NCBI GenBank assembly: GCA_963712745.1
Contig: CAVQJC010000010.1
Coordinates: 1-64,000 of the forward strand
Source of the DNA: an uncultured Chloroflexia bacterium
Lineage (GTDB): Bacteria > Chloroflexota > Limnocylindria > Limnocylindrales > CSP1-4
Direction: 5' to 3'
DNA length: 64,000 nt
Part shown: positions 1-64,000 of the stretch, piece after piece
Layout of the letters: the number at the start of each line of letters is the position of its first letter
Numbering within the stretch: position 1 is the stretch's first letter
Position numbers and translations under genes: made by a program
Notes under the pieces: model-generated
Told to the model about the DNA's origin: nothing
Databases searched by the model: none
Seen by the model: only the letters and a program-made list of their open reading frames with translations

Positions 1-360
1 ACGTCGCCTCGGCCTGGGAGCCCAGGGTGCGCCGATCCTGATGGGACTGATCGCGGGTCTGGCCATGGCGCTGGGCCCTTGGGGTGAGTCGGGTCGGTGT
101 CACCTGTGCTGGCGCGCTGCCGTCTGACGGCGTGGACAGCATATCCGCACCACCGAGCCTGCGTTGGCAGTCGCACGCACTGGAGCGAGCGACGCGGATG
201 GAGCATCTGGGCGGGCATCGCCGGAACATGCCAGCGCGGCGTCGTCGAGATGGCCTGCGGCGTCGGAGGCTGGCCGGTCTGCGGTTACCATGGCTCCCGA
301 TCGCGGATCGCTGGGCGGCGTGTCTCGCCCGGGCGGGTCGGCGTCAGCAGAGGAGTGACC

Positions 361-2086
361 GTGTCCGGACAGGCGGCTGATGCCAAGGCACCCTCGGGGC
401 TGGCCCGAATGCTGCCCATCCTGGCGTGGGCACCTCGCTACCAACGAAGCTGGCTTCGCCCTGACCTGATCGCCGGTGTCACCGTTTCGGCGTTGGTGGT
501 GCCCAAGTCCCTGGGGTACGCCAGCATCGCCGGGGTCTCCATCCAGCACGGCCTCTACGCGGCGGCGGCCGGGGCCATCATCTACGCCCTCTTCGGGACC
601 TCGCGACAGATCGCGACAGGCCCGAGCTCCGCCTTGGCAGCCATCGCGGCCGGGGTGCTGGTCACCGCGGGGATCGCGGTGGGGGGTGACGAGGCCGTCC
701 AGATGGTGGCCGCGATCACGATCGGGGCCGGCCTCCTCTACGTGCTCCTGTCCATCCTGCGGATGGGATGGATCTCGCACTTCCTCTCGAAGGCCGTGAT
801 CACAGGGTTCCTCTTCGGAGCCGCGATCGAGGTCGTGGTCGGGGAGCTGCCCAAGATCACCGGCACCCAGATCGACGGTTCGAACGCCTGGCAGAAGCTG
901 GGTAGCTGGATGGAGGGCCTCTCGGGAACCGACGCGCTCACCCTGCTGGTGGGCGCGGCAGCACTGGTCCTCATCTTCGGCCTCAGGTTCGTGGCCCCAC
1001 GGGTACCAGGAGCCCTGGTCCTGGTCATCGTCGGCCTGCTCGCCTCGTTCATCTTCGGCCTCGGCGATCGTGGGGTGTCTCTCATCGGTGATGTCCCACG
1101 CGGATTGCCGACGATCGCCCTGCCCGACCTGCAATTCATCATCGACAACATCGGCGTCATCGCCACGGCATCGTTCGGCCTTCTCGTCATCGGCTTCTCA
1201 CAGACCGCCGGGGACGCCCGGACGTTCGCCTCCAAGCACCGCTACCCGGTGGACATCGACCAGGAATCGCTGGCCCAGGGCGCCAGCAATCTGGGCGCCG
1301 GGCTGCTGCAGGGAATCCCGGTGTCCACCAGCCTCTCCTCCAGCTCGCTTGCGGACCAGTCCGGCGCCAAGTCGCAGATGGCTTCGCTCACTACCGGCGG
1401 TGTGGTGGTGCTGACCCTGCTCGTTCTGGCGCCTCTCTTCTCCGACCTTCCCAACGCCGTGCTGGCGGCCATCATCATCGAAGCGGTGGTCATGGGCATG
1501 ATGGATGTCCCAGCCATGCGACGTCTCTACCGCGTTAACCGGCCCGACTTCTGGATCGCACTGGCCGCCATCCTCGGGGTCTTGGGGGCCGGAGTCCTGG
1601 CCGGTGTCGTCATCGGCGTCGCCCTCTCGCTGCTGCTGCTGATCTATGCGGCGGCTTCACCACGCATGCCCGAACTCGGGCGCCGACGCGGCAGCCAGGC
1701 ATTCGTCAGCCTCGATGCCTTCCCCGATAGCGAGACCTTCCCGGGCGTGCTGGTGCTGCGTTTCGACAGCGACCTCTACTACGCGACATCCGACGCCCTC
1801 CAGGACGGGATCCGCGAACAAGGTCCTCGATGCACAGCCGCCACTCCACGCCGTCGTGCTCGACCTCGAAGGGGTCGACTTCGTCGATTCCCAGGGCACG
1901 GAAGCCGTGGGCAAGCTCCTCGACCTTGGTGGTGCGGCCGGTATCGAGCTGCGGCTCGCGCGTGTCAAGGGCCCGGTGGCCGAGATGCTCGAGCGCGACG
2001 GTGTCATCGCTCGTCTGGGCGAGGGGCGCGTCTTCGCCACCGTCTACGAGGCGGTGGCTGATCTCATCCCGCGGGAAGCCAGCTGA
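361..2086 (+). CDS. SulP family anion transporter with C-terminal STAS domain (apparent frameshift near 1818)
   Basis: SulP motifs DLIAGVTV..VPKSLGYA and GLYAA..IYALFGTSR. The STAS part (VVLDLEGVDFVDSQG) continues in ORF 1646..2086. AGGAG RBS precedes the GTG at 361. Confidence 0.88.
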
Positions 2087-2228
2087 GCACTGCCCGTCAG
2101 CGACCTCCAGACAACGACGAGGGCCCCGAAGCGATGATCGCAATCGGGGCCCTTGCACACCCGCGACACGAGGCGCGGACCGGGATCGGCCACGCGCCCT
2201 CGCGCCAGGGCTGGTCAGCTGGCTTCGG

Positions 2229-2846
2229 TCAGGAAGCCTGCTTGGCGGCCTCGGTGATGGCCTTGGCAGACTTGTCCGAGACACCGGCGCTGCGGACCTT
2301 GGTGGCCGCCGGCATGGCCTGCTTGACGGTGTCGACATCGGCCGCGCTGGTCAGCGCGATGATGCCCGACTCGTTGGGCCCGAGGGCCCCGGCGAGGGCG
2401 TCGCCGACCTCGGACTTGTGGAGCTCGTTGCGGAGCTTGCCGAGCACGCCACCGAAGGCGCCGGTCGCGACCGCGCTCGCGATGATGGTGGGCGGAAAGA
2501 GCACGCCGAGCACGATGCCACCGACGACGCCCCACTTGAGGCCGGTCTTGGTGCTGTGGTCGGTCATCTGCTGGATCTTGACGCTGCCCTGGTCATCGGT
2601 CTTGATGACCAGCACGCCGTCGACGTTGACGGTGCCCGCCGCCTCGGCATCCCGGAGGGCCTGGTACGTGGCCTCCGCGGAGGTGGTGTCGGAGAAGGCC
2701 GCCACCACGACCGCGTAGTCGTAGTCGGTGACCACCGCGCCGACCGCGGCGTCGCCGGCGTCGTCGCCGATCGCGCCCACGACCATGGCTCCGGTGTCGT
2801 CCGCCGCACCTGCGACCACTTCGGCCGCGTTCACATCATCAGTCAT
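2229..2846 (-). CDS. DUF1269-like membrane protein
   Basis: VVAAF..A..AYQAL, DGVLVIKTDDQGSVKI, Gly-rich TM pair GGIVLGVLFPP, and L.PNESGIIAL pattern. Confidence 0.7.
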   Translation of the reverse strand: MTDDVNAAEVVAGAADDTGAMVVGAIGDDAGDAAVGAVVTDYDYAVVVAAFSDTTSAEATYQALRDAEAAGTVNVDGVLVIKTDDQGSVKIQQMTDHSTKTGLKWGVVGGIVLGVLFPPTIIASAVATGAFGGVLGKLRNELHKSEVGDALAGALGPNESGIIALTSAADVDTVKQAMPAATKVRSAGVSDKSAKAITEAAKQAS

Positions 2847-3125
2847 GGTTCTTGTTTCTCCTCAGAAGTGGCTAGCTGTTGTCTCCACGCGACAGTCAGC
2901 ACGCGTGAACGGTCAAGAAACACTGGACGACTTTAGTATGAACCATGTGGGTCTTTCCCGGCGATAGTCGCGAGCGGGTCCTCGTCAGCGAGCTGCCGAA
3001 CGCCCACACCTTCTTCTACCAGCTCCTCGAGAACGTCGAGGAGCTCTAGCTCCAGCGCCTTCCGTGACGGCGCCATGTTCCAGTCGCGTTGCTGGCGGCG
3101 GCTGTCGCGTATCAGAAGGAGGACG

Positions 3126-4148
3126 ATGCCTGGTCTCCCTCAGGGCATTCTCGAACTTGACCTTGATGCTGTCGACCTGGACAAAGGACTACGCGGTCTT
3201 GCGGCGATCGGCGTCAGCGTCATCTTCGTGGCCGCGTTCGGCACGGTCGGGGTGACGGCGGGCCTGGCCGCGCTCTTCGTCATCGTCGCAGATAGCCCGG
3301 GACGCCCCCGTGATCGCACGGTGGGAGTCCTTGTCGTCACCCTCGTCGGCTCGGCCATCGCGCTCATCGGCACGTGGGCCGGCACGACCCACTTCCTTGT
3401 AGCGGCGACACTGATCTTCATCATTACGGTCGCCGGCACCATCAGCGCCGGCCTGGGCCGATCGTGGGCCATCCGTGGGCTGTTGCTCTCGATCTGGGCG
3501 GTGATCGCTCTCGCACTCGCGGGCGAGGAACAGGCTGCCATAGGACTTGCGATGGCATTTGCGCTCGGCGGCATGTTCGCTGCAGCCATCCTCCTGGTCA
3601 CCGGTCGCAACACACCTCAAGTGTCGATCGAGGTCGAGGCCAGCGCGGCGACACGAACGCTCGAGAGCATCATCCACTCTCCCCTCGGCTGGTTCGCTGT
3701 CCTGCGGGGTGGTGCGGTCGGTATCGCCGTCCCGCTCGGCGCATGGCTATTCCCGGACCACCCGGTCTGGGCCGCGCTGACGGTCCTCCTGGTGCTGCGG
3801 CCTGCCGTCGGTGAGACGGTCAGGGTCGGGGTCCAGCGAACGCTCGGGACGATCGCCGGCGTCCTCCTCGCGGAGGGAATGATCATCCTGGGCGACGGCT
3901 CCGATGTGGTCCTCCTGGCCGCCCTCCTGGCCGCGGCGTTTGCCATGACTGCCCTCCAGAGTGTCAACTACGCCGTCTTCGTCCTGTTGCTGACGGCTGT
4001 GCTGGTGCTCACGCAGGAGTTGCTCGGGTTGTCAGCTCAGGCGACCGCCAGCGACCGACTGCTGGCTACGATCCTTGGGGCGCTGATCGCCTTCGGCGGC
4101 ATCGCCTTCGCCTATCTCATCCAGCGTCGAGCCATCGCGAGCGACTAG
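3126..4148 (+). CDS. FUSC-family (aromatic acid exporter-like) inner membrane protein
   Basis: HPVWAALTVLLVLRP...QRTLGTIAG and DRLLATILGA motifs; AAGGAGGA RBS. Confidence 0.8.
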   Translation: MPGLPQGILELDLDAVDLDKGLRGLAAIGVSVIFVAAFGTVGVTAGLAALFVIVADSPGRPRDRTVGVLVVTLVGSAIALIGTWAGTTHFLVAATLIFIITVAGTISAGLGRSWAIRGLLLSIWAVIALALAGEEQAAIGLAMAFALGGMFAAAILLVTGRNTPQVSIEVEASAATRTLESIIHSPLGWFAVLRGGAVGIAVPLGAWLFPDHPVWAALTVLLVLRPAVGETVRVGVQRTLGTIAGVLLAEGMIILGDGSDVVLLAALLAAAFAMTALQSVNYAVFVLLLTAVLVLTQELLGLSAQATASDRLLATILGALIAFGGIAFAYLIQRRAIASD

Positions 4149-4194
4149 TTGCGAGTCTCGGAACCGGACGTCACGCCCACGCGCTCAGCTTCGG

Positions 4195-5601
4195 CTAGCG
4201 CGTCGTATCAGCCTTCAGCTGACCATCATCGACTGCTTGCCTGAAGGCGACGTAGTCATCCAGGTTCTGTTTCGCATATCGCTCAGCGAACTTGGCGACT
4301 GCCCGATCGAACGCGTCACCCGTGCCGAGGTATCCGGCTATGGCAACGGCATCCCCAGTCCGTGCGTGGGCATGGGCGAGCGTCCAGCCGCACAGGCTGG
4401 CGTAGCGGGCGAGCGCGCCGACCGACGCGTTCTCGATGTCGGCTGATGCCTTTCCGTCTCGGAGCTGACGGAAGTAGTAGTCACGCCCACCGATGCGCGC
4501 CCAGCCGAGGAAGCTGTCACTGACGGCCTGCATGAAGCGCTGGCCCTCCACCACGCGCTGGCCCTGGTGGGCATAGACACTGGGCCTGAGGAACTCGGCC
4601 AGCACGGAAACCGAAGCCTCCTTGAACTGGAGGAAGAGCGGATCGTCCGTCCCTCGGCCCTCGAGCAGGACGATCAGGCAGCGTGTGCCGACGCTGCCGA
4701 CGCCGACGACCTTGACCGCCACGTCCACGGGATGGAAGCGATCGAGCAGCCGCCTGTGAGCGTCGTCGAGACTGGCCAGGTACTGCTCGTAGCCGGCCCA
4801 TAGATCCTCGCTCAGGGCCTTGGGGGCATACGTTCTGGGCAGATCGCGGAGGGGGAGCAGGACTGGTGGGTCGCTCTTGATGCGGTATGTGCCGTCGACC
4901 TCGATGGCAAGCCTGGATAGGGCCTGCAGGCTGTCGCGTGAGCGGACCCTGGCTGCTTCGGCGGTGGCTCGCCGACGCACCTTCGCGCTCTCTTGCGCAG
5001 ACAGCGCCTGCTGCAGCTCCTCCACGTCCAGGTGTGCGTACCAGGCCTCCAGCGTGCGCATGCCCGCGAACCTGGTGGTGGCTTCTCGGTAGCTGCTGAC
5101 TGCGGCCCGCGCCAGGTCCCGGCATGTGGACTGGTCAAAGCCCCGGTGTTGGCCAGCGATGACGAAGCTCGTCGCAAGGCGCTTGACGTCCCACTCCCAC
5201 GGGCCAGTGAGCGTCTCGTCGAAGTCGTTGACATCAAAGACGAGGCGACGCTCGGGCGACGCGTAGACACCGAAGTTCGAGAGATGGGCATCGCCGCAGA
5301 CCTGGACATCGAGTCCGCAGACGGGAGTGCCCGCGAGATCGGCGGCCATGAGCCTGGCGGCGCCACGGTAGAAGGCGAAGGGTGACGCCACCATCCGGCC
5401 ACGCCGCACGGGCACGAGCCAGGGGAGCCGGCCGTCGTTCTGCTCCTCGATCAGCGCGAGGGGGTCGCGGCGGTCCCGAGCCGCGGACCAGGTGGCATGG
5501 CTGGATCGTGGAGTCTGCGCACGCAATGACTTGCCGTGTGCTCCCCGCTCGGCCACGCTCGCACGCCCTGCGTCTCCTGGGAGTATGTGTGCCATCGTCA
5601 T
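4195..5601 (-). CDS. DUF2252 domain protein (kinase-like fold)
   Basis: RMVASPFAFYRG, CGDAHLSNFG, FDVNDFDE, PWEWDVKRL and KVVGVGSVGTRC motifs. Confidence 0.9.
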   Translation of the reverse strand: MTMAHILPGDAGRASVAERGAHGKSLRAQTPRSSHATWSAARDRRDPLALIEEQNDGRLPWLVPVRRGRMVASPFAFYRGAARLMAADLAGTPVCGLDVQVCGDAHLSNFGVYASPERRLVFDVNDFDETLTGPWEWDVKRLATSFVIAGQHRGFDQSTCRDLARAAVSSYREATTRFAGMRTLEAWYAHLDVEELQQALSAQESAKVRRRATAEAARVRSRDSLQALSRLAIEVDGTYRIKSDPPVLLPLRDLPRTYAPKALSEDLWAGYEQYLASLDDAHRRLLDRFHPVDVAVKVVGVGSVGTRCLIVLLEGRGTDDPLFLQFKEASVSVLAEFLRPSVYAHQGQRVVEGQRFMQAVSDSFLGWARIGGRDYYFRQLRDGKASADIENASVGALARYASLCGWTLAHAHARTGDAVAIAGYLGTGDAFDRAVAKFAERYAKQNLDDYVAFRQAVDDGQLKADTTR

Positions 5602-5756
5602 CCTTCCTTCCCCACTCCTCGCCGACTGACCGGGATCGCACGAATGGTCGCGAGGGTCGATCTTCCCAGAAGCTAGGCTTGCGGCACTCGATGGCCATCG
5701 GGCCAACCATGTCACAAGCCGCGCCAGCCGTCAGTCGATGAGGAGGACCCTGATTG

Positions 5757-6815
5757 ATGACAAGTGACTCGACACCCCGGTCGGGCGCGGCCTCTCGCAA
5801 CGTGACCCCGACGGGGAGGCTCGGCTTTCGTGGCCGGCAGGCGACGCCCGAGGAACGGGCACTCATCCTCGACGAGTTCTTCTTCGAGGGTGACCAACGC
5901 CAGCCGTACCTGATCCAGTTCGTCATCCTGATGGTGCTCTCGGCGGGGATCGCCGGCTTCGGCCTGGCCAACGACAGTGCTGCGGTCGTCATCGGGGCCA
6001 TGCTGGTGGCACCGTTGATGACGCCGATCCTCGCGACCTCTGCGGCCATCGTCCAGGGTTGGCTCGAGCGGACCGCCACGTCGCTCGCCATCGTCGTGGT
6101 CGGATCCCTGGTCGCGATCGGGGTGGGGTTGATCGTCGCATGGCTGACCGCGCGGCTATCGACCGGTGCTCCGCTGCCGGGTGAGCTGCTGGCACGGACC
6201 AGCCCGAACCTGGGCGACCTCTCCATCGCCGTCCTCGCAGGTGTGGCGGGCGCCTTCGTGTCCGTCCGCAGCGAGGCCAGCTCGGCGTTGCCGGGCGTAG
6301 GTATCGCGGTCGCGCTGGTGCCACCGCTCGCGACCATCGGCATGAGCATCGGCCTCGGGCAGCTCGACCTTGCGATCGGCGCAACACTCCTCTACCTCAC
6401 GAACCTGGTGGGCGTCATCCTCGCGGCATCGATCGTCTTCACGCTCGCCGGCTTCGCGGCATTCGCAGAAGCGACGACGTTGCGCGTCAGGCGGCGGACG
6501 ACCGCCGTCGCACTCGGCGCACTGGTCCTGGTCGGTCTTCCCCTGCTGTGGCAATCGCAACGCCTCTACGAGGAAGGCCGGACCCAGGCCACCGTCACGC
6601 GCATCGTCGATGACTGGTCGTCTGGTCAGTACCTTGTCGACATCAGTATCGATCGGCAGGATGACTCGACTCACGTCACCGTCGGCGTGGTAGGAACGGA
6701 GCCGCCACCCGACAGCAGCAGCCTCGCGACGTTGCTCGCGGCTGAACTACGCACGGACGTGGTCGCGGGCGTGACGTTCACCGCCCTTGATGAGGCCACG
6801 GCCGACTCTCCCTAG
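5757..6815 (+). CDS. DUF389 / TIGR00341-type hydrophobic membrane protein
   Basis: DSAAVVIGAMLVAPLMTPI, ARTSPNL.DL.IA and LPGVGIAVALVPPL motifs. Confidence 0.88.
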   Translation: MTSDSTPRSGAASRNVTPTGRLGFRGRQATPEERALILDEFFFEGDQRQPYLIQFVILMVLSAGIAGFGLANDSAAVVIGAMLVAPLMTPILATSAAIVQGWLERTATSLAIVVVGSLVAIGVGLIVAWLTARLSTGAPLPGELLARTSPNLGDLSIAVLAGVAGAFVSVRSEASSALPGVGIAVALVPPLATIGMSIGLGQLDLAIGATLLYLTNLVGVILAASIVFTLAGFAAFAEATTLRVRRRTTAVALGALVLVGLPLLWQSQRLYEEGRTQATVTRIVDDWSSGQYLVDISIDRQDDSTHVTVGVVGTEPPPDSSSLATLLAAELRTDVVAGVTFTALDEATADSP

Positions 6816-7093
6816 CTGGCCAAGAACCTCAGTCGCCGGTCAGCCAGGTGCCGAAGATCGCCAGGATCAGACCGAGCACGACGTGACCGGCGAAGTTCGC
6901 GATCAGGAAATGTCGGAAGCCCATACCCATGGAGCCGGCGGTGATCGACGCGAACGTGGTGAACGGGTTCGGCAACGCTGAGAGCGAGAAGATGGTGTCC
7001 CCGGGACACGAGCCAGGGGATGACGACGGCACCGCGGACGAGCCCGAAGAGGTAGCAGGCGGCGCCGAAGACGACGAACTCGAGGGGGCTCAC
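6812..7093 (-). pseudogene. Fragment of a DedA/VTT (SNARE-associated)-like membrane protein
   Basis: Two overlapping hydrophobic frames; the second reads FSLSALPNP..FASITAGSMGMGFRHFLIANFAG. Incomplete and frameshifted. Confidence 0.45.
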
Positions 7094-7319
7094 GGCAGCG
7101 GCCGCGACGGCCGAGCCGATGATCCCGGCCCGGCCCGACGCGAGAGGAGGAGGGGAGGACGTCCGTGCACGTCCCCGGTCTACGGGGCGGTCAGGCCGGC
7201 GTCAAGCGAGGCATCGTACGGGTGCTCGAGAAGTCGAACGGATGTCGGATGTGGCATGCGCGCTACCACTGCGCGACACCCCGACGAGTCCGTGCGTGGT
7301 CATAGAGGACGAGTCAGCA

Positions 7320-7583
7320 TCAGCTCCCTGAAGGTGGTCTTCGCGGCTGACAGGCCGCTCGTGGTGGCACGTCGCCGGCGAGGCATCTCGTACCCAGCCA
7401 ATACGCCGCCTGCGCCGCGTTCAGGCATCCCGTCCGCCGGTAGAGCCCTGACAGATGCTGTCGCACCGTCGTCTCGCTGATGCCGAGCTCGTATGCGGCT
7501 GCCGCCACCGAGCCCGCCCGGATGTACACCCGCAGGCCCTCGAGCTGGCGCCGCATGGGACGTTGGCGGACGGGAACAGCCAT
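7320..7583 (-). CDS. Small LuxR-type HTH protein, possibly a relic
   Basis: RQLEGL....GSVAAAAYELGISETTVRQHLSGLYRRTGCLNAAQA matches the LuxR C-terminal HTH pattern. Confidence 0.6.
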   Translation of the reverse strand: MAVPVRQRPMRRQLEGLRVYIRAGSVAAAAYELGISETTVRQHLSGLYRRTGCLNAAQAAYWLGTRCLAGDVPPRAACQPRRPPSGS

Positions 7584-7813
7584 CAAGCGCTCGTGGTCAC
7601 GGCCAACCGCGGCACGGACGTCGTCCGAGTGACGTTCTCGAGCACGAATCGAGGCCGGAACCGCAGGTGGGCCAAGCTGGCGCGACCCCTCTCGCCCCGA
7701 CCAGGCTCCCGTTCCTCGCGCCGGAATGGTCCGGGAGGGGAGGCTGCACCAAGCCGGGCCGGCCGTGAGCACGACACACCATCGTCTCGGCGAGTGACCT
7801 GCTGGTCATCGTC

Positions 7814-7822
7814 TGCTATCGT
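7814..7822 (+). promoter_or_regulatory. Extended -10 promoter for tRNA-Val
   Basis: TG-C-TATCGT lies 10 nt before the tRNA 5' end. Confidence 0.5.
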
Positions 7823-7832
7823 TTCACCTCTC

Positions 7833-7909
7833 GGGCGGCTAGCTCAGCTGGTTAGAGCACTTGCTTGACATGCAAGAGGTCACTGGTTCGAGTCCAGTGT
7901 CGCCCACCA
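7833..7909 (+). tRNA. tRNA-Val(GAC)
   Basis: GGGCGGC/GTCGCCC acceptor stem, D-arm AGCTCAGCTGGTTAGAGC, anticodon arm CTTGC-TTGACAT-GCAAG, T-loop GGTTCGAGTCC, encoded CCA. Confidence 0.97.
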
Positions 7910-7975
7910 TCCACCCCCCTGGGTGACCCGCCACGGTCGAGCCTGTCCGGCCCAACCGGAGCGAGGAGACCAGCG

Positions 7976-10129
7976 ATCGCAACGCCTGACTACCGCGCCC
8001 CGCTGACCGCACCACCAGCCCGGTCCGGCAAGCCCTACCCGCTAGGTGTGCAGGTCGACGGCTACGGCGCGAACTTCAGCGTCTTCTCACGCATCGCCGA
8101 GCGAGTCGAGCTCTGCCTCTTCGACAAGGCCGGACGCGAGACGCGGATCGACCTGCCGGAGATGACCGGTTTCGTGTGGCATGGCTACCTGCCGGGTGTG
8201 GGCCACGGACAGCGCTACGGGTATCGCGTCTATGGACCATGGGACCCTGCGAACGGGCTGCGCTGCAACCCCAACAAGCTGCTGCTCGACCCATACGCTC
8301 GCGCCATCGATGGGCCGATCCGCTGGGGTGATGCCATCCACGCGCACGTGCCGGGCCACCCCTTCCTGATGCAGACCAGCGACAGCGCGCCTCACGTGCC
8401 CCGGTCGGTCGTGGTCGACTCGACGTTCGACTGGAGCGACGACGTCCGTCCCCTCGTGCCCGACACCGAGACGGTCATCTACGAGACTCACGTCAAGGGC
8501 TTCACCGTGACGCATCCCGGCGTTCCGCCGGAGCTGCGCGGAACCTATGCCGGCCTGGCGCATCCGGCCGCAGTGGAGCACCTGGTCTCCCTGGGCGTCA
8601 CCTCGGTCGAGCTGCTGCCCGTCCATCAGTTCGTACATGACGGCTTCCTGCGTGAGCGCGGCCTGCGCAACTACTGGGGCTACAACTCCATCGGCTTCTT
8701 CGCACCTCATGACGAGTACGCGGCAACGGGTACGTCCGGGCAGCAGGTCGATGAGTTCAAGACGATGGTCAAGGCCCTCCACGCCGCCGGCCTGGAGGTC
8801 ATCCTCGACGTCGTCTACAACCACACCGGTGAGGGCAGCCACCGCGGCCCGATGCTGTCGCTGCGAGGGCTGGACAACCCGGCCTATTACCGGGTCCGGC
8901 CCGAGAACCCGCGCCACTACACGGACTTCACCGGGACCGGCAACTCGCTCAATATGCGCGAGCCCTTCGTACTCCAGCTGATCATGGACAGCCTGCGCTA
9001 CTGGATCACGGAGATGCACGTCGACGGCTTCCGCTTCGACCTGGCGTCGACGCTGGCCCGGGAATCGGACCAGGTCGATCGCAACAGCGCATTCTTCGAC
9101 ATCGTCCAGCAAGACCCGGTCATCCGCTCCGTCAAGCTCATCGCCGAACCATGGGATGTGGGCGAGGGTGGCTACCAGGTGGGCAACTTCCCACCCATCT
9201 GGGCAGAGTGGAACGGCCGCTATCGCGATGAGGTTCGCGACCTGTGGCGGGGCCAGCCGGACATGCTCCACGCCTTCGGCCGCCGGTTCACCGGCAGTGC
9301 CGATCTGTACGCCGATGAGGCGCGCACGCCAGCCGCCAGCATCAACCTGGTCACCGCGCACGACGGCTTCACGCTGGCCGACCTCGTCAGCTATGACCAC
9401 AAGCACAACCACGCCAACGGCGACGGCAATCGCGATGGCGAGTCGGACAACCGTTCCTGGAACTGCGGCTTCGAGGGTCCCACCGATGATCCCCAGATCC
9501 TGGCCCTGCGCACCCGCCAGCAGCGCAACCTCCTGGCCACGCTGCTCCTGTCGCAGGGTGTGCCCATGCTCCTCGGCGGCGACGAGATCGGTCGCTCCCA
9601 GCTGGGCAACAACAACGGCTACTGCCACGACTCTGAGCTCTCCTGGTTCGACTGGGAGGCAGTCGATCTGGAGATGCTCGAGTTCACCCGGCGCCTCATC
9701 GCGCTCCGTCGGTCGCACCCGGTGTTCCGACGCAGCCACTGGTTCCGCGTGGGGGTACCGGGCGACGCCAGCGAGGATGAGCCCCGAGACATCGAATGGT
9801 GCCGACCTGATGGCGGACGCATGCGGGACGGGGACTGGCACATCGAAGGGGCCGCAGCCATCGCCGTCTACCTCTCCGGCCGGCACCTGGTTGACCGCGA
9901 CGGCGCAGCCCTCGACGACGACTCGTTCTACCTCGCACTGAACGCCACGGCCACGCCCATGGAGTTCCGCCTGCCCGACGGCTGGCTGGGCGGAGCCTGG
10001 GCATATGTCCTCGACACCGCCCTGGACGATCCCTTCTCAGCCCGCCCGGGCGAGGTCTGCCGCGCCGCCGAGCCCGTCACGCTGGTCGAGCATTCGCTCG
10101 TGCTGGCCCGCCATATCGAGGACGTCTGA
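7976..10129 (+). CDS. glgX: Glycogen debranching enzyme GlgX (start uncertain)
   Basis: GKPYPLG, NPNKLLLDPYA, NYWGYN, DVVYNHT, DGFRFDLA, IAEPWD and TAHDGFTL.D motifs. Confidence 0.95.
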   Translation: MATPDYRAPLTAPPARSGKPYPLGVQVDGYGANFSVFSRIAERVELCLFDKAGRETRIDLPEMTGFVWHGYLPGVGHGQRYGYRVYGPWDPANGLRCNPNKLLLDPYARAIDGPIRWGDAIHAHVPGHPFLMQTSDSAPHVPRSVVVDSTFDWSDDVRPLVPDTETVIYETHVKGFTVTHPGVPPELRGTYAGLAHPAAVEHLVSLGVTSVELLPVHQFVHDGFLRERGLRNYWGYNSIGFFAPHDEYAATGTSGQQVDEFKTMVKALHAAGLEVILDVVYNHTGEGSHRGPMLSLRGLDNPAYYRVRPENPRHYTDFTGTGNSLNMREPFVLQLIMDSLRYWITEMHVDGFRFDLASTLARESDQVDRNSAFFDIVQQDPVIRSVKLIAEPWDVGEGGYQVGNFPPIWAEWNGRYRDEVRDLWRGQPDMLHAFGRRFTGSADLYADEARTPAASINLVTAHDGFTLADLVSYDHKHNHANGDGNRDGESDNRSWNCGFEGPTDDPQILALRTRQQRNLLATLLLSQGVPMLLGGDEIGRSQLGNNNGYCHDSELSWFDWEAVDLEMLEFTRRLIALRRSHPVFRRSHWFRVGVPGDASEDEPRDIEWCRPDGGRMRDGDWHIEGAAAIAVYLSGRHLVDRDGAALDDDSFYLALNATATPMEFRLPDGWLGGAWAYVLDTALDDPFSARPGEVCRAAEPVTLVEHSLVLARHIEDV

Positions 10130-10181
10130 CCCTGCGCATACGCATCGGGTACGCTGCCCGCGCGATGGCAGGGGAGCGTTG

Positions 10182-13100
10182 ATGAAGCGGAACGGTGAAC
10201 GGACGGGCGAGACTGGCGAGCGCCACTCGACCGGCTTTCCGGCCGACCCTCAGTGGTACAAGGACGCCATCATCTACGAGGTGCCTGTCCGAGCCTTCCA
10301 GGACAGCACCGGCGACGGCATCGGCGACTTCCGAGGGCTGACCTCGCGGCTCGACTATCTGGCCGACCTGGGCGTAACCACCGTCTGGCTGCTGCCGTTC
10401 TACCCCTCGCCCGGACGCGACGACGGCTACGACATCGCCGACTATGGCAGCGTCAACCCCGACTACGGCACACTGCGCGATGTCCGCGCCTTCATCCGCG
10501 AGGCGCACCAGCGCGACCTGCGCGTGGTCACCGAGCTCGTCTTCAACCACACCTCCGACCAGCACCCCTGGTTCCAGCGGGCCCGCAAGGCCGCCCCCGG
10601 CTCCACGGAACGGAACTGGTACGTGTGGAGCGACACCCCCGAGCGGTACCCCGACGCGCGCATCATCTTCAAGGATTTCGAGGTCTCCAACTGGTCCTGG
10701 GATCCGGTCGCGGGTGCCTACTTCTGGCACCGCTTCTACAGCCACCAGCCAGACCTCAACTTCGATGAGCCTCGCGTGCAGGAGGCCCTGCTCAAGGTCA
10801 CCGACTTCTGGCTGGAGGCGGGAGTCGACGGACTGCGCCTCGACGCCATCCCGTACCTCTACGAGCGGGACGGGACCACCGGCGAGAACCTGCCAGAGAC
10901 GCACGCCTTCCTCAAGGCGCTCCGCGCCCACGTCGACGAACGCTTCGCCGATCGCATGCTCCTGGCCGAGGCCAACCAGTGGCCGGAGGACTCGGTGGCC
11001 TACTTCGGTGACGGTCCCGGCGACGAGTGCCACATGGCCTTCCACTTCCCGCTCATGCCGCGCATGTTCATGGCCCTGCGCATGGAAGACCGCTTCCCCA
11101 TCCTCGACATCCTGGAGCAGACGCCGGACCTGCCCCAGACCGGCCAGTGGGCGCTGTTCCTGCGCAACCACGACGAGCTCACGCTCGAGATGGTCACCGA
11201 CGAGGAGCGTGACTACATGTACCGGGTCTATGCGGCCGACCCGCAGGCGCGCATCAACCTCGGCATCCGTCGCCGGCTGGCCCCACTCCTGGGCAACAAC
11301 CGCCGCCGCATCGAGCTCATGAACGGGCTGCTCTTCAGCCTGCCAGGTACGCCGGTCATCTACTACGGTGACGAGATCGGCATGGGCGACAACGTCTACG
11401 TCGGTGACCGCAACGGCGTGCGTACGCCGATGCAGTGGTCCTCGGACCGCAACGCCGGCTTCAGCTCCGCCAATCGTCAGCGACTGTACCTGCCCGTCAT
11501 CATCGATCCCGAGTATCACTACGAGGCGGTGAACGTCGAGGCCCAGCAGGCCAACCCGCAGTCGCTGCTGTGGTGGATGAAGCGCGTCATCGCGCTGCGC
11601 AAGAAGCATCCCGCCTTCGGCCGGGGCAGCCTCCAGTTCCTCCATCCGGACAACCGGCGCATCCTGGCCTTCGTGCGCGAGCATCCCGACGAGACCATCC
11701 TGGTGGTGGCCAACCTCTCGCGCTACGCCCAGTGGACCGAGCTGCCGCTGGCCGACTACGAGGGCCGCGTGCCGGTGGAGCTCTTCGGCTCGGTCGAGTT
11801 CCCGCGCATCGGCAGCGATCCCTACCTCATCAGCCTGGGCCCGCACTCCTTCCTCTGGTTCCGCCTGGCGGCCGATCCGGTCGCCGCCGAGCTCGCGCCG
11901 GGCGGCGCCGACCTGCCCGAGCTGGCCTGGCGCGGTGACCTTGCAGCCCGGCTCAAGCGCTCATCGGACGAGGTCGCCGAGGTGCTGCTGCGCTGGGTGG
12001 TCGCGCGCCGCTGGTACCGCGGCGACAAGCACCCGGTGGCTCGCGCGCAGGTGACCGATGTCGTGGCCATCCCCTCCGACCCGCCGGCGGTGCTGACCTT
12101 CCTGCAGGTGCAGTACCGCGATACCGAGCCCTCCACCTATGTGCTCCCCCTCACCACCGACGAGCACCTCGACGCCGACGAGCTGCTCGCGAGCTGGCCA
12201 GACGCGGCGGTCGCGCGGCTGGTCGGCGACGCGGGCGCGTGCCGTCTCATCGACGGCAGTGTCGTGCCCGGGGTCTTCGAGACCCTGCTGGGTATCGTCA
12301 CCAAGCGGCGCCGCATCAAGGATTCCCACGGAGACCTCGTGGGGCACGCCTTCGGGGGTCTTAAGGCGCACCTCGCCGGGTTGTCGGGAAGGGACCTCGC
12401 GGTGGCCCCCCTCCGCGAGCAGCCCACGTTGTCCAACAGCAGCGCCGCCTTCGGGCAATACCTGATGCTCAAGCTCTACCGCGTGCTCGAGGACGGCCCC
12501 AATCCCGACACCGAGATCGGCCGCTACCTCGGCAGGGCGGGCTTCGCCAATGTCCCGCGCGTGCTCGGATCGGTGGAGATCGGCCGCGGCCGCGGCGCCG
12601 CCACCATGGCCATGGTGCAGGCCTACGTGCCGCACGAGGGCAACATGTGGGAAACGATGCGTGAAGCGGTGGGCGCCTTCCTGCACGATGCCGAGGCCGA
12701 GTCGGAGCCGCCGGAGCTGGCGCTTGACAGCGACCGCTTCTTCCTCGACATCTCCAGTCGGACGGTACCCGCGCGCATGGCTACGCGTATCGGGGCGCCT
12801 CTCGAGACCGCCCGGGTGCTGGGCGAACGGCTGGGCCGCATGCACGTGCTGCTGGCCGCTGCCGACCCCACGGACCCTGACTTCGCTCCCGAGCCGATGT
12901 CGTCGTTCCACGTGCGCGCGCTCCATCAATCGGTGCGCCGCCGCGTGAACGACGCCCTCGAGTTGCTCGAGGAACGACGGGAGTCGCTGCCGCACCGTGA
13001 CCAGGAGGCCGCCCGGGTCGTGCTCAAGGCCACCCCCCGGGTCGACGAGCTGCTGGCCCGCCTGCGCGAGCTGCCCACCGAGGGTCGGCGTATCCGGGTA

Positions 13101-13568
13101 CACGGAGACCTGCACCTGGGCCAGGTGCTCGACACGGGCAACGACGTGGTCATCGTGGACTTCGAAGGCGACACGGGCCGGCCGCTGAGTGAGCGACGAC
13201 TGAAGCGCCCGGCGCTGACCGACCTGGCCAGCCTGGTGCGCTCGTTCCACTTCGCTGCCCACTGGCCGCGCGTGGAACGCGAGCTGCTCAGCGAGGGAGC
13301 GGTGGAAGCCGACGGGCTGGCTGCCTGGTCGACGGCCTGGTTCCAGTGGGTGTCGGCGGCCTGCGTCCGGGGCTACCGCGAGGCCACCGTCGGAACGGAC
13401 TTCAACCCCACCGACGATGACCCCTGGTCGGTGCTCTTCAAGGCCCTGCTCGTCTCGCGGGCCTGCGACGAGCTGACATCGCGGCTGGGCTCACGCTCCG
13501 ACTGGCTGGGCATCCCCCTGGCCGGACTCGACGAGTTGCTGGGCAGGGAAGGGGAGACGACGGCCTAG
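10182..13568 (+). CDS. treS: Trehalose synthase TreS fused to a maltokinase (Mak/Pep2)-like domain
   Basis: WYKDAIIYE, DGLRLDA, LAEANQW and FLRNHDELTLEMV. C-terminal kinase motifs LKLYR..E.G.NPD.EI and HGDLHLGQVL..DFEG. Confidence 0.95.
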   Translation: MKRNGERTGETGERHSTGFPADPQWYKDAIIYEVPVRAFQDSTGDGIGDFRGLTSRLDYLADLGVTTVWLLPFYPSPGRDDGYDIADYGSVNPDYGTLRDVRAFIREAHQRDLRVVTELVFNHTSDQHPWFQRARKAAPGSTERNWYVWSDTPERYPDARIIFKDFEVSNWSWDPVAGAYFWHRFYSHQPDLNFDEPRVQEALLKVTDFWLEAGVDGLRLDAIPYLYERDGTTGENLPETHAFLKALRAHVDERFADRMLLAEANQWPEDSVAYFGDGPGDECHMAFHFPLMPRMFMALRMEDRFPILDILEQTPDLPQTGQWALFLRNHDELTLEMVTDEERDYMYRVYAADPQARINLGIRRRLAPLLGNNRRRIELMNGLLFSLPGTPVIYYGDEIGMGDNVYVGDRNGVRTPMQWSSDRNAGFSSANRQRLYLPVIIDPEYHYEAVNVEAQQANPQSLLWWMKRVIALRKKHPAFGRGSLQFLHPDNRRILAFVREHPDETILVVANLSRYAQWTELPLADYEGRVPVELFGSVEFPRIGSDPYLISLGPHSFLWFRLAADPVAAELAPGGADLPELAWRGDLAARLKRSSDEVAEVLLRWVVARRWYRGDKHPVARAQVTDVVAIPSDPPAVLTFLQVQYRDTEPSTYVLPLTTDEHLDADELLASWPDAAVARLVGDAGACRLIDGSVVPGVFETLLGIVTKRRRIKDSHGDLVGHAFGGLKAHLAGLSGRDLAVAPLREQPTLSNSSAAFGQYLMLKLYRVLEDGPNPDTEIGRYLGRAGFANVPRVLGSVEIGRGRGAATMAMVQAYVPHEGNMWETMREAVGAFLHDAEAESEPPELALDSDRFFLDISSRTVPARMATRIGAPLETARVLGERLGRMHVLLAAADPTDPDFAPEPMSSFHVRALHQSVRRRVNDALELLEERRESLPHRDQEAARVVLKATPRVDELLARLRELPTEGRRIRVHGDLHLGQVLDTGNDVVIVDFEGDTGRPLSERRLKRPALTDLASLVRSFHFAAHWPRVERELLSEGAVEADGLAAWSTAWFQWVSAACVRGYREATVGTDFNPTDDDPWSVLFKALLVSRACDELTSRLGSRSDWLGIPLAGLDELLGREGETTA

Positions 13569-13682
13569 GCGCGGCACCTGCTGTACGATCGGAGCCGGCT
13601 GAGGATCGTGGTCCCAGCGTCGCCCAGGCGCCTCTCGACCTTCGCGGTGCGAGGGGCGTTCACTTCGATCAGGAGTAGCCAG

Positions 13683-15539
13683 ATGAGCGCAGATGAGCGC
13701 GCCGCCGACAGCGCCAAGGCAGGCCGCGAGGACGAGCTCGAGTTCCAGGCCCCTGAGAGGGGTTCCGCCGACGAGCTGCTCGATGCCGGCGCGCACGACC
13801 CGCTCGACCCCATGCGTCATTCGGCTGCGCACATCATGGCCGAGGCGGTCATCGACCTCTTCCCCGAGACCAGGCTGGGTATCGGTCCCGCCATCAAGGA
13901 CGGCTTCTACTACGACTTCGAGCTTCCCCGGGCTCTCACACCGCAGGACCTCAAGGCCATCGAGAAGCGGATGCACAAGTCGGTCAACAAGGACCACTCC
14001 TTCGAGCGGCGGGAGTGGGACCCGGACGAAGGGCGGGCCATGCTCGCGGCGGCCGGCCAGGACTACAAGGTGGAGATCCTCGATGACCTGCGCGCGGCGG
14101 CCGAAGCCGCCGGCGAACCTACGCCGCCGGTCTCGACGTACTCGCACGGCCCTTTCACCGACCTCTGCCGCGGGCCTCACGTCGAGTCGACCGGCAAGCT
14201 GGGTCCATTCAAGCTGCTCAAGGTCTCGGGCGCCTACTGGCGCGGCGACGAGAAGCGCCCGATGCTCCAGCGCATCTACGGCACCGTGTGGTCGACGCAG
14301 GATGAGCTCGACCTGTACCTGTGGCGACTGGCGGAGGCGAAGAAACGTGACCACCGACGCCTGGGGGTAGCGCTGGACCTCTTCAGCTTCCATGACGTCA
14401 GCCCCGGATCGGCCTTCTGGCACCCCAAGGGCCAGCGACTGTGGCGCACCCTCGAGACCGCCGTGCGAGAGCTCCAGGACCGGCGCGGCTACCAGGAGGT
14501 CAGCACGCCCATCCTGGTGCACAAGAAGCTGTGGGAGCAGTCCGGGCACTGGGACCACTACGACGACAACATGTTCAAGATGGAGTCCGAGGAGCAGACG
14601 TTCTCGCTCAAGCCGATGAACTGCCCCGAGTCGACGATCATCTACCGCACCAAGGTGCGCTCGTACCGCGACTTCCCGCTGCGGCTGTCGGAGTTCGGCC
14701 GACTGCACCGCAACGAGCGCTCGGGCACCCTGTCGGGCCTCACCCGCGTGCGTCAGTTCATCCAGGACGACGCGCACTGCTACGTCCGGCCTGACCAGCT
14801 CGACGACGAGGTCGAGGGCCTGCTGGGCGAGGTCAACGAGGTCTTCTCCTGGTTCGGCCTGGTGCCACGCTTCTCGTTCGCGACACGACCCGACAAGGCG
14901 CTCGGTGATCAGGCCCAGTGGGACCACGCTGAGGGGCTGATGGAAGCGGCGCTCGAACGGGCCGGCGTGGAGTACACGGTCAAGCCCAAGGACGGCACCT
15001 TCTACGCGCCCAAGATCGACATCTACGTCGACGACGCGCTTGGCCGCGAGTGGCAGATCTCGACCATCCAGGCTGACATGATGATGCTGCCCGAACGCTT
15101 CGACCTGACCTACATCGACGAGGACGGCCAGCAGCGGCGGCCCATCGCCGTACACCGCGCCATCTACGGCTCGTTCGAACGCTTCATCGGCATCATCATC
15201 GAGCACTTCGGGGGCGCCTTCCCGCTGTGGTGCTCACCGGTGCAGGCCGTGATCATCCCCATCGCGGATCGGCACATCGAGGCCGCACGCGAGCTCGAGA
15301 CCGTGCTCCGCGCCAGAAAGCTGTTCGTGGAGGTCGATGACAGCTCCAACCGCATGCAGAAGAAGATCAAGCTGGCCCAGGACCAGAAGATCCCCTACAT
15401 GCTCGTGCTGGGCGACCGCGAGGCCGAGGCACGCACCGCCGCCCCCCGCACGCGCAGCGGTGACCAGCTCGAGCCCATCGGCTGGGAAGAGCTGGCCGAT
15501 CAGCTCGCCGAAAAGGCCGCCAGCCGCCGTCCCGACTGA
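13683..15539 (+). CDS. thrS: Threonine--tRNA ligase
   Basis: RHSAAH, GPAIKDGFYYDF, DLCRGPH, RDHRRLG, KPMNCP and HRAIYGSFERF motifs. Confidence 0.97.
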   Translation: MSADERAADSAKAGREDELEFQAPERGSADELLDAGAHDPLDPMRHSAAHIMAEAVIDLFPETRLGIGPAIKDGFYYDFELPRALTPQDLKAIEKRMHKSVNKDHSFERREWDPDEGRAMLAAAGQDYKVEILDDLRAAAEAAGEPTPPVSTYSHGPFTDLCRGPHVESTGKLGPFKLLKVSGAYWRGDEKRPMLQRIYGTVWSTQDELDLYLWRLAEAKKRDHRRLGVALDLFSFHDVSPGSAFWHPKGQRLWRTLETAVRELQDRRGYQEVSTPILVHKKLWEQSGHWDHYDDNMFKMESEEQTFSLKPMNCPESTIIYRTKVRSYRDFPLRLSEFGRLHRNERSGTLSGLTRVRQFIQDDAHCYVRPDQLDDEVEGLLGEVNEVFSWFGLVPRFSFATRPDKALGDQAQWDHAEGLMEAALERAGVEYTVKPKDGTFYAPKIDIYVDDALGREWQISTIQADMMMLPERFDLTYIDEDGQQRRPIAVHRAIYGSFERFIGIIIEHFGGAFPLWCSPVQAVIIPIADRHIEAARELETVLRARKLFVEVDDSSNRMQKKIKLAQDQKIPYMLVLGDREAEARTAAPRTRSGDQLEPIGWEELADQLAEKAASRRPD

Positions 15540-15595
15540 GCTCCGCCCGAGCGTGGCCCGAGCGTGGCCGGCGGCCGCGGTGTGGAATCCTCGTG

Positions 15596-15604
15596 TGCTA
15601 TAGT
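15596..15604 (+). promoter_or_regulatory. Extended -10 promoter upstream of infC
   Basis: TG-C-TATAGT in the thrS-infC intergenic region. Confidence 0.5.
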
Positions 15605-15690
15605 CCGGCAGCGACCCGGGTAGGTCGTGGCCTTGTGTCGCGTCTGCGCGGAAGCGTGTTGATCGAATGATGTATCGGTGAGGGACTAGG

Positions 15691-16332
15691 CTGAGCAAGG
15701 ACCTGCGTATCAACGAGATGATCCGGATCCCCCAGGTACGGGTCATCGACGAAGAGGGGACACAGCTGGGTGTCATGCCCACGCCCAAGGCCCTACAACT
15801 GGCGCAGGAGCGCGGTTTCGACCTCGTCGAGGTCGCTCCCATGTCCAGCCCGCCGGTCACCAAGATCCTCGACTACGGCCAGTACAAGTACGAGCAGGCG
15901 CGCAAGGAGAAGGAAGCTCGCAAGCACCAGCGCTCGGTCGAGTTCAAGGAGGTTCGCCTCCGGGTCAAGATCGGCAAGGGTGACTTCGATACCAAGGTGA
16001 AGCGTGCCATCCGCTTCCTGTCGGATGGCGACCGGGTCAAGGTCGCCGTCCAGTTTCGTGGCCGCGAGGTCAGTCACGCCTACATCGGGCGCGACCTGCT
16101 CAACCGGTTCGCTGAGCAGGTGTCGGAATACGGGAGCGTCGACCGGCAGCCAGTGCTGGAAGGCCGGTCCATGTCGATGGTCCTGACCTCGACCCACAAG
16201 CCGATCACACAGCCCGACAAGGCTGAGGCGACGGCGAAGACAGAGAAGAGCAAACAGGCGGCGCCCGAGGCGGTCCCGCCGGTCGCGACGGAAGAGCCAG
16301 AGGCCTCTCCGGCGACAAGCACAGGAGGCTGA
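15691..16332 (+). CDS. infC: Translation initiation factor IF-3, probable CTG start
   Basis: LRINE.IR...VRVI..G.QLG and DLVEVAP..PPV.KI.DYG.YKYE. In-frame CTG at 15691 follows a GGTGAGGG RBS. Confidence 0.95.
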   Translation: MSKDLRINEMIRIPQVRVIDEEGTQLGVMPTPKALQLAQERGFDLVEVAPMSSPPVTKILDYGQYKYEQARKEKEARKHQRSVEFKEVRLRVKIGKGDFDTKVKRAIRFLSDGDRVKVAVQFRGREVSHAYIGRDLLNRFAEQVSEYGSVDRQPVLEGRSMSMVLTSTHKPITQPDKAEATAKTEKSKQAAPEAVPPVATEEPEASPATSTGG

Positions 16333-16337
16333 CGCCA

Positions 16338-16535
16338 GTGCCGAAGATGAAGAGCCACAAGGGTGCCCAGAAGCGTTTCGGCGCCACGGGCAGTGGCAAG
16401 ATCTACCGAGTCAAGTCCTGGCGCGGTCACCATCTCGAGATCAAGTCATCGCGACGCAAGCGTCGCTATGCCGGCAAGGTCACCGTTGACGGTTCCAGCA
16501 AGAACGCCGTCAAGCGGATGCTGCCGTACCTGTAG
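16338..16535 (+). CDS. rpmI: 50S ribosomal protein L35
   Basis: [14 protein letters not shown]; lies between infC and rplT. Confidence 0.95.
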
Positions 16536-16551
16536 GAGTCACCACCGTCCA

Positions 16552-16902
16552 ATGGCACGAGTCAAGCGCGGCGTCGCCGCCCACAAGCGTCACAAGCGTC
16601 TCCTCAAGGCAGCCGAGGGCAAGACCGGAACGCATCGCCGGCTGATCCGCTCGGCCCGCGAAGCGCAGCTCCACGCGATGGCCTACGCCTACCGTGGCCG
16701 CAAGGAGCGCAAGCGCCAGATGCGCGCGCTCTGGATCGCCCGCATCAACGCGGCCGCGCGGCAGAACGGCACCACCTACGGCAAGCTCATGAGCGGCCTC
16801 AAGGCGGCAGGCGTCGAACTCGACCGCAAGAGCCTGGCCGACATCGGTGTCCGCGATGGGGCGACGTTCGCCCGCATCGCCGAGGTCGCCAAGTCCGCAT
16901 AG
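16552..16902 (+). CDS. rplT: 50S ribosomal protein L20
   Basis: [33 protein letters not shown] and LDRKSLA motifs. Confidence 0.97.
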
Positions 16903-16922
16903 CGACGAGCATCTAGCCCGTC

Positions 16923-17984
16923 GTGGACGTCGCCTCCTTCAGCGCCCAGCTCACGGAGCTGCAGGCGCGAGCCGTCGCATCCATCGCCGCCGCGGATTCA
17001 CCGGAGGCGCTCGAGGCCATCGAGGCAGGCATGCTCGGCCGCAAGGGCGAACTCAAAGGACTGCTGGGCGGTATCGGGCAGCTCCCCGCTGAGGACCGGC
17101 CCAAGGTCGGTGCGCTCGCCAATCCGGTGCGCAGCGCCATCGAGGAGGCGCTGGCGAAACGCCGCGTCGGCCTGGAGTCAGAGGCACTCGACGCCCGCCT
17201 GCTCGCGGAAGCCGAGGACGTCACGCTCCCGGGCCGCCCGCTATGGCGTGGCTCGCTCCACCCGTTGAGTGAGACCGAGAGCGAGATCGCGCGAATCTTC
17301 GGACAGTTCGGCTTCGTCGTCGTCGAAAGCCCGGAGGTCGAGAGCGACGAGCTCAACTTCCAGGCCCTCAACATCCCCGAGGACCACCCTGCGCGCGACC
17401 TCTGGGACACGATCTACGTCCGGCCGCCCGAGGGTGCCGCGGAGCGTGACGACCGGCTGCTGCTGCGCACCCACACCTCGCCCGGCCAGATCCGCGCCAT
17501 GCGCGACGCCGAGCCGCCGATCAGGGTGCTCACCCCCGGCCGCTGCTACCGCTACGAGGCGGTCGATGCCAGCCACGGCTTCGAGTTCTTCCAGATCGAG
17601 GGGCTGATGGTGGACGAGGGCACCACCATGGGCCACCTGCGCGGACTGCTCGACGCCTTCGCGCACGCCATGTTCGGTGCCGACCGCGACACGCGATTCC
17701 GCCCCGGCTACTACCCCTTCACCGAGCCCTCGGTGGCCTTTGACATCGGCTGTGTCGTGTGCGAGGGAGAGGGCTGCCCGGCCTGCAAGCGCACCGGCTG
17801 GATGACCATCCTCGGCGCCGGCATGGTCCACCCGGTGGTGCTCCGCAACGGCGGCATCGACCCCGAGCGATACCAGGGCTTCGCCTTTGGCATGGGCACG
17901 GACCGCATCGCCATGCTGCGCTACGCCATCACCGATATCCGCGCCTTCCTGGCCGACGACATGCGCTTCCTGGAGCGGCTGTAG
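16923..17984 (+). CDS. pheS: Phenylalanine--tRNA ligase alpha subunit
   Basis: NF.ALNIPEDHPARD, LRTHTSPGQ, YPFTEPS and GFAFGMG motifs. Confidence 0.97.
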   Translation: MDVASFSAQLTELQARAVASIAAADSPEALEAIEAGMLGRKGELKGLLGGIGQLPAEDRPKVGALANPVRSAIEEALAKRRVGLESEALDARLLAEAEDVTLPGRPLWRGSLHPLSETESEIARIFGQFGFVVVESPEVESDELNFQALNIPEDHPARDLWDTIYVRPPEGAAERDDRLLLRTHTSPGQIRAMRDAEPPIRVLTPGRCYRYEAVDASHGFEFFQIEGLMVDEGTTMGHLRGLLDAFAHAMFGADRDTRFRPGYYPFTEPSVAFDIGCVVCEGEGCPACKRTGWMTILGAGMVHPVVLRNGGIDPERYQGFAFGMGTDRIAMLRYAITDIRAFLADDMRFLERL

Positions 17985-20462
17985 TGCGTGTCCCGCTTTC
18001 GTGGCTCGGCGAGTTCGTCGACATCACGCTCACACCGGAGCAGCTGGCCGAACGGCTCACGCTGCTGGGCATGGAGGTCAGCGCCATCGAGCGCATCGGC
18101 TCCGACTGGCACCGCATCGTGGTGGGCGAACTGCTCGAGGTCGCCCCGCATCCCAACTCCGGCAAGCTCTCGCTCACGCGCGTGCGCACCGGCGATGGCG
18201 AGGCGGAGCTCTCGATCGTCTGCGGCGCGACCAACATCGAGGCCGGCCAGCGTGTGCCCGTGGCGATGCCCGGATCGGTGCTGCCCGGCGACCGCCGCAT
18301 CGACATCACCACCATCGCCGGCACCCAGAGCCAGGGCATGCTTTGCTCGGGTGACGAACTGGGCCTCACCAGCGATGCTGACGGCATCCTCATCCTGCCC
18401 GCGGATTCGCAGCTGGGCCTGGACATGGCCGTCATGGCTGGCGACGTCGTGCTGGACATCGACGTCAAGCCCAACCGTGGTGACGCACTCAGCATCCTCG
18501 GGCTCGCGCGCGAGGTCGCGGCGGCCACTGGTGCAGAGCTGCGACCGCCTGACCTGTCGGTCGCGGAGAGTGGGGATGCGACCGCCGACCACCTCCGGGT
18601 CGACGTCGTCGACCCGGACCTGTGCCCGGCCTTCGTGGGGCGCTACGTCGAAGGTGCCACGGTGGGACCCTCGCCCTGGGATGTGCAGCGGCGGCTCATC
18701 GCCGCCGGCGTCCGCCCCGTCTCCAACATCGTCGACGCCTCCAACTACGTGCTCATGGAGCTGGGCAAGCCCATCCACACCTTCGACGCCGACGCGGTCC
18801 ATGAGGGACACATCATCGTGCGTCGAGCCGCAGCCGGCGAGCGACTCGAGACCCTCGACCATGTCGAACGGGAGCTGACCGACGACACCCTGCTCATCGC
18901 CGATCCCGCGGGCCCGCTGGCCATCGCCGGCGTCATGGGCGGCGCCGCCAGCGAAGTCGGCGATGAGACCACCAACGTCATCATCGAGTCGGCCATCTTC
19001 GATCCGGTCAGCGTCCGCCGCACGGCCTTCCGCTACTCCCTGCGCAGCGAGGCCAGCCTCCGCTTCGAGAAGGGCCAGGAACACCGCTTGGCGCGGCTCG
19101 GCGCCGATCGCACGGCCGCGCTCATCCAGCGCTGGAGTGGGGGCCGGGTCGCGGTGGGGGCCATCGACACCCAGCCCCAGGCACCCGCGCAGGTCCGCAT
19201 CCCATTCCGCCCCTCTCGCGTCAGCCGGCTGCTGGGCGAGGACATCGGCGTCGATGAGCAGCGGGCCCAGCTCGAGCGCGTGGAGATCGCCACCGAGCCT
19301 GCGTCCGCGGGCGAGGCCATCCCGGTCATCGCCGGCGACGAACCCCTCGCCGTCCAGTGCACCGATGCCTCAGAGGCACTGGTCGCGCTCGTACCGGGAC
19401 ACCGCCGCGACCTGGCCATCGAGGCTGACATCATCGAGGAGATCGCCCGGGTCCGCGGCTACGACACCATCGCCGGTCAACTCCCGCACACGACCATGCC
19501 CGCCTACCGGCGCGACCCGCGGCTGTTGCTCGAGGAGCTGCGCAATACGCTGGCCGGGGCAGGCCTCTCCGAAGTCATCACCCACGGGCTGGTGGGGCCG
19601 GACGACCATGCCAGCCTTGGCTACGGGCCGGACGACCCCGACACCATCCGCGCTGCCAACCCCGTCACCGTCGACCACTCCGAGCTGCGACGCTCGATGA
19701 TCCCCGAACACCTGCGTGTCCTGGTCGAGAACGAGCGCCAGCGCACGCCCGACATCCACCTCTTCGAGATCGGTGCACTGCACCGATGGCAGGATGGAGA
19801 GCCGACTGAGCGACTCGTCATGGGCCTGCTCTTCGCCGGGCGCGAACGCCCGGTGACCCACGATCGCCCGCAGCTGCGCGCGGACGTGGCCACGGCCAAG
19901 GGTCTGCTCGAGCAGATCGACGGCCCGCCTGGTGTGGTGCCGCCTGGCCTACGAACCGGTGGAGCCGCGCGATGGCGTGGAGCATCCCGGCCGGACTGCC
20001 GCGGTGGTAGCCATCGCGCCCAACGGCGACAGCACCCTCGTCGGCCGAGTGGGCGAGTTGCATCCGCGTCTGCTGGAGCGCTATGAGGTCCGCGCTGACC
20101 ACGTCGTCTTTGCTGACATCCACCTCGACGCGTTCCAACGACTGGTGCCCGAGCGCCTCCGCGTGGGCCAACTCGAGCACCTGCCCGGCGTCGAGCGCGA
20201 CATCGCCGTGGTCGTGCCTGGCGGCCAGGCAGCCGGCGACGTCGAGGCCGTCATCCGCGCCCACGGCGGAACCCAGTTGCGAGCGGTCACCCTCTTCGAC
20301 CAGTATCGTGGCGCCCCGCTCGCCGACGACGAGAAGAGCCTGGCCTACAGGCTCCGTTTCGAGTCGGTCGACGGCGCCCTCGAGGAGGAAACGGTCGAAT
20401 CGGCGGTAGAGCGGGTGGTTATGGTGTTGTCCGAGCGACTTGGCGCCCGCCTGCGCGCCTGA
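17984..20462 (+). CDS. pheT: Phenylalanine--tRNA ligase beta subunit (apparent frameshift near 19920)
   Basis: VRVPLSWL, IVCGATN, PNRGDALS and SEASLRFEKG. The C-terminal HPGRTA/GELHP/FDX-ACB region continues in ORF 19932..20462. Confidence 0.95.
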
Positions 20463-20489
20463 TAGCGTTGCACCCATGAGGCGCCTGCC

Positions 20490-21053
20490 ATGACCATCGG
20501 CACGACCGATATCTTCCTCCTGGTCATCATCGTGTCCACCCTGGTGGTGGGCTTCTTCTGGGGAGCTGCCCGCAGCTTGCTGCTGCTCGCCGCGTGGGTG
20601 CTGGCCTTCCTGGTGGGGGCGTACCTGAAGGTCGAGCTGGGGTCATACCTGGCGCAGTACTGGGACAACTTCCCGCCGGCCTTCAACGACATGGCCGCCT
20701 TCGGGCTCATCTACATGGGCCTCCTGTTGGCAGCGCCGGTGATCATCGTGGTGGCCCTGCGCGGGAACCAGCACATCACCCAGTACCAGGTGCTTGACGA
20801 CCTGGTGGGTGCCTTCTTCGCGGTCCTCGTGGCCGTGCTCGGCATCGCCGGAGTGATCATCGTGCTGGCCACCTTCTACGGCACCGGCGACGACATCTTC
20901 GCGTCCACGGGCGGGCCGGACTGGACCGCTAACCTCTACGTGTCGCTGCTGGAGTCCAACATCGGCGAGGCCATCAACGAGCGGCTGGTGCCCTTCATCG
21001 GGTTCGTGCTCGGGCCCTTCCTGCCCCCCGATGTGCGCGAGGTCTTCGGTTGA
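20490..21053 (+). CDS. CvpA (colicin V production) family membrane protein
   Basis: D......GFFWG..R.L pattern, LDDLVGA.F motif, several TM segments; located near mutS2. Confidence 0.75.
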   Translation: MTIGTTDIFLLVIIVSTLVVGFFWGAARSLLLLAAWVLAFLVGAYLKVELGSYLAQYWDNFPPAFNDMAAFGLIYMGLLLAAPVIIVVALRGNQHITQYQVLDDLVGAFFAVLVAVLGIAGVIIVLATFYGTGDDIFASTGGPDWTANLYVSLLESNIGEAINERLVPFIGFVLGPFLPPDVREVFG

Positions 21054-21736
21054 CCCTGACCGCGTATCGCGCGGACGACGCCCACTCCGAGCAGCCAGAC
21101 CAAGGCCCATCCGAGCTCCGACCGATCGCGCGTGAGCGCGTCGCGGGCCCAGCGGTGGCCACCGCGCGCGGACTGCTGGGGCTCCTGCTCGTCCGCGACG
21201 ATGACGCCGGTCGGTACATCGGCCGCATCGCCGAGACCGAGGCCTACGAGGGGCCCCAGGACCGCGCCAGCCACAGCCGCGCCGGTCGCACACCGCGCAC
21301 GAGCGTGATGTTCGGCCCGCCGGGCCACGCCTACGTCTACCTGGTGTACGGCATGCACCACTGCCTCAACGTCGTCTGCGGCCCCGACGGCGAGGCCGCG
21401 GCCGTGCTCATCCGGGCGCTCGAGCCGGTCGAAGGTGTCGACGCCATGCGCCACCGCCGAGGCCGGGCGGCGGGGCCCGACGCGCGACTGGCGGCGGGGC
21501 CAGGTCGGGCCTGCCAGGCACTCGACATCGACCGCGGCCTGAACGGCATCGACCTCATCACCGATGAACGGCTGTGGCTGGCGGAGGACGGCATGTCCCC
21601 GCGGCGCGCCGAGCGCATCGTGAACGGACCGCGCATCGGCGTGGACCACGCCGGCACGGTGTGGGCCTCCAAACCCTGGCGCTTCGGGCTTGCCGGCAGC
21701 GCGGCCCTGAGCCGGCCCTTTCCCGGGAGGCGCTGA
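21050..21736 (+). CDS. DNA-3-methyladenine glycosylase (MPG/AAG family)
   Basis: GRIAETEAY, D.ASH, MFGPPGHAYVY.VYGMH.C.NVV, VLIRALEP and GPG..CQAL motifs. Confidence 0.93.
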   Translation: MTLTAYRADDAHSEQPDQGPSELRPIARERVAGPAVATARGLLGLLLVRDDDAGRYIGRIAETEAYEGPQDRASHSRAGRTPRTSVMFGPPGHAYVYLVYGMHHCLNVVCGPDGEAAAVLIRALEPVEGVDAMRHRRGRAAGPDARLAAGPGRACQALDIDRGLNGIDLITDERLWLAEDGMSPRRAERIVNGPRIGVDHAGTVWASKPWRFGLAGSAALSRPFPGRR

Positions 21737-24135
21737 TGGACCAGCGATCCGCGGAGCTGCTGGAGTTCCCCATCATCCGCGACCGCCTGGCGGCATACGC
21801 GGCCTTCGATCCGTCGCGCCGGCTGGCTCGAGCGCTCGAGCCCTCGACCGACCCGGTCATCGTCCGCCGCCGCCTCGACGAGACCGACGAGGCGCGCTGG
21901 CTGCTGTCGGAGAAACCGAGCGTGGGCATCGGTGGTGCCCGCGACATCGAGCCCATCCTGGCGCGGGCCAGCCGCGGGGGCCGCCTCGACCCCGCCGAAC
22001 TATGGGCCATCGTCGAGACCATCATCGCGGCCGGGCGCCTGGTCGACGGCTTACGCGAGCTGGACCGGCCGTTGCTGCACGCGCTCTACCGCAGCATCGA
22101 CCCGCTGCCCGCGTTGCGCTCGCGGCTCGAGGCCAGCGTCGACCCGGCAGGCGAGGTGCTCGATACCGCATCGCCGGCCCTGGGCGGGCTACGCCGCGCA
22201 GTGCGTCTCGCCCACGAGCGACTGCGCAACCGTCTCGAGGCGCTCATCCATTCCGATGTGGCGGGAGCCCTCCAGGAACCGATCGTGACCTTGCGCAACG
22301 GGCGCTACGTGGTGCCGGTGCGAGCCGATTCCCGGAGCCGGGTCAAGGGCATCGTCCACGACCAGTCGGGCAGCGGCCAGACGGTCTTCGTGGAGCCGCT
22401 CATCGCGGTGGAGATGTCCAACGCCTGGCGCGAGGCCGAGCTGGCAGCGCAGGCAGAGGAGGAACGGGTGCTCGATGAGCTCTCCGCTCGCGTCGCTGCC
22501 GATGCCGAGGCGCTGGCGGCCGACCTCGAGGCGCTCGCACGCTTCGACCTGTGGATGTGCCGAGCGCGTCTGGCCGAGGAGCTCGACGCCACGCGGCCCG
22601 AGCTCGCTGCCGAGCCGGTGGTCTCGCTGCTCTCGGCCCGCCATCCGGGGCTCGAGGGCGAGGTCGTACCCATCGACGTCCATCTCGGCGAGGGCTACTC
22701 CGCGCTGGTCATCACCGGCCCCAACACCGGGGGCAAGACGGTGGCCCTACGCACGGTGGGGCTGCTGGCGCTGATGTTCCAATCCGGCCTCCACGTGCCC
22801 GTGGCGCCCGGCAGCAAGCTGCCGCTCTTCGGCGACGTCCTCGCCGACATCGGGGACGAGCAGTCGGTGGCCCAGTCGCTCTCGACCTTCAGCGGCCACC
22901 TGCGGGCGATCACGCGCATCGTCGAGCAGGCCGACGAGCGCACGCTCGTGCTGCTCGATGAGCTCGGCGCCGGCACCGATCCCACCGAGGGTTCGGCCCT
23001 GGCCCAATCGCTGCTCGACTACTTCATCCGCGCCGGCTCGCTGGTCGTGGCCACCACGCACTACGCCGAGCTCAAGACCTACGCGCACAACGAGTCGAGG
23101 GCGCGCAATGCCTCGGTCGACTTCGACCTGGCCACGCTGGCACCGACCTACCATCTCTCGATCGGCCTGCCCGGCACGAGCCAGGCTTTCGCCATCGCGG
23201 AGCGTCTGGGATTGCCGCTGCCCCTGGTGGAGGACGCTCGATCGCGCCTCTCCGCGGCCCAGCAGGAGTTCGAGTCCACCCTCGCCTCCATCCGCGAGAC
23301 CCAGGTCGACATCGCCGCGGCCGAGGCTCGCGCGGCCGACGCCGAGCGGCGCATGCAGGCTGCGTTGCGTGAGGCCGAGGAGGAACGACGCCGGGCACGG
23401 GCGGAGCGCCGGACAGCGGCCCTCGAAGCCCGGCGCCAGGCTGAGATCGCCCTGGCCGCCATCGAGGCCGAGATCGCCGAGATGCGCGGGTCGCTGGCCC
23501 GCGAGACGCTGACCGAGGAGCGGCTCGACCAGGCCATGGCGCGCATCGACGCGCGTCTGGGAGTGATGCCCGCGGTGGACGACACGGCCGTTCCCGAACC
23601 GGTCCGGCCGCGCTGGCAGGTGGGCGATCGCGCGCTCGCGGCGAGCGGCTGGAACGGCACCATCTCGGCGCTCGACGCGGAGCGGGGCCGGGCCACGCTC
23701 GATGTCAACGGCCTCCGCGTGGACGTCAAGCTGGATGAGCTGCAGCCGGCCTCGGGTGGAGGCGCCGGCACCAGGGCGGGCGGTTCGCCCAAGAGCGGAC
23801 GGCGTGGCGACTTCGGCGAACCGCCTCGCACCACGTTCGCCACCGGTGCCGCCAGCGCCAAGGCCTCCAAGGCGACCGAACGTCGCGCCAGGGCCGTGGC
23901 CTCGAGCCTGGACCTGCGCGGCGCACGGGTCGAGGAGGCCCTGGCCCTGCTCGATCAGTACCTCGATGACGCGGTCCACGCCGGTGCCGGCCGCATCACG
24001 GTCATCCACGGACACGGATCGGGTGCCATGCGCGACGCGGTGCGGGAGATGCTCAGCGGCCACCCGCTGGCCCGGCAGTGGCGGCCCGGCGAACAGGGTG
24101 AGGGCGGCGACGGCGCTACCGTGGTCTCGCTCTAG
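21736..24135 (+). CDS. mutS2: Endonuclease MutS2 with Smr domain
   Basis: ITGPNTGGKT, DIGDEQS..QSLSTFS, LLDELGAGTDP.EG and TTHY; C-terminal LDLRG...VIHGHGSG. Confidence 0.95.
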   Translation: MDQRSAELLEFPIIRDRLAAYAAFDPSRRLARALEPSTDPVIVRRRLDETDEARWLLSEKPSVGIGGARDIEPILARASRGGRLDPAELWAIVETIIAAGRLVDGLRELDRPLLHALYRSIDPLPALRSRLEASVDPAGEVLDTASPALGGLRRAVRLAHERLRNRLEALIHSDVAGALQEPIVTLRNGRYVVPVRADSRSRVKGIVHDQSGSGQTVFVEPLIAVEMSNAWREAELAAQAEEERVLDELSARVAADAEALAADLEALARFDLWMCRARLAEELDATRPELAAEPVVSLLSARHPGLEGEVVPIDVHLGEGYSALVITGPNTGGKTVALRTVGLLALMFQSGLHVPVAPGSKLPLFGDVLADIGDEQSVAQSLSTFSGHLRAITRIVEQADERTLVLLDELGAGTDPTEGSALAQSLLDYFIRAGSLVVATTHYAELKTYAHNESRARNASVDFDLATLAPTYHLSIGLPGTSQAFAIAERLGLPLPLVEDARSRLSAAQQEFESTLASIRETQVDIAAAEARAADAERRMQAALREAEEERRRARAERRTAALEARRQAEIALAAIEAEIAEMRGSLARETLTEERLDQAMARIDARLGVMPAVDDTAVPEPVRPRWQVGDRALAASGWNGTISALDAERGRATLDVNGLRVDVKLDELQPASGGGAGTRAGGSPKSGRRGDFGEPPRTTFATGAASAKASKATERRARAVASSLDLRGARVEEALALLDQYLDDAVHAGAGRITVIHGHGSGAMRDAVREMLSGHPLARQWRPGEQGEGGDGATVVSL

Positions 24136-24144
24136 CGAGCCCGA

Positions 24145-27090
24145 TCAGGCGGGCGGCGACGCCTCCGGGTTCGGGGCTTCACCCGGGGGGTCGGCGGGAA
24201 GCGCAGGGGATGGCTCTTCGGCCGCTGGTGCGCTAGACGGCTGGGGCTTCTTGCTCGTCTCGGACGAGGGATCGGGGGCCGGCTCCAGCGTGGGCTCCGG
24301 GGTGGGCTCCGGCGTCGGCTTGGGAGTCGGTTTGGGCGTGGGCGTCGGTGTCGGCTTGGGCTTCTTGGTCGCCTCGGGTATGGGCTCGAGGGTCGGTTCC
24401 GGGGTCACCTCGGGCGGCAGGGTTGGCTCGAGCGAAGGCTCGGGACTCGGCTCGAGCGAAGGCTCGGCGGTGGGGTCCAGGAGGGGCATCTTGCGGCATG
24501 ACGTGCTGGGCGGGAAGGCGCCGCCCCAGGACTGGCCGTAGGGCTGGTAGTAGGGCTCGAAGAAGTAGGCCGTGTAGGTCGTCTTGCTGCTCGAGACGTT
24601 GGCGCCCACGCCGGCGCCGCTGCGGGCCCGCTTGATCCAGCCCCGGACCGCGTCATTCCAACTGCGCGTGTGCGATTCCGCGTCGTCGAGCACGAGGTAA
24701 CCCCTCGACCGAGGCCTGCCGTCGCAGCTGTCTTGCCACTGGTACCACTGGCCGTCGCTGCCCTTGACCGCGTCCATGGCACGGATGTAGGGATCCTCGG
24801 TCGGCGACGTGCCCTTGATGAACAGTTCGTTGACCTGTCGTCGCGAGTACTGCGAGGGGATGTGGCCGGTCCAGGCGTCTACACGAGCGCTGGTGAGGCC
24901 CGAGGGACGCCGGAAGTCGCGCACCTCCCAGGTCCGCGTGACATCGGTCAGGAACGCGTCCCACAGCGGAGCCGCAACGTCGAGGGAGAAGACCGGGTCG
25001 GAGACCGTCGTCACCGGGCTGGCGTTGCTGTTGCCGGCCCAGACTCCGACCGAGAGCGCGTACTCGCCGTTCTTGCGGCCCTGCTTGGACGGTGGCGCGA
25101 TGTAGCCGTAGGCGTTGAGGTCCTTGGCGTCGTTGGTGGTGCCGGTCTTGAGTGCGGCCGGGCGACGCTGCCCGTTGCTGGCCGTGATCTGGGCGTAGCC
25201 GGACCAGACCGGGTTCTGGGCCGGGTCGGTATTGCCCTTGAGGATGTCGGTCATGACGTAGGCGGCCTGCTGGCCGATGACCTGCCTGCCTTCCGGCTTG
25301 CGGTAGCGGTAGTCGACCGGGTTGTCGCCGTTGACGCTGGTGATCTTGAGGATCGAGGTATGGCCCACGTTGAGGCCGCTGTTGGCCATCGTGGCGTAGG
25401 CCTGGTTGAGGTCGAGTGGGTGGACCTCCAGGGTACCCAGGGCCATGGACAGCCCGGCGGTCGGTCTGTCCTTCTGGAACTCCATGCCGAAGGCCTGCGA
25501 CTTCTTGAAGACCTTGTTCTCGCCGACCAGCCCGAGCGCCTTGACGGCGGGGATGTTGAGCGAGAACTGCAGCGCGTCGCGGACCCGCAGCGGCCCACGC
25601 TCGCGGCCATTGAAGTCGGTGGGCGTGTAGCCCCCGAAATCCGTCGTGACATCCATCAGCATGGTCGCGGCGGTGAGCGTGCGGTCGTTGATGCCCGTGG
25701 CATAGGTGAAGGGCTTGAAGGCCGATCCGGGCTGCCGCCAGCCCTGGCTGAGCACGTCGTACTGGGGCTGCATCTTCTTGTTGACCTTGTTGCGCTCGTA
25801 GTAGTTGGCCGAGCCGACGTAGGCGATGATCTGGCCGGTCTGGTAGTCGAGCGCGGACAGGGCTGCGTTCCACACGTTCTGGTTGCGCAGCCTGGCCATC
25901 CAGGAGGCATAGGGAACGCCCAGCTTGTTGGCCGCCTGCGAGGGGTTGTTGCGGTGCGGCACGAGAGCCGTGGCCTCGACCCATTTCTCGGCCTTCTTCT
26001 GGATATCCCAGTCGAGCGTGGTCGTGACCCGCAAGCCACCGCGCGCGAGGGGGTCGCACGACTCCGCCCCGTCCGAGCAGAGCAACTCCCGCATCTCCTC
26101 GCGCACGTACCAGACGAAGTGCGGCGCTCGCCAGGCCGGTTGGGCCTGGCCCTCGATGATGAGCGGCTCCAGCATGGCAGCGCGATAGTCGGCGCTGCTG
26201 TACTGGTCATCCGACAGGACTCGGCGCGTAGGATCGTCGGCAAGCAGGCGCAGCACCAGGTTGCGCCGCTGCACGATGGCCGAATCGGAGGGCACCTCCA
26301 GCTCGCCGTCCTCGTTCTCGATAGCGTTGCGCACCAGGTCGTAGGCGGACGGTGCCTGGGGGATGGCCGCCAGCGTAGCCGCCTGCGCGAGGGTCAGTTC
26401 CTCGAGCCTGTTTACGCCGAAGTAGGAACGAGCCGCCGCCAGCACGCCGTAGCTGTTGTTGCCGTAGAAGTTCTGGTTGAGGTAGGCCGTGAGGATGGTC
26501 TGCTTGCCCTCCTCGCCACGGTAGAAGTCGGTGACGCGGACCGACTGGATGATCTCCTTGATCTTGCGCTCGCCCAGCCGGGACGACTCGGCCACGACCT
26601 CGTCGGGCAGGAGCTTCTGGCGGACCAGCTGCTGGGTGATGGTGGAACCGCCCCTGGGGGCCCCGCGCAGCGTGTCCACCAGCGAGGCGGCGATGCCGAT
26701 GGGGTCGATGCCGGTGTTGGCCCAGAACGTCTTGTCCTCGACGGCCGTGACGGCGTCGGCGAGCACCGGGGGCACGTCCTTCCAGACGATCGTGCGGCGA
26801 CTCTGACCGCCGGCGGTGAGGCGCGCCAGGATCTTGCCGTTGCGGTCGTAGATGATCGAGTCCTCGGGGAAGACGAGGCTCTCGAGCTCGCTGGGGGGTT
26901 CCAGTCCACGGCTGTAGATGAAAGCGCCGCCCACGAAACCCACGAAGCCAAGCATGCCGACCAGGGTGAAGAGGCCAAAGACGAGCACGACGAGCACCCT
27001 GAGCAGGCCCGGCTTGCGGCCGCCGGAGGGTCGGTGGGTGACCGGACGCTGGGGTGGCCCGGGTGGTCGGTACGGGGGATACGGCTGCAT
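24145..27090 (-). CDS. Class A penicillin-binding protein (transglycosylase + transpeptidase) with Pro-rich tail
   Basis: EDKTF, GID, GGSTITQQL, RKIKEI and YLN transglycosylase motifs; QPGSAFKP (SxxK), SLN and KTG; N-terminal TM. Confidence 0.92.
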   Translation of the reverse strand: MQPYPPYRPPGPPQRPVTHRPSGGRKPGLLRVLVVLVFGLFTLVGMLGFVGFVGGAFIYSRGLEPPSELESLVFPEDSIIYDRNGKILARLTAGGQSRRTIVWKDVPPVLADAVTAVEDKTFWANTGIDPIGIAASLVDTLRGAPRGGSTITQQLVRQKLLPDEVVAESSRLGERKIKEIIQSVRVTDFYRGEEGKQTILTAYLNQNFYGNNSYGVLAAARSYFGVNRLEELTLAQAATLAAIPQAPSAYDLVRNAIENEDGELEVPSDSAIVQRRNLVLRLLADDPTRRVLSDDQYSSADYRAAMLEPLIIEGQAQPAWRAPHFVWYVREEMRELLCSDGAESCDPLARGGLRVTTTLDWDIQKKAEKWVEATALVPHRNNPSQAANKLGVPYASWMARLRNQNVWNAALSALDYQTGQIIAYVGSANYYERNKVNKKMQPQYDVLSQGWRQPGSAFKPFTYATGINDRTLTAATMLMDVTTDFGGYTPTDFNGRERGPLRVRDALQFSLNIPAVKALGLVGENKVFKKSQAFGMEFQKDRPTAGLSMALGTLEVHPLDLNQAYATMANSGLNVGHTSILKITSVNGDNPVDYRYRKPEGRQVIGQQAAYVMTDILKGNTDPAQNPVWSGYAQITASNGQRRPAALKTGTTNDAKDLNAYGYIAPPSKQGRKNGEYALSVGVWAGNSNASPVTTVSDPVFSLDVAAPLWDAFLTDVTRTWEVRDFRRPSGLTSARVDAWTGHIPSQYSRRQVNELFIKGTSPTEDPYIRAMDAVKGSDGQWYQWQDSCDGRPRSRGYLVLDDAESHTRSWNDAVRGWIKRARSGAGVGANVSSSKTTYTAYFFEPYYQPYGQSWGGAFPPSTSCRKMPLLDPTAEPSLEPSPEPSLEPTLPPEVTPEPTLEPIPEATKKPKPTPTPTPKPTPKPTPEPTPEPTLEPAPDPSSETSKKPQPSSAPAAEEPSPALPADPPGEAPNPEASPPA
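24270..24480 (-). repeat. Pro/Thr/Glu/Lys-rich tetrapeptide repeats (EPSL/EPTP/TPKP) in the PBP tail
   Basis: Translation PTAEPSLEPSPEPSLEPTLPP...PTPTPTPKPTPKPTPEPTPEPT. Confidence 0.8.
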
Positions 27091-27223
27091 GCCCGAGGGA
27101 CGATAGCATCGGTCCCGAGCCTTGTCGGCCGGCAGGGATGGACGCCCGTATCACGCGCACGCTCGGCCGTGGCTAGCATGAAGGGATGCACACACAGACT
27201 TATCTCCGCACGGGCCGCTGCTC

Positions 27224-28515
27224 GTGACCTCATCGGCCCTGCTCGACGAGCTCGGCTGGCGCGGGCTCGTCCACCTCCGCTCGGAGGGACTCGAGGAGCG
27301 CCTCGCAGCCGGTCCCGTCAGCGCCTACATCGGCTTCGATGCCAGCGCCACCTCGCTGCATGTCGGCCATCTGCTGCAGGTCTTCCTGCTGACCCACCTG
27401 CAGCGCGCCGGTGGACGTCCGGTCATCCTCATCGGCGGCGGCACGGGCATGATCGGTGATCCTCGGGCAAGTCCAGCGAACGCCAGCTGCTCGATGCGGA
27501 GACCATCGCCCGCAATTCGGCCGCGCTGCAGCGCCAGCTCGAGCGCTTCCTCGACTTCACGCCCGGGCCCACGCAGCCGCTGATGCTCAACAACCTCGAT
27601 TGGCTGGGCCCGATGTCGGTCATCGACTTCCTGCGCGATATCGGCAAGTACTTCACCGTGCCCTACATGCTGGCCAAGGACTCGGTCCAGGCCCGCCTGG
27701 CCGCCGGGATGAGCTTCACGGAGTTCAGCTACCAGACCCTGCAAGCGGCGGACTTCCTGCATCTGCACCAGCGCGAGAGCGTGGACATGCAGATGGGCGG
27801 GGCCGACCAGTGGGGCAACATCACCGCCGGGCTCGAGCTCATCCGCCGGGTCGACAGTCGTGCGGCCGACGGGGACTCCGCCGAGGAGGGTCACGAGCCC
27901 ACGGCCTTCGGCCTGTGCAGCCCGCTCCTGCTCAACCGCTCCGGCCAGAAGATGGGCAAGTCAGAGAAGGGCGCGGTCTTTCTCGACGCAGAGCAGACCA
28001 GTCCCTACGACTTCTACCAGTACTGGATCAACGATGACGACGAGCTCGTGCTCGACCACCTGCGCTGGCTGACCACCATGACGCGTGAGGAGGTCGAGGC
28101 CATCGGGACCGAGCACGCGACGGCTCCCGAGCGGCGGACGGCGCAGAAGGCGCTCGCGCACGATCTCACCGCGCGCATCCACGGCGCCGAGGAGGCCGAG
28201 CGACAGGTGGCCATGGCCGGCGCCGCGTTCGCGCAGTCGGTCGACGACCCGGCCGTGCTGGCTGCGCTCTACGACGCGGTCGGGGGCTTCGAGTTCGGAG
28301 CCGAGGCCGAGGCCTGGACCGCGCTCGATATCGCGGTCGCGGCGGGCGGCCAGTCGCGCGGGGAGGCCCGCCGGCTCATCACGCAGGGCGGCTTCTCGGT
28401 CAACGGCGACAAGCTGACCGACCCGGCAGCCGCCCCGCCGGCGCTCATCGACGGCCGCTTCTGGTGGGTGGCCATGGGCAAGAAACGCCGCTTCGTGGGC
28501 CGGCGCGCCGGCTGA
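27224..28515 (+). CDS. tyrS: Tyrosine--tRNA ligase (apparent 1-nt deletion near 27462)
   Basis: YIGFD.S..SLHVGH and GG.TGMIGDP(SGKS.ER) split across frames; [17 protein letters not shown] and KMGKS. Confidence 0.95.
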
Positions 28516-28540
28516 CCGATCCCGGGCCAGCGGCCCTGCG

Positions 28541-29257
28541 TCAGGCCCGGTGCCGGCGCTTGAGCGTGTCGATGACCGCGGACGGCGGCAGCCCTCGCTC
28601 GGCGCAGAGCACCAGCGAGTGGTAGAGCAGGTCGGCCAGCTCACCGGCCAGCTCCGCCTGCGGGCGGGCGCCGCCCGAGTGCTGGGCGACGGCGTCGTCC
28701 TTGGCCGCCATGACCACTTCGGTGGCCTCTTCGGCCACCTTGCGCGCGGTCGCGTCCACGCCCTTGTCCAGCAGCTTGCTGGTGTAGGAGCCCTCGGGCC
28801 GAGTGCGGGCTCGCTCTTCGATGGTGGCCCATAACCGCTCCAGCCAGGCGAAGTCCTGGGTGGGCATGGCGACGGCAGACGCGTCGGCGGGCGTTTCCGC
28901 GGGCGCGGCTGGCGCCTCTCGGGGCGCGACGTCGAAGCAGGAGCGTGCTTCGGTATGGCAGGTGGGACCGGCCGGGCGAGCCCTGATGAGCACCGCGTCG
29001 GCGTCGCAGTCAAGCTCCAGCGACACGACCGCGAGCGTGTTGCCGCTGGTCTCACCCTTCTTCCAGAGGGCGTCCCGCGAGCGCGAGTGGAAGTGGGCCT
29101 CGCCGGTGGCCAGGGTGGCCGCGATGGCTTCGGCGTCCTGCCAGGCCACCATCAGCACGCGCCCGTCGTCGGCGTCCTGCACGACCGCCGCTACCAGCCC
29201 GTCGGGACCATAGCCGACGGCAGCCGGGTCGAGCCCGCGGGGGCTCCGGCTGTCCAT
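28541..29257 (-). CDS. hisIE: Bifunctional PR-AMP cyclohydrolase / PR-ATP pyrophosphatase
   Basis: SRSR..LWKKGETSG, DCDAD, GPTCHT, SYT..L, KVAEEA.E and E.ADLLYH motifs. Confidence 0.95.
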   Translation of the reverse strand: MDSRSPRGLDPAAVGYGPDGLVAAVVQDADDGRVLMVAWQDAEAIAATLATGEAHFHSRSRDALWKKGETSGNTLAVVSLELDCDADAVLIRARPAGPTCHTEARSCFDVAPREAPAAPAETPADASAVAMPTQDFAWLERLWATIEERARTRPEGSYTSKLLDKGVDATARKVAEEATEVVMAAKDDAVAQHSGGARPQAELAGELADLLYHSLVLCAERGLPPSAVIDTLKRRHRA

Positions 29258-30036
29258 CAGGCCACTCCTTCGGTGAGCCGTACGGGCACACCGGCCGCGG
29301 CCATGTCCGCTTTCACCGCGGCGATGGAGTGGATGTCACGGTGGAAGATCGAGGCCGCCAGCACGGCGTCGGCATGACCCTCGGTCACTGCCGCGGTCAT
29401 GTCGGCCGGGGAGCCCGCGCCGCCGGAGGCGATGACCGGCACGTGCACCAACGAGGTCACGGTCTTGAGCAGCTCGATATCGAAGCCCTCCTGGGTGCCA
29501 TCTCGGTCGATCGAGGTCAGCAGCACCTCGCCGGCACCGTTGTCGACGCAACGCTCGATCCACTCGACCGCGTCGAGCCCGGTCGGCTTGCGCCCGCCCT
29601 GGACCACCACCTCCCACTTGCCGGGCTGGCCGGGCACGGCCCGAGCGTCGACGCTGATGACGACACACTGGTTGCCGAAGCGGCGTGCGCACGTCTTGAC
29701 CAGGTCCGGGTCGTCGACCGCGGCCGTGTTGACGGCCACCTTGTCAGCCCCCGCGCGGAGCACGTCGCGCATCTCCAGCGCGGAGCGAACGCCTCCGCCG
29801 ACCGACAGCGGCACGAACACCTGGCTGGCCGTGCGCTCGACGATGTCGAGCAGCGTGCCTCGACCTTCGGGCGCAGCGGTGATGTCGAGGAAGCAGATCT
29901 CGTCGGCACCGGCCTCCGCGTAGCGCCTGGCCAGCTCGGGCGGATCGCCCTCGTCGGTCAGATCCACGAAACGGACGCCCTTCACGACCCGGCCGTTCTT
30001 GACGTCGAGACAGGGGATGACACGTCGTAGCAGCAT
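29257..30036 (-). CDS. hisF: Imidazole glycerol phosphate synthase cyclase subunit
   Basis: RVIPCLDV..GRVVKG, GADE..FLDI, TSIDRDGT and VIASGG motifs. Confidence 0.97.
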   Translation of the reverse strand: MLLRRVIPCLDVKNGRVVKGVRFVDLTDEGDPPELARRYAEAGADEICFLDITAAPEGRGTLLDIVERTASQVFVPLSVGGGVRSALEMRDVLRAGADKVAVNTAAVDDPDLVKTCARRFGNQCVVISVDARAVPGQPGKWEVVVQGGRKPTGLDAVEWIERCVDNGAGEVLLTSIDRDGTQEGFDIELLKTVTSLVHVPVIASGGAGSPADMTAAVTEGHADAVLAASIFHRDIHSIAAVKADMAAAGVPVRLTEGVA

Positions 30037-30686
30037 CAGGCGGTCACCTCGGCAGGAGCGGGCCGGTCGGCGGCGATGAGGTCGAGCGTGTTGCGCAGCA
30101 TGCGCAGGCCGTCGGTGCCCGATCGCTCCGGATGGAACTGGAAGCCGAGGATGCGCTCCACGGCCACGAGACTGGCGAAGCGGCCGCCGTGCTCGGTCTC
30201 GGCCACCACCACCTCGGGGTCGGCAGGGACCGGCACGTAGCTGTGCACGAAGTAAGCGGGAGTGCCGTCCGACAGGCCCTCGAGCACCGGGTGCGAGCGC
30301 CTGAACTCGAGCCTGTTCCAGCCGATGTGCGGCAGGCTCGGCGCGTCGGGGATGATCTCGACATCGCCCTCCAGCAGGCCCAGCATGCGGGCCCCGTCCT
30401 CATGAGAGGTCTGGAAGAGCAACTGCAGACCGAGGCAGATGCCCACGAACCAGGTGCCGGCGCGGACGCGCTCCACCATCGGCTCCACGAGCCCCTGGCG
30501 GCGGAGGCGAGCCATGGCCGGCTCGCTGGCGCCGACACCGGGCACGAGGATGACTTCCGCGCCCTGGAGCTGATCGGGCGCCTCGGCCACGCTCACCTGC
30601 GCACCGAGCAGGGTCAGCGCGTTGCGGATCGAGACGAGGTTGCCGGCCCCGTAGTCGACGACGGCCACGCGGATGGGATCGGTCAC
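30036..30686 (-). CDS. hisH: Imidazole glycerol phosphate synthase glutamine amidotransferase subunit
   Basis: VDYGAGNL, PGVG, GICLGLQ, PHIGWN, YFVHSY and QFHPE motifs. Confidence 0.95.
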   Translation of the reverse strand: MTDPIRVAVVDYGAGNLVSIRNALTLLGAQVSVAEAPDQLQGAEVILVPGVGASEPAMARLRRQGLVEPMVERVRAGTWFVGICLGLQLLFQTSHEDGARMLGLLEGDVEIIPDAPSLPHIGWNRLEFRRSHPVLEGLSDGTPAYFVHSYVPVPADPEVVVAETEHGGRFASLVAVERILGFQFHPERSGTDGLRMLRNTLDLIAADRPAPAEVTA

Positions 30687-31294
30687 GCACCACCTCCGGC
30701 GGAGGGCAGCGAGCCCTTGGTCGAGGCCACGCCCGTCCGGCGCGGATCGGGTGCGACGGCCATGCGCAGCGCGCGGGCGAGTGCCTTGAAGGCGGCCTCG
30801 GCGAGGTGGTGGTCGTTTCGACCCTTGCCCTCGAGGTGGAGGGTCGCGCCGGACGCCTGGGCCAAGGAGATCAACGCATGCTCCACCATCTGGGTCGAGA
30901 GCTGGCCCATGCGGTCGCCCCTGAAGGGCAGGTCGATGACCGCGTACGGTCGGCCGGACAGGTCCAGCGCGCACTGTGCCAGGGACTCGTCCATGGGCAC
31001 CCGGGCCGCGCCGAAGCGTGTGATGCCGGCGCGATCGCCGAGCGCATCGGAGATGGCTCCGCCCAGGGCCAGGGCCACGTCCTCCACGGTGTGATGGTCA
31101 TCGACCTCGGTGTCGCCGACCGCGTTGAGCTCGATGTCGATGAGCGAGTGGTGCGCGAGCGACGTCAGCAGGTGGTCGTAGAAGCCGACGCCGGTGGCGA
31201 TGGCGGCCTCTCCGCTCCCGTCGAGGTCGACGCTGACCGTGATCTTCGTCTCTCGTGTCTCGCGGACGCGCTCGCCACGTCGTGGCTCACTCAT
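30683..31294 (-). CDS. hisB: Imidazoleglycerol-phosphate dehydratase (monofunctional)
   Basis: RETRET.I, DDHHTVED, PMDESL and NDHHLAEAAFK motifs. Confidence 0.96.
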   Translation of the reverse strand: MSEPRRGERVRETRETKITVSVDLDGSGEAAIATGVGFYDHLLTSLAHHSLIDIELNAVGDTEVDDHHTVEDVALALGGAISDALGDRAGITRFGAARVPMDESLAQCALDLSGRPYAVIDLPFRGDRMGQLSTQMVEHALISLAQASGATLHLEGKGRNDHHLAEAAFKALARALRMAVAPDPRRTGVASTKGSLPSAGGGA

Positions 31295-32418
31295 GCTGAC
31301 CTCCCATCGATCCAGGCTCCGATGACCTCGAGGAATCGCTCGTTCTGCGGCCGGTCCCGCACCGTGAAGCGCAGGTAGCCGGCCAGTGGTGTGTCCGGCC
31401 CGAAGGTGCGAACGACGATGCCGCCACGCAGCAGAGCCTCGTTGGCGGCATCCGCCTCAGCGGGCGTGCCGATCGGGCAGAGCAGGAAGTTGGTGACGCT
31501 CGGGGTCGGTGGCAGACCCAGCTCCGCGAGCCGGGCGGCCAGCCACTCGCGTTCCCGGCCCAGGGCGGCTGCATTGGCCGCGGCTACCTCGGGCTGCCGC
31601 AGCGCGACCGCGGCGGCCTTGGCCGAAAGCGTGTTGACGCTGCCGGGCGGGCGCAGGCGCTCGAGCTGTTCGATCGTCGAGCGGGCGGCCACGGCGTAGC
31701 CGATGCGCAGCCCGGTCAGCGCGAAGGCCTTCGACATCGTGCGCACGACGATGAGGGCCGGGTAACGCTCACGCAGGTCGACCAGCGACCCGGGGTGGAA
31801 CTCGATGTAGGCCTCATCGACGACGATGGCCGGACCGCCGGCCGGCAGCGAAGCGCCCACTTCCAGCAAGGCCTCGATGTCGGAGCGCGCCTCCGCCGAG
31901 CCGGTGGGATTGTTGGGCGCGCATAGCCACACGACTCCGGCGTCACCCAGGGCCGACCGCGTAGCCGGCAGGTCGAGCACGAAGCCGTCCTCCGGCCCGC
32001 GCCTTGGCACCGAACGAAGGACGGCCCCTCGTTGCTGCGTCAGGACCGCGTACATCGAGTAGGTAGGCACCGGCACCACCGAGCCCGAACCCGGGGACAG
32101 GAACGTCTTGGCGATGATGTCGAGCACCTCGTCAGCACCACAGCCGACGAGGATCTCGTCGGGCCGGGCACCGGCGTAGGCGGCCGCCGCCTCGGCCAGC
32201 TCGGCATAGGTCGAGTCGGGGTACTCGTGCAGGGGCGGGTCCCACGGACCCTCCAGCGCATGGGGCAGGTACGAGAGGACGGCCGGGCTGGTGTTGGTGT
32301 CGAAGCGCAGGATGTCCGCTTCGTCCAGCCCGTAGCGGGCGGCGATGACGCGGTTCGGCGGCTCCCAGGTGTAGACGTTGGAACCGGCTACCAGGGCCTG
32401 TGTCGTCTCGAGCGACAT
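31291..32418 (-). CDS. hisC: Histidinol-phosphate aminotransferase
   Basis: YPD, G.GADE, PNNPTG, VDEAY.EF and RTMSKAFALTGLRIGY motifs. Confidence 0.93.
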   Translation of the reverse strand: MSLETTQALVAGSNVYTWEPPNRVIAARYGLDEADILRFDTNTSPAVLSYLPHALEGPWDPPLHEYPDSTYAELAEAAAAYAGARPDEILVGCGADEVLDIIAKTFLSPGSGSVVPVPTYSMYAVLTQQRGAVLRSVPRRGPEDGFVLDLPATRSALGDAGVVWLCAPNNPTGSAEARSDIEALLEVGASLPAGGPAIVVDEAYIEFHPGSLVDLRERYPALIVVRTMSKAFALTGLRIGYAVAARSTIEQLERLRPPGSVNTLSAKAAAVALRQPEVAAANAAALGREREWLAARLAELGLPPTPSVTNFLLCPIGTPAEADAANEALLRGGIVVRTFGPDTPLAGYLRFTVRDRPQNERFLEVIGAWIDGRSA

Positions 32419-33749
32419 CAGTCCTGGCCCTCGAACCGGATCTCCACGGCGCGGCGGTGTGCCGTCAGGCCCTCCGCCTCGGCCACGGCCGCCACCGCGG
32501 GCAGGATGCGTGCGAGGCCGTCGCGCGTGACGCGGTTGACCTGCATCCAACGTCCGAACGATTCGACCCCCAACGGGCTGTAGGCCCGGCCGCCCCCGGC
32601 CGTGGGCAGGACGTGGTTCGAACCCGCCGCGTAGTCGCCCGCTGACTCGGGCGCATAGGCGCCCAGGAACAGCGACCCGGCGTGGCTGAGCCGGTCCAGC
32701 GCGCCGTCGAGGTCGGCCACCACGACCGACAGGTGCTCGGGAGCGTACTCGTCGGCGAACGCCAGCGCCTCCTCGATGTCGGCCGTGAGCACCACGGTGC
32801 CGGCGGCCCGGACGGACTCGGCCAGCGTGTCGCGGCGCAGGAGTGTGGGCAGCTGAGCCGCGATCTCGGCCTCGACCGCATCGGCCAGCGCCTCCGACGG
32901 CGTGACCAGCAGGGACGGGGAATCGGGACCGTGCTCGGCCTGGCTCAGCAGGTCGGCGGCCACGTGCACCGGGTCGGCCGAATCGTCGGCCACGACCATG
33001 ACCTCGGTGGGGCCGGCCGGCATGTCGATGGCGCAGGAATCGAGCACCTCCAGCTTGGCCGCCGTGACCCAGGCGTTGCCCGGACCCACGATCTTGTCCA
33101 CGCGGCCGATGGACTCGGTGCCGTAGGCCAGCGCCCCCACCGCCTGGGCGCCACCCATGACCCAGAACTCCTCCACCTCCATGAGGCCGGCAGCGCCGAG
33201 CAGGGCAGGGGAGAGCTCGCCACCTGCGCCGGCCGGACTGGCCACCACGAACGTGCCCACGCCGGCCAGGCGCGCAGGGATGGCGCTCATCAGCAGCGAC
33301 GAGGGATAGGCGGCCGTGCCGCCGGGAACGTAGGCTGCGACCCGGTCCAGCCCACGCCAGACGCGGCCAACCTCGACGCCGGGCTCCGTCTCCACCCACT
33401 GCGCCGGCGGCGGCACCTCGATGGCGTGGAAGGACTCGATGTTGCGAGCCATCTGCTCGAGGCCGTCGCGCAGGGCTGTCGGCAGCCGGTCGCGAGCGGC
33501 TCGGAGGTCCTCCGCGGGCACACGCAGCGCGGGCGCATCGGCCGGTTCGGTCAGACCACCGCCAAAGCGCTTGTTGGCCTCGCGCAGGGCCTCGTCCCCA
33601 CCGACGCGCACGGCGTCGACGATGGCTCGCGCCTTGGTTCGGATGTCGGGCGTGGCCGTCGATTCGCGCTCGGTCAGGGCCTTGCGCTCATCCTCGCTGG
33701 CCTCGGCCAGCCGCAGGCGTCTGAGGGTCGGGGCGGGGGCGTCGGTCAT
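32418..33749 (-). CDS. hisD: Histidinol dehydrogenase
   Basis: YVPGG.A.YPSS, KIVGPGN.WV, IDMPAGPTE, DLLSQAEH, APEHL and GDY..G.NHVLPT motifs. Confidence 0.97.
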   Translation of the reverse strand: MTDAPAPTLRRLRLAEASEDERKALTERESTATPDIRTKARAIVDAVRVGGDEALREANKRFGGGLTEPADAPALRVPAEDLRAARDRLPTALRDGLEQMARNIESFHAIEVPPPAQWVETEPGVEVGRVWRGLDRVAAYVPGGTAAYPSSLLMSAIPARLAGVGTFVVASPAGAGGELSPALLGAAGLMEVEEFWVMGGAQAVGALAYGTESIGRVDKIVGPGNAWVTAAKLEVLDSCAIDMPAGPTEVMVVADDSADPVHVAADLLSQAEHGPDSPSLLVTPSEALADAVEAEIAAQLPTLLRRDTLAESVRAAGTVVLTADIEEALAFADEYAPEHLSVVVADLDGALDRLSHAGSLFLGAYAPESAGDYAAGSNHVLPTAGGGRAYSPLGVESFGRWMQVNRVTRDGLARILPAVAAVAEAEGLTAHRRAVEIRFEGQD

Positions 33750-34648
33750 GGCAGGAGCTTCTCCACGGGGACAACGAGGATGCCGGTGGCGCCGGCTTCA
33801 CGCAGTGGGACGAGGATGCGGTGGACGTCGTTGGCGCCCACCACGGCATGGACGGCGTGCATGCCTTCGTGGGCGAGCGGCAGGACGCTGGGGGACTCCA
33901 GCCCGGGCAGGATGGCTTCGATCGCCTCGAGCGATGCGGTCGGCGCGTTCATCATCAGGTACTTCACGCCGCGCCCGGCGATGACCGCCTCGATCATCGT
34001 GCGCACCTCGGCCATGATGGCGGACGCTTCCGGCGTGCCGTCCTTGCGCCCGACCAGGATGGCCTGGCTGGCGAAGAGCGGGCCCACCGAGCGCAGGCCA
34101 TTCATGATCAGCGTCGAGCCGCTCGAGACGAGGTCGACGACGCCGTCGGCGAGGCCCATGGTGGGCGCGACCTCGACGGCGCCGGAGACGGTCACGATGG
34201 TGGCCTCGATGCCGCGCTGGGCGAAGGACGTCTCGGTCGCGTGAGGATGGCTGGTAGCGAGGCGCATGCCGGCGAGGTCCTCGAGCGAGCGCGCCGGGGA
34301 CTCGTTGGGCACCGCCGCCTCCAGGCGGCAGTAGCCATAGCCCAGCTCGACGAACGTGTCGAGGTCGGCTCCCGCCTCGATGAGCAGGTTGGTGCCGGTG
34401 ATGCCGAGGTCGGCTACTCCGTCGGCCACGAACTCGACGATGTCGTCGGTGCGCACGAAGAGGATGTCGAGCGGGAAGCCCTCGACCTTGGCCGTCAGCG
34501 CGCGCGTGCCGTCCTCGAAACGCAGGCCTGCGTCGTGGAGCAGTTGCAGGGAGGGACCCTGCATCCGGCCCTTGTTGGGGATGGCCAGGCGTACCCGGCC
34601 CGACTCGCTGCCGGGAAAGGCGGTCACGCGACCTTCGTTGGCGATCAC
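33746..34648 (-). CDS. hisG: ATP phosphoribosyltransferase, long form
   Basis: LAIPNKGR, R.DDI...V..G.ADLGITG, GAVE.AP..G.AD..VDLVSSG.TL and C-terminal regulatory domain (LPG..SP.V.PL). Confidence 0.95.
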   Translation of the reverse strand: MIANEGRVTAFPGSESGRVRLAIPNKGRMQGPSLQLLHDAGLRFEDGTRALTAKVEGFPLDILFVRTDDIVEFVADGVADLGITGTNLLIEAGADLDTFVELGYGYCRLEAAVPNESPARSLEDLAGMRLATSHPHATETSFAQRGIEATIVTVSGAVEVAPTMGLADGVVDLVSSGSTLIMNGLRSVGPLFASQAILVGRKDGTPEASAIMAEVRTMIEAVIAGRGVKYLMMNAPTASLEAIEAILPGLESPSVLPLAHEGMHAVHAVVGANDVHRILVPLREAGATGILVVPVEKLLP

Positions 34649-34955
34649 CTGGACGTCTCCCCGGTGATGGTGCGGTCGAGCGCCTCGCGGTAGCCGCCGG
34701 TGCCGTGGTTGAGCCACTGCGCGATGCGCGTGACGGTGGCCGTGCTGGCGCCGGTGGTACGGCTGATCTCGGCGTAGGGGATCCCTCGTCGAGCAGGCGC
34801 ACGACATGCCAGCGCTGCGCCAGGTCGTGCAGCTCGCGCAGCGTGCACAGGTCGCGGAAGAACCGCTCAGCGGCTGCCCGGTCGGGCAGTGCGAGGATGG
34901 TGTCGAGGAGGTCGCTCGTGTCTTCCGAGCGCCACTCGGTGGGATCGATGCTCAT
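34645..34955 (-). CDS. TrpR-related YerC/YecD regulator, putative HisR (apparent frameshift near 34783)
   Basis: FFRDLCTLREL..LAQRW.V..LL in one frame, then Y.EISR.TGASTATVTR....L..G.GGY in the next. Confidence 0.85.
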
Positions 34956-35016
34956 GGTCTCCTGCTGGCGTGCCAGCCCGTTGAGTGGGCGTGCGTCTCA
35001 GTGGGTCGTACGTGTC

Positions 35017-35060
35017 TGTATCGCTATGCTAGCATAGTAGCATGCTACAACGCTACAACA
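35017..35060. promoter_or_regulatory. Putative TrpR-family (HisR) tandem operator in the divergent yerC/hisA promoter region
   Basis: Perfect palindromes CTATGCTAGCATAG (35024-35037) and GTAGCATGCTAC (35037-35048), with 8-bp periodic units. Confidence 0.6.
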
Positions 35061-35079
35061 GCCAGGCGGAGTCCCGCCG

Positions 35080-35808
35080 ATGGAGCTGATCCCCGCCATC
35101 GACCTCCTGGGCGGTCGCGTGGTGCGCCTGTCGAAGGGCGCCTATGACGCGGTCACCGAATACGCGGACGACCCCATCGAGGTCGCGCGCGAGTTCGCAG
35201 CCGCAGGCGCCGAGCGCATCCACATCGTCGATCTCGATGCCGCGCGCGAGGGGAGGGCGATGCAGGCGGAAGTCGTCGCCCGCGTGGTCGAGGCGGTGGA
35301 CGTGCCCTGCCAGGTCGCCGGGGGCATCCGCGATGCCGACGCGGTGGCGCGAGGGCTGGCGGCCGGTGCGGACCGGCTCGTGATGGGTTCAGCGCTCATC
35401 AGCAGCCCGCTCCTGGCCAAGACGCTCAGCGAGCGCTACGGGCCCGATCGCATCGTGGCCGCGCTCGACGTTCGCGCCGGCCAGGCGCTCGGCGACGGCT
35501 GGGTCGACGGTGCGCGCGGTGCCGAGGTCATCGGCCTGGCGCAGCGCCTGGCGGAGGTCGGGCTGAGATGGTTCGCCGTCACCGCCATCGCTCGTGACGG
35601 GCAGATGAGCGGGCCCGACTACGAGCTGCTCGAGGCAGTGCGCTCCGCGGTACCCGGCGCGGCCATCATCGCGTCCGGAGGCGTCAGCTCAGTAGCTGAC
35701 ATCCGCGAGCTTGCGGCGCGCGGCTTCGACGCCGCCATCACGGGCCGTGCGCTGTATGAAGGCGCGTTCACCCTGGAAGAGGCCCTGGAGGCGGCGAGGG
35801 GCGCCTAG
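35080..35808 (+). CDS. hisA: ProFAR isomerase HisA
   Basis: IPAIDL.GG.VVRL..G, HIVDLD.A, Q..GGIR, T.IARDG...GP and IASGGV motifs. Confidence 0.95.
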   Translation: MELIPAIDLLGGRVVRLSKGAYDAVTEYADDPIEVAREFAAAGAERIHIVDLDAAREGRAMQAEVVARVVEAVDVPCQVAGGIRDADAVARGLAAGADRLVMGSALISSPLLAKTLSERYGPDRIVAALDVRAGQALGDGWVDGARGAEVIGLAQRLAEVGLRWFAVTAIARDGQMSGPDYELLEAVRSAVPGAAIIASGGVSSVADIRELAARGFDAAITGRALYEGAFTLEEALEAARGA

Positions 35809-36110
35809 CGCACAAGGTCGAAAGGCCGCCACGCGTACGAGTCGCCCGGGCGTGGCTCGAGCGCCATCCCCGGTGAGCTGCGTGCTCAGACCCACACAAT
35901 GAATGCCTTGGAGAAGGGCCTCACCGGTGACATCGTTGGGTTGTCAAGCAACCAGCACCAGGAGGCCCGCACATGTCGTACGCCGGCTTGGACCTATCGC
36001 GCCAGAGGCTTGATGTGCACGTCGTGGATGAGGACGGCTCGACCGTCGACGTGACCGCCGTGCATCCGGACGCCGACGCCCTGCGGACGCTAACCACGGT
36101 GGTGGCTCGA
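35809..36110 (+). mobile_element. IS110-family relic: left non-coding end plus N-terminal transposase fragment
   Basis: ORF at 35973 (AGGAGG RBS) begins MSYAGLDLSRQRLDVHVVDEDG, resembling the DEDD RuvC-like N-terminus, then degenerates. The upstream ~160 nt contain the CCGGTGAG/CTCACCGG inverted repeat. Confidence 0.65.
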
Positions 36111-36302
36111 GATGAGCGGCTCGAGCGGTCGGCGACGGTCTTGAAGCCATCGCACGAGTCCTCGCCGGCCGGGCCACTTCGTCTTCCTGGCCGTCCGCCT
36201 GCTGGTTCCGGGGTCGAGCTCCTATACTCACCGTGAACCTAGAGGGCCGCGAGGAAGTGTCGGTCGGGGGGCTCTTGATCTCTTCCATCCCTGGAGGGAA
36301 CA

Positions 36303-37460
36303 GTGCCCAAGTCCCGAACCATGCCTCGTCGCTTGCTGGCCGCGCTCGCGCTCGGCTCGAGCCTCGTGGCGGCCAATGCTCTTGTCGCCACGGCCACCAC
36401 ACCCGAGTTGCCCCCGAACGCCGCGGGCTATGTGGCCGTCTGCCCCGATGCCGCGAACGGTGGCCTTCAGACCGTCATCGTGCCCGCGGACGAGGCGGAC
36501 GCACTCGTGACCGAGAGCAGTGTCGGCGCGCCATGCGCGGTCGCGCCCGGTGCCGATGCCTACGGTCCCGCGCCCGATCCCGAGACTGGCCACTACGTCG
36601 GCGAGATCGCCGATGGCATCTTCTGGGTCACCGAGGGCGTGTACCAGGCGATGTTCTTGACGACCGGTGAGGGTGTCATCGTGGTCGATGCCCCGCCGAG
36701 CATCCCGGACATCGCCGGCGCCATCGCCTCGGTCACGGACGAACCGATCACCCACGTCATCTACAGCCACAGCCACGCCGACCACATCGCCGGGGCGGGC
36801 AACTATCCCCCCGAGGCCACGTATGTCGCGCACGCGGACACCGCCGCCCAACTCGAGAAGTCACTGGCCACGAACCCTGCCTGGGGCGCGTTCGTCGGTG
36901 GTGGCCCGGTGCCGCTGCCGACGGTGACCTTCGATGACGCCTACACCCTGGAAGTTGGCGACAAGACGCTCGAGCTCTCGACGCCAAACGTGCTCGCGCA
37001 CGAGCCGGGCAACATCTTCATCTTCGCGCCGGAGCAGAACGTGCTCGCCGTCATCGATCTCGTCTTCCCCGGCTGGTCACCCTTCAAGGACCTGGCCCAG
37101 GCCGAGGACGTCCTCGGATACCTGGCCGCGCATGACGAGATCCTCGCCTTCGGGGCCGACACGATCGTGACCGGCCACATGGGTCGGCTGGGGACGATCG
37201 CGGACGTCGAGCTGAACAAGGAGTACATGGCCGAAATCCAGGCCGCTGCCCTGGCCGCGCTGCAGAGCGTGGCACTCGACCCCATCGCCGCCGAGACCGG
37301 CTATGCCAATCCGTGGCTCTTGTTCGACAGCTACTTCGACGCACTCGTCTCGAGTTGCGAGGCGCAAGTGGTGCCGAACTGGACGGGTCGACTGGCGGGC
37401 GCCGATGTCTTCACAGCCGACCACTGCTATCGGATCTTGGAGTCGCTCCGGATCGACTGA
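36303..37460 (+). CDS. Secreted MBL-fold metallo-hydrolase
   Basis: Signal peptide, GEGVIVVDAP, YSHSHADH (HxHxDH), later D and GH ligands. Confidence 0.85.
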   Translation: MPKSRTMPRRLLAALALGSSLVAANALVATATTPELPPNAAGYVAVCPDAANGGLQTVIVPADEADALVTESSVGAPCAVAPGADAYGPAPDPETGHYVGEIADGIFWVTEGVYQAMFLTTGEGVIVVDAPPSIPDIAGAIASVTDEPITHVIYSHSHADHIAGAGNYPPEATYVAHADTAAQLEKSLATNPAWGAFVGGGPVPLPTVTFDDAYTLEVGDKTLELSTPNVLAHEPGNIFIFAPEQNVLAVIDLVFPGWSPFKDLAQAEDVLGYLAAHDEILAFGADTIVTGHMGRLGTIADVELNKEYMAEIQAAALAALQSVALDPIAAETGYANPWLLFDSYFDALVSSCEAQVVPNWTGRLAGADVFTADHCYRILESLRID

Positions 37461-37575
37461 CTCGCGGTCAGACGCACCAGCGGGGCGACCAGTCTTGGTC
37501 GTCCCCGCACCTCGCCCAGGCTGGGCCGGCACACGATCGGCGGATGGTGACCAAGGGACGCCGCGGGTTGCCCGG

Positions 37576-37665
37576 AAATCGCCAGGCGTGCTCTGTCTGG
37601 TCGTCGCCGCCACGGCGTGGGGCCGACCGTCACTTGACCCGTTGAACGGGGCGGGGATGATGGGA
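37576..37665 (+). repeat. Cassette module copy a (shortened dyad + promoter)
   Basis: AAATCGCCAGG..CTCTGTCTGGT-CGTCGCCGCCACGGC...TTGACC(37634)-N16-GATGAT. Confidence 0.75.
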
Positions 37666-37745
37666 AGCAGCACAAGGGGGACCGAGATGATGTGCTAGTG
37701 GCCGGCTACCCCCGCTGGGTTGAGCGACCGCCGCCGTGCGCAGCA

Positions 37746-37830
37746 CGATGACTGGTCGTCGCCACCGTCACCGTGCCCGCCGGCGGTCCGTTCGTCACTT
37801 GACCCCCTGAAGGCCCCGCCGGACGATGGG
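37746..37830 (+). repeat. Cassette module copy b (right arm + promoter)
   Basis: CGATGACTGGT-CGTCGCCACCG...TTGACC(37799)-N17-GACGAT. Confidence 0.75.
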
Positions 37831-37851
37831 ACCCAACGGAGGTGATGGCTC

Positions 37852-39036
37852 ATGGAGCGGTCTCGCTCGGTCGGGCGGCTCGTCATCAGCACCATCGGAA
37901 TCCTGACCGGGGTGGCCTTCCTCGTCTCCCTGGCCTCGTGGGTGCCCCACACGGTCCTGGCACCGCTCGTCGGGCCCCAGCGGATCGAACGCGCCGAGGC
38001 CGGCTTCGCCATCGCCCTGCCGCTCGACTGGGAGCACGCCGACGCTGTCGATGCGGACCCCGACGAGTGGTGGGACCCCGACGAGGTCGTCTCGGTCGCG
38101 GCGCATCATCGGGAGGTCCTCGCCGATGGAGGCCTGCTGCTGGCCCGCAGCCGTTCACCGTTCTCGACCGACGGCTGCATCCTGTACGACTTCTCTGCTC
38201 GCGCCGCCGAACCACCTACCTGGACCACCCTCGCCCATGTCACGAGCGAGGTCCAGGCCTTCGAGGAGGACCCCGAGGTCATCGACGCCGAGGCCACCTT
38301 CCTCGAGTTGCCCGCGGGTCCTGCCCTGCGCGTCGACGTGCGCCGGTGGGATGGCTGGGACGGAAGCGACTTCTACCTCGCCGATGGGCTGCGCTGGTAT
38401 GAGCTGGACTGCGGAGCGGAGACCGCGCCCGACGACCGCTGGCTCTCCGTCGCCGAGACCTTCGAGTTCCTGCCCGTCGAGGGTATGTCCCGGCCCGTAG
38501 CCAGCCCCGCACCTCAGCGCGTCGAGCGCCCCGAGGCGGGCTTCGCGCTCATCCTGCCGTACGGCTGGCAGTACATGGACGCCGCGGAGGCCGATCCCCA
38601 CGAGTGGTGGGACGCCGAGGTCGTCGACGACGTGGAGGCATACCACGAGTCGCGCATCGCCGATGGCCTGCTCCTGACGGCACGCGCGTACCTGCCCACC
38701 GAGCCCGCGATGCAGCGATGCGACCTCGTCGACCTCACGGACCTGGCGACGATGTCCCCGGCCTGGGCCACGCTCGAGGATGCGGAGCAGGACTTCCGGG
38801 TCTGGTGGAGGGCCGATCCCGAACTGACCGCCTTCGAGGCCGACTACGTCGCTCTTCCCGCCGGACGCGTGCTGTCCATCGACAGCCACTGGCAGGATGA
38901 CCTGGTCGCCCGCGACTACGTGTACACCGACGGCGGGAGATGGTTTCAGCTTCCTTGCTCGACGTGGGGTACCCAGCCCGAGGATCGCTGGCTGGCGATC
39001 GCCGAGACGTTCGAGCTCCTGCCCGCCGACGAGTGA
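37852..39036 (+). CDS. Membrane-anchored protein with two tandem copies of an island-specific domain (PsbP/DUF1795-like by pattern)
   Basis: N-terminal TM; each half runs R.E.(P)EAGFA..LP..W ... P.DRWL.(V/I)AETFE.LP. Confidence 0.7.
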   Translation: MERSRSVGRLVISTIGILTGVAFLVSLASWVPHTVLAPLVGPQRIERAEAGFAIALPLDWEHADAVDADPDEWWDPDEVVSVAAHHREVLADGGLLLARSRSPFSTDGCILYDFSARAAEPPTWTTLAHVTSEVQAFEEDPEVIDAEATFLELPAGPALRVDVRRWDGWDGSDFYLADGLRWYELDCGAETAPDDRWLSVAETFEFLPVEGMSRPVASPAPQRVERPEAGFALILPYGWQYMDAAEADPHEWWDAEVVDDVEAYHESRIADGLLLTARAYLPTEPAMQRCDLVDLTDLATMSPAWATLEDAEQDFRVWWRADPELTAFEADYVALPAGRVLSIDSHWQDDLVARDYVYTDGGRWFQLPCSTWGTQPEDRWLAIAETFELLPADE

Positions 39037-39154
39037 GTCACCGCCAACAAGAAGGGTGGTGACCGACCGTCGCACACGATCGCGCAATCGTGTGGGTGCC
39101 ACGAGAGCTCGCTCCCGCGTCGAAGACCGCCATCTCCTGCGCCGCCGCGCGCGG

Positions 39155-39199
39155 GCCATTCGTCACTTGACCCGCTGAGGCCGGCGCGGAAGATGGGGA
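39155..39199 (+). repeat. Cassette module copy c (promoter half only)
   Basis: CCATTCGTCACTTGACC(39167)-N16-GAAGATGGGGA. Confidence 0.7.
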
Positions 39200-39240
39200 T
39201 ATCGGCAAGGTCGATAGGGTGATCGGGAGGTCCATCGCCG

Positions 39241-39522
39241 ATGGGAGCATTCGAAGCCCGCGAGGTCGCTCGAGTGGCGGTCGGTGTGGCTGCTGTGCTT
39301 GCCCAGACCGGGCTCGCGCTCCTCTACATCGGCTGGGCCATATTCGTGGTCCCGCCACCCGCGATCTTCGTTCTCGCGTGCCTTTGGCTCGCTCAGATGG
39401 TGGTCGTCATCTGGCTCGCCATCCGTGACGCGTGGCTCGCGCCGCTCGTACCGGTCGTGTCGTTCATCTCAGTGATGCTCATCCTCGAGTACGGGAAAGC
39501 GAACCTCGGCTGGGGGGCCTAG
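39241..39522 (+). CDS. Small 3-TM membrane protein
   Basis: Highly hydrophobic 93-aa ORF downstream of module c. Confidence 0.55.
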   Translation: MGAFEAREVARVAVGVAAVLAQTGLALLYIGWAIFVVPPPAIFVLACLWLAQMVVVIWLAIRDAWLAPLVPVVSFISVMLILEYGKANLGWGA

Positions 39523-39547
39523 CCGAGTCGCTGCCTGATTCTCAGCG

Positions 39548-39640
39548 AACCGCCATGAACAACGGGATTGGTCTGGTCGTCGCCGCCGTGGCTGCGGGCC
39601 GTCCGGCCCTTGGCCCACCGACCGGGACGCGGAGGATGAG
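39548..39640 (+). repeat. Cassette module copy d (full)
   Basis: AACCGCCATGA-ACAACGGG-ATTGGTCTGGT-CGTCGCCGCCGTGGC..GGGCCGTCCGGCCC-TTGGCC-N16-GAGGAT. Confidence 0.85.
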
Positions 39641-40133
39641 GCGTGAGTTGAGTCGCCACCCGATGTCGCGGGTCCGACTCACGCGCACGCTCCGGGCATG
39701 AGAGCCACGTCTCGGATCGAGGTACTCCTGTGGGACCGTCAGCGGCAACGAGGTCGCCTTGGGGCGACGCTGGTGCCATGGGCCGATCCTGTGCGTCCGC
39801 CGCAGAAGGATCGTTGAGATGGAAGGATCGGATCGCGGCGCCGGTACCCGGCGCCAGAGGCTCCTACGGTTGCTCGCCGGGGCCGTAGCCGGCTGCCCTG
39901 GACTGGAAGTGGTCGCCACGGATCGCGATGGTCGACGATCGGAGGATGCAGGGTCGGGGCACGTGCTGGGGCCGTCCTCGGATCGAGATGCCGAGAACCA
40001 GCAGCGCGACCTCGTCTCCGTCAGGGATCGGATCGGCCTTGGCTGCTCCCTATTCCCGGGATGCGGCGCGTTCGTGGGCTCGCTCGTGATGTCTGGGATG
40101 CTCATGGTCCTCGCCCGATCGCTGATCAGGTAG

Positions 40134-40595
40134 GTGATGGTCACACCCAGCCCGGCGACGGATGAGTCGCAAGCTGAGTCGCCGCCCGATGTGGCGGGTT
40201 CGACTCAGGCGCACGCTCGGGGCATGACGACATCACGACGCATCATCGCGGTCGTGCTCGGCCTTCTCGGTGCCGAGCGCATCATCTACGCGGACATCGT
40301 CGGCGTGGTGCCCGGGGCGCAATCGACACCGGCGCTCAGCCTAGCCATCGGGCTGGGGGTCCTCATCGCGGCCATGGGGCTCTTCCTGGGTTATGGCTGG
40401 GCACGATGGCCCGCTGTCATCGGTGCGACCCTCGTCGCGCTACAGGGGCTTGGCTACGTCGTCTGGGGCCTCAGCCGGTCTCTCGACCCGGGTTTCCTCC
40501 TCGGCCTCATCGAGCCGGTCCTCTGCGCAGTCATCGTCGTCAGGTTGCTCCTGTATTGGCCACCTGGCGTGTCGTGGGCCGCACGATTGCGATAG
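40134..40595 (+). CDS. Hypothetical 4-TM membrane protein
   Basis: Hydrophobic segments and an LFLGYGWARW pattern. Confidence 0.55.
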   Translation: MMVTPSPATDESQAESPPDVAGSTQAHARGMTTSRRIIAVVLGLLGAERIIYADIVGVVPGAQSTPALSLAIGLGVLIAAMGLFLGYGWARWPAVIGATLVALQGLGYVVWGLSRSLDPGFLLGLIEPVLCAVIVVRLLLYWPPGVSWAARLR

Positions 40596-40859
40596 CCGCG
40601 CATGGCGACGCTGCCATCTACAAGTGCCCTCAGCCACGCCCTGGGGCGGGCCGGCATTGATCCCGGCCCGGGCCGAGGGCCTCGTCGACACTATCTCGCC
40701 ATCGTGGCAGCCGACCTGGTTCGAGGGTTCCGGGTACTGGCACGAGGTTCAGCTTTCACCACCTCGTCGGCTGCGCGCGGGCGCTGCGGGCAACACCGCC
40801 ATGTCTGGGCTGAGGGCTTCCCGAGAGCCTTACAGTAGGTTGACGCGAGGCAGGCAAGG

Positions 40860-41101
40860 CGACTCGTGGCCTACAGCCGTCGGGCGAACCCCTGGGCCGA
40901 GGAGGTGTACCGCCGGGCACGTGCGCGCGGCAAGAGTCATCCCCATGCCGTGCGCATCCTCGCCCGGGCGTGGATCCACGTCATCTGGCGCTGCTGGCAG
41001 GACCGTGTCCCCTACGACCCGGCCCGCCACGGCGCCCTGCAGCGGGTGAACCTCGCCTCGACCGGGGTGGCGGCGTGATCAGGGGTTGACATAGGGCTAC
41101 T
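40860..41101 (+). mobile_element. IS110-family relic: C-terminal transposase fragment and right end
   Basis: SRRANPWA..VY.RARARGK.HPHAVRILARAW..VIWRCWQD..PYDP..H.AL, followed by GGGGTTGACATAGGGCTACT containing an outward -35 TTGACA. Confidence 0.75.
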
Positions 41102-41104
41102 CGG

Positions 41105-41158
41105 CGCGGTCCAAGGCGGCCAACGTACACGGGCCGCACGTCGATGCCTCCCGCTACG
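41105..41158. repeat. Second dispersed repeat (R2), copy 1
   Basis: CGCGGTCCAAGGCGGCCAACGTAC..GGGCCGC.....GCCTCCCGCTACG matches 43223-43275. Confidence 0.75.
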
Positions 41159-41781
41159 CATGACTCTCCCCCGCTGTCCATCGGTTCCGCGGGCACGCGC
41201 ACGAAACGCCACGAGTGGCGGACCCTTCGGGGCTCCCAAGGCCATTGCCGCTCGGGCGTGGCCTCGCCCGCTAGGCGCGATCGCGGGCTGCTCGGTCCAC
41301 GACCCAGGCGGCGAGTGAGGCCCCGACCAGGCTGTCCAGGAGCCCCAGACCGAGGTCGCCGAGCGTATCCCGATTGGCTGTCGCGGCTTCGGGTGAGGTC
41401 ACGTACTCGAGCAGCTCCCAGACGATCGCCGCCGCCGCGCCGAGGTCGTCCGCTCAAGCTCGGGATCGAGCGACCGCCGTGTCCGAGGGGCCCCGCGGGG
41501 CGTGTCCACCTCGACGGCTACATCCGCAACCGCTACAGCACGAACGAGCGGCCACGCTTCCGCTGCCTGCCTGACGACGGCAAGACGCCCTCACACGGAC
41601 CAGCCGAGGACAAGGACGAAGCGAGCTGACCCGCGGGCGACCTCTACCGCTCCGTCGCGGCCCCGTCCTGCTCGCGCATCGAAGCCCTTGACCGGGTTCC
41701 CGCCGACCGCGTAGACCCGCCCGTCCTCGTCTGTGGCTGCGTCCTACACCGCGAACTTGCCAATCGCCGTACCCGGACGTA

Positions 41782-42351
41782 TCAGAGCCGAAGGCGCATG
41801 GCGCATCGGCGGTCGGCTTGCTGCCCGGCCTGGACCTCCAGCTCGAGGATGCGGCGCAGTCGGGAGCTGCACGCTTCGGGGTCGATGACCTCGTAGCCGA
41901 GCGACGCGTAGAACGGTCCGTTCCAGGGCACATCGCTGAAGGTCGTGAGGGTCAGCGCACAGGCTCCGGCGTCACGGGCCTGTGCCTCGATGCGTGCCAT
42001 GAGCCGCGAGCCGATGCCCTGCTGCTGATACGGCTCGCCGACGGCGACCTCCCAGACGTGGACCTCGTGCTCGACGAGCTCGGCACAGATGAACCCCACC
42101 GGGGCGCCGGCGATATCGGCGACCCATGACCAGCCGGCTGCGGCGAAGCGGCGATGTTGGGCCTCATCGAGCACGTCATCGCCGACGATCCACGAGAGCT
42201 CGGGGATGGTCGCGAAGGAGCGGGCTGCAGACCGCTCGACAGCGGGAAGCTGTCGGACGTCGGCGTCCGTGGTGCGGCGGATGGTGATGCGTGTCGCGTC
42301 GATGACATCCTCCTCGTCCACCACGATGCGGCGGATGGGCCGAAGTGGCAA
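41782..42351 (-). CDS. GNAT family N-acetyltransferase
   Basis: L..VERSAA..F, HVWEVAV...YQQQGIG..L and LTLTTFSDVPWNGPFY..LGY motifs. Confidence 0.9.
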   Translation of the reverse strand: MPLRPIRRIVVDEEDVIDATRITIRRTTDADVRQLPAVERSAARSFATIPELSWIVGDDVLDEAQHRRFAAAGWSWVADIAGAPVGFICAELVEHEVHVWEVAVGEPYQQQGIGSRLMARIEAQARDAGACALTLTTFSDVPWNGPFYASLGYEVIDPEACSSRLRRILELEVQAGQQADRRCAMRLRL

Positions 42352-42455
42352 TACCCGGGGACCCGCTTGACGCGGGGAGCGGCAGGTGCGTGCTTCGCCA
42401 GGCCGGCTCGCCTACGAGGCAGAGATGCAGCGAGTACCGCTGTCAAACGTCGAGT

Positions 42456-42500
42456 ACCGCTGAAAGAGAGCGGGTCATGTCTGGTCGTCGCCACCATGGC
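42456..42500 (+). repeat. Cassette module copy e (right arm + linker)
   Basis: AGAGCGGG-TCATGTCTGGT(42475)-CGTCGCCACCATGGC. Confidence 0.8.
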
Positions 42501-42539
42501 GATGCACGCGCTGCAGGCGGCCGAGGCGGCACGATGTCG

Positions 42540-43174
42540 CTATTCGGTGGGCCAGTCGGCGCTGTAGTTCAGCATGCCCTCGGACATGACCGGAACCGGA
42601 GTCCCCGGCTGAGACAGCGGTTCGGCTTCGAAGATGTAGCCCTCGTAGGTCAGTTCGTAGGGACCGTGGGCCAGCACCTCGGCCGTCCCGTGCAACAGTG
42701 CGTAGAGGCCCTCGTAGGCGCCCTCGCCTTCGAGCCTGTAGAAGCCGTACTGGTCCTCGCCGGAACCAGCCTTGACGAAGCGCCCACTCCCGTGCCAACT
42801 CCCGTCCTCGTCCTCCGGCAGGTGGTTGGTGGTGGTCGTGACCGCGCCCTTCTCCGTGTCCCAGTCATAGACCATCTGGTAGCGCGCCGTGAACCAGTGC
42901 CTGGCCGGAAGACGGGGGTCGCTCCACTCGACCGACTGCTCGATGAGGCCAACGGGCGCATCACACACTCTGGAGTAGCCACGCACGTCGGGACACGGGC
43001 TCGGCTCCGGTTCGTCCGCTGCCGACACACCGTCGTGAGCCCACTGCTCGACCACGGTCACGATGACGAAGGTACGGGTGCCGGTTCCTCGTCCTGCGCA
43101 GCCACAGTCACGGACAGACCACCGACCAGCATCAGGATGACCGCCCCAACCAGAGATAGTCGGAATTGACGCAT
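42540..43174 (-). CDS. Secreted hypothetical protein (frameshift near 43060), paralog of 53079-53342 and 54021-54569
   Basis: Signal peptide MRQFRLSLVGAV..VAAQD in one frame; mature part with SDPRL, GSW.G, L.GEGAYEGL.A and Y.GYIF in the next. Confidence 0.6.
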
Positions 43175-43222
43175 GACAAGCCTCCTCGGCTCGTACACGG
43201 GTCGGGTTCGCCAGTGGCTCAT

Positions 43223-43275
43223 CGCGGTCCAGGCGGCCAACGTACGTGGGCCGCGTCTCGCAGCCTCCCGCTACG
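43223..43275. repeat. Second dispersed repeat (R2), copy 2, upstream of the minus-strand gene starting at 43174
   Basis: CGCGGTCCAGGCGGCCAACGTACGTGGGCCGCG....GCCTCCCGCTACG. Confidence 0.75.
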
Positions 43276-43319
43276 TAGATCCTCCCGCGGGCGTCTACCA
43301 GCCCCGAGTGCTACTCCAG

Positions 43320-43424
43320 AATCGCCACGTATGACGGGTTTGGCCTGATCGTCGCCGCCAGGGCGACGTACGGCCCAGCGCCGTCCGGCCCTTGACCCGC
43401 AGGGCAGGGCGCGGAGGATGGGGA
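43320..43424 (+). repeat. Cassette module copy f (full)
   Basis: AATCGCCACGT-ATGACGGG-TTTGGCCTGAT-CGTCGCCGCCAGGGC...CCGTCCGGCCC-TTGACC(43392)-N16-GAGGAT. Confidence 0.85.
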
Positions 43425-43445
43425 CGCACGAGGGAGGACCCGAGA

Positions 43446-43620
43446 TGCGGCATCTCCTCGCGACCTCGACCGCCCTCGCCCTCGCGAGCCCGCGACCTGC
43501 TTGGGCGCGTCCTGGAGGCAGAGTCCCGCCTCCTCGGGCTCGAGCACCCGCACACGCTCAACACCAGTGACAGTCTGGCGGCACTGGGAGTGCCTGACCC
43601 AGAGGCGACCGACCGACTAG
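43446..43620 (+). pseudogene. Chimeric relic: signal-peptide start followed by a TPR (kinesin light chain-type) fragment
   Basis: GGGAGG RBS then MRHLLATSTALALA; another frame reads RVLEAESRLLGLEHPHTLNTSDSLA. Confidence 0.45.
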
Positions 43621-43649
43621 GACTGGCCGACTCGAGGGGTCCACCCATG

Positions 43650-43679
43650 AATCGCCATGAACAGCGGGTCATGTCTGGT
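43650..43679 (+). repeat. Cassette module copy g (30-bp dyad only)
   Basis: AATCGCCATGA-ACAGCGGG-TCATGTCTGGT; similarity stops at the end of the right arm. Confidence 0.85.
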
Positions 43680-43863
43680 GAGTACTTCCGCTCTGGGCTC
43701 GCGCCGCTCGGCCGTCTCCGACGGCGGCCGCAGATGGTCCGAGGCTTGTGGCATCATCACCCGCGCCCTGCAGCTCGCTGTCAGCCCTGAGGGGTCCGGT
43801 CGCGTCCGTACGCAGGCTCCGGGGATTGACATCTGCGCTGGCTCGTGAGGGAGATCCCGTCAA

Positions 43864-44955
43864 GTGTCGACCTGGCTCGTCGAATCTGAGTATTCGCTCG
43901 CCTTCTTCGTCGTGCTCGTGCTCCTACTGCTGGCCCCGTGGCTTTCACGCCAGTACGCGAGATACGGCCGCCTGACGGGCTGGCCGGGACTACTGTCCGC
44001 CGGCACCGTGGCCTACGTCTGCGCCCTGGTGGCGTTCACGCTCTTCCCGGTGCCGCAGCTCAGCCCCGAGATCTGCGCAGACCAGGTCCCGGGCGCACAT
44101 CTTCGCCTCATGCCCCTGCAATCCTTCGCGGGCGCCTGGGCCGAGGTCGGCCGCATCGGCCCGGTCGCGTCGCTGACCTCGTTCGCTACGCTCCAGATCG
44201 TCTTCAACGTGGTGTTCTTCGTGCCGCTGGGGTTCCTGCTCGGTCACCGCTGGCGGAAGGGCCTGGTCACGACCTTCCTGATCGGCTTCGGGGTCTCGCT
44301 GCTCATCGAGTCGACGCAGGGCTCGGCTGTCTGGGGCCTCTTCCCGTGTCCATACCGGGTAGCGGAGGTTGACGACCTCATCACGAACACGACCGGCGCG
44401 GCTATCGGCTGGCTCGTGGCTTTCATCCTGCGCGATCGCCTGCCCGACCCCGATCCGAAGGCGGTCGCCGACGCTGCATCGCCCGGACTGATCCGGCGAG
44501 CCGGAGCAGTCCTCATCGACGTGCTCGTCATCTTCGAGATCGTCATCATCAGCGCGCTCATCGCGCTCGGCGTTCTGCTGGCCTTCGATGCCACCGGGGC
44601 CCAGGTCCTCGACGGCGCGGAGCTTGCCATCGATGCCGTCCAGCTGGTCGTCCTCGGGCTCCTCCTCGTGGTCGTTCCCAGCCGGCGGGCGGACCGCGCG
44701 ACGCCGGGGACAGCCGCCCTGCACCTTGCGGTGAGCGCGAGCGACGGCTCCCCGGCACGTCTCCATCAGCTGTTGATACGAGCCATGATCCGCTACCTGC
44801 CCCTACTGATCATCGGGCTGCCATGGGTGGCGTTCGGACTCCTGGACCTCCTGGTCGCCCTACTCCGCGCCGACCGCCGAACGTTGACGGACCTGGTCTC
44901 GAGTACCGTGACGGTGACCCGGACCACCCGGCAGACACGACGGCAGTCCGCGTAG
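43864..44955 (+). CDS. VanZ family membrane protein with C-terminal RDD domain
   Basis: FTLFP.P, Q..FNV.FFVPLG, SLLIE.TQ, CPYR...VDDLITNT.G, then RRA.A.LID and T.G. Confidence 0.88.
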   Translation: MSTWLVESEYSLAFFVVLVLLLLAPWLSRQYARYGRLTGWPGLLSAGTVAYVCALVAFTLFPVPQLSPEICADQVPGAHLRLMPLQSFAGAWAEVGRIGPVASLTSFATLQIVFNVVFFVPLGFLLGHRWRKGLVTTFLIGFGVSLLIESTQGSAVWGLFPCPYRVAEVDDLITNTTGAAIGWLVAFILRDRLPDPDPKAVADAASPGLIRRAGAVLIDVLVIFEIVIISALIALGVLLAFDATGAQVLDGAELAIDAVQLVVLGLLLVVVPSRRADRATPGTAALHLAVSASDGSPARLHQLLIRAMIRYLPLLIIGLPWVAFGLLDLLVALLRADRRTLTDLVSSTVTVTRTTRQTRRQSA

Positions 44956-45182
44956 GGTCGGCGACGGACGGGGCGCCGCGGAGGTGGCTCTGCCAGACCA
45001 TGACCACCGACATGACATGCAAGGCCGCGACGCCCGAACCGACGACAGCAGGGAGTTCCGCGTTCGATCCCCAAGTGTGCTCCGTCGACATCCCGGGCCA
45101 GCGCGGCCTTCGCTTCGACTGGCACACGCGGAGGCCATACGGTCTGGGCGATGAGAGCCGACCCGAGGGCTCCGAAAGTCAG

Positions 45183-45212
45183 GATCGCCATGCGTAGCGG
45201 GTTTGGTCTGGT
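45183..45212 (+). repeat. Cassette module copy h (30-bp dyad only)
   Basis: GATCGCCATGC-GTAGCGGG-TTTGGTCTGGT. Confidence 0.85.
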
Positions 45213-45240
45213 GCGTTCACGCTCTGCGCAAGCGGATCTG

Positions 45241-46285
45241 TCAATCAGCGGTCCGCCACAGCTCCCAGACGGGTGGGCGGCGAACGATGGACAGCTCCCT
45301 GATCTCGTCACCCCGCTGCAGCTTGAGGTCGAGGTTCTGCCCGATCGCTCCCTCTGGCACGTCCATGCTGGTCTCAACCGGCCGGCCGTCCGCCTCAAGG
45401 ATGATATCGCCGACCTGGACGCCGGCCGCATCCGCTGCGCCACCGGGGACGACACCGTTGATGAGGTTCGGAGTGATGGAGTAGTCCATCCGGATCCCGA
45501 GCCAGCCGAGCTGCGGACAGAGGTCTCCTGGCTCAGGCACCACGCCATCGAGCAGGAACTGCAGCAGTCGCTCGTCGAGGCACGGGTCGACGCCGGCCAA
45601 GGCGACTGCGTGACCGGACCCGTCCCAGGTCAGCAGGGTCGCGTTCGGCCCCAGCTCCTCGGCCAGGGCGACACTCCACGCATAGGGCGTGATGGCATCG
45701 TACGAGTTGCCCACCACCACGATCGGGGCCGAGCCGGTGTAGTCCACGGCCGGGATACCGGAGCCCGAGACAGGCCACAGATCGCAGGGCACACTCCAGA
45801 CCGGGCCGGCGTTGGGTGCCAGCGCGAAGGTCCGCTCCGCCTCCTCGAGCAGGTCCGCGGAGGTACCCGCGTACGGGCTCCCGTCCGCGCAGATGACAGC
45901 CTCGCGTGAAGCCGCACCTCCCGCAGGAGCCGCGAAGAAGCTGGTCACGTCCAGCAGCGAACCATCGCCATCGAGCGCCATGGCCAGCCCGGGGGCCACA
46001 TCGAGGATGACCCGGGGGAAGGTGTACAGCGCGTCGATGGCAGCCTCGAACCGTGGTTCCTCCAACGACCCGATGTCGCCGTGCCTGATGAGCTCGTCAC
46101 GGACCTTTGCGATGGCCGACAGGAGCCCGATGTCCGACACGGGACACGCCTCCCACGCGTCACACGAGCGATCAAGGCGCTGCAACTGGTCCTCGAAGGC
46201 CTCGGCTCGCCTGTCGCTGTTGACGAGTGCGGGGTCGTTGACGACCGCAGAGTCCAGGACCACGGTCCCTGCGCGCGGCGGCGAA
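45241..46285 (-). pseudogene. N-terminally truncated alpha/beta-hydrolase (TAP-like) with C-terminal PDZ domain
   Basis: Starts at (M)VLDS, just after where the GxSYG nucleophile region would be. Retains GNSYDAITPY and GSGH, plus PDZ-like GG.ADAAGVQVGD.I...DG. The 5' end abuts module i. Confidence 0.7.
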
Positions 46286-46289
46286 GGCT

Positions 46290-46361
46290 AATCGCGTTGA
46301 ACAACGGGTGATGTCTGGTCGTCGCCACAATGGCAAGGCGCGCCGCTGTCCGTCCGGCCCT
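46290..46361 (+). repeat. Cassette module copy i (dyad + linker + hairpin, -35 lost)
   Basis: AATCGCGTTGA-ACAACGGG-TGATGTCTGGT-CGTCGCCACAATGGCAAGGCGCGCCGC..CCGTCCGGCCC. Confidence 0.85.
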
Positions 46362-46662
46362 GCGTCTACGCGCGAGACGCATCTACGCTGGTGCAGCAGT
46401 CTTCTCGGCATTCCTCGCGGCCGACTCCATCGACCTGGTCCCACCCGACGAGACTGAGACCCGCCCGGTCATCACTGACCTCGGCCCTGTCATCGAGGCC
46501 GGCCGCATCGTGCGACCTGAGGTGGGCTTCGCGGTCACGTTCCCCGACGACTGGACCGTCCGGGAACCGACACCCGCGGGCGCAGCGTCGCTGATGGCGG
46601 GCTCGGACCCTCGCGCGGACGCCCAGCTGCTGGCCGACTCCGCAGAACGAGGTGAGGTCTGC
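46362..46662 (+). pseudogene. N-terminal fragment of the EAGFA..FP..W family, cut at module j
   Basis: TM, then GRIVRPEVGFAVTFPDDW...EVC, running directly into the module j spacer. Confidence 0.65.
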
Positions 46663-46740
46663 ACGGGTGATGCCTGGTCGTCGTCGCTGCGCCGCCGGGC
46701 CGTCCGGCCCTTGACCCACCGGGTGGCGCGCACAGGATAG
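46662..46740 (+). repeat. Cassette module copy j (left arm replaced by coding DNA)
   Basis: ACGGG-TGATGCCTGGT(46668)-CGTCG..GCCGCCGGGCCGTCCGGCCC-TTGACC(46711)-N16-CAGGAT. Confidence 0.85.
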
Positions 46741-46765
46741 GTCGTATCCGCACTGGGGGACCGTC

Positions 46766-47524
46766 ATGCACCGGTACCTGGCTATCCTCACGCTCGGGCT
46801 CCTGACGGCGATTCTGTCGGGGTGCCAGCTGCTCGGGGCACTCCTGCCCGATGGCGCGGGCGGACTCCCCATGGCAGGGACCTGCGCCACCTATCAGGTG
46901 GTCGCTACCGAGGACCGGGCGGCCACCCCGGAGATCCTCGAGCAGACGCGAACGATCATCGCGAATCGCGTCAACGCCACCGGTGTGGCAGAGCCTGTCG
47001 TCGTCACCCAGGGCGAGGACCGCATCTCGGTCGACCTAACAGGGCTGGAGGCCGAGTCCGACTTCGGCAGCGTCAGGAGCCTCATCGGCACGACCGGTGT
47101 GCTCGAGTTCACCCCGGTCCCACCCGCTTGTGCATCCGAGGTCCTCCAAGGTGCTCGACTGCCTGCGTGCATGCTCGGCGTCGAACCGATCTTCGATGGC
47201 ACCGAAATCGCGGCAGCCCGCGTCGAACAGGACCAGACCACCAGCGAGATCGTGGTCAACCTCGAGCTCAAGGACAACGGCGCACGCCTCTTCGACGAGC
47301 ACGCCGCCGACCACTTCGGCGAGCAATTCGCCATCGTCCTCGACGGCATCGTCGAGTCGGCGCCCTCCATCAACGCCAGGCGCTTCGGTGGCCAGGCTCA
47401 GATAAGCGGCGACTTCACCATCGAGCAGGCCACCAACCTGATCGCGGTCATGAGGTACGGCCCCCTGCCCCTGGAGATCCGCGAGGTCGGCTTCGGCGCA
47501 TGTGAGCCGCTGGGCTCGTCCTGA
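46766..47524 (+). CDS. Lipoprotein consisting of a stand-alone SecD/SecDF P1 head domain
   Basis: Lipobox ILSGC; II.NRVNA.GVAEPVV..QG.DRI.V.L, G.LEF, AIVLDG.V.SAP.I, QISGDFT..A..L...R.G.LP; no SecD TM bundle. Confidence 0.8.
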   Translation: MHRYLAILTLGLLTAILSGCQLLGALLPDGAGGLPMAGTCATYQVVATEDRAATPEILEQTRTIIANRVNATGVAEPVVVTQGEDRISVDLTGLEAESDFGSVRSLIGTTGVLEFTPVPPACASEVLQGARLPACMLGVEPIFDGTEIAAARVEQDQTTSEIVVNLELKDNGARLFDEHAADHFGEQFAIVLDGIVESAPSINARRFGGQAQISGDFTIEQATNLIAVMRYGPLPLEIREVGFGACEPLGSS

Positions 47525-47635
47525 GCGGAGCGGGGCGTACGGGCCAGCCAGCCGGGGCCACGACACCGACGACCAGTCTGCGCAGGTCGTCGGGCTCACC
47601 TCTTCGACTCACGGACTGCGGCAAGGCACCGGCCA

Positions 47636-47736
47636 AACCGCCATGCATAGAGGGTGATGTCTGGTCGTCGCCGCCATGGCATCGCACGCTGCCGGGCCCT
47701 CCGGCCCTTGACCTATTGAACGGGACGGCGAGGATG
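47636..47736 (+). repeat. Cassette module copy k (full)
   Basis: AACCGCCATGC-ATAGAGGG-TGATGTCTGGT-CGTCGCCGCCATGGC...GCCGGGCCCTCCGGCCC-TTGACC(47708)-N16-GAGGAT. Confidence 0.9.
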
Positions 47737-47755
47737 TAGGCCAAGGGGGGTGCAC

Positions 47756-48439
47756 ATGCCCGACGGCCTGGTGCTGGTCATCCTGCTAGCGGTCGTCCTC
47801 TCGCTCGTGGGGACGGTGGGACGAGGACCGCGTCGGCAGGGCGTCGAGACCAAGACCGTGCGCTACAGCGCCCGGACCATCGACGATGCGCAGCGCCGCT
47901 ATTCTGCGGACGCCACCCTCTTCACGAGCACCGGCTGGGCCGTCCACTCGGTGGCCTGGGACGTGCAGGCGCAGCGGCCGACCCTGGTGGCGACCTATGC
48001 ACGGTTCGCTGGGGAGGACCCACGCCTGGAGCTGGCTGAGTGGTCGCTGCGATCGCTGGCCGGGTTCCGCAGGTACGCCGCGGCCATCCTGACTGCGATC
48101 GCCGTTCCCGTCATCGCGTCGGTCCTGCTCGAAGACACCGGCGTGTCCACCGGCGTCGGTGCCGTCGCGATGCTGTCGTTGCTCGTCCTCGGGGTCGTCT
48201 TCGGGGTGCGCTCGGAGCATCTGGCCAAGGGACCGGACAAGTGGCTCGATTGGTCGGTGGTCATCGTCGGAGCGATCCTCGGAGGCTTCGCTGTCCTCGT
48301 GTTCGTCGTGTTCGTCGCCATGTTCGGCAGCCTCTTTGGGCTGTACACGGCAGCCGCGGTGTTCGGCGCCTGGCTCGCGCTGCGCTCGGCCATCGCGGGA
48401 GCACGGATGCTCACCTCTCGGCGACAGCGGCCAGCCTGA
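47756..48439 (+). CDS. Hypothetical membrane protein
   Basis: N-terminal TM, soluble ADA...GW...S.AWD...LVATY segment, four C-terminal TMs; directly behind module k. Confidence 0.65.
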   Translation: MPDGLVLVILLAVVLSLVGTVGRGPRRQGVETKTVRYSARTIDDAQRRYSADATLFTSTGWAVHSVAWDVQAQRPTLVATYARFAGEDPRLELAEWSLRSLAGFRRYAAAILTAIAVPVIASVLLEDTGVSTGVGAVAMLSLLVLGVVFGVRSEHLAKGPDKWLDWSVVIVGAILGGFAVLVFVVFVAMFGSLFGLYTAAAVFGAWLALRSAIAGARMLTSRRQRPA

Positions 48440-48505
48440 CCTTCTTTGGCGCGGGCAAGGTTCGTTCCGTGAACCTTGCATGAGCACACCCGTTCCCGCG
48501 CCGCA

Positions 48506-48556
48506 ACGCCGCCGGGTCGTCCAGCCCTTCACCCGCGGAGCGGGGTGCGGAGGATC
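48506..48556 (+). repeat. Cassette module copy l (degenerate promoter half)
   Basis: ACGCCGCCGGGTCGTCCAGCCC-TTCACC-N16-GAGGAT. Confidence 0.75.
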
Positions 48557-48805
48557 GGGTGACAAGCCGGTTGGGGGGCGTAATGGCAAAGCGAGTGGGG
48601 CTGCTGGCTGGGTTGGTGGTGGTCTTGACGCTGGGGACTGGGGTGGTGGCGCAGGAGCCGATGCCAGAGCCGCCACCGTGGTTCGGCGGCCGTGCCGTCT
48701 CGCGGAGGTAGCGCCGTCGACTCGTCGTCCCGGTGGACATGGCGGTTGGCGGGGAGTAGCGTTCCGGCCTTGACATGCTGGGGGCTGGCATCCGGAGGTC
48801 TTGTT

Positions 48806-49828
48806 ATGGATCGAAAGAGGTCGCATCTTCGATCGGCTACCGTGGTGGCCCTGGCAATCTCACTGCCTGGAGCGGTCGTCGCGCAGGACATGCCAGCCTC
48901 GCCCGAGGGGCGGACATGGGAGCTTGCCGCGTACATGGACGATGCCGGCATGGCCACGGTGCCGGACGACCCGACCGCGACCCTCATGCTGGTTGACGGC
49001 GTCGCGTCGGGCAGCGCCGGCTGCAACCAGTTCTCCGGCAGCTACGAGCTCGACGGTGCATCGCTCACGTTCGCGCCGGAGTTGGCGCTGACGATGATGG
49101 CCTGCAAACCAGCGGCGGAGGAACTCGAGACTGCGTACATGGCCCTGCTGCCGACGACGAACTCGTGGCAGTCGACCGACGCGGGGCTCCAGCTCCTCGA
49201 TGCCGAAGGTGCCGTCATCCTCGAGTACACCGGGCAGGAGCCGGATCTCGCGACGGTAGTCGCGCTGCTGGAGGCGTTGCGCGCCGAGGTGAGCGAGCTG
49301 CGGTCACGCGTCGATGCGCTCGAGGCGACCGAAACCGCAGATGGCGGGTCCCAGGCAGGTGGCAGCGAGCGAGCCAGCAAGCCCACGGCTCCGAGGTCGC
49401 GAGGCAAGGTCAAGACCCGGTTTCCCGCCTGGATGCGCGATGGCGTCCCGCCGGACCGGATCGAGGACCTGAACCGTGAGGTCGTCCGCTGGCGCGACCG
49501 CGCCGACGACGAGGATGGCTTCCGCGTCTATGCCCGTCGTGGCTTCTGCGAGCTCAGGCCCGGCTCCGACCCGAACCAGCCAGTGGGCGAGGACGACTTC
49601 CGGCGCTCACGTACGAAGGCCGCGCTGATAGAAGAGCTGCCCGCCGACACGAACCGCTATCGGCCCGACCACGAGGCCATCGACGCGGCCCTGCCGGAGG
49701 TGCCGGAATCGCCCTACTCGAACGACCAGTTCTACGACCTGTACGTCGCCGCGTTCAACGACGCCGGTGAGACGAAGCCGGTGCGGGTCGCGTCGTTCTT
49801 CCTGACGCCGGAGTTCCGCTGCCCGTAG
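48806..49828 (+). CDS. Secreted META (HslJ-like) domain protein with coiled coil and C-terminal FN3-like region
   Basis: Signal peptide, W.L, G.AGCN.F.G.Y, TMMAC and E.AY...L; C-terminal W.D.ADDEDGFRVY...Y.V.AFN.AG. Confidence 0.8.
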   Translation: MDRKRSHLRSATVVALAISLPGAVVAQDMPASPEGRTWELAAYMDDAGMATVPDDPTATLMLVDGVASGSAGCNQFSGSYELDGASLTFAPELALTMMACKPAAEELETAYMALLPTTNSWQSTDAGLQLLDAEGAVILEYTGQEPDLATVVALLEALRAEVSELRSRVDALEATETADGGSQAGGSERASKPTAPRSRGKVKTRFPAWMRDGVPPDRIEDLNREVVRWRDRADDEDGFRVYARRGFCELRPGSDPNQPVGEDDFRRSRTKAALIEELPADTNRYRPDHEAIDAALPEVPESPYSNDQFYDLYVAAFNDAGETKPVRVASFFLTPEFRCP

Positions 49829-49860
49829 GCAAGGCCGGCTCCAAGAAGGCATGGAGATAA

Positions 49861-49890
49861 TCGCCGTCGCCGTCGCCGTCGCCGTCGCCG
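49861..49890. repeat. Hexanucleotide microsatellite (TCGCCG)5
   Basis: tcgccgtcgccgtcgccgtcgccgtcgccg. Confidence 0.85.
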
Positions 49891-50045
49891 AAATCGACCG
49901 CGCGGCCAAGCATCGCTGACCGCCTCCTTCGATGTATCCCCGACCTCGACGTCGCGGGATTGTCGGCGGTCCGATCACGCCCGATCCCCGCATCCCATGG
50001 CCAAGCCAACCCTACTGCCCGGACACATCCTCCGGAGTCATCCGA

Positions 50046-50150
50046 AATCGCCATGCATAGCGGGTTTGGCCTGGTCGTCGCCACCATGGCAAGGCGCGCC
50101 GCCGGGCCGTCCGGCCCTTGACCCGCTGAGCGGGGGGCGGAGGATGGGGC
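50046..50150 (+). repeat. Cassette module copy m (full, closest to consensus)
   Basis: AATCGCCATGC-ATAGCGGG-TTTGGCCTGGT-CGTCGCCACCATGGCAAGGCGCGCCGCCGGGCCGTCCGGCCC-TTGACC(50118)-N16-GAGGAT. Confidence 0.92.
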
Positions 50151-50151
50151 C

Positions 50152-50838
50152 ATGGCTTGGTTCAGACCGGCTCGCAATAGGGACCATCCCGGAGATCCGC
50201 CTCCCAAGTGGGCACCCATGGGCAGAGCTGGCCGCGTGGTCCTCGTGATCACCGTCATCGTGGGGGTGGTCATCGCCCTCCTGATCATGTCGACCAGGAC
50301 GGCTGGCGCAGCCGACGGCACGGACGGACCCGCCGCCACCGCGGAGTCAGTGGCCCCGCCATCGTTCGGCCAGCGGGTCGAGGTACCCGAGGCAGGTTTC
50401 GCGGTTACGTTCCCGCTCGATTGGGAGGTCAGCATCGACACCAGCGATGTGCCCGGCGAAGGGGGAACCTTCGCGGTGGTCTCCGGTCGGGAAGCCGCGA
50501 GCGATGTCACCTGCGAGGTATACCTGTACGGCCCCTGCACCGGGTCCTCGTTCGGCGACTGCGCTGCGGCCCTCGACGAGGTAGCCGCACGCATGGTCGC
50601 CTACTTCGAGGGCGACGAGTCGTCCTCCCGGACCGATGAGTCCGCGGCGATGGACCTCCCGGCGGGCTACGCCGTCCGGGTCGATACCGAGTGGATCGAC
50701 GAGGGCGTCTTCGGCTCCCTGTACCTGCTGACCGACGGGAAGGTCCACGACTCCCTGCGATGCCGTGGCTCGGAGCGTCCTGAGGACCGCTGGCTCTCCA
50801 TCGCCGAGACCTTCGCCTTCCTGCCCGCCGAGGAGTAG
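50152..50838 (+). CDS. Membrane-anchored protein with a single EAGFA..FP..W / DRWLSIAETF domain (start may be 50218)
   Basis: TM, then QRVEVPEAGFAVTFPLDW ... PEDRWLSIAETFAFLPAEE; paralog of 37852-39036. Confidence 0.7.
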   Translation: MAWFRPARNRDHPGDPPPKWAPMGRAGRVVLVITVIVGVVIALLIMSTRTAGAADGTDGPAATAESVAPPSFGQRVEVPEAGFAVTFPLDWEVSIDTSDVPGEGGTFAVVSGREAASDVTCEVYLYGPCTGSSFGDCAAALDEVAARMVAYFEGDESSSRTDESAAMDLPAGYAVRVDTEWIDEGVFGSLYLLTDGKVHDSLRCRGSERPEDRWLSIAETFAFLPAEE

Positions 50839-50875
50839 GCGGGCGAGGGCCAGTGCAGGGTCCGCTGGCTTCAGG

Positions 50876-50976
50876 GATCGCCATGAGTAGCGGGCTATCT
50901 CAAGTCGTCGCCGCCATGGCGATGGACGACGCCGGGCCGTCCGGCCCTTGACCCGCTGACCGGGGCGGGGAGGATA
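50876..50976 (+). repeat. Cassette module copy n (full)
   Basis: GATCGCCATGA-GTAGCGGG-CTATCTCAAGT-CGTCGCCGCCATGGC...GCCGGGCCGTCCGGCCC-TTGACC(50948)-N16-GAGGAT. Confidence 0.92.
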
Positions 50977-51009
50977 GAGGGGAGGGGCCACGAAGAAGCC
51001 TGGCCTGGG

Positions 51010-51549
51010 GTGTCTGACATGGGGACCGCGATTCGACGACCGATGATCACCATCCTGATGGCCTGCCTCTGCATTGTCCCTGTCTCCGCCACCGCGGCGC
51101 AGTCACCATCACCGACCATCGGGGCGCCCGTCCTGGGCACAGGGACCGACGCGCTCGCCTGGCTCACCTCCATGGGCATCGTCGGCGTCGAAGCTGTCCC
51201 GACGGCGGACGGACAGTTGCGCTGGGAGGCGACCCTCTCCATGGGCGAGGCGGGAGCCGATATCACCTTGGAGTTCGTCGGATCCCCCGAGGCGCTGACG
51301 AGCGCGTCGCTGACGACGAGCACGGACAGCGACTCCTACGCGGGCTCCTTGATCGTCCTATGGGCCCAGCAGTTCCATCCCGAGAGCCTCGATTTCATCG
51401 TCAATGCGCTCCTGCGGGGGGCCTTCCTCGAAGGGATGGACGCGGAAGCCGATTTGCCGGACAGCACTGTCCACGTGACGACGGCCATGGACCCCGATGC
51501 CCCTCTCGGCGAGGAGACCATGTCGATCACCATCACGATCAAGGACTGA
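51010..51549 (+). CDS. Secreted hypothetical protein
   Basis: Signal peptide ending ATAAQS, acidic mature domain; directly behind module n. Confidence 0.65.
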   Translation: MSDMGTAIRRPMITILMACLCIVPVSATAAQSPSPTIGAPVLGTGTDALAWLTSMGIVGVEAVPTADGQLRWEATLSMGEAGADITLEFVGSPEALTSASLTTSTDSDSYAGSLIVLWAQQFHPESLDFIVNALLRGAFLEGMDAEADLPDSTVHVTTAMDPDAPLGEETMSITITIKD

Positions 51550-51614
51550 CCACCTGCGAGGACCTCGAGTACGACGCCTGCCCGTGTCGCAAGTACGTCG
51601 ACCACGTGACGTGC

Positions 51615-51662
51615 CGGCTCTCCATCGCCGAGACCTTCGAGTTCTTGCCGCAGGCGGAGTAG
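51615..51662 (+). pseudogene. Orphan 3' end of a DRWLSIAETF-family gene
   Basis: CGGCTCTCCATCGCCGAGACCTTCGAGTTCTTGCCGCAGGCGGAGTAG encodes RLSIAETFEFLPQAE*. Confidence 0.7.
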
Positions 51663-51688
51663 CCGTGGCAATCCGTCGCTGGCGGGGG

Positions 51689-52348
51689 TCAAGCTCTTCG
51701 TGATGACTCAACGAGCGCTTTGACAACGCCTAGCATCTTGCGCTCCATCACGAACGAAACCGGCTCTATCAACAGCGGACCTCCCATGAGCCTGGAGCGG
51801 CGATCGTCAGCGTGGTGGTAGCGGGTTCGGGAGAGGAGTCTCGTGGTCCCGTCTGGCTGCACGAAGAGTAGGAACGCCCAGCTGTTCGAGAGCACCGCGC
51901 TGCCATCCGCTCCGGCAGGATTGCCGTAGAGGACGAGGGTCGTGGGTTCCTCGACGATGGCTGCGGTCATCGGCGGCGTCTCCACGTGCAGCTTGATGGG
52001 GTCGCCCGCTCGAATATGCTGATGCTCGTCGAGGATACGAGAGGTGTTCTCGATCTTGCTGCCGACGAGGTTCTCGAGCTTCTCATAGCTGTAGAAGCCG
52101 CCTCGACCCTGGCCGATCTGCGCGATCCAGGGCCAGATGCGCTGCGGCATCGCGTTGATCGAGGTCGCGTGCGTCGCAGTCCAATTCGGATCGGGAACAA
52201 GTTCGTCGCCCGGGTAGGGTCCTTCGAGCTCTTCGTCGGTCGCTCCCCATCTCAGGCGTCGCGACCTGAGGAAGGGTGTGACCATGGCGCCGCCGGTCTC
52301 GATGCCTCCCTGTAGGGCTTCCATCCAAGAATGGCCATACTGCGTCAT
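51689..52348 (-). CDS. SRPBCC-like protein
   Basis: WGAT.EE....PGD.LV, I.A....WPW..Q.G..RGGFYSY..LEN, SW.F.L and FVMERKML motifs. Confidence 0.8.
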   Translation of the reverse strand: MTQYGHSWMEALQGGIETGGAMVTPFLRSRRLRWGATDEELEGPYPGDELVPDPNWTATHATSINAMPQRIWPWIAQIGQGRGGFYSYEKLENLVGSKIENTSRILDEHQHIRAGDPIKLHVETPPMTAAIVEEPTTLVLYGNPAGADGSAVLSNSWAFLLFVQPDGTTRLLSRTRYHHADDRRSRLMGGPLLIEPVSFVMERKMLGVVKALVESSRRA

Positions 52349-52669
52349 CACGGCTCCCTTCGACCGCCTCGAGCGGTCCCGTGTCCTGATCGAGGAACCG
52401 GGCCAAGCTGGGCGCTCAACAGGTCCTGCAAGATGCTGCTTCGAGTCTCGGCAGCCGGGCCCAAGGTGCCAAGGGCCAAGAGGACCGCGGCGGGTGGGCC
52501 AGCGGGTCAGAGAGTGTGCGGCCCTGGTGGCGGAGGGCGTCGGCATGTGGCAGCTCGTCTGCGAGCGGCGCACGAGCTGGTCCTGTGGACACCGTCCCAG
52601 AGTGGAGACCCGCGCCGACCGGTCCGCGGCAACGTCGACAACCACCAGGCATGGCACCCACTCGATCCG

Positions 52670-52714
52670 GAATCGCATGAATAGCGGGCGGTATCTGGTC
52701 ATCGCCACTATGGC
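52670..52714 (+). repeat. Cassette module copy o (dyad + linker)
   Basis: GAATCGCATGA-ATAGCGGG-CGGTATCTGGT-CATCGCCACTATGGC. Confidence 0.8.
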
Positions 52715-53015
52715 CGCGATCGCCGCCGGGCACTTCGCCGCCGATGCTGTCGTGGCCGCGCGACTGGGCTACACCGCGACGTCGCGATCCTGGGACGGCG
52801 AGAAGCTGACGGTGGTGTACCAGCTGCAGCCGCCAGGCGAGAATGAAGCACCCGTTCCACCGCCGGCAGGACGCATGGCAGCCAATGCCCTGGCCAATCA
52901 AGCACGCGCGGAAGCCAACGCGCAGGCCAATCAAGCACGCGTGGCAGGTCGCGATCCAGTCGGTCTACCGCCTCCACCGCTAGTAGCGCCCCGGTCGGCC
53001 GATCAGCCTGAGTGA
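52715..53015 (+). pseudogene. 5'-truncated fragment related to the soluble segment of 47756-48439
   Basis: HFAADAVVAARLGYTATSRSWDGEKLTVVY resembles RYSADATLFTSTGWAVHSVAWD....LVATY; includes a 33-nt internal tandem repeat. Confidence 0.5.
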
Positions 53016-53078
53016 CCGAGCGAGCCGTGCCGCTGAGCGTTCTTCGCGAGCCTGATCGCCAAGGAGTAGTCGCAGCGC

Positions 53079-53342
53079 TCAGGAGGCGATCTCGGACGTC
53101 GGGTCATATCCGCCTGACCAGGCAGTGATGGCGACACCACCTTCATGCCTTGAGTCGGAGAATAGCTCGACGACCCGCGGCTCACCACAGCCCAGCTCAT
53201 GTGACTGGTCGGGCTCGCAGGGTCCGAACTCAAGCCGCCCAGTGAACTCCGGTCCCAGTCCGGCCGGATCAGCTACGACGTCAGCCGTCGAGACCACAAG
53301 CACGGTCATGGCCGCGATCGGCGCGAGGAGCCTCTTCAACAC
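53079..53342 (-). pseudogene. Truncated secreted paralog of 54021-54569
   Basis: Signal peptide, EFTGRLEFGPC...C..P...FSD.R.EG.VAITAW, then early stop. Confidence 0.65.
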
Positions 53343-53922
53343 TCACTCCTCTCACCCATTCCGCCGTCACCAGAGAGGGTGCGCCGAGGGCCTGATGTCA
53401 TCGAGCGCGGGGCGCGAAAGATGGCTCGATCTGGAGACATCGGCCACGGGCCGACCAGCGTCGAGACGGAACGGGTGATCGCTACCGCATCCCGTGCCAG
53501 GCTCGACCAGCCGATACCGCGACGAGCACGAGCCCGAACGTAGCGACGAAAGCGAGCACGAGCATGCTCGAACAGCAGCACTCGTGCCTGACCGACCGCT
53601 TGAGCTGGTCCCATCCCCAGGCCAGGGTGCCGACTTCCGGCTCTTCGGTGCGCTCCGGCCCCGGATCGCCGGAGACATGCTCGCGATCGCTCCTGTCCTC
53701 GAACATGGGCTCGACATTGTGGCTCCGTGCTCGGTGGGACAAGGGCCCTTGGTCACCCAGCAGCATGCGGAGACCGCGCCCTGGCGGCCATCGGTGGCGA
53801 GCCGTGCATCATCGCCTCCCGCTGGGGGCTATCGAACACCTAGGCCGGACCGGCATCAAGTGGCAGAGGTCACCGGCCGCGTCCGTTCAGGGTCGGTCCG
53901 GGCCCGTCGATAGCCTCCATTA

Positions 53923-53992
53923 CGTCGCCTTGATAGCGGATGCTACCCGGCCGTCGCCGCCATCTCCAGCACGCCCCCCTGGGCCCGTCCGC
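53923..53992 (+). repeat. Cassette module copy q (degenerate)
   Basis: CGTCGCCTTGA-TAGCGGA-TGCTACCCGGC-CGTCGCCGCCAT...GGGCCCGTCCG. Confidence 0.55.
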
Positions 53993-54020
53993 GCGATCGG
54001 CAGCTGACAGCGACGCGGGG

Positions 54021-54569
54021 CTACCAGTCCAGCTCCGCGCGGTCGCCCGTCCTGATGACTCCCGCGAAATCGGGCACGCCCGCCTGCATGCTGCCCGGAA
54101 CGATACGGCCATGGAAGTCGAAGACAGATCCCGTGACCGTCACCTCGGCGACCGCAGAGAGGCCCTCGTTCGCCCCGGTGCCGACGAGAACGCTGGTGTA
54201 CTGCGTCGGAGCCCCGTCACGGTGCTGCAGGCGTGGCGACGCCACCTCCACCCAGCCGTCAGCCGAGTCGCCGATGAGCCACGAGCCGAGCCACAGCACA
54301 GATGTCTCCCCGATCTCTCGAGACCACCCGGTGATGGCGACCTCCCCATCGAGCCGCGCGTCACTGAAGGCCTCCAGGACCGCTGGCGTATCACAGGTGA
54401 GGCCATTCGGGTCGACACCCTCGCACATCGGGCCGAATACGAGCCGGCCGGTGAACTCGCCCAGGACGCACCTCTCGTCGACGCATTCCTCGTCTGACTG
54501 TCCGGCGACAGCGACGGCCAAGCCCAGCAGCAGGGCCACCACGATGAGTGAGACATGAAGCGTGCGCAT
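54021..54569 (-). CDS. Secreted hypothetical protein (SD.RL / L.G.GA.EGL family)
   Basis: GGAGG RBS, signal peptide, EFTGRLVFGPMC, FSDARLDG and LVGTGANEGLSA. Confidence 0.7.
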   Translation of the reverse strand: MRTLHVSLIVVALLLGLAVAVAGQSDEECVDERCVLGEFTGRLVFGPMCEGVDPNGLTCDTPAVLEAFSDARLDGEVAITGWSREIGETSVLWLGSWLIGDSADGWVEVASPRLQHRDGAPTQYTSVLVGTGANEGLSAVAEVTVTGSVFDFHGRIVPGSMQAGVPDFAGVIRTGDRAELDW

Positions 54570-54694
54570 AGCGACCTCCCATTCTCCGACCATGAAGCGC
54601 GCCGGGCGCAGGCACCGGCAAGAGCCGTTGGGACTGCCACGCGGGCGCTCCGTCGATGAGACCATCGAGTTCCTGACCGCCGAGGTTCAGGGTG

Positions 54695-54780
54695 AGCAGC
54701 CATGGAAACACGGTGATGCCCGGTCGGCATCACCGTAGCCGCACCACGCCCCGGGTCGTCCGGCGCTTGACCTGTTGAGC
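54695..54780 (+). repeat. Cassette module copy p (dyad to -35, truncated)
   Basis: AGCAGCCATGG-AAACACGG-TGATGCCCGGT-CGGCATCACCGTAGC...CCGGGTCGTCCGGCGC-TTGACC(54767). Confidence 0.75.
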
Positions 54781-55313
54781 TATCACGCCCACGACCGGCG
54801 CGAGGAGGATGGGTGGTATCCAACCGAACATGCCCTCCGGCTGGCCCCGGCCGGCCACGGACGGGAAGGTCGTCCGTTCGTGCTCGTCGGGATCGAGGCG
54901 CTTGAGCCAAGGCAGGATCACGCCAAGCGCGACAACCGACACGACGAACTCGATGCCGATCAGATCCGTCGCACTGGGGCGATCGTCTTCCTGCGAATAC
55001 CCTTGCGTCGAGAGCCGATCGAACGCTGCGGGGCCAAGGGGGCTCGCTCGTCACGAACAGGAGTGGGATGATGCCGCGGACACCTTGGCGCAACGCGCCG
55101 AGGAGCGATACACGGGGGCGCGGCGGAGGGTGGCCATGCCCATCACCATCTTGGAGCGCGATCGGGGGGCGCGATCTTCACCATCACCCGGGCGTCTTGC
55201 GTGCCGGTCTGGTCCGGGTCATCAAGACGGGCGCCATGCCGCCGATGTGGCCGATGCTGCGCGAACCGACAGCACGCAGCCAGCCGTGATGAGTCGCTTG
55301 GTGAGCTCGACCG

Positions 55314-55784
55314 TCAGCTCACAGCCTTCTTCACGAGCTCTGCGATCCTCGCCTCCTCGACATCGGTCAACTCCTTCAGAGCGAAGGTGGTCGGCCACAT
55401 GTTGCCCTCGTCGAGGTTCGCCGCGTCATTGAAGCCGAGCGTCGCATACCTGGCCTTGAACTTGTCCGCGCCCTGGAAGAAGCAGACGACCTTGCCGTCC
55501 TTGGCATAGGCAGGCATCCCGTACCAGGTCTTGGGCCAGAGGATCGGTGCGCTGGACTTGATGATCGCGTGCACTCGCTGAGCCATCGAGCGATCCGGCT
55601 CTGGCATCTCGGCGATCTTCGCGAGTGTGTCGCGCTCACCATCCGCCTTGTTCTTGTTCGCGCGCGCTTCCGCCTTGAGCTCCTTCGCGCGCTCCTTCAT
55701 CGCAGCTCGCTCCTCGTCCGAGAAACCCTCGGACGCCTGGTCGCTCGTTGCGCTGGTGTCGACCGACTTCGCCGTGTCCTTCAT
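55314..55784 (-). CDS. DUF1801 (YdhG-like) protein
   Basis: [41 protein letters not shown] and WPT.FAL motifs. Confidence 0.88.
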
Positions 55785-56009
55785 CGGGGAGATTCCCTCT
55801 TTGCGCCGGGTGGGGACCCCATGCCAGGGAGCCTCTGCCACTTCACCTCTTCATAGTGCCCGAGGAAGGGCAGCGGGGCATTCGCGCCCGCGATCGCGAT
55901 GTCTGCCGGAACAGCGAGCGACCCGGACGGGCCGGCCGTTACGACTCCCAGGCCGAGGGGCCGGAAGGCTCTTGCTGCACACCGCCCGGGGCCATACCGT
56001 GGCCCCGCG

Positions 56010-56774
56010 ATGTCGCACCTGCGCGGCGCCTCGATCTTGTGGCTCTGGCTGTTCTCCGTGTCGCTGCTGGGCTCACCGGCGGCCGCCGACGAGTCCGGCT
56101 ACGAGACGGTGCTGCTGCCCGGTTTCCCGCTGACGACCCAGCTGCTCTATGACGAGGCCGGCCCGCTGGCCTTTCGCACCCGCTCTGGCCGCGGCGACTG
56201 GCAGCTGCCGAGCGGCGACGCGGTGCTGCTCGAGGAGCGCTGGTGGACGCCACTCCGTCCCATCGCCGCGGAGCCCCCGCCTGACCTCGACGACGCCACG
56301 ATGGCTCGTATCCGGGAGGTGGTGGCGCCCGCGGCGACGAAACGGCTACCCGACCGGCTCATCGCCCAGGCCGTCGGCGATGTCACACTCGATGGCAGCG
56401 ACGAACTGGTGCTCTCGTTTCGCCGTCCCTTCCGGCGTACCAGCATCAACATCACGCGTCCACGTCGAGCCTGGACCGATGGTCACGGCCTGAGCGCTCA
56501 CCTGGGCCTCTATCGGCCGGACGACCTCTCCGCGATCTGGATCGCTGGCACGCTGGTCAGTCCTGTGAAGGAGGTCGCAGCCTGCGATGGCGCCCTGGCC
56601 GTGGCCTACGGATCATTCGACGAACCCGGCGTCGTCGAGACCGGGGCCTGGCGCTGGGTCGTCTTCGGCTTCCTGCCTACAGCACCACTAGCGGGTGGGG
56701 GCACCCCCACCTGTGTCGATATCGATGGCGACGGCCGGACAGAGCCGGCCATCACAGGAAGGAGTGATCGGTGA
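56010..56774 (+). CDS. Secreted hypothetical protein with FG-GAP/VCBS-like Ca-binding motifs
   Basis: Signal peptide, GDVTLDGSDELV and DIDGDGRTE; overlaps the start of the next gene. Confidence 0.6.
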   Translation: MSHLRGASILWLWLFSVSLLGSPAAADESGYETVLLPGFPLTTQLLYDEAGPLAFRTRSGRGDWQLPSGDAVLLEERWWTPLRPIAAEPPPDLDDATMARIREVVAPAATKRLPDRLIAQAVGDVTLDGSDELVLSFRRPFRRTSINITRPRRAWTDGHGLSAHLGLYRPDDLSAIWIAGTLVSPVKEVAACDGALAVAYGSFDEPGVVETGAWRWVVFGFLPTAPLAGGGTPTCVDIDGDGRTEPAITGRSDR

Positions 56775-58894
56775 AACACGTGCGTGTCGTGCTGCGAAGC
56801 TTGATCGTGACGGCCCTTGCCGCCACGCTGCTGGCGGCCGGCGTCCCCGCCACCGGGCAGGACGAGATGCCCTCGGTGGACTCTGGCTTCGGCGACTACC
56901 AGCTGGTCCCCCTCCTAAGCGATGGGACGCCCTACGCCGGCCCGGCGACTCCCGTCTCACTCGACGCGGTGGCCATGACAAAGCAGGTGAAGAAGCTGCT
57001 CGACCCCGGGGCGCGCGCGAAGCTCGCCGAGCAGGGGTTCGTCATCGTGCCCGAGGAGTTCCGCCTCTTCCACCACGCCTACGACGAACAGTTCTACGAG
57101 GGCACGCCGGTCTTCGTGACCACCGATGCGGCCTATCACGCCTGGCACCAGGTCTTCGACAAGACCCTGCGCGACCTCGAGACCAGGAAGCTCTCGCCCG
57201 CCCTCGCGAAGCTGCTCAAAGGCATGCGCAAGAACGCCCTGGCACAGCAGGAGGACCTTGCGGGCACTGCCCTCGAGGATGACGCGGCCCGGGTGGTCGA
57301 TCTCATCGCCGTGGCCGCGGCAGAGCTGGGCCTGAAGACTGGCAAGCTGAGCCCGCGTGCCCGGGCCGAGAAGGCACTCATCGACGCCCACTCCGACACG
57401 ACCGACTCACCCATCCTGGGCACCCTGACCGACTACTCGCTCTTTGCCCCGCGCGGACACTACACGCGGACCAAGGCGCTGACTCGCTACTTCAAGGCCA
57501 TGTCGGTGCTCGGCCAGCACGCGTTCCAGCTGCCCGGGTCGCTCCAGACCGACGGTACCGTGGTCGAGGATGCGGACAGCCTGCGCCTGGCCCTGCTGGC
57601 CTCGCGAACACTGGTCGGCGATCCCGAGCTGGAGGTACTGTGGCGCCGCATCTTCGAACCCACGGCCTTCCTCGTCGGGGTCTCCGATGACTACACGCCC
57701 TTCGAACTGGTGGCGGTGCTGGAGAAGCTGTACCCAGACCTGGGGCAAGATGCGGTCACGTCCGCGGATGAGGCCATGCTCATGGAGGTCGCCGACGCGC
57801 TGACGTCGAGCCGGCCGATCAGGATCGATCCCGAGCGACCGTCAGTGCGGCTCATGGGCACGCGCTTCGTGCTGGACTCCTGGATCCTGGACCAGTTGAT
57901 CAAGTTCAACGTGGGTGAGCCCGGCCACTGGCGCGCTCTCCCCTCGGTGCTCGACCTGGCCGCCGCCTTCGGATCCGACTTCGCCCTGGCCATCCAGGAT
58001 GACGCCGGTGAGACGGCCTACGTCAACTACCCCGAGCAGATGGAGGCGATGCGAGCCGCCGTGGCCGCGCGTCCGGGCGATGCCTGGGGTGAGACGGTCT
58101 ACGACGCCTGGCTGGCCGCCGTCCAACCGATGTGGCTGCCGCACGGCGAGGCTTTCCCCGACTTCATGCGGACACCTGCCTGGGATGCCAAGTCACACCA
58201 GGCGGGCTTCGGCTCGCATGCCGAGCTGCGGCACGACACCATCCTGTACACGAAGCAGTTCGTGGGTGAGATGGGCAGCGTCGCGGTCGAGCTGCCCAAG
58301 GTGCGGAATTGGGTGGAGCCTGATCCCGTGGCCTTCGGCCGCCTTTCGGCCATGGCCAGCCTCTCGCGAGACGGCCTGGCTGCCCGGAACCTGCTGACCA
58401 AGGAGGTCCGCGAGTTGCTCGACGACTACATCGGGTTCGTAGATCGGCTCGAGCGGCTCGCGGCCGACGAGCTGGCCGGGAAGCCCATCGAGCAGGGCAA
58501 GGGCAGGAACAGCTGGAGGGCCGACAACGAGTGGCTTCGAGCCATCGGCGGCGAGCTCGAAGGCTTCTGGTGGCGCAGCGGCGACCGCGTCGACACCTCG
58601 CGACCCATCCGCGATGACGATGCCGCGATCATCGCGGACATCGGGCGTGGCATCGACCCTGAGAAGGACATCGACGACGTGCTCGAGATCGGCACCGGCC
58701 GCATCGACCGCATCTTCGTCCTCGTGCCCGACGACGAGGGTCGGTTCCACGTCTCCACCGGGGGCGTGTACTCGTTCTACGAGTTTCCCCGGCCGACGTC
58801 CGAGGGTCGGCTGACCGACGAGCAGTGGTGGGAGATGCTGAGGAAGGGGCAGGCACCCGCGCGTCCCGCCTGGCAGGACCCGCTGTTCCCGTAG
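56771..58894 (+). CDS. DUF3160 domain secreted protein
   Basis: L..QGFV, P.FVTTDA.YH..H..FD, DYS.F.PRGHYT, ELRHDTILY.KQ and GGVYS.YEF motifs. Confidence 0.88.
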   Translation: MKHVRVVLRSLIVTALAATLLAAGVPATGQDEMPSVDSGFGDYQLVPLLSDGTPYAGPATPVSLDAVAMTKQVKKLLDPGARAKLAEQGFVIVPEEFRLFHHAYDEQFYEGTPVFVTTDAAYHAWHQVFDKTLRDLETRKLSPALAKLLKGMRKNALAQQEDLAGTALEDDAARVVDLIAVAAAELGLKTGKLSPRARAEKALIDAHSDTTDSPILGTLTDYSLFAPRGHYTRTKALTRYFKAMSVLGQHAFQLPGSLQTDGTVVEDADSLRLALLASRTLVGDPELEVLWRRIFEPTAFLVGVSDDYTPFELVAVLEKLYPDLGQDAVTSADEAMLMEVADALTSSRPIRIDPERPSVRLMGTRFVLDSWILDQLIKFNVGEPGHWRALPSVLDLAAAFGSDFALAIQDDAGETAYVNYPEQMEAMRAAVAARPGDAWGETVYDAWLAAVQPMWLPHGEAFPDFMRTPAWDAKSHQAGFGSHAELRHDTILYTKQFVGEMGSVAVELPKVRNWVEPDPVAFGRLSAMASLSRDGLAARNLLTKEVRELLDDYIGFVDRLERLAADELAGKPIEQGKGRNSWRADNEWLRAIGGELEGFWWRSGDRVDTSRPIRDDDAAIIADIGRGIDPEKDIDDVLEIGTGRIDRIFVLVPDDEGRFHVSTGGVYSFYEFPRPTSEGRLTDEQWWEMLRKGQAPARPAWQDPLFP

Positions 58895-58940
58895 GCGAGG
58901 GTCATGCGCCGCGCCGGTAGCGAGGTCGGGCGACCGACCC

Positions 58941-59339
58941 TTAGCCCCCGGACGCCAGCCGGCGGAGGATGGCCAGCGCTCGGTCGGCATCGTCGATGGG
59001 GACCAGGAGGTGGTCGTGGTAGAAACCGGCGATCACGTTGCAGCTCAGGTCGGCCGCCGCCAGGGCGCTGCTCACCGCGGCCGTGAGACCGACGGCTTCC
59101 AGCGATGAGTGGACCTGCAGGACGATCCAGGCCGCGACGTAGTCGTATGTCAAGCCATGAGCATCGGCGTCCTCGCGGCGGATCACCAGGCTGCGGCCCT
59201 CCGGTTCCCACACGCTGGCCAGGACCTCGACCTCGGGCAGAGCGCTTCCCGGCGGGACGCTGACGAAGACGTAGGCACGGGGTCGCAACTGCGGGTCGAT
59301 CGATCGAAGCAGGACCGAGAGGCTGGACTCACCGCTCAT
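58941..59339 (-). CDS. ACT domain protein (DUF2241-type)
   Basis: MSGE..L..LL.S..P.L, E.EG.SL, HSSL.AVGLTAA and NVIAGFYHDHL.V motifs. Confidence 0.9.
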   Translation of the reverse strand: MSGESSLSVLLRSIDPQLRPRAYVFVSVPPGSALPEVEVLASVWEPEGRSLVIRREDADAHGLTYDYVAAWIVLQVHSSLEAVGLTAAVSSALAAADLSCNVIAGFYHDHLLVPIDDADRALAILRRLASGG

Positions 59340-59436
59340 GACAGCAAGTCTGCCCCGTCGGGCGATGTCGGGTGGTTGCGAATCCACCTGGCCTTCCTGA
59401 TCGCGGCGATGCCCATGATCTGCGTAGGGGACACAA

Positions 59437-59479
59437 CGGCTACCGCTGGTTCCACACGACCGGCTACCGCTGGTTCCAC
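59437..59479. repeat. 19-bp direct repeat, period 24
   Basis: CGGCTACCGCTGGTTCCAC at 59437 and 59461. Confidence 0.8.
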
Positions 59480-59709
59480 GCGAGCGATGCTCTCACCGTT
59501 GCTCGCCACGCGAGCAAACCCGACGTGATCACACCCCGACGTGCAAGCGCTGCTCACCCGCTGAGCACAACTGACACCGCTGCTCACGACGTGAGCGAGA
59601 CCGGCGGATGCGGCAGGTGGCGCGTCGAGATCGCTCACCCCATGAGCAAGTCGCAGCGCCTTGGTCCGGTGCTCGCCGCAGGATCGAGGCGCGGAGTGGA
59701 GAGAGCGAT

Positions 59710-61782
59710 CTAGGCCTCTTCCTCCTCGGCCTGGTGCTCGTCGATGACCTTCTGCGCCACGTGCGCGGGTACTTCCTCGTACTGCGCCAGCTTGGCCGTG
59801 AAGGTACCGCGCCCGCCGGTGATGGAGCGCAACTCGGTGGCGTAGGTGAACAGCTCGGCCTGCGGCACGTGGGCCGAGAGGATCTGCTGTCCATCCTTGG
59901 CGTCCATGCCCAGGAGACGTCCGCGCCGGGTGTTGAGGTCACGGTTGACGTCACCCATGTACTGCTCCGGCACGCGCACCTCGACCTCCATGATGGGCTC
60001 GAGCAGGATGGGCTTCGATTCGGCGATGCCCTTGCGGGTAGCCTGCATGCCGGCCAGCCGGAAGCTGAGCTCGTCGGAGTCGACGGTGTGGAACGAGCCG
60101 TCGTAGAGGACGGCCTTGAAGTCGATGACCGGGTAGCCAGCCATGGGCCCCTTCTCGGCCACTGCCCGCACGCCCTTCTCCACGCCCGGGAAGAACTGCT
60201 TGGGCACGACCCCGCCGACGACCTTGGTCTCGAACTCGACGCCGCCGCCGGGATTGGGGCTGATCTCCAGCCAGACATGGCCGAACTGGCCACGACCGCC
60301 GGTCTGCTTCTTGTGGCGGCCCTCGACCTTGGCCGTGCCGCGGATGGTCTCGCGGTAGGGCACCCGCGGCGCGCTGGTCACGATGGACGTGCCGAACTTG
60401 CGCGTGAGGCGCTCGCCTGCGACCTGGATCTGGTTCTCACCCTGAGCCCACATCAGCTGCTCGCCGGTCTCGGAGCTGCGCTCGACGTTGATGGTCGGGT
60501 CCTCCTCCTGCAGGCGGGCCAGCGCCCCGGAGAGCTTGTCGAGGTCGGCCTTGCTGGCGGGCTCCACGGCCACCGGCAGCGTCGGCTCCGGGTACACGAT
60601 GGGCGCCATCGTCAACGGCGTCTCCTTGCGGCTGAGCGTGTCACCGGTGACGGTGTGGGCCAGCTTGGCCACGGCCCCGATCTCGCCGGCGCGGATCTCG
60701 TCCACCGGCTCCTGCTCGCTGCCTTTGATGTAGAAGACCTGGGCGATGCGCTCCTCCTCGCCCTTCTCGGCGTGCCACACGCTGTCGTGGGCCTTGACCG
60801 AACCCGACCACACGCGGAAGTAGGTCAGGCGCCCCACGAAGGGGTCGGCCGTGGTCTTGAAGACCTGGGCCAGGAGCGGCCCGTCGGGATCGGCCCCCAC
60901 CTCGATCTCGTCACCGCGGTTGTCGGTCGCCTTGACCGGAGGCTCTTCGAGCGGAGTGGGCAGGTAGCGGATGATGGCGTCGAGCATGGCCGTGATGCCG
61001 ATGTCGCGGTTGGCCGAGGTCACCATCACCGGCGCCAGCACCGAATCCTTGACGCCCTTGTGCAGGCACCGCTCGAGCTCCTCGTCGCTGACCTCTTCGC
61101 CTTCGAGGAACTTCATCAGCACCTCGTCGTCGGCGTCGGCCGCAGCCTCGAGCAGCTGCTCGCGGCGCATGGCGACCTCGTCGGCCATGTCCTCGGGGAC
61201 CGGCACCTCTTCGCGCTTGCCGCCGTCGTAGCGGTAGGCCTTGCCGTGGACCAGGTCCACGTATCCCGAGAAATCCTCACCCTTGCCGATGGCGATCTGG
61301 ATGGGCGCGATCTTGCTGCCGAACTCCTCCCGCAGCGCATCGAGGGCGGCGGTGGGATCAGCGTTCTCCCGCTCGCAGCGGGTGATGACGAAGATGGCCG
61401 GCGTGTGCGTGGAACGCGAGAGGCGAACCGCCTTCTCCGTCCCTGCCTCGACCCCGCCGGAGGCGTCGATGGTGATGAGCGCACCGTCCGCCGCTGCGAA
61501 TCCGCTGATGACCTCGCCCACGAAGTCGGCGTAGCCGGGCGTGTCGATGAGCGTGACGTGGCTGCCGTCCCGGTCGAAGGTGTTGGCCGCGAGGGAGAGC
61601 GACAGCTGCCGTTTCTGTTCCTCGGGCTCGAAGTCGAGCGAGGCCGTGCCCTCGTTGACGTTGCCCATGCGGTTGATGACGCCGGCCTTGTGGAGCAGGT
61701 GCTCGGCGATGGTCGTCTTGCCGGACCCTGCGTGTCCGGCAAGGACCACGTTGCGGAGTCGTGAGATGTCGACGTGCGGCAC
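59710..61782 (-). CDS. Elongation factor G-like protein (EF-G2/FusA2 type)
   Basis: GHAGSGKTT, DTPGY.DF, DPFVG.L and KKQTGGRGQFG. Divergent switch I (RQLSL in place of RGITI) and G4 (TRCE in place of NKxD); outside the str operon. Confidence 0.9.
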   Translation of the reverse strand: MPHVDISRLRNVVLAGHAGSGKTTIAEHLLHKAGVINRMGNVNEGTASLDFEPEEQKRQLSLSLAANTFDRDGSHVTLIDTPGYADFVGEVISGFAAADGALITIDASGGVEAGTEKAVRLSRSTHTPAIFVITRCERENADPTAALDALREEFGSKIAPIQIAIGKGEDFSGYVDLVHGKAYRYDGGKREEVPVPEDMADEVAMRREQLLEAAADADDEVLMKFLEGEEVSDEELERCLHKGVKDSVLAPVMVTSANRDIGITAMLDAIIRYLPTPLEEPPVKATDNRGDEIEVGADPDGPLLAQVFKTTADPFVGRLTYFRVWSGSVKAHDSVWHAEKGEEERIAQVFYIKGSEQEPVDEIRAGEIGAVAKLAHTVTGDTLSRKETPLTMAPIVYPEPTLPVAVEPASKADLDKLSGALARLQEEDPTINVERSSETGEQLMWAQGENQIQVAGERLTRKFGTSIVTSAPRVPYRETIRGTAKVEGRHKKQTGGRGQFGHVWLEISPNPGGGVEFETKVVGGVVPKQFFPGVEKGVRAVAEKGPMAGYPVIDFKAVLYDGSFHTVDSDELSFRLAGMQATRKGIAESKPILLEPIMEVEVRVPEQYMGDVNRDLNTRRGRLLGMDAKDGQQILSAHVPQAELFTYATELRSITGGRGTFTAKLAQYEEVPAHVAQKVIDEHQAEEEEA

Positions 61783-61894
61783 GCGGGGACCTCCAAGAAG
61801 CGGGTGTGAGGTCGGCAGAGGCATCTGGGCGGGCCTCGTCCCTCCGGGCCGACCGAGTCGGGTTCGTGGACCCAATCATATAGAATCCGAAGCC

Positions 61895-62647
61895 ATGTCC
61901 GGACATTCCAAGTGGTCGACCATCAAGCGCCAGAAGGGCGCCAATGACGCCAAGCGTGGTGCACTCTTCACCAAGCTCGGCAAGGAGATCAGCATCGCGG
62001 CCCGTGAGGGGGGCGGCGATCTCGAGGCCAACTACCGCCTGAGGCTGGCCGTCGACAAGGCGCGTGTAGCCAACATGCCGGCCGACAACATCAAGCGCGC
62101 CATCGAGCGCGCGACCGGCGGCGACAAGGCCATCGAGTACGAGGAGATCGTCTACGAAGGCTACGGCCCGGGTGGCGTGGCCCTGCTCGTGGAGACCGCG
62201 ACCGACAACAGGAATCGGACTGCGGCCGAGGTGCGCTCCATCTTCTCCAAGGCCGGCGGCTCGCTGGCCGGTCAAGGTTCGGTGGCCTGGCAGTTCGAAC
62301 CGCGTGGCCTGGTCAGCGTCGAGACCGGTGCCGGCGACGCTGACGATATCGCCCTCGCCGCCATCGACGCCGGCGCCACGGACGTGGACACTGAGGCCGA
62401 TCCCATCGAGATCTCGACCGAGCCGACGGAGCTGATGGCGGTGCAGAAGGCGCTCGAGGCGGCCGGGCTGAAGGTCGAATCGGCAGAGCTGACGATGGTG
62501 GCCACGGCGCCGGTCGAGGTCGACCTCGACAAGGCCCGCCAGAACCTCCGCCTCATCGAAGCGCTCGAGGACAGTGACGACGTCCAGCGCGTGACCGCCA
62601 ACTTCGACCTGCCCGACGAGATCGTCGCCGAGGCCGCCGCCTCGTGA
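61895..62647 (+). CDS. YebC/PmpR family protein
   Basis: MSGHSKWSTIKRQK, YEGYGPGG and TDNRNRT motifs. Confidence 0.96.
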   Translation: MSGHSKWSTIKRQKGANDAKRGALFTKLGKEISIAAREGGGDLEANYRLRLAVDKARVANMPADNIKRAIERATGGDKAIEYEEIVYEGYGPGGVALLVETATDNRNRTAAEVRSIFSKAGGSLAGQGSVAWQFEPRGLVSVETGAGDADDIALAAIDAGATDVDTEADPIEISTEPTELMAVQKALEAAGLKVESAELTMVATAPVEVDLDKARQNLRLIEALEDSDDVQRVTANFDLPDEIVAEAAAS

Positions 62648-63135
62648 TCGTGCTGGGGATCGACCCCGGCACTGCCCGCCTCGGCTACGGCGTCATCGAA
62701 CGCCAGGGCAGCACCCTGACGATGCTCGACTATGGCTGCTTCGAGACCGTCAACGACCGTCCGCTGGCAGGACGGTTGCTGCTCATCCACGAGGCCCTCA
62801 CCGACCTCATCGAGAGCCATCGGCCCGAGACGGTCGGTGTCGAGCGCCTCTTCTTCAACAAGAACGTGCAGACGGCCATGGCCGTGGGGCAGGCGCGCGG
62901 CGTGGTCCTGCTGGCCGCGGCCCAGCACGGCCTGCCCGTGATGGAATACGGCCCCCACGAGGTCAAGCTGGCGGTGACCGGCTACGGGCGCTCGCCGAAG
63001 GACCAGGTCCAGCGCATGGTGCAGATGGTGCTCTCGATGCCGGAGCTGCCGCGGCCCGATGACGCCGCCGACGCACTGGCGGTCGCGGTGTGCACCGCCC
63101 ACGCCTTCAGGCCGGAGATCGTGGCCAGCGCATGA
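62644..63135 (+). CDS. ruvC: Crossover junction endodeoxyribonuclease RuvC
   Basis: LGIDPG, VE.LFF..N, QARGV, K..VTG.G and DDAADALA motifs. Confidence 0.96.
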   Translation: MIVLGIDPGTARLGYGVIERQGSTLTMLDYGCFETVNDRPLAGRLLLIHEALTDLIESHRPETVGVERLFFNKNVQTAMAVGQARGVVLLAAAQHGLPVMEYGPHEVKLAVTGYGRSPKDQVQRMVQMVLSMPELPRPDDAADALAVAVCTAHAFRPEIVASA

Positions 63136-63710
63136 TCGCCTCCCTCGATGGCACCGTCACCCAGATCTCGGGCACCGATGTCGTGCTCGAGGTCGGGGGG
63201 ATCGGCTACCGCGTCTACGCTGGACCCTCAACGCTGAGCGGTCTCTCGAGCGGCCAGCGGGTCAAGCTGCACACCCACCACCTGGTACGCGAGGACGTAC
63301 AGGCGCTCTACGGCTTCAGCAGCACGGAGGAGCTGGCCTTCTTCGAGCTCATCACCACCGTCAGCGGGGTAGGCCCCAAGGTCGGCCTGGCCATCGTCTC
63401 CTCGCGCCCGGTGGCCGATCTGCAGCTGGCCATCCTGCAGGGTGATGATGCGGTGCTCACCTCTGTCTCCGGCGTGGGCAAGCGCCTGGCCGGCCGCATC
63501 GTGCTCGAGCTGAAGGAGAAGGTCGATGCTGCCGGCAGCGCCGCCATCAGCGACGGGGGCGGGGAGGCGGAGGTCGTCGCTGCGCTCGAAGCCCTCGGTT
63601 ACAGCTCTCGCGAGGGTCGCGACGCTGCCCGCACCGCGGTGGCCGCGCTGCCACCAGAGGCCTCGCTGGAGGACCGCGTCAAGGAGGCGCTCCAAACGCT
63701 GCGCCAGTGA
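63132..63710 (+). CDS. ruvA: Holliday junction branch migration protein RuvA
   Basis: MIASL.G, GGIGY, VRED...LYGF, VSGVGPK, GVGKR.A.RI..EL and AL.ALGY motifs. Confidence 0.95.
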   Translation: MIASLDGTVTQISGTDVVLEVGGIGYRVYAGPSTLSGLSSGQRVKLHTHHLVREDVQALYGFSSTEELAFFELITTVSGVGPKVGLAIVSSRPVADLQLAILQGDDAVLTSVSGVGKRLAGRIVLELKEKVDAAGSAAISDGGGEAEVVAALEALGYSSREGRDAARTAVAALPPEASLEDRVKEALQTLRQ

Positions 63711-63779
63711 CCGCGAAGCACCAGGCATCGGTAGAACGTCCGTTCCATTCCGGGCTCATCTCTGCTAGACTCCACGTCC

Positions 63780-64000
63780 ATGGATGACGACGCCCGTCTC
63801 GTCTCGCCGGAACTCGAGGCGCTCGATGAGAACACGGTCGAATCGTCACTGCGCCCGCGGCAGCTCGATGAGTACATCGGCCAGACGCAGGTCAAGGACA
63901 ACCTGGGCATCCTGCTGTCCGCGGCCAACAAGCGCGAGGAAGCGGCCGACCACATCCTGCTTTACGGCCCACCCGGCCTGGGTAAGACCACCCTGGCCAA
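63780..64000 (+). CDS. ruvB: Holliday junction helicase RuvB (partial, runs off the window)
   Basis: [16 protein letters not shown] and [16 protein letters not shown]. Confidence 0.95.

Follow-up and report, generated by a model that had tools for sequence, protein, structure and literature searches.

The locus studied here has a layout that resembles an integron. Passages of Cury et al. (2016, PMC4889954) report integrons in Chloroflexi and describe promoters as rare inside integron cassettes. For the present locus, which belongs to a 64,000-nt window (the whole stretch of DNA that was analysed), an initial annotation proposed a cassette-like array with units bounded by a repeat, and this is supported by our analysis. 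Here we explore the repeat, its distribution and its neighbours, and propose that its joint element A and the array-initial variant A0 may be the recombination joints of an integron-like cassette system built from non-integron parts, an explanation to which we assign a probability of roughly 0.45.

Methods

Copies were listed by means of an iterated nhmmer profile of the module and considered solid at E<1e-3. The genome under study is designated G000, other G-numbers denote genomes of relatives and C-numbers denote contigs. All genomes compared are metagenome assemblies, G000 being 84.55% complete; near-identical segments of its contigs C7 and C17 could be strain variants.

Results

Anatomy of the repeat

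The profile matched the window 15 times at E<=6e-4, in every case on the + strand (starts 37576, 37746, 39152, 39546, 42467, 43318, 43648, 46289, 46663, 47634, 48506, 50044, 50875, 52669 and 54697), with no match in the rest of the window outside the array. This confirms the diverged module of ~100 nt that had been described for the + strand only at 37.5-54.8 kb, its consensus and its absence from the core regions. Fifteen of the 17 copies then listed are solid and two are relics, since 45183 holds the left 29 nt only and 53923 is degenerate. The 21-nt core GTCTGGTCGTCGCCGCCATGG occurs eight times in the window with <=3 mismatches, always on the + strand and within 37.6-50.9 kb; the chance expectation is 0.02 and eight copies were reached in 0 of 100 shuffles.

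What had been taken for a single module is a composite of three independent pieces, namely A, B, and the leader plus C motif of opposite-strand units. A and B are separable, as the 57 module matches of G000 comprise 22 A-only, 20 A+B and 15 B-only copies. A is a non-palindromic 46-nt DNA joint in which box X (AATCGCC-ATGAATAGCGGGTTAT) stands on the left and box Y (GTCTGGTCGTCGCCGCCATGGC) on the right. B is of promoter type, GGGCCGTCCGGCCC-TTGACC-N16-GAGGAT, followed by a Shine-Dalgarno sequence and a start codon 6-45 nt on. About half of the units lie on the opposite strand with their own riboswitch leader; a promoter and leader lie at one end of such a unit and the 3' motif C at the opposite end, and many of these units open with a c-di-GMP-II-GCG riboswitch (RF03170). 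The palindrome GCCATGGC, which closes Y, is the exact point where B is fused to an inverted C motif in G0C2 and G0C8.

A0 shares its Y box with A and differs on the left, where it is shorter (TCGCC-AGGCGTACGAC). Wherever the left edge of an array is resolved (12 of 12 arrays), A0 comes first; these arrays lie at four or more different core loci, and A0 usually stands 4-80 nt behind the stop codon of a core gene on the same strand. In the window it is the first co-oriented copy, with none upstream, and the B-type element behind it is the sole promoter-like site that passes a strict scan (Table 1). The standalone B, the opposite-strand riboswitch units, the two dominant gene families described below and the A0 heading every array all go beyond the initial annotation.

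Table 1. Array features and flanking genes in the window
Position	Strand	Feature	Evidence
35080..35808	+	hisA-like gene, conserved left flank	85.8% aa identity to gene beside G005 array start
36303..37460	+	metallo-beta-lactamase-fold gene between hisA and A0	Pfam PF00753
37576..37669	+	A0 (TCGCCAGGCGT..GTCTGGTCGTCGCCGCCACGG), then B-type promoter element (GTCACTTGACC-N16-GATGAT)	nhmmer E 8e-16, A0 pattern
37746..37833	+	partial A (right half) + B, upstream of gene at 37852	nhmmer model 24-110, E 2.7e-11
37852..39036	+	family-2 gene, two tandem domains, C-terminus ..ETFELLPADE, sense to A, no Pfam family	21-member paralogue cluster
39152..39201	+	B-only element, upstream of 93-aa membrane-like ORF (39241-39522)	nhmmer model 62-111, E 9e-7
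39546..39643	+	A+B module, short A-B linker	nhmmer E 1.5e-20
41100..41187	-	riboswitch-leader relic	leader-profile E 1.5e-11; repeat family D10; below Rfam gathering score
41782..42351	-	GNAT acetyltransferase gene, unrelated to families 1 and 2	Pfam PF00583
42456..42509	+	A copy, left part diverged, then C motif	nhmmer model 16-58, E 1.3e-7
42540..43061	-	family-1 gene, antisense to A, riboswitch-led	27-member cluster; 43% aa identity to C7:69922-71118
43191..43276	-	c-di-GMP-II-GCG riboswitch aptamer, 5' leader of 42540-43061	RF03170, 57 bits vs gathering score 47.9, full length
43318..43424	+	A+B module, riboswitch unit on left (divergent)	nhmmer E 1.8e-22
43648..43679	+	truncated A, left 32 nt	nhmmer model 3-34, E 5.7e-4
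43864..44955	+	VanZ-like/RDD membrane protein gene	Pfam PF04892, PF06271
45183..45212	+	truncated A (left 29 nt), between two convergent genes	D8 reference copy; nhmmer E 0.055
45241..46263	-	TAP-like hydrolase fragment with PDZ domain, N-terminally truncated	PF08386, C-terminal profile part only
46289..46361	+	A copy + decayed B remnant	nhmmer model 4-77, E 4e-13
46663..46747	+	A right half + B, upstream of gene at 46766	nhmmer model 19-113, E 2.9e-13
46766..47524	+	SecD/F P1-domain lipoprotein-like gene	Pfam PF22599, PF21760
47634..47741	+	A+B module	nhmmer E 4.6e-27
47750..48439	+	membrane-like protein gene, no Pfam family	translation
48506..48562	+	B-only element	nhmmer model 55-111, E 7e-8
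48692..49828	+	META-domain protein gene	Pfam PF03724
50044..50152	+	A+B module; -10-like GAGGAT 6 nt ahead of ATG of 50152	nhmmer E 3e-28
50152..50838	+	family-2 gene, C-terminus ..ETFAFLPAEE	cluster membership
50875..50979	+	A+B module	nhmmer E 3.3e-25
51010..51549	+	secreted-looking protein gene, no Pfam family	translation
52669..52737	+	A-only copy	nhmmer model 3-72, E 2.9e-10
53778..53823	-	riboswitch-leader relic	leader-profile E 3.4e-4; repeat family D10
53923..53963	+	degenerate A copy	nhmmer E 5.2; 77% identity to D2 reference copy
54021..54665	-	antisense secreted-looking gene, no Pfam family	translation
54697..54819	+	diverged A + B, insertion in promoter spacer, array's last copy	nhmmer E 6.9e-14; alignment
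55314..58894	.	distal variable interval without repeats: DUF1801, unknown gene, DUF3160	Pfam
59710..61875	-	EF-G-like GTPase gene, conserved right flank	Pfam EFG domains; 92.6% aa identity to G005

Predicted folds and recombinase searches

The module had been described as a dyad plus promoter. The short GC-rich palindromes of B are real and a GGATG..CATCC hairpin stands behind the -10-like box in many copies, but the large dyad of A does not hold as a structure. Single-stranded DNA folds of four A copies, on both strands, gave z between -0.71 and +1.38, and RNAalifold on 32 copies predicted 7 pairs with 0 compensatory changes (total energy -4.56, covariation term -0.05 kcal/mol). A is thus predicted to be neither a hairpin nor a structured RNA, which makes a structured RNA, whether cis-regulatory (a common leader or 3'-UTR element) or small, a highly improbable identity for the module. 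The palindromes and hairpin just mentioned would suit such an RNA, as would the RNA-library contigs that span two A copies (42429-42618 and 45075-45249), but contigs of this kind are no proof of transcription, no Rfam family reaches its gathering score on A or B, and neighbouring genes are transcribed in either direction relative to A.

A classical integron remnant (CALIN, an attC cluster with its integrase elsewhere or lost) would account for single-gene units that are co-oriented and each followed by a repeat, and for the distinct first site, and integrons are known in Chloroflexi according to the passages cited above. It is effectively refuted by the evidence on fold, boxes, IntI and cassette promoters: A has no imperfect-palindrome fold and no RYYYAAC/GTTRRRY boxes, no integron integrase exceeds the TIGR02249 cut-off in the 84.55% complete G000 (best 84.9 vs 265 bits), and the cassettes, about half of them antisense, carry riboswitch leaders or promoters of their own, the latter being what those passages call rare in integron cassettes. 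The earlier statements that the array is neither an attC array nor a CRISPR, and that it has no local recombinase, were borne out. Within 487 kb of loci that carry arrays in relatives, neither a tyrosine nor a serine recombinase was found; the tyrosine recombinases of G000 lie far from the arrays, and their counts over 49 congeners show no link to A.

Distribution of A

Within the genus, 15 of 49 species carry A, and none of the other genera searched does; 120 genomes drawn from the family gave only short, chance-level matches. The A-bearing species belong to one subclade of an uncultured Chloroflexota genus (labelled Chloroflexia or Limnocylindrales), with 1 to 19 or more copies per genome. 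The presence of A is linked to riboswitch expansion: five genomes with A contain 12-47 riboswitch copies and the fragmented G006, also with A, contains 7, vs 0-10 in the remaining genomes searched.

Arrays occupy several conserved chromosomal loci, here that from hisA to the EF-G-like gene. The module is not limited to this locus, as G000 holds two further arrays, on contigs C17 and C7. Rather than being scattered upstream of core genes, which the initial annotation had named as evidence against an array, 38 of the 42 A-containing copies of G000 fall in these three co-oriented arrays (15/15 on +, 17/17 on - and 12/12 on +).

Both this strict co-orientation in three places and the special first copy A0 argue against A as a selfish short repeat of REP, MITE or Correia type, possibly mobilised by an IS enzyme, for which the arrays would be tolerated insertion places. 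The patchy, lineage-restricted occurrence and variable copy number are what such a repeat might show, and of seven IS110-family transposase matches in G000 two sit 2-3 kb from solo A copies (C4 and C1). However, A lacks both terminal inverted repeats and a stable hairpin, the search of G000 (84.55% complete) gave no RAYT/Y1 transposase, and whole units, not A alone, differ between relatives, so that we consider this origin improbable.

Cargo and orientation

A-to-A spacing has a median of 1084 nt (IQR 772-1600, n=121 spacings in all genomes studied), about one gene. Two paralogous families of 27 and 21 members are the largest clusters of array ORFs and dominate the cargo. For family 1 the orientation is antisense in 46 of 50 cases, for family 2 it is sense in all 34. 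Their dominance is as expected from tandem duplication, and thus favours the main rival to the cassette-system reading, birth-and-death of two paralogous secreted-protein families with repeat-mediated homologous recombination, which we regard as quite possible if short of probable. One family would be riboswitch-led and the other B-promoted, with tandem duplication, fast coding divergence and control blocks kept by selection; A would be a protein-binding control element (shared upstream site, insulator or terminator), and gains, losses and swaps would result from RecA-type or short-homology recombination without a dedicated recombinase, in keeping with none having been found. Tandem-iterated arrays such as that of G151:C8, a near-perfect tandem repeat of A-C-gene-riboswitch, also fit, as do the 116 of 164 A copies that have B or a riboswitch promoter block immediately downstream and two classes of A-B spacing, ~10 nt apart in the alignment, which are compatible with helical phasing.

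Other observations speak against this rival. Unrelated genes (GNAT, VanZ/RDD, SecD-P1, META, a TAP/PDZ fragment) are likewise bounded by A. The 77 A copies with ORFs on both sides are spread almost equally over four contexts (21 antisense/antisense, 20 divergent, 18 tandem-sense and 18 convergent), and well-conserved copies stand between two 3' ends, e.g. at C17:166535 and C17:169188; A is independent of local transcription. Only 14 of the 54 riboswitch units of G000 carry A, which is therefore dispensable for their expression, and B acts as a unit without A at the 15 places counted above. A distinct, conserved A0 at the head of every resolved array, at different core loci, is not expected either.

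Copies of A have a mean pairwise identity of 79%, vs ~30% aa identity between neighbouring paralogues, and 46 nt at this identity are a poor substrate for homologous recombination. Identity is 0.786 within and 0.793 between genomes; A is conserved without the genome-specific homogenisation expected from frequent gene conversion. Against the cassette-system reading, on the other hand, variants of A show no coupling to neighbours of either type (199/500 and 226/500 shuffles reach the observed statistic).

Content change between genomes

Gene gains, losses and replacements between species, proposed earlier as a decisive comparison, map to A. Between G000 and G005 the hisA-EF-G flanks are 80-85% identical in DNA, with collinear homology stopping at 35797 and restarting at 59710. 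The intervals (23.9 and 18.9 kb) have, besides repeats, one 426-nt stretch in common, 88% identical and within the SecD/F P1-domain gene, the only cargo common to the syntenic arrays. The metallo-beta-lactamase-fold gene is missing from this place in G005 and has a partial homologue in one of five congeners searched. The family-2 gene at 50152 has 77% aa identity to a G005:C4 gene lying behind a B-only element, and the genes of the distal interval sit elsewhere in congeners, with DUF3160 homologues at other loci in G005, G008, G014 and G001.

Block indels with A at their borders separate G000:C7 from G014. Two close relatives whose flanks match at ~94% on either side (1123 and 3385 nt) carry different units behind A0, up to the following A: a family-1 gene with riboswitch in one genome, a family-2 gene with B in the other. 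Of nine junctions inside A, seven lie at model positions 41-62 and two at the left edge; others coincide with the 3' terminus of B or with a CCGAGG microhomology that has no relation to A. Junctions at the edges of A, B and C blocks and at CCGAGG also favour the birth-and-death rival. Because HSPs naturally extend as far as a conserved block reaches, such endpoints do not define a single crossover point and would fit homologous recombination equally well, so that they do not separate it from site-specific exchange. Two recent duplications (688 nt, 99.6%; 1215 nt, 99%) span more than one A-to-A unit, and no excised circle or population variant was shown. These results, like the failure of the searches above to yield a candidate recombinase, weigh against the cassette-system reading.

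Discussion

Under the cassette-system reading, A would be the joint between exchangeable one-gene units stacked in hypervariable arrays. The sequences directly show the anatomy and distribution of the repeat, A0 as the opening copy, and units that come, go or are swapped at A; these points favour the reading, as do the conserved loci with differing content and the inverted join at GCCATGGC. From sequence comparison we infer a DNA recombinase, encoded in trans, that would recognise A and A0 as double-stranded sites and exchange, delete and insert units site-specifically, probably by a crossover in or beside the Y box.

The layout is integron-like because co-oriented A copies lie between single-gene units and A0 opens each row; A0 is reminiscent of attI and A of attC. 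The outcome would likewise resemble that of an integron, although the sites differ, the cassettes drive their own expression and the putative enzyme would be unlinked, none of the known parts of an integron being present here.

Materials and methods

All genomes compared here are metagenome-assembled genomes (MAGs); the source genome, G000, is 84.55% complete with 5.03% contamination. A first profile was made from eight copies in the window, run over the whole of G000 (4.2 Mb, 20 contigs, named C1 to C20; the window is C10:1-64000) and later iterated. Recombinase profiles PF00589, PF01797, PF00239 and TIGR02249 were run on G000, and the neighbourhoods of its integrase genes were inspected. Array left edges were considered resolved in 12 arrays: three of G000, two each of G014 and G013, and one each of G005, G148, G150, G151 and G152. 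Public reads were also searched: 24 runs matched, the best of them sharing 0.52 of the sampled words, and four were compared with the window.

Results

Detection and distribution of the repeat

A repeat search of the 36-56 kb region returned families of 8-13 co-oriented motif copies. The first genome-wide profile run recovered the window copies as well as many further copies, and the iterated profile gave 15 window matches at E<1e-3, all on the + strand and spanning 37,576-54,819. A 21-nt core searched with at most three mismatches occurs eight times against 0.02 expected, 8/8 on the + strand, and neither profile nor core searches gave a module match in the rest of the window. The initial annotation had reported a module recurring about 17 times on the + strand and not seen in the core regions. 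Both observations hold, and the first now extends well beyond the window; 15 of the listed copies stand, the other two being a relic and a degenerate copy (Table).

The three arrays of G000 contain 38 of the 42 copies that include A, the 46-nt joint repeat, and each keeps to one strand (15/15, 17/17 and 12/12). Over all genomes studied, the median spacing between successive A copies is 1084 nt. The whole module is present in 8 of 18 congeners and in 0 of 12 genomes of the sister family; of 49 species in the genus, 15 gave a match to the A part at E<=1e-5, and 120 genomes drawn from the family gave only chance-level A matches of 19-38 nt. Public genome records with multiple exact cores are all MAGs titled uncultured Chloroflexia, Chloroflexota or Candidatus Limnocylindrales. 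The titles and abstracts listed for integrons and CALINs, for Chloroflexi and for Limnocylindria repeats contain no description of the element. The arrays of A with their initial variant A0 are a real, undescribed and lineage-specific feature.

Table. Coordinates of array, joint, aptamer and IS110-family features in G000
Feature	Location	Strand	Source
Array	C10 37.5-54.8 kb	+	profile search of G000
Array	C17 158-176 kb	-	profile search of G000
Array, runs off contig end	C7 67-77 kb	+	profile search of G000
Left-half relic of A	window 45183	+	repeat search and profile
Degenerate A copy	window 53923	+	repeat search and profile
Predicted c-di-GMP-II-GCG aptamer	window 43191-43276	-	RF03170, 57 bits vs 47.9 gathering, model positions 1-85
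IS110-family match	C20:451.6k		PF02371
IS110-family match	C8:94.9k		PF02371
IS110-family match	C4:297.2k		PF02371
IS110-family match	C1:109.8k		PF02371

Anatomy of the module

When all copies are aligned, A stands out with sharp boundaries and a length of 46 nt; on its left is box X (AATCGCC-ATGAATAGCGGGTTAT) and on its right box Y (GTCTGGTCGTCGCCGCCATGGC). After a linker of 2-14 nt it can be followed by B (GGGCCGTCCGGCCC-TTGACC-N16-GAGGAT). The iterated profile matched 22 A-only, 20 A+B and 15 B-only copies in G000; those with B only have unrelated DNA upstream and lie partly outside arrays. The module of about 100 bp recurs, as had been noted, but is a composite of A and a separable B rather than one unit. 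Typically, A-only copies are followed by a motif C (GCAGCCGAGGCGGCGCGATGGGG), beyond which an opposite-strand gene has its stop codon, and in the block to the left of many A copies a conserved GGACGCCCGCGAGAGAATC box precedes a riboswitch. In total, 78 of 164 A copies have B after them and 62 of 164 have a riboswitch leader unit ahead, on the other strand. In genomes G0C2 and G0C8 the point at which an inverted C motif is joined to B is exactly the palindrome GCCATGGC at the end of the Y box.

The TTGACC-N16-GAGGAT part of B is kept in 32/32 aligned copies, its -35 hexamer matches at 5/6 positions with a 16-nt spacer, and 6-45 nt beyond it lie a Shine-Dalgarno sequence and a start codon. The -10, GAGGAT, is weak, agreeing with TATAAT at only 3/6 positions, and no more than one B copy passed a strict promoter scan (1 site against 1.4 by chance); we therefore call B promoter-like and infer promoter function from its sequence.

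Folds of four A copies as single-stranded DNA, on both strands, were no better than shuffles (z -0.71 to +1.38), RNAalifold on 32 A+B copies from several genomes predicted seven pairs with 0 compensatory changes, and an Rfam search found no family at A or B. The dyad that had been proposed, seen as GCCATG...CATGGC, lacks covariation; if anything, the X and Y boxes behave as a direct repeat TCGCC..ATGG. A is neither a hairpin nor a structured RNA.

A is conserved to the same degree as the adjacent riboswitch, and neighbouring paralogues share about 30% amino acid identity. Identity among A copies is equal within genomes (0.786, 1039 pairs) and between them (0.793, 4421 pairs), hence its conservation does not result from intragenomic gene conversion. 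Nor is A tied to promoters. Called ORFs flank 77 A copies on either side; convergent 3' ends surround 18 of these, and each of the four orientation contexts occurs about as often as the others. Almost any left neighbour type can go with any right one, and A variants gave no signal of coupling to either neighbour.

Cargo and riboswitch

The segment from one A to the next, hereafter unit, holds about one gene, and most of these belong to two paralogous families. Family 1 (27 members in the first data set) is led by the riboswitch, ends in ..PAE and is antisense to A in 46/50 cases; family 2 (21 members) is led by B, ends in ..FLPAEE and is sense to A in 34/34 cases. Pfam gave no match for either, and ESM Atlas provided leads only, pointing to unnamed Chloroflexota clusters in the case of family 1 and to PsbP/LpqN-like proteins in that of family 2. 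Unrelated units in the window encode GNAT, VanZ/RDD, a TAP-like/PDZ fragment, SecD-P1-like, META and several orphan proteins. Many of these have hydrophobic N-termini, as judged by eye from translations. RNA-library contigs cover parts of the array, which is not proof of transcription.

Coding remnants of family 2, recognizable by RVE.PEAGF and SIAETFEFLP motifs, lie between intact units at 46504-46554, 51603-51657 and 54631-54685, which indicates decay of older units within the array. A 73-nt direct repeat of 85% identity (window 39629-39701 and 40155-40227) brackets poorly coding ORFs (39759-41078). The tail of the 70-aa ORF at 40866-41078 has a pattern like that of IS110-type transposase C-termini; this assignment found no support, as Pfam returned nothing and BLASTP against the IS110 proteins of G000 gave no significant similarity.

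Many A copies have on their left a conserved block that, on the opposite strand, is the c-di-GMP-II-GCG riboswitch (RF03170). G000 has 47 matches, 32 above the gathering score, most of them ahead of family-1 secreted-protein genes. Five of the six A-bearing genomes searched have 12-47 matches and the fragmented G006 has 7; other genomes searched have 0-10, and 12 sister-family genomes have 0. A lies beside only 14 of 54 riboswitch-leader copies in G000, and the riboswitch is cargo of the arrays, not the joint. The papers retrieved on c-di-GMP-II-GCG do no more than list the model. The unusual expansion of this orphan riboswitch variant in one 4.2-Mb genome is a concrete context for finding its ligand.

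Array content at matching loci

The window array is flanked by hisA and an EF-G-like gene, as is an array of G005, whose flanks have 80-85% DNA identity to those of G000. The two interiors (23.9 kb, against 18.9 kb in G005) have only one 426-nt stretch and the repeats in common. A 28-kb array of G150 adjoins a hisA-sized gene. The C7 array of G000 and an array of G014 have a common flank, after which they differ by multi-unit blocks with edges in A copies. The clearest case of different units at a matching locus is that of G148 and G013: across flanks of 1.1 kb and 3.4 kb their identity is 93.7-94.7%, and between A0 and the next A one has a C motif, a family-1 gene and a riboswitch while the other has B and a two-domain family-2 gene. 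Separate arrays of one genome can also hold near-identical segments: in G014 a 688-nt unit (99.6% identity), and in G000 stretches of 1215 nt (99%) and 691 nt (98%) common to C7 and C17.

On contig C12 of G014 that 688-nt unit is common to two arrays of opposite orientation, at about 16-23 kb (-) and 40-44 kb (+), some 20 kb apart; recombination between them would invert the core segment in between.

Two segments of G000, C20:653968-656772 and C20:5758-6476, match an array of another species representative, on G014:C12, at 97-98.5% identity in both its flank and its interior, so that strain mixing is possible, whereas orthologous core genes of the two genomes have only about 64-77% protein identity. 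The likeness could reflect recent transfer, or mixing of strains or bins in the MAG. Elsewhere in G000, long tandem repeats with offsets of about 600 nt and 204 nt at >99% identity occupy C6:254051-261367 and probably represent one gene of highly repetitive sequence.

The array-initial variant A0

A pattern search defined A0 as TCGCC-AGGCGTACGAC-GTCTGGTCGTCGCCGCCATGG, which has the Y box of A and a shorter, different left part. In available sequence 11 of 13 non-redundant A0 copies have no co-oriented module upstream, and 10 of these 11 have one 166-2100 nt downstream. As for the other two, in one the nearest upstream module is 212 kb off and the second lies inside a 99%-identical duplicate of another array's start. 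Two more array starts have slightly diverged A0 forms. A0 heads 12/12 arrays with a resolved left edge, usually 4-80 nt past the stop codon of a same-strand core gene. The core genes ahead of it vary and include hisA, a carbamoyltransferase and a methyltransferase-side flank; on one metagenome contig an array begins behind an ORF adjoining enolase, PGK and GAPDH. A metagenome scan for A0 returned 10 short contigs; the two longest flanks among them contain no recombinase.

Search for a recombinase

The best match of TIGR02249 (IntI) in G000 scored 84.9 bits against a cut-off of 265. PF00589 had four matches, none of them near an array: two form an Xer-like pair, one is a prophage-type integrase and one a fragment. 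PF01797 (Y1/RAYT transposase) had no match. A tblastn search with the four G000 recombinases found no match in 487,313 nt of array loci of relatives, and PF00589 counts in 49 congeners showed no pattern. The initial annotation was right that the array has no recombinase beside it, and none was found in the searched loci of relatives either.

A phage-type integrase gene unrelated to the arrays adjoins a large primase/helicase-like ORF at C12:6671-10210 of G000, probably an integrated element. G000 also has seven IS110-family (PF02371) matches (Table), including two 1.47-kb copies 99.9% identical at C4:200601-202065 and C20:26135-27599. Two solo A copies outside arrays, C4:198555 and C1:113036, each have one of these matches at a distance of 2-3 kb, which may merely reflect shared accessory regions.

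Discussion

Two readings of the joint

The arrays consist of units exchanged at a conserved directional joint behind a special founding site, and to this extent the cassette-array reading of the initial annotation survives; the promoter half of its module is separable from the joint. The reading we prefer, at a probability of roughly 0.45, is that the joint is the substrate of a dedicated recombinase acting in trans. Somewhat less probable, and held tentatively, is that A is a conserved block with a control or insulator role, and that two expanding gene families are reshuffled there by recombination of the ordinary kind.

Mapping of homology endpoints was rejected as discriminator between the two. 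Among nine junctions ending in A, seven end at its right end and two at its left edge; other endpoints fall at the 3' end of B, and one where the 3' end of a family-2 gene and the C motif share a CCGAGG microhomology. Any conserved block is aligned right up to its edge, thus such endpoints do not separate site-specific from homologous exchange and a pile-up at block edges is predicted by both models. Arguments against a dedicated recombinase are that the searches above turned up no enzyme and that two recent duplications span more than one unit. The four read runs gave short Logan contigs at a depth of about 2-6 whose joints have sides of 20-49 nt inside repeats, probably from paralogous copies or other strains, and no claimable excision or circle junction or usable structural variant. 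The presence of A0 at array starts is what plain tandem duplication accounts for least well and, by analogy, what most resembles the attI/attC distinction of integrons.

The broader form of the recombinase reading, that of a cassette system analogous to integrons but built of unrelated parts and expanding riboswitch-led genes in a subclade of Chloroflexota, is more doubtful still. In such a system the 46-nt duplex site A would be the cassette site and A0 the primary site, founding arrays just behind core genes; the enzyme would be unlinked and could be a co-opted Xer-like or IS-derived recombinase. Cassettes would supply their own promoter or c-di-GMP-type riboswitch, and the machinery would have driven the spread of riboswitch-controlled secreted-protein genes to up to 47 copies per genome. 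Should A and A0 prove to be true recombination sites, the capture and shuffling of cassettes would not be limited to integrons but would have evolved independently, with self-regulated cassettes, in a soil and sediment lineage of Chloroflexota, and one could look for site-specific recombinases of a new class, together with their sites. Even on the conservative reading the arrays are a clean natural example of short conserved joints that organise hypervariable islands at fixed positions.

Comparison with known systems

REP and BIME elements are palindromes that occur throughout a genome, in either orientation, and have a link to RAYT transposases. Like A, they are short, lineage-specific intergenic repeats able to mediate rearrangements, whereas A is non-palindromic, strictly co-oriented and concentrated in a few arrays, with no Y1 transposase found. 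REP/BIME identity was rejected given the absent hairpin, the concentration of A in three arrays and the lack of PF01797 matches. Xer/dif arrays (IMEX) were rejected as they need a single dif locus, where here three or more loci lie behind different core genes; A is presumably also unlike the 28-bp dif consensus.

In the vsa/vsp systems of Mycoplasma, paralogous surface genes each have a conserved 5' block that is the site for a tyrosine recombinase encoded in the locus, and DNA inverts between opposed sites to switch one expression site. The arrays likewise are rows of paralogous secreted or surface genes with a conserved non-coding block ahead, but their sites are co-oriented, each unit has its own promoter-like element or riboswitch and no recombinase is linked.

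Integrase-less islets accrete in tandem at repeated att sites, as in arrays at tRNA or tmRNA ends and in tycheposon-type islands. There too an att-like repeat stands between one cargo block and the next in a row that follows a conserved gene, and its first copy is unlike the internal ones. A, however, does not derive from a flanking gene or tRNA (the only tRNA of the window is at 7.8 kb), the same A0 lies behind different core genes, and units are single genes of about 1 kb.

Integron cassette arrays and CALINs, by the defining criteria of Cury et al. 2016 (PMC4889954), consist of attI and attC arrays. The site found here, an asymmetric duplex of 46 nt, does not have the form of an imperfect palindrome folding as single-stranded DNA. 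Inspection of A sequences showed no RYYYAAC..GTTRRRY ends, arrays are without R and L boxes, and no IntI was found in the assembled genome; the statement of the initial annotation that this is no attC array was thereby supported. Integron-type cassettes are mostly promoterless, with expression driven from Pc at the attI end, whereas the units described here carry their own promoter-like element (78/164) or riboswitch leader (62/164), about half are antisense and two paralogous families dominate. Three or more arrays occur per genome at different core loci. The array is not an integron by any defining component. The likeness, which is an architectural analogy only, is to the co-oriented single-ORF array behind a primary site: as in sedentary integrons and CALINs, long co-oriented rows of single-gene units of about 1 kb each end in a site-like repeat, and, as in CALINs, no integrase lies beside them. 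As in integrons, a distinct first site lies by a conserved flank, content varies among relatives at a fixed locus, cassette orientation is fixed relative to the site, and most of the cargo encodes secreted or membrane proteins of unknown function.

Follow-up and report, generated by a model that had tools for sequence, protein, structure and literature searches.

Sedentary chromosomal integrons, as described in PMC4889954, carry long arrays of homogeneous, co-oriented sites that separate diverse and mostly unknown genes. Their head site, attI, is distinct from the sites inside the array, and IS elements occur within the arrays. The same source describes clusters of attC sites lacking an integrase (CALIN; Cury et al. 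2016). The rAID-1 clusters of Bacteroidales have a 5′ gene for a XerD-family recombinase and co-directional genes of low GC content (Ross et al., 10.1101/471110). Their intergenic sequences are repetitive, with one motif after the array head and another between the ORFs. The authors compare the clusters to integrons, and rAID-1 has been linked to immunity. In Xer-dependent modules, including the pdif modules of Acinetobacter (PMC6449649, PMC7399989), and with the cer-type sites of plasmids, gene modules are delimited by short sites, on which a host recombinase acts in trans. Here, a repeat family from a clade of Limnocylindrales-like Chloroflexota represented by metagenome-assembled genomes is compared with these systems. 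With moderate confidence, the repeat is interpreted as a recombination site at the cassette junctions of an integron-like system without an integrase gene of its own.

The window, the whole stretch of DNA analysed, comprises 64,000 nucleotides and represents positions 1–64000 of contig C10 of a metagenome-assembled genome (G000; 20 contigs, 84.55% complete, 5.03% contaminated). A repeat finder located a family of direct repeats at 37.5–54.8 kb. One member, copy g at 43650–43679, had been described in the initial annotation as a 30-mer with the 11-8-11 architecture of Xer dif or cer sites. The sequence AATCGCCATGAACAGCGGGTCATGTCTGGT, in this division AATCGCCATGA-ACAGCGGG-TCATGTCTGGT, is indeed present there and occurs only once in the window at up to three mismatches. 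The full repeat is longer, with about 48 nt and the consensus AATCGCCATGAATAGCGGGTTWTGTCTGGT plus CGTCGCCGCCATGGC; the 30-mer constitutes its left part. An alignment of the 32 best copies reads AATCGCCATGAATAGCGGGT-TWTG-TCTGGTCGTCGCCGCCATGGC and also displays the previously noted spacer that usually ends in CGGG. Information per position is high at positions 2–10, 12, 14–20 and 24–46, with a minimum at 11 and 21–23. The set of distinct left halves from this genome and from loci fetched from relatives numbered 111, and 101 of these continue past base 30 into a right half that agrees with CGTCGCCGCCATGGC at a minimum of 10 positions out of 15. Because conservation continues past base 30, the conserved unit has a length of about 46–48 nt, and copies g and h are truncated. 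Both copies do lose similarity after the right arm, as had been observed, but the 30-mer is not the unit of the family.

A perfect 10-nt palindrome, CGCCATGGCG, is part of the right half, with a half copy of it in the left half. A conserved hairpin was not found: two of eight single-strand folds reached z < −2, and their structures differ. An attC-like or terminator-like hairpin was rejected on account of these inconsistent folds. The GTTRRRY box is not visible in the consensus of the 32 best copies. A terminator scan yielded two sites against 3.6 expected, none of them at a repeat, and an Rfam search at E-values up to 1 returned no match besides a riboswitch aptamer. The repeat is not a coding sequence, as the frame starting from the conserved ATG meets a TGA in the GTGATG copies. 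Nor does it belong to the REP/BIME or MITE classes, with 40 of 44 copies located within three arrays and without a conserved hairpin.

The copies were counted with a profile built from eight window copies (nhmmer, E < 0.06). The genome has 44 copies, 12 of them in the window, and the 40 array copies have a single orientation in each array. The window array (C10, 37577–52670) has 12 copies, all on the plus strand, in agreement with the earlier observation of exclusively direct copies. The array on C7 (67095–76973) reaches the contig end and has 12 copies, all on the plus strand; the array on C17 (158009–175950) has 16, all on the minus strand. Outside the arrays, two copies are located on the minus strand of C1 and one each on the plus strand of C4 and C20. 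Within the genus, the 22-mer GTCTGGTCGTCGCCGCCATGGC is present at up to two mismatches in 17 of 48 other species, 12 of which have at least three copies. The reversed 22-mer, used as a control, was detected in none of the 49 genomes of the genus, and the 22-mer itself in none of 16 genomes of the sister family. The right-half 15-mer alone is uninformative as a probe, the motif being too common in GC-rich coding DNA.

The window array begins beside a hisA/priA-like gene (35080–35808, plus strand), directly past its stop codon. Homologues of hisA with 53–86% identity were present in all five congeners searched. A remnant of a variant first site, GCCGCCACGCGTACGA, is located at 35825–35840 on the plus strand. 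It aligns with the hisA-linked first sites of the relatives G021, G005 and G022 and is cut by an IS110-family fragment. The profile search identified a site of this first type, AATCGCCAGGCGTGCTCTGTCTGGT plus CGTCGCCGCCACGGC, at 37577–37619 on the plus strand. The remaining sites have the same orientation. Full junction sites, consisting of the left 30 nt and the right half, are located at 39548–39595 (nhmmer E 5e-11), 43320–43367, 46290–46337, 47636–47683, 50046–50093 and 50876–50923. The final clear junction site of the array is at 52670–52717. A forward leader follows the site at 43320 (leader at 43381–43425) and those at 47636, 50046 and 50876. The last of these, copy n, reads CTATCTCAAGT at its right arm, as in the initial annotation. 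The junction site at 42456–42503 has a divergent left end and is among the few TCATG copies. A partial site at 46649–46696 misses the left end, is kept from ACGGGTGATGCCTGGT on and precedes a forward leader. Copy g and copy h (45183–45212) are represented by the left half only, with similarity lost after GTCTGGT.

Genes in the arrays were predicted with our own GC3-based script, without a gene caller, and assigned to families by Pfam. The sites of the window array separate unrelated genes, coding for a GNAT acetyltransferase (41782–42351, minus strand), a VanZ and RDD protein (43864–44955), a TAP-like hydrolase with a PDZ domain (45241–46263, minus strand), a SecDF-P1-like lipoprotein (46766–47524) and a META-domain protein (48806–49828). 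Several other genes code for secreted or membrane proteins without a family. A run of the hexamer GCCGTC (49855–49899) lies 3′ of the META-domain gene. The GC content of the arrays, 0.67–0.69, is like that of the remaining genome. Site orientation stays constant while gene orientation varies, and full sites without a leader also occur between convergent genes, for example at C17:166590. Elsewhere in the window, positions 24238–24468 contain imperfect tandem repeats with periods of 12–66 nt that are G-rich on the plus strand, lie in a region of strongly positive GC skew (0.127) and probably encode a low-complexity protein segment on the minus strand.

Reverse cassettes have an aptamer of the c-di-GMP-II-GCG/GAG type that precedes the gene on the gene's own strand. 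In the window, a GCG-type aptamer at 43191–43276 on the minus strand (Rfam 57 bits, gathering score 47.9) leads the gene at 42540–43061, also on the minus strand. A further 28 aptamers reached or exceeded the gathering score in 99.6 kb of array sequence taken from three genomes: six on C7 and four on C17 of G000, eight in G021 and ten in G005. The cassettes led by these 28 riboswitches all run antiparallel to the repeats. To our knowledge, the ligand of the c-di-GMP-II-GCG and -GAG variant classes has not been established. The proteins of the reverse-cassette family begin with MRTLRLSL. Partial riboswitch-type leaders without an obvious gene are located at 41105–41158 and 53782–53826, with 85% identity over 54 nt to 43223–43275. 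In three metagenome runs, the read depth of the riboswitch module was 41–125 compared with about 1–9 nearby.

Forward cassettes carry a different conserved leader, ..CCGTCCGGCCCTTGACC-N16/17-GGAGGAT.., with 11 modules in the window array. Its TTGACC-N16/17-GAGGAT arrangement may be promoter-like; a scan for E. coli-type promoters flagged one forward leader only, at 37634. The GGAGGA of the leader at the copy starting at 50046 could be the ribosome-binding site of an ORF starting at 50152. Many forward-cassette proteins belong to one family and end with ..WLSIAETFEFLPAEE before the stop codon, which lies around 35 nt ahead of the next repeat. In a protein atlas, the family showed no more than a weak PsbP/LpqN-like resemblance (score 0.94, 153–164 shared features). 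Orphan pieces of the C-terminal motif (..SIAETFEFLP..) are present at 51603–51662 and 54631–54685, where the remaining gene is absent; these pieces probably derive from cassettes that have been lost.

A core gene precedes each array start, either hisA, a carbamoyltransferase gene, an rpiB-like gene or the neighbour of eno. Arrays follow hisA in the window and in G021, G005 and G022. The carbamoyltransferase gene precedes the arrays on C17 and on C6 of G005, and the rpiB-like gene those on C7 and in G014. The anchor positions are identical in five relatives, with different array content. All 11 genomic array starts examined have a variant first site that combines a shorter left half, ..TCGCCAGGCGTACGAYGTCTGGT, with the usual right half CGTCGCCGCCATGGC; the conserved boxes of the variant are 5 nt closer together. 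A search for the first-site pattern in metagenomes yielded ten short contigs, and in four of these the site sits immediately at a stop codon. An empty site was found in the repeat-free genomes G001 and G010. There, hisA is directly followed by a convergent DUF1801 gene, an EF-G-like gene and ruvCAB, and in G001 the stop codons of hisA and the DUF1801 gene are about 12 nt apart. In the window, the DUF1801 gene is the distal flank of the array region (55314–55841, minus strand; Pfam 27.1 bits against a cut-off of 27.2). Since hisA adjoins DUF1801 in G001 and G010, the window region 35808–55314 (19.5 kb) is an insertion relative to those genomes.

Sequence comparison placed the junctions of repeats with unrelated DNA at site positions 29–37 or at position 1, and none at 11–20. 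Four to five copies with only the left half break at positions 29–35: similarity ends at 29 or 30 in copy g and one copy of G021, and within 30–35 in copy h, a second copy of G021 and the locus L018. The arrays on C7 and C17 share blocks of 98–99% identity, C7:67097–68310 with C17:173587–174800 and C7:68454–69143 with C17:171229–171919. A block of 99% identity common to C7 and C17 begins at a left half of the first type. In C17 this block is preceded by a complete ordinary left half, and the junction is therefore at 30|31. A block of 98.4% identity ends at site position 37. Between two shared blocks, C7 and C17 differ by what appears to be a deletion between leader modules and not the outcome of site-specific recombination. 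A duplicate of 99.6% identity in G014 begins at site position 1, so the left half there travelled with the downstream cassette.

Cassette blocks common to arrays or species are 91–99% identical, compared with 80–83% for the flanking his genes, which indicates a recent exchange. For the 98–99% identical blocks of C7 and C17, the explanation is either a recent exchange between arrays or two strains collapsed in a bin with 5.03% contamination. Short Logan contigs contained no excised circle and no precise deletion joint; the joints present there are between repeated modules, with sides of 20–44 nt. The best of the public runs has 53% of the sampled words.

The arrays have also been visited by IS110-family elements. 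An N-terminal transposase fragment (35973–36236, plus strand) interrupts the first site after hisA. It has no Pfam match itself, and its N-terminus is near-identical to that of a copy at C1:109258–110217, which adjoins a mini-array of two repeats and matches the NCBIfam model transpos_IS110 at 95 bits, under the cut-off of 140 bits. A putative C-terminal fragment is located at 40866–41078 on the plus strand (no Pfam match at E 0.01). G013 (locus L011, around 13500–15050) and G022 (loci L006 and L007 joined, 19220–20960) each carry an IS110-family element of about 1.5 kb whose insertion point is the same AG, site positions 14–15, with AG on both sides and the transposase gene antiparallel to the repeats. 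PF01548, the IS110 domain, was present in 12 of 13 genomes with at least three sites and in 20 of 36 genomes without arrays. It was absent in the array-rich G053 with its 23 sites. IS110 was consequently rejected as a required recombinase of the arrays. IS1111-type elements insert precisely in attC sites. The exact dinucleotide hit in two species resembles such targeting of repeated sites by IS1111/IS110 elements (for these elements, see PMC11187229, PMC11208160). The insertion marks the repeat as an IS target and does not reveal the function of the repeat. Judged from these sequences, IS110 uses the repeat as a target and does not make the arrays.

Several lines of evidence support the interpretation of the repeat as a junction site. 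The arrays have one orientation, with unrelated cassettes placed both ways and sites even between convergent genes. Anchors are shared while content differs, the hisA site is empty in some relatives, and all array starts examined have the variant first site. Breaks at 29–37, shared blocks of high identity and the precise IS110 insertion are in agreement. The initial annotation had suggested that host XerC/D or a related tyrosine recombinase may act at the repeat. The idea of a recombination site fits the junction placement irrespective of gene orientation, the variant first sites, the empty site and the clustered breakpoints; the specific Xer- or dif-like layout is not supported. Other observations count against a junction site: the lack of a recombinase gene beside any array start, of an excised circle or precise deletion joint in the short contigs, of dyad symmetry around the inferred crossover and of a conserved hairpin, together with the position-1 duplicate in G014 and the C7/C17 deletion between leader modules. 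Most sites adjoin a leader on one side, which leaves room for a role in expression.

Each array opens with the variant first site, immediately behind a core gene's stop codon. Its co-oriented internal sites, AATCGCCATGAATAGCGGGTTWTGTCTGGT plus CGTCGCCGCCATGGC, separate unrelated cassettes equipped with expression signals of their own. In the junction-site reading, a recombinase whose gene lies elsewhere in the genome would recognise the site. The crossover is predicted around GGT|CGTCGCC at positions 29–37. The left half would then stay with the upstream cassette, and the right half and the leader with the downstream cassette. The direct orientation of the sites would lead to excision and re-insertion, not to inversion. 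A more specific and tentative version is an undescribed Chloroflexota analogue of integrons, with several chromosomal arrays per genome that are seeded by attI-like sites at the stop codons of core genes. In this version, self-expressed cassettes, with a promoter-like leader or a c-di-GMP-II-variant riboswitch, would be joined by the sequence-conserved 48-nt site, and XerCD or an unrecognised host enzyme would act on it in trans near GGT|CGTCGCC.

XerCD is one candidate for this recombinase. A search for tyrosine recombinases, as recommended earlier, revealed a XerD-like gene (C4:255534–256532, 313 bits) and a XerC-like gene (C4:214781–215800, 298 bits), both just below the equivalog cut-off. 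Among tyrosine recombinases, only XerC and XerD turned up in each of the six genomes searched for them, namely G000 and five congeners with arrays. IntI was not found in the metagenome-assembled genome, which is 84.55% complete: two Xer-like proteins reached 126 and 114 bits against the TIGR02249 cut-off of 265. Four PF00589 matches in this genome are not near an array, nor was one found near the arrays of the five relatives. None of 11 genomic and 10 metagenomic array starts has a recombinase gene beside it. A phage-type integrase (C12:6671–8431), a fragment at C17:376381 and the single serine recombinase (C1:7382–7927) are not linked to the arrays and were dismissed as array recombinases.

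It is very unlikely that the 30-mer itself is a Xer site with an 11-8-11 layout, in which AATCGCCATGA is the XerC arm and TYATGTCTGGT the XerD arm and host XerC and XerD move the cassettes. The presence of both genes in G000 and the five array-bearing relatives is in line with this proposal, as are the Xer-dependent precedents of Acinetobacter (PMC6449649, PMC7399989). Like the sites of such modules, the 30-mer is able to stand alone, as seen in copies g and h and two copies of G021. The test is the comparison with the true dif, which had been called for and was located. Allowing one mismatch at most, the pattern CATAA-N6-TTATG has two matches in 4.2 Mb. The site at C10:83909–83936, ACTTCCGATAA-TGCAAG-TTATGTAACAT, is intergenic, lies at the minimum of the cumulative GC skew of the contig and, at up to three mismatches, is present as a single copy in 32 of the 49 genomes from the genus (reversed control 0). 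These properties and its conserved arms are those expected of dif. It is located 20 kb past the window end, and the hisA-linked array is about 29 kb away, a proximity in line with the proposal. Copy g matches the real dif arms at 6 + 6 of 22 positions, a value reached by 0.022% of the window 30-mers, but the 11-8-11 register had been picked for its CATAA/TTATG look, so most of these matches are not independent. In the same pre-selected register, family members have 4–6 plus 3–8 matches. Copies with TTATGT share the inner six bases with the real XerD arm, while the outer five bases of that arm match at one of five positions. In the 32 genomes, the dif arms are conserved and the spacer varies, the opposite of the repeat with its conserved centre and an inner XerD-like arm that is its most variable part. 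The inner dyad CATGA-N8-TCATG, described for copy g, is there in its exact form and nowhere else in the window, but it is not a family feature. With one mismatch, it has four matches in the window against 1.35 expected; six of 100 shuffles reach four, and the dyad alone is thus within chance. CATGA and TCATG occur together in two of 35 good genome copies, TCATG in 4 and CATGA in 16, and the commonest word at positions 20–24 is TTTGG (10 copies), followed by TTATG (5), TCATG (4), TGATG (4) and 12 others found once each. The breakpoints at 29–37 are not at the borders of the 12–19 centre, and in the first-site variant, being 5 nt shorter, the central region would have 3 nt. The pdif sites have an 11-6-11 layout with conserved arms and alternate in orientation. 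The repeat copies differ from these in being all direct, with a conserved centre, no conserved dyad and nearly always an extra right half of 16–18 nt. The earlier comparison with the actinobacterial dif is not applicable to a host from the Chloroflexota.

Two other explanations do without a dedicated recombinase or without a recombination site. The repeat may be an intergenic control or insulator element, for instance an operator, with arrays grown by tandem duplication of a family of secreted proteins with its flanks. Many cassettes are paralogous, with the forward ..WLSIAETFEFLPAEE and the reverse MRTLRLSL families, a leader, either forward or of the reverse riboswitch type, flanks most sites, and the palindrome CGCCATGGCG with its half copy is operator-like. 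We consider this unlikely, as the fixed site orientation contrasts with the variable gene orientation and full sites are found between convergent gene ends. The sites also flank unrelated genes, the variant first site is located at the stop codon of unrelated core genes, and array content changes from species to species at an unchanged anchor. The four copies outside the three arrays, two on C1 and one each on C4 and C20, are not at dispersed promoters. Alternatively, the sites could serve as portable homology only, for RecA-dependent exchange or gene conversion over junctions of 48–105 nt. Identities of 85–100% over about 50–105 nt, as observed for the junctions, suffice for homologous exchange. 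The arrays have no linked recombinase, and some endpoints are in other conserved modules or at the site edge, as in the G014 pair. This explanation is quite improbable: homology cannot yield the repeated breaks within the same 6–8 bases beside unrelated DNA, and the first-site variant does not vary. Species with a divergence of 17–20% in their his genes share an identical 22-mer, which points to recognition of a specific sequence, although homogenisation by frequent exchange could have the same effect.

As a junction site, the repeat places the arrays closest to sedentary chromosomal integrons and CALIN (PMC4889954). Shared traits are the long arrays of homogeneous, co-oriented sites between diverse and mostly unknown cassette genes, a head site that is distinct like attI, IS elements inside the arrays and, as in CALIN, no nearby integrase. 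Unlike attC, the repeat has a conserved primary sequence without a conserved hairpin or GTTRRRY/RYYYAAC boxes, and the metagenome-assembled genome has no recognised IntI. The cassettes differ as well, carrying their own leaders and lying both ways, and a genome has several arrays, each of which is anchored to a core gene at its 3′ end. The rAID-1 clusters (10.1101/471110) have a comparable pair of intergenic motifs, one after the head and another between ORFs. The arrays of this study differ from them in the lack of a recombinase gene, in genes oriented both ways and in the genome-like GC content of 0.67–0.69. Recombination by a host enzyme in trans, as proposed for the repeat arrays, is a feature of the Xer-dependent modules. 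The literature on Chloroflexi integrons and attC cassettes and on Limnocylindria cassettes, supplementary lists aside, yielded no account of such arrays.

Should a recombinase act on the sites in trans, the arrays would represent cassette capture without an own integrase, in a phylum with barely known mobile-element biology. They would then also be relevant to the turnover of CALIN. The exact 22-mer core offers a simple probe for such arrays in metagenomes. With dozens of variant c-di-GMP-II-type riboswitches in front of genes for secreted proteins with no assigned function, the arrays are a natural test bed for these orphan variants.
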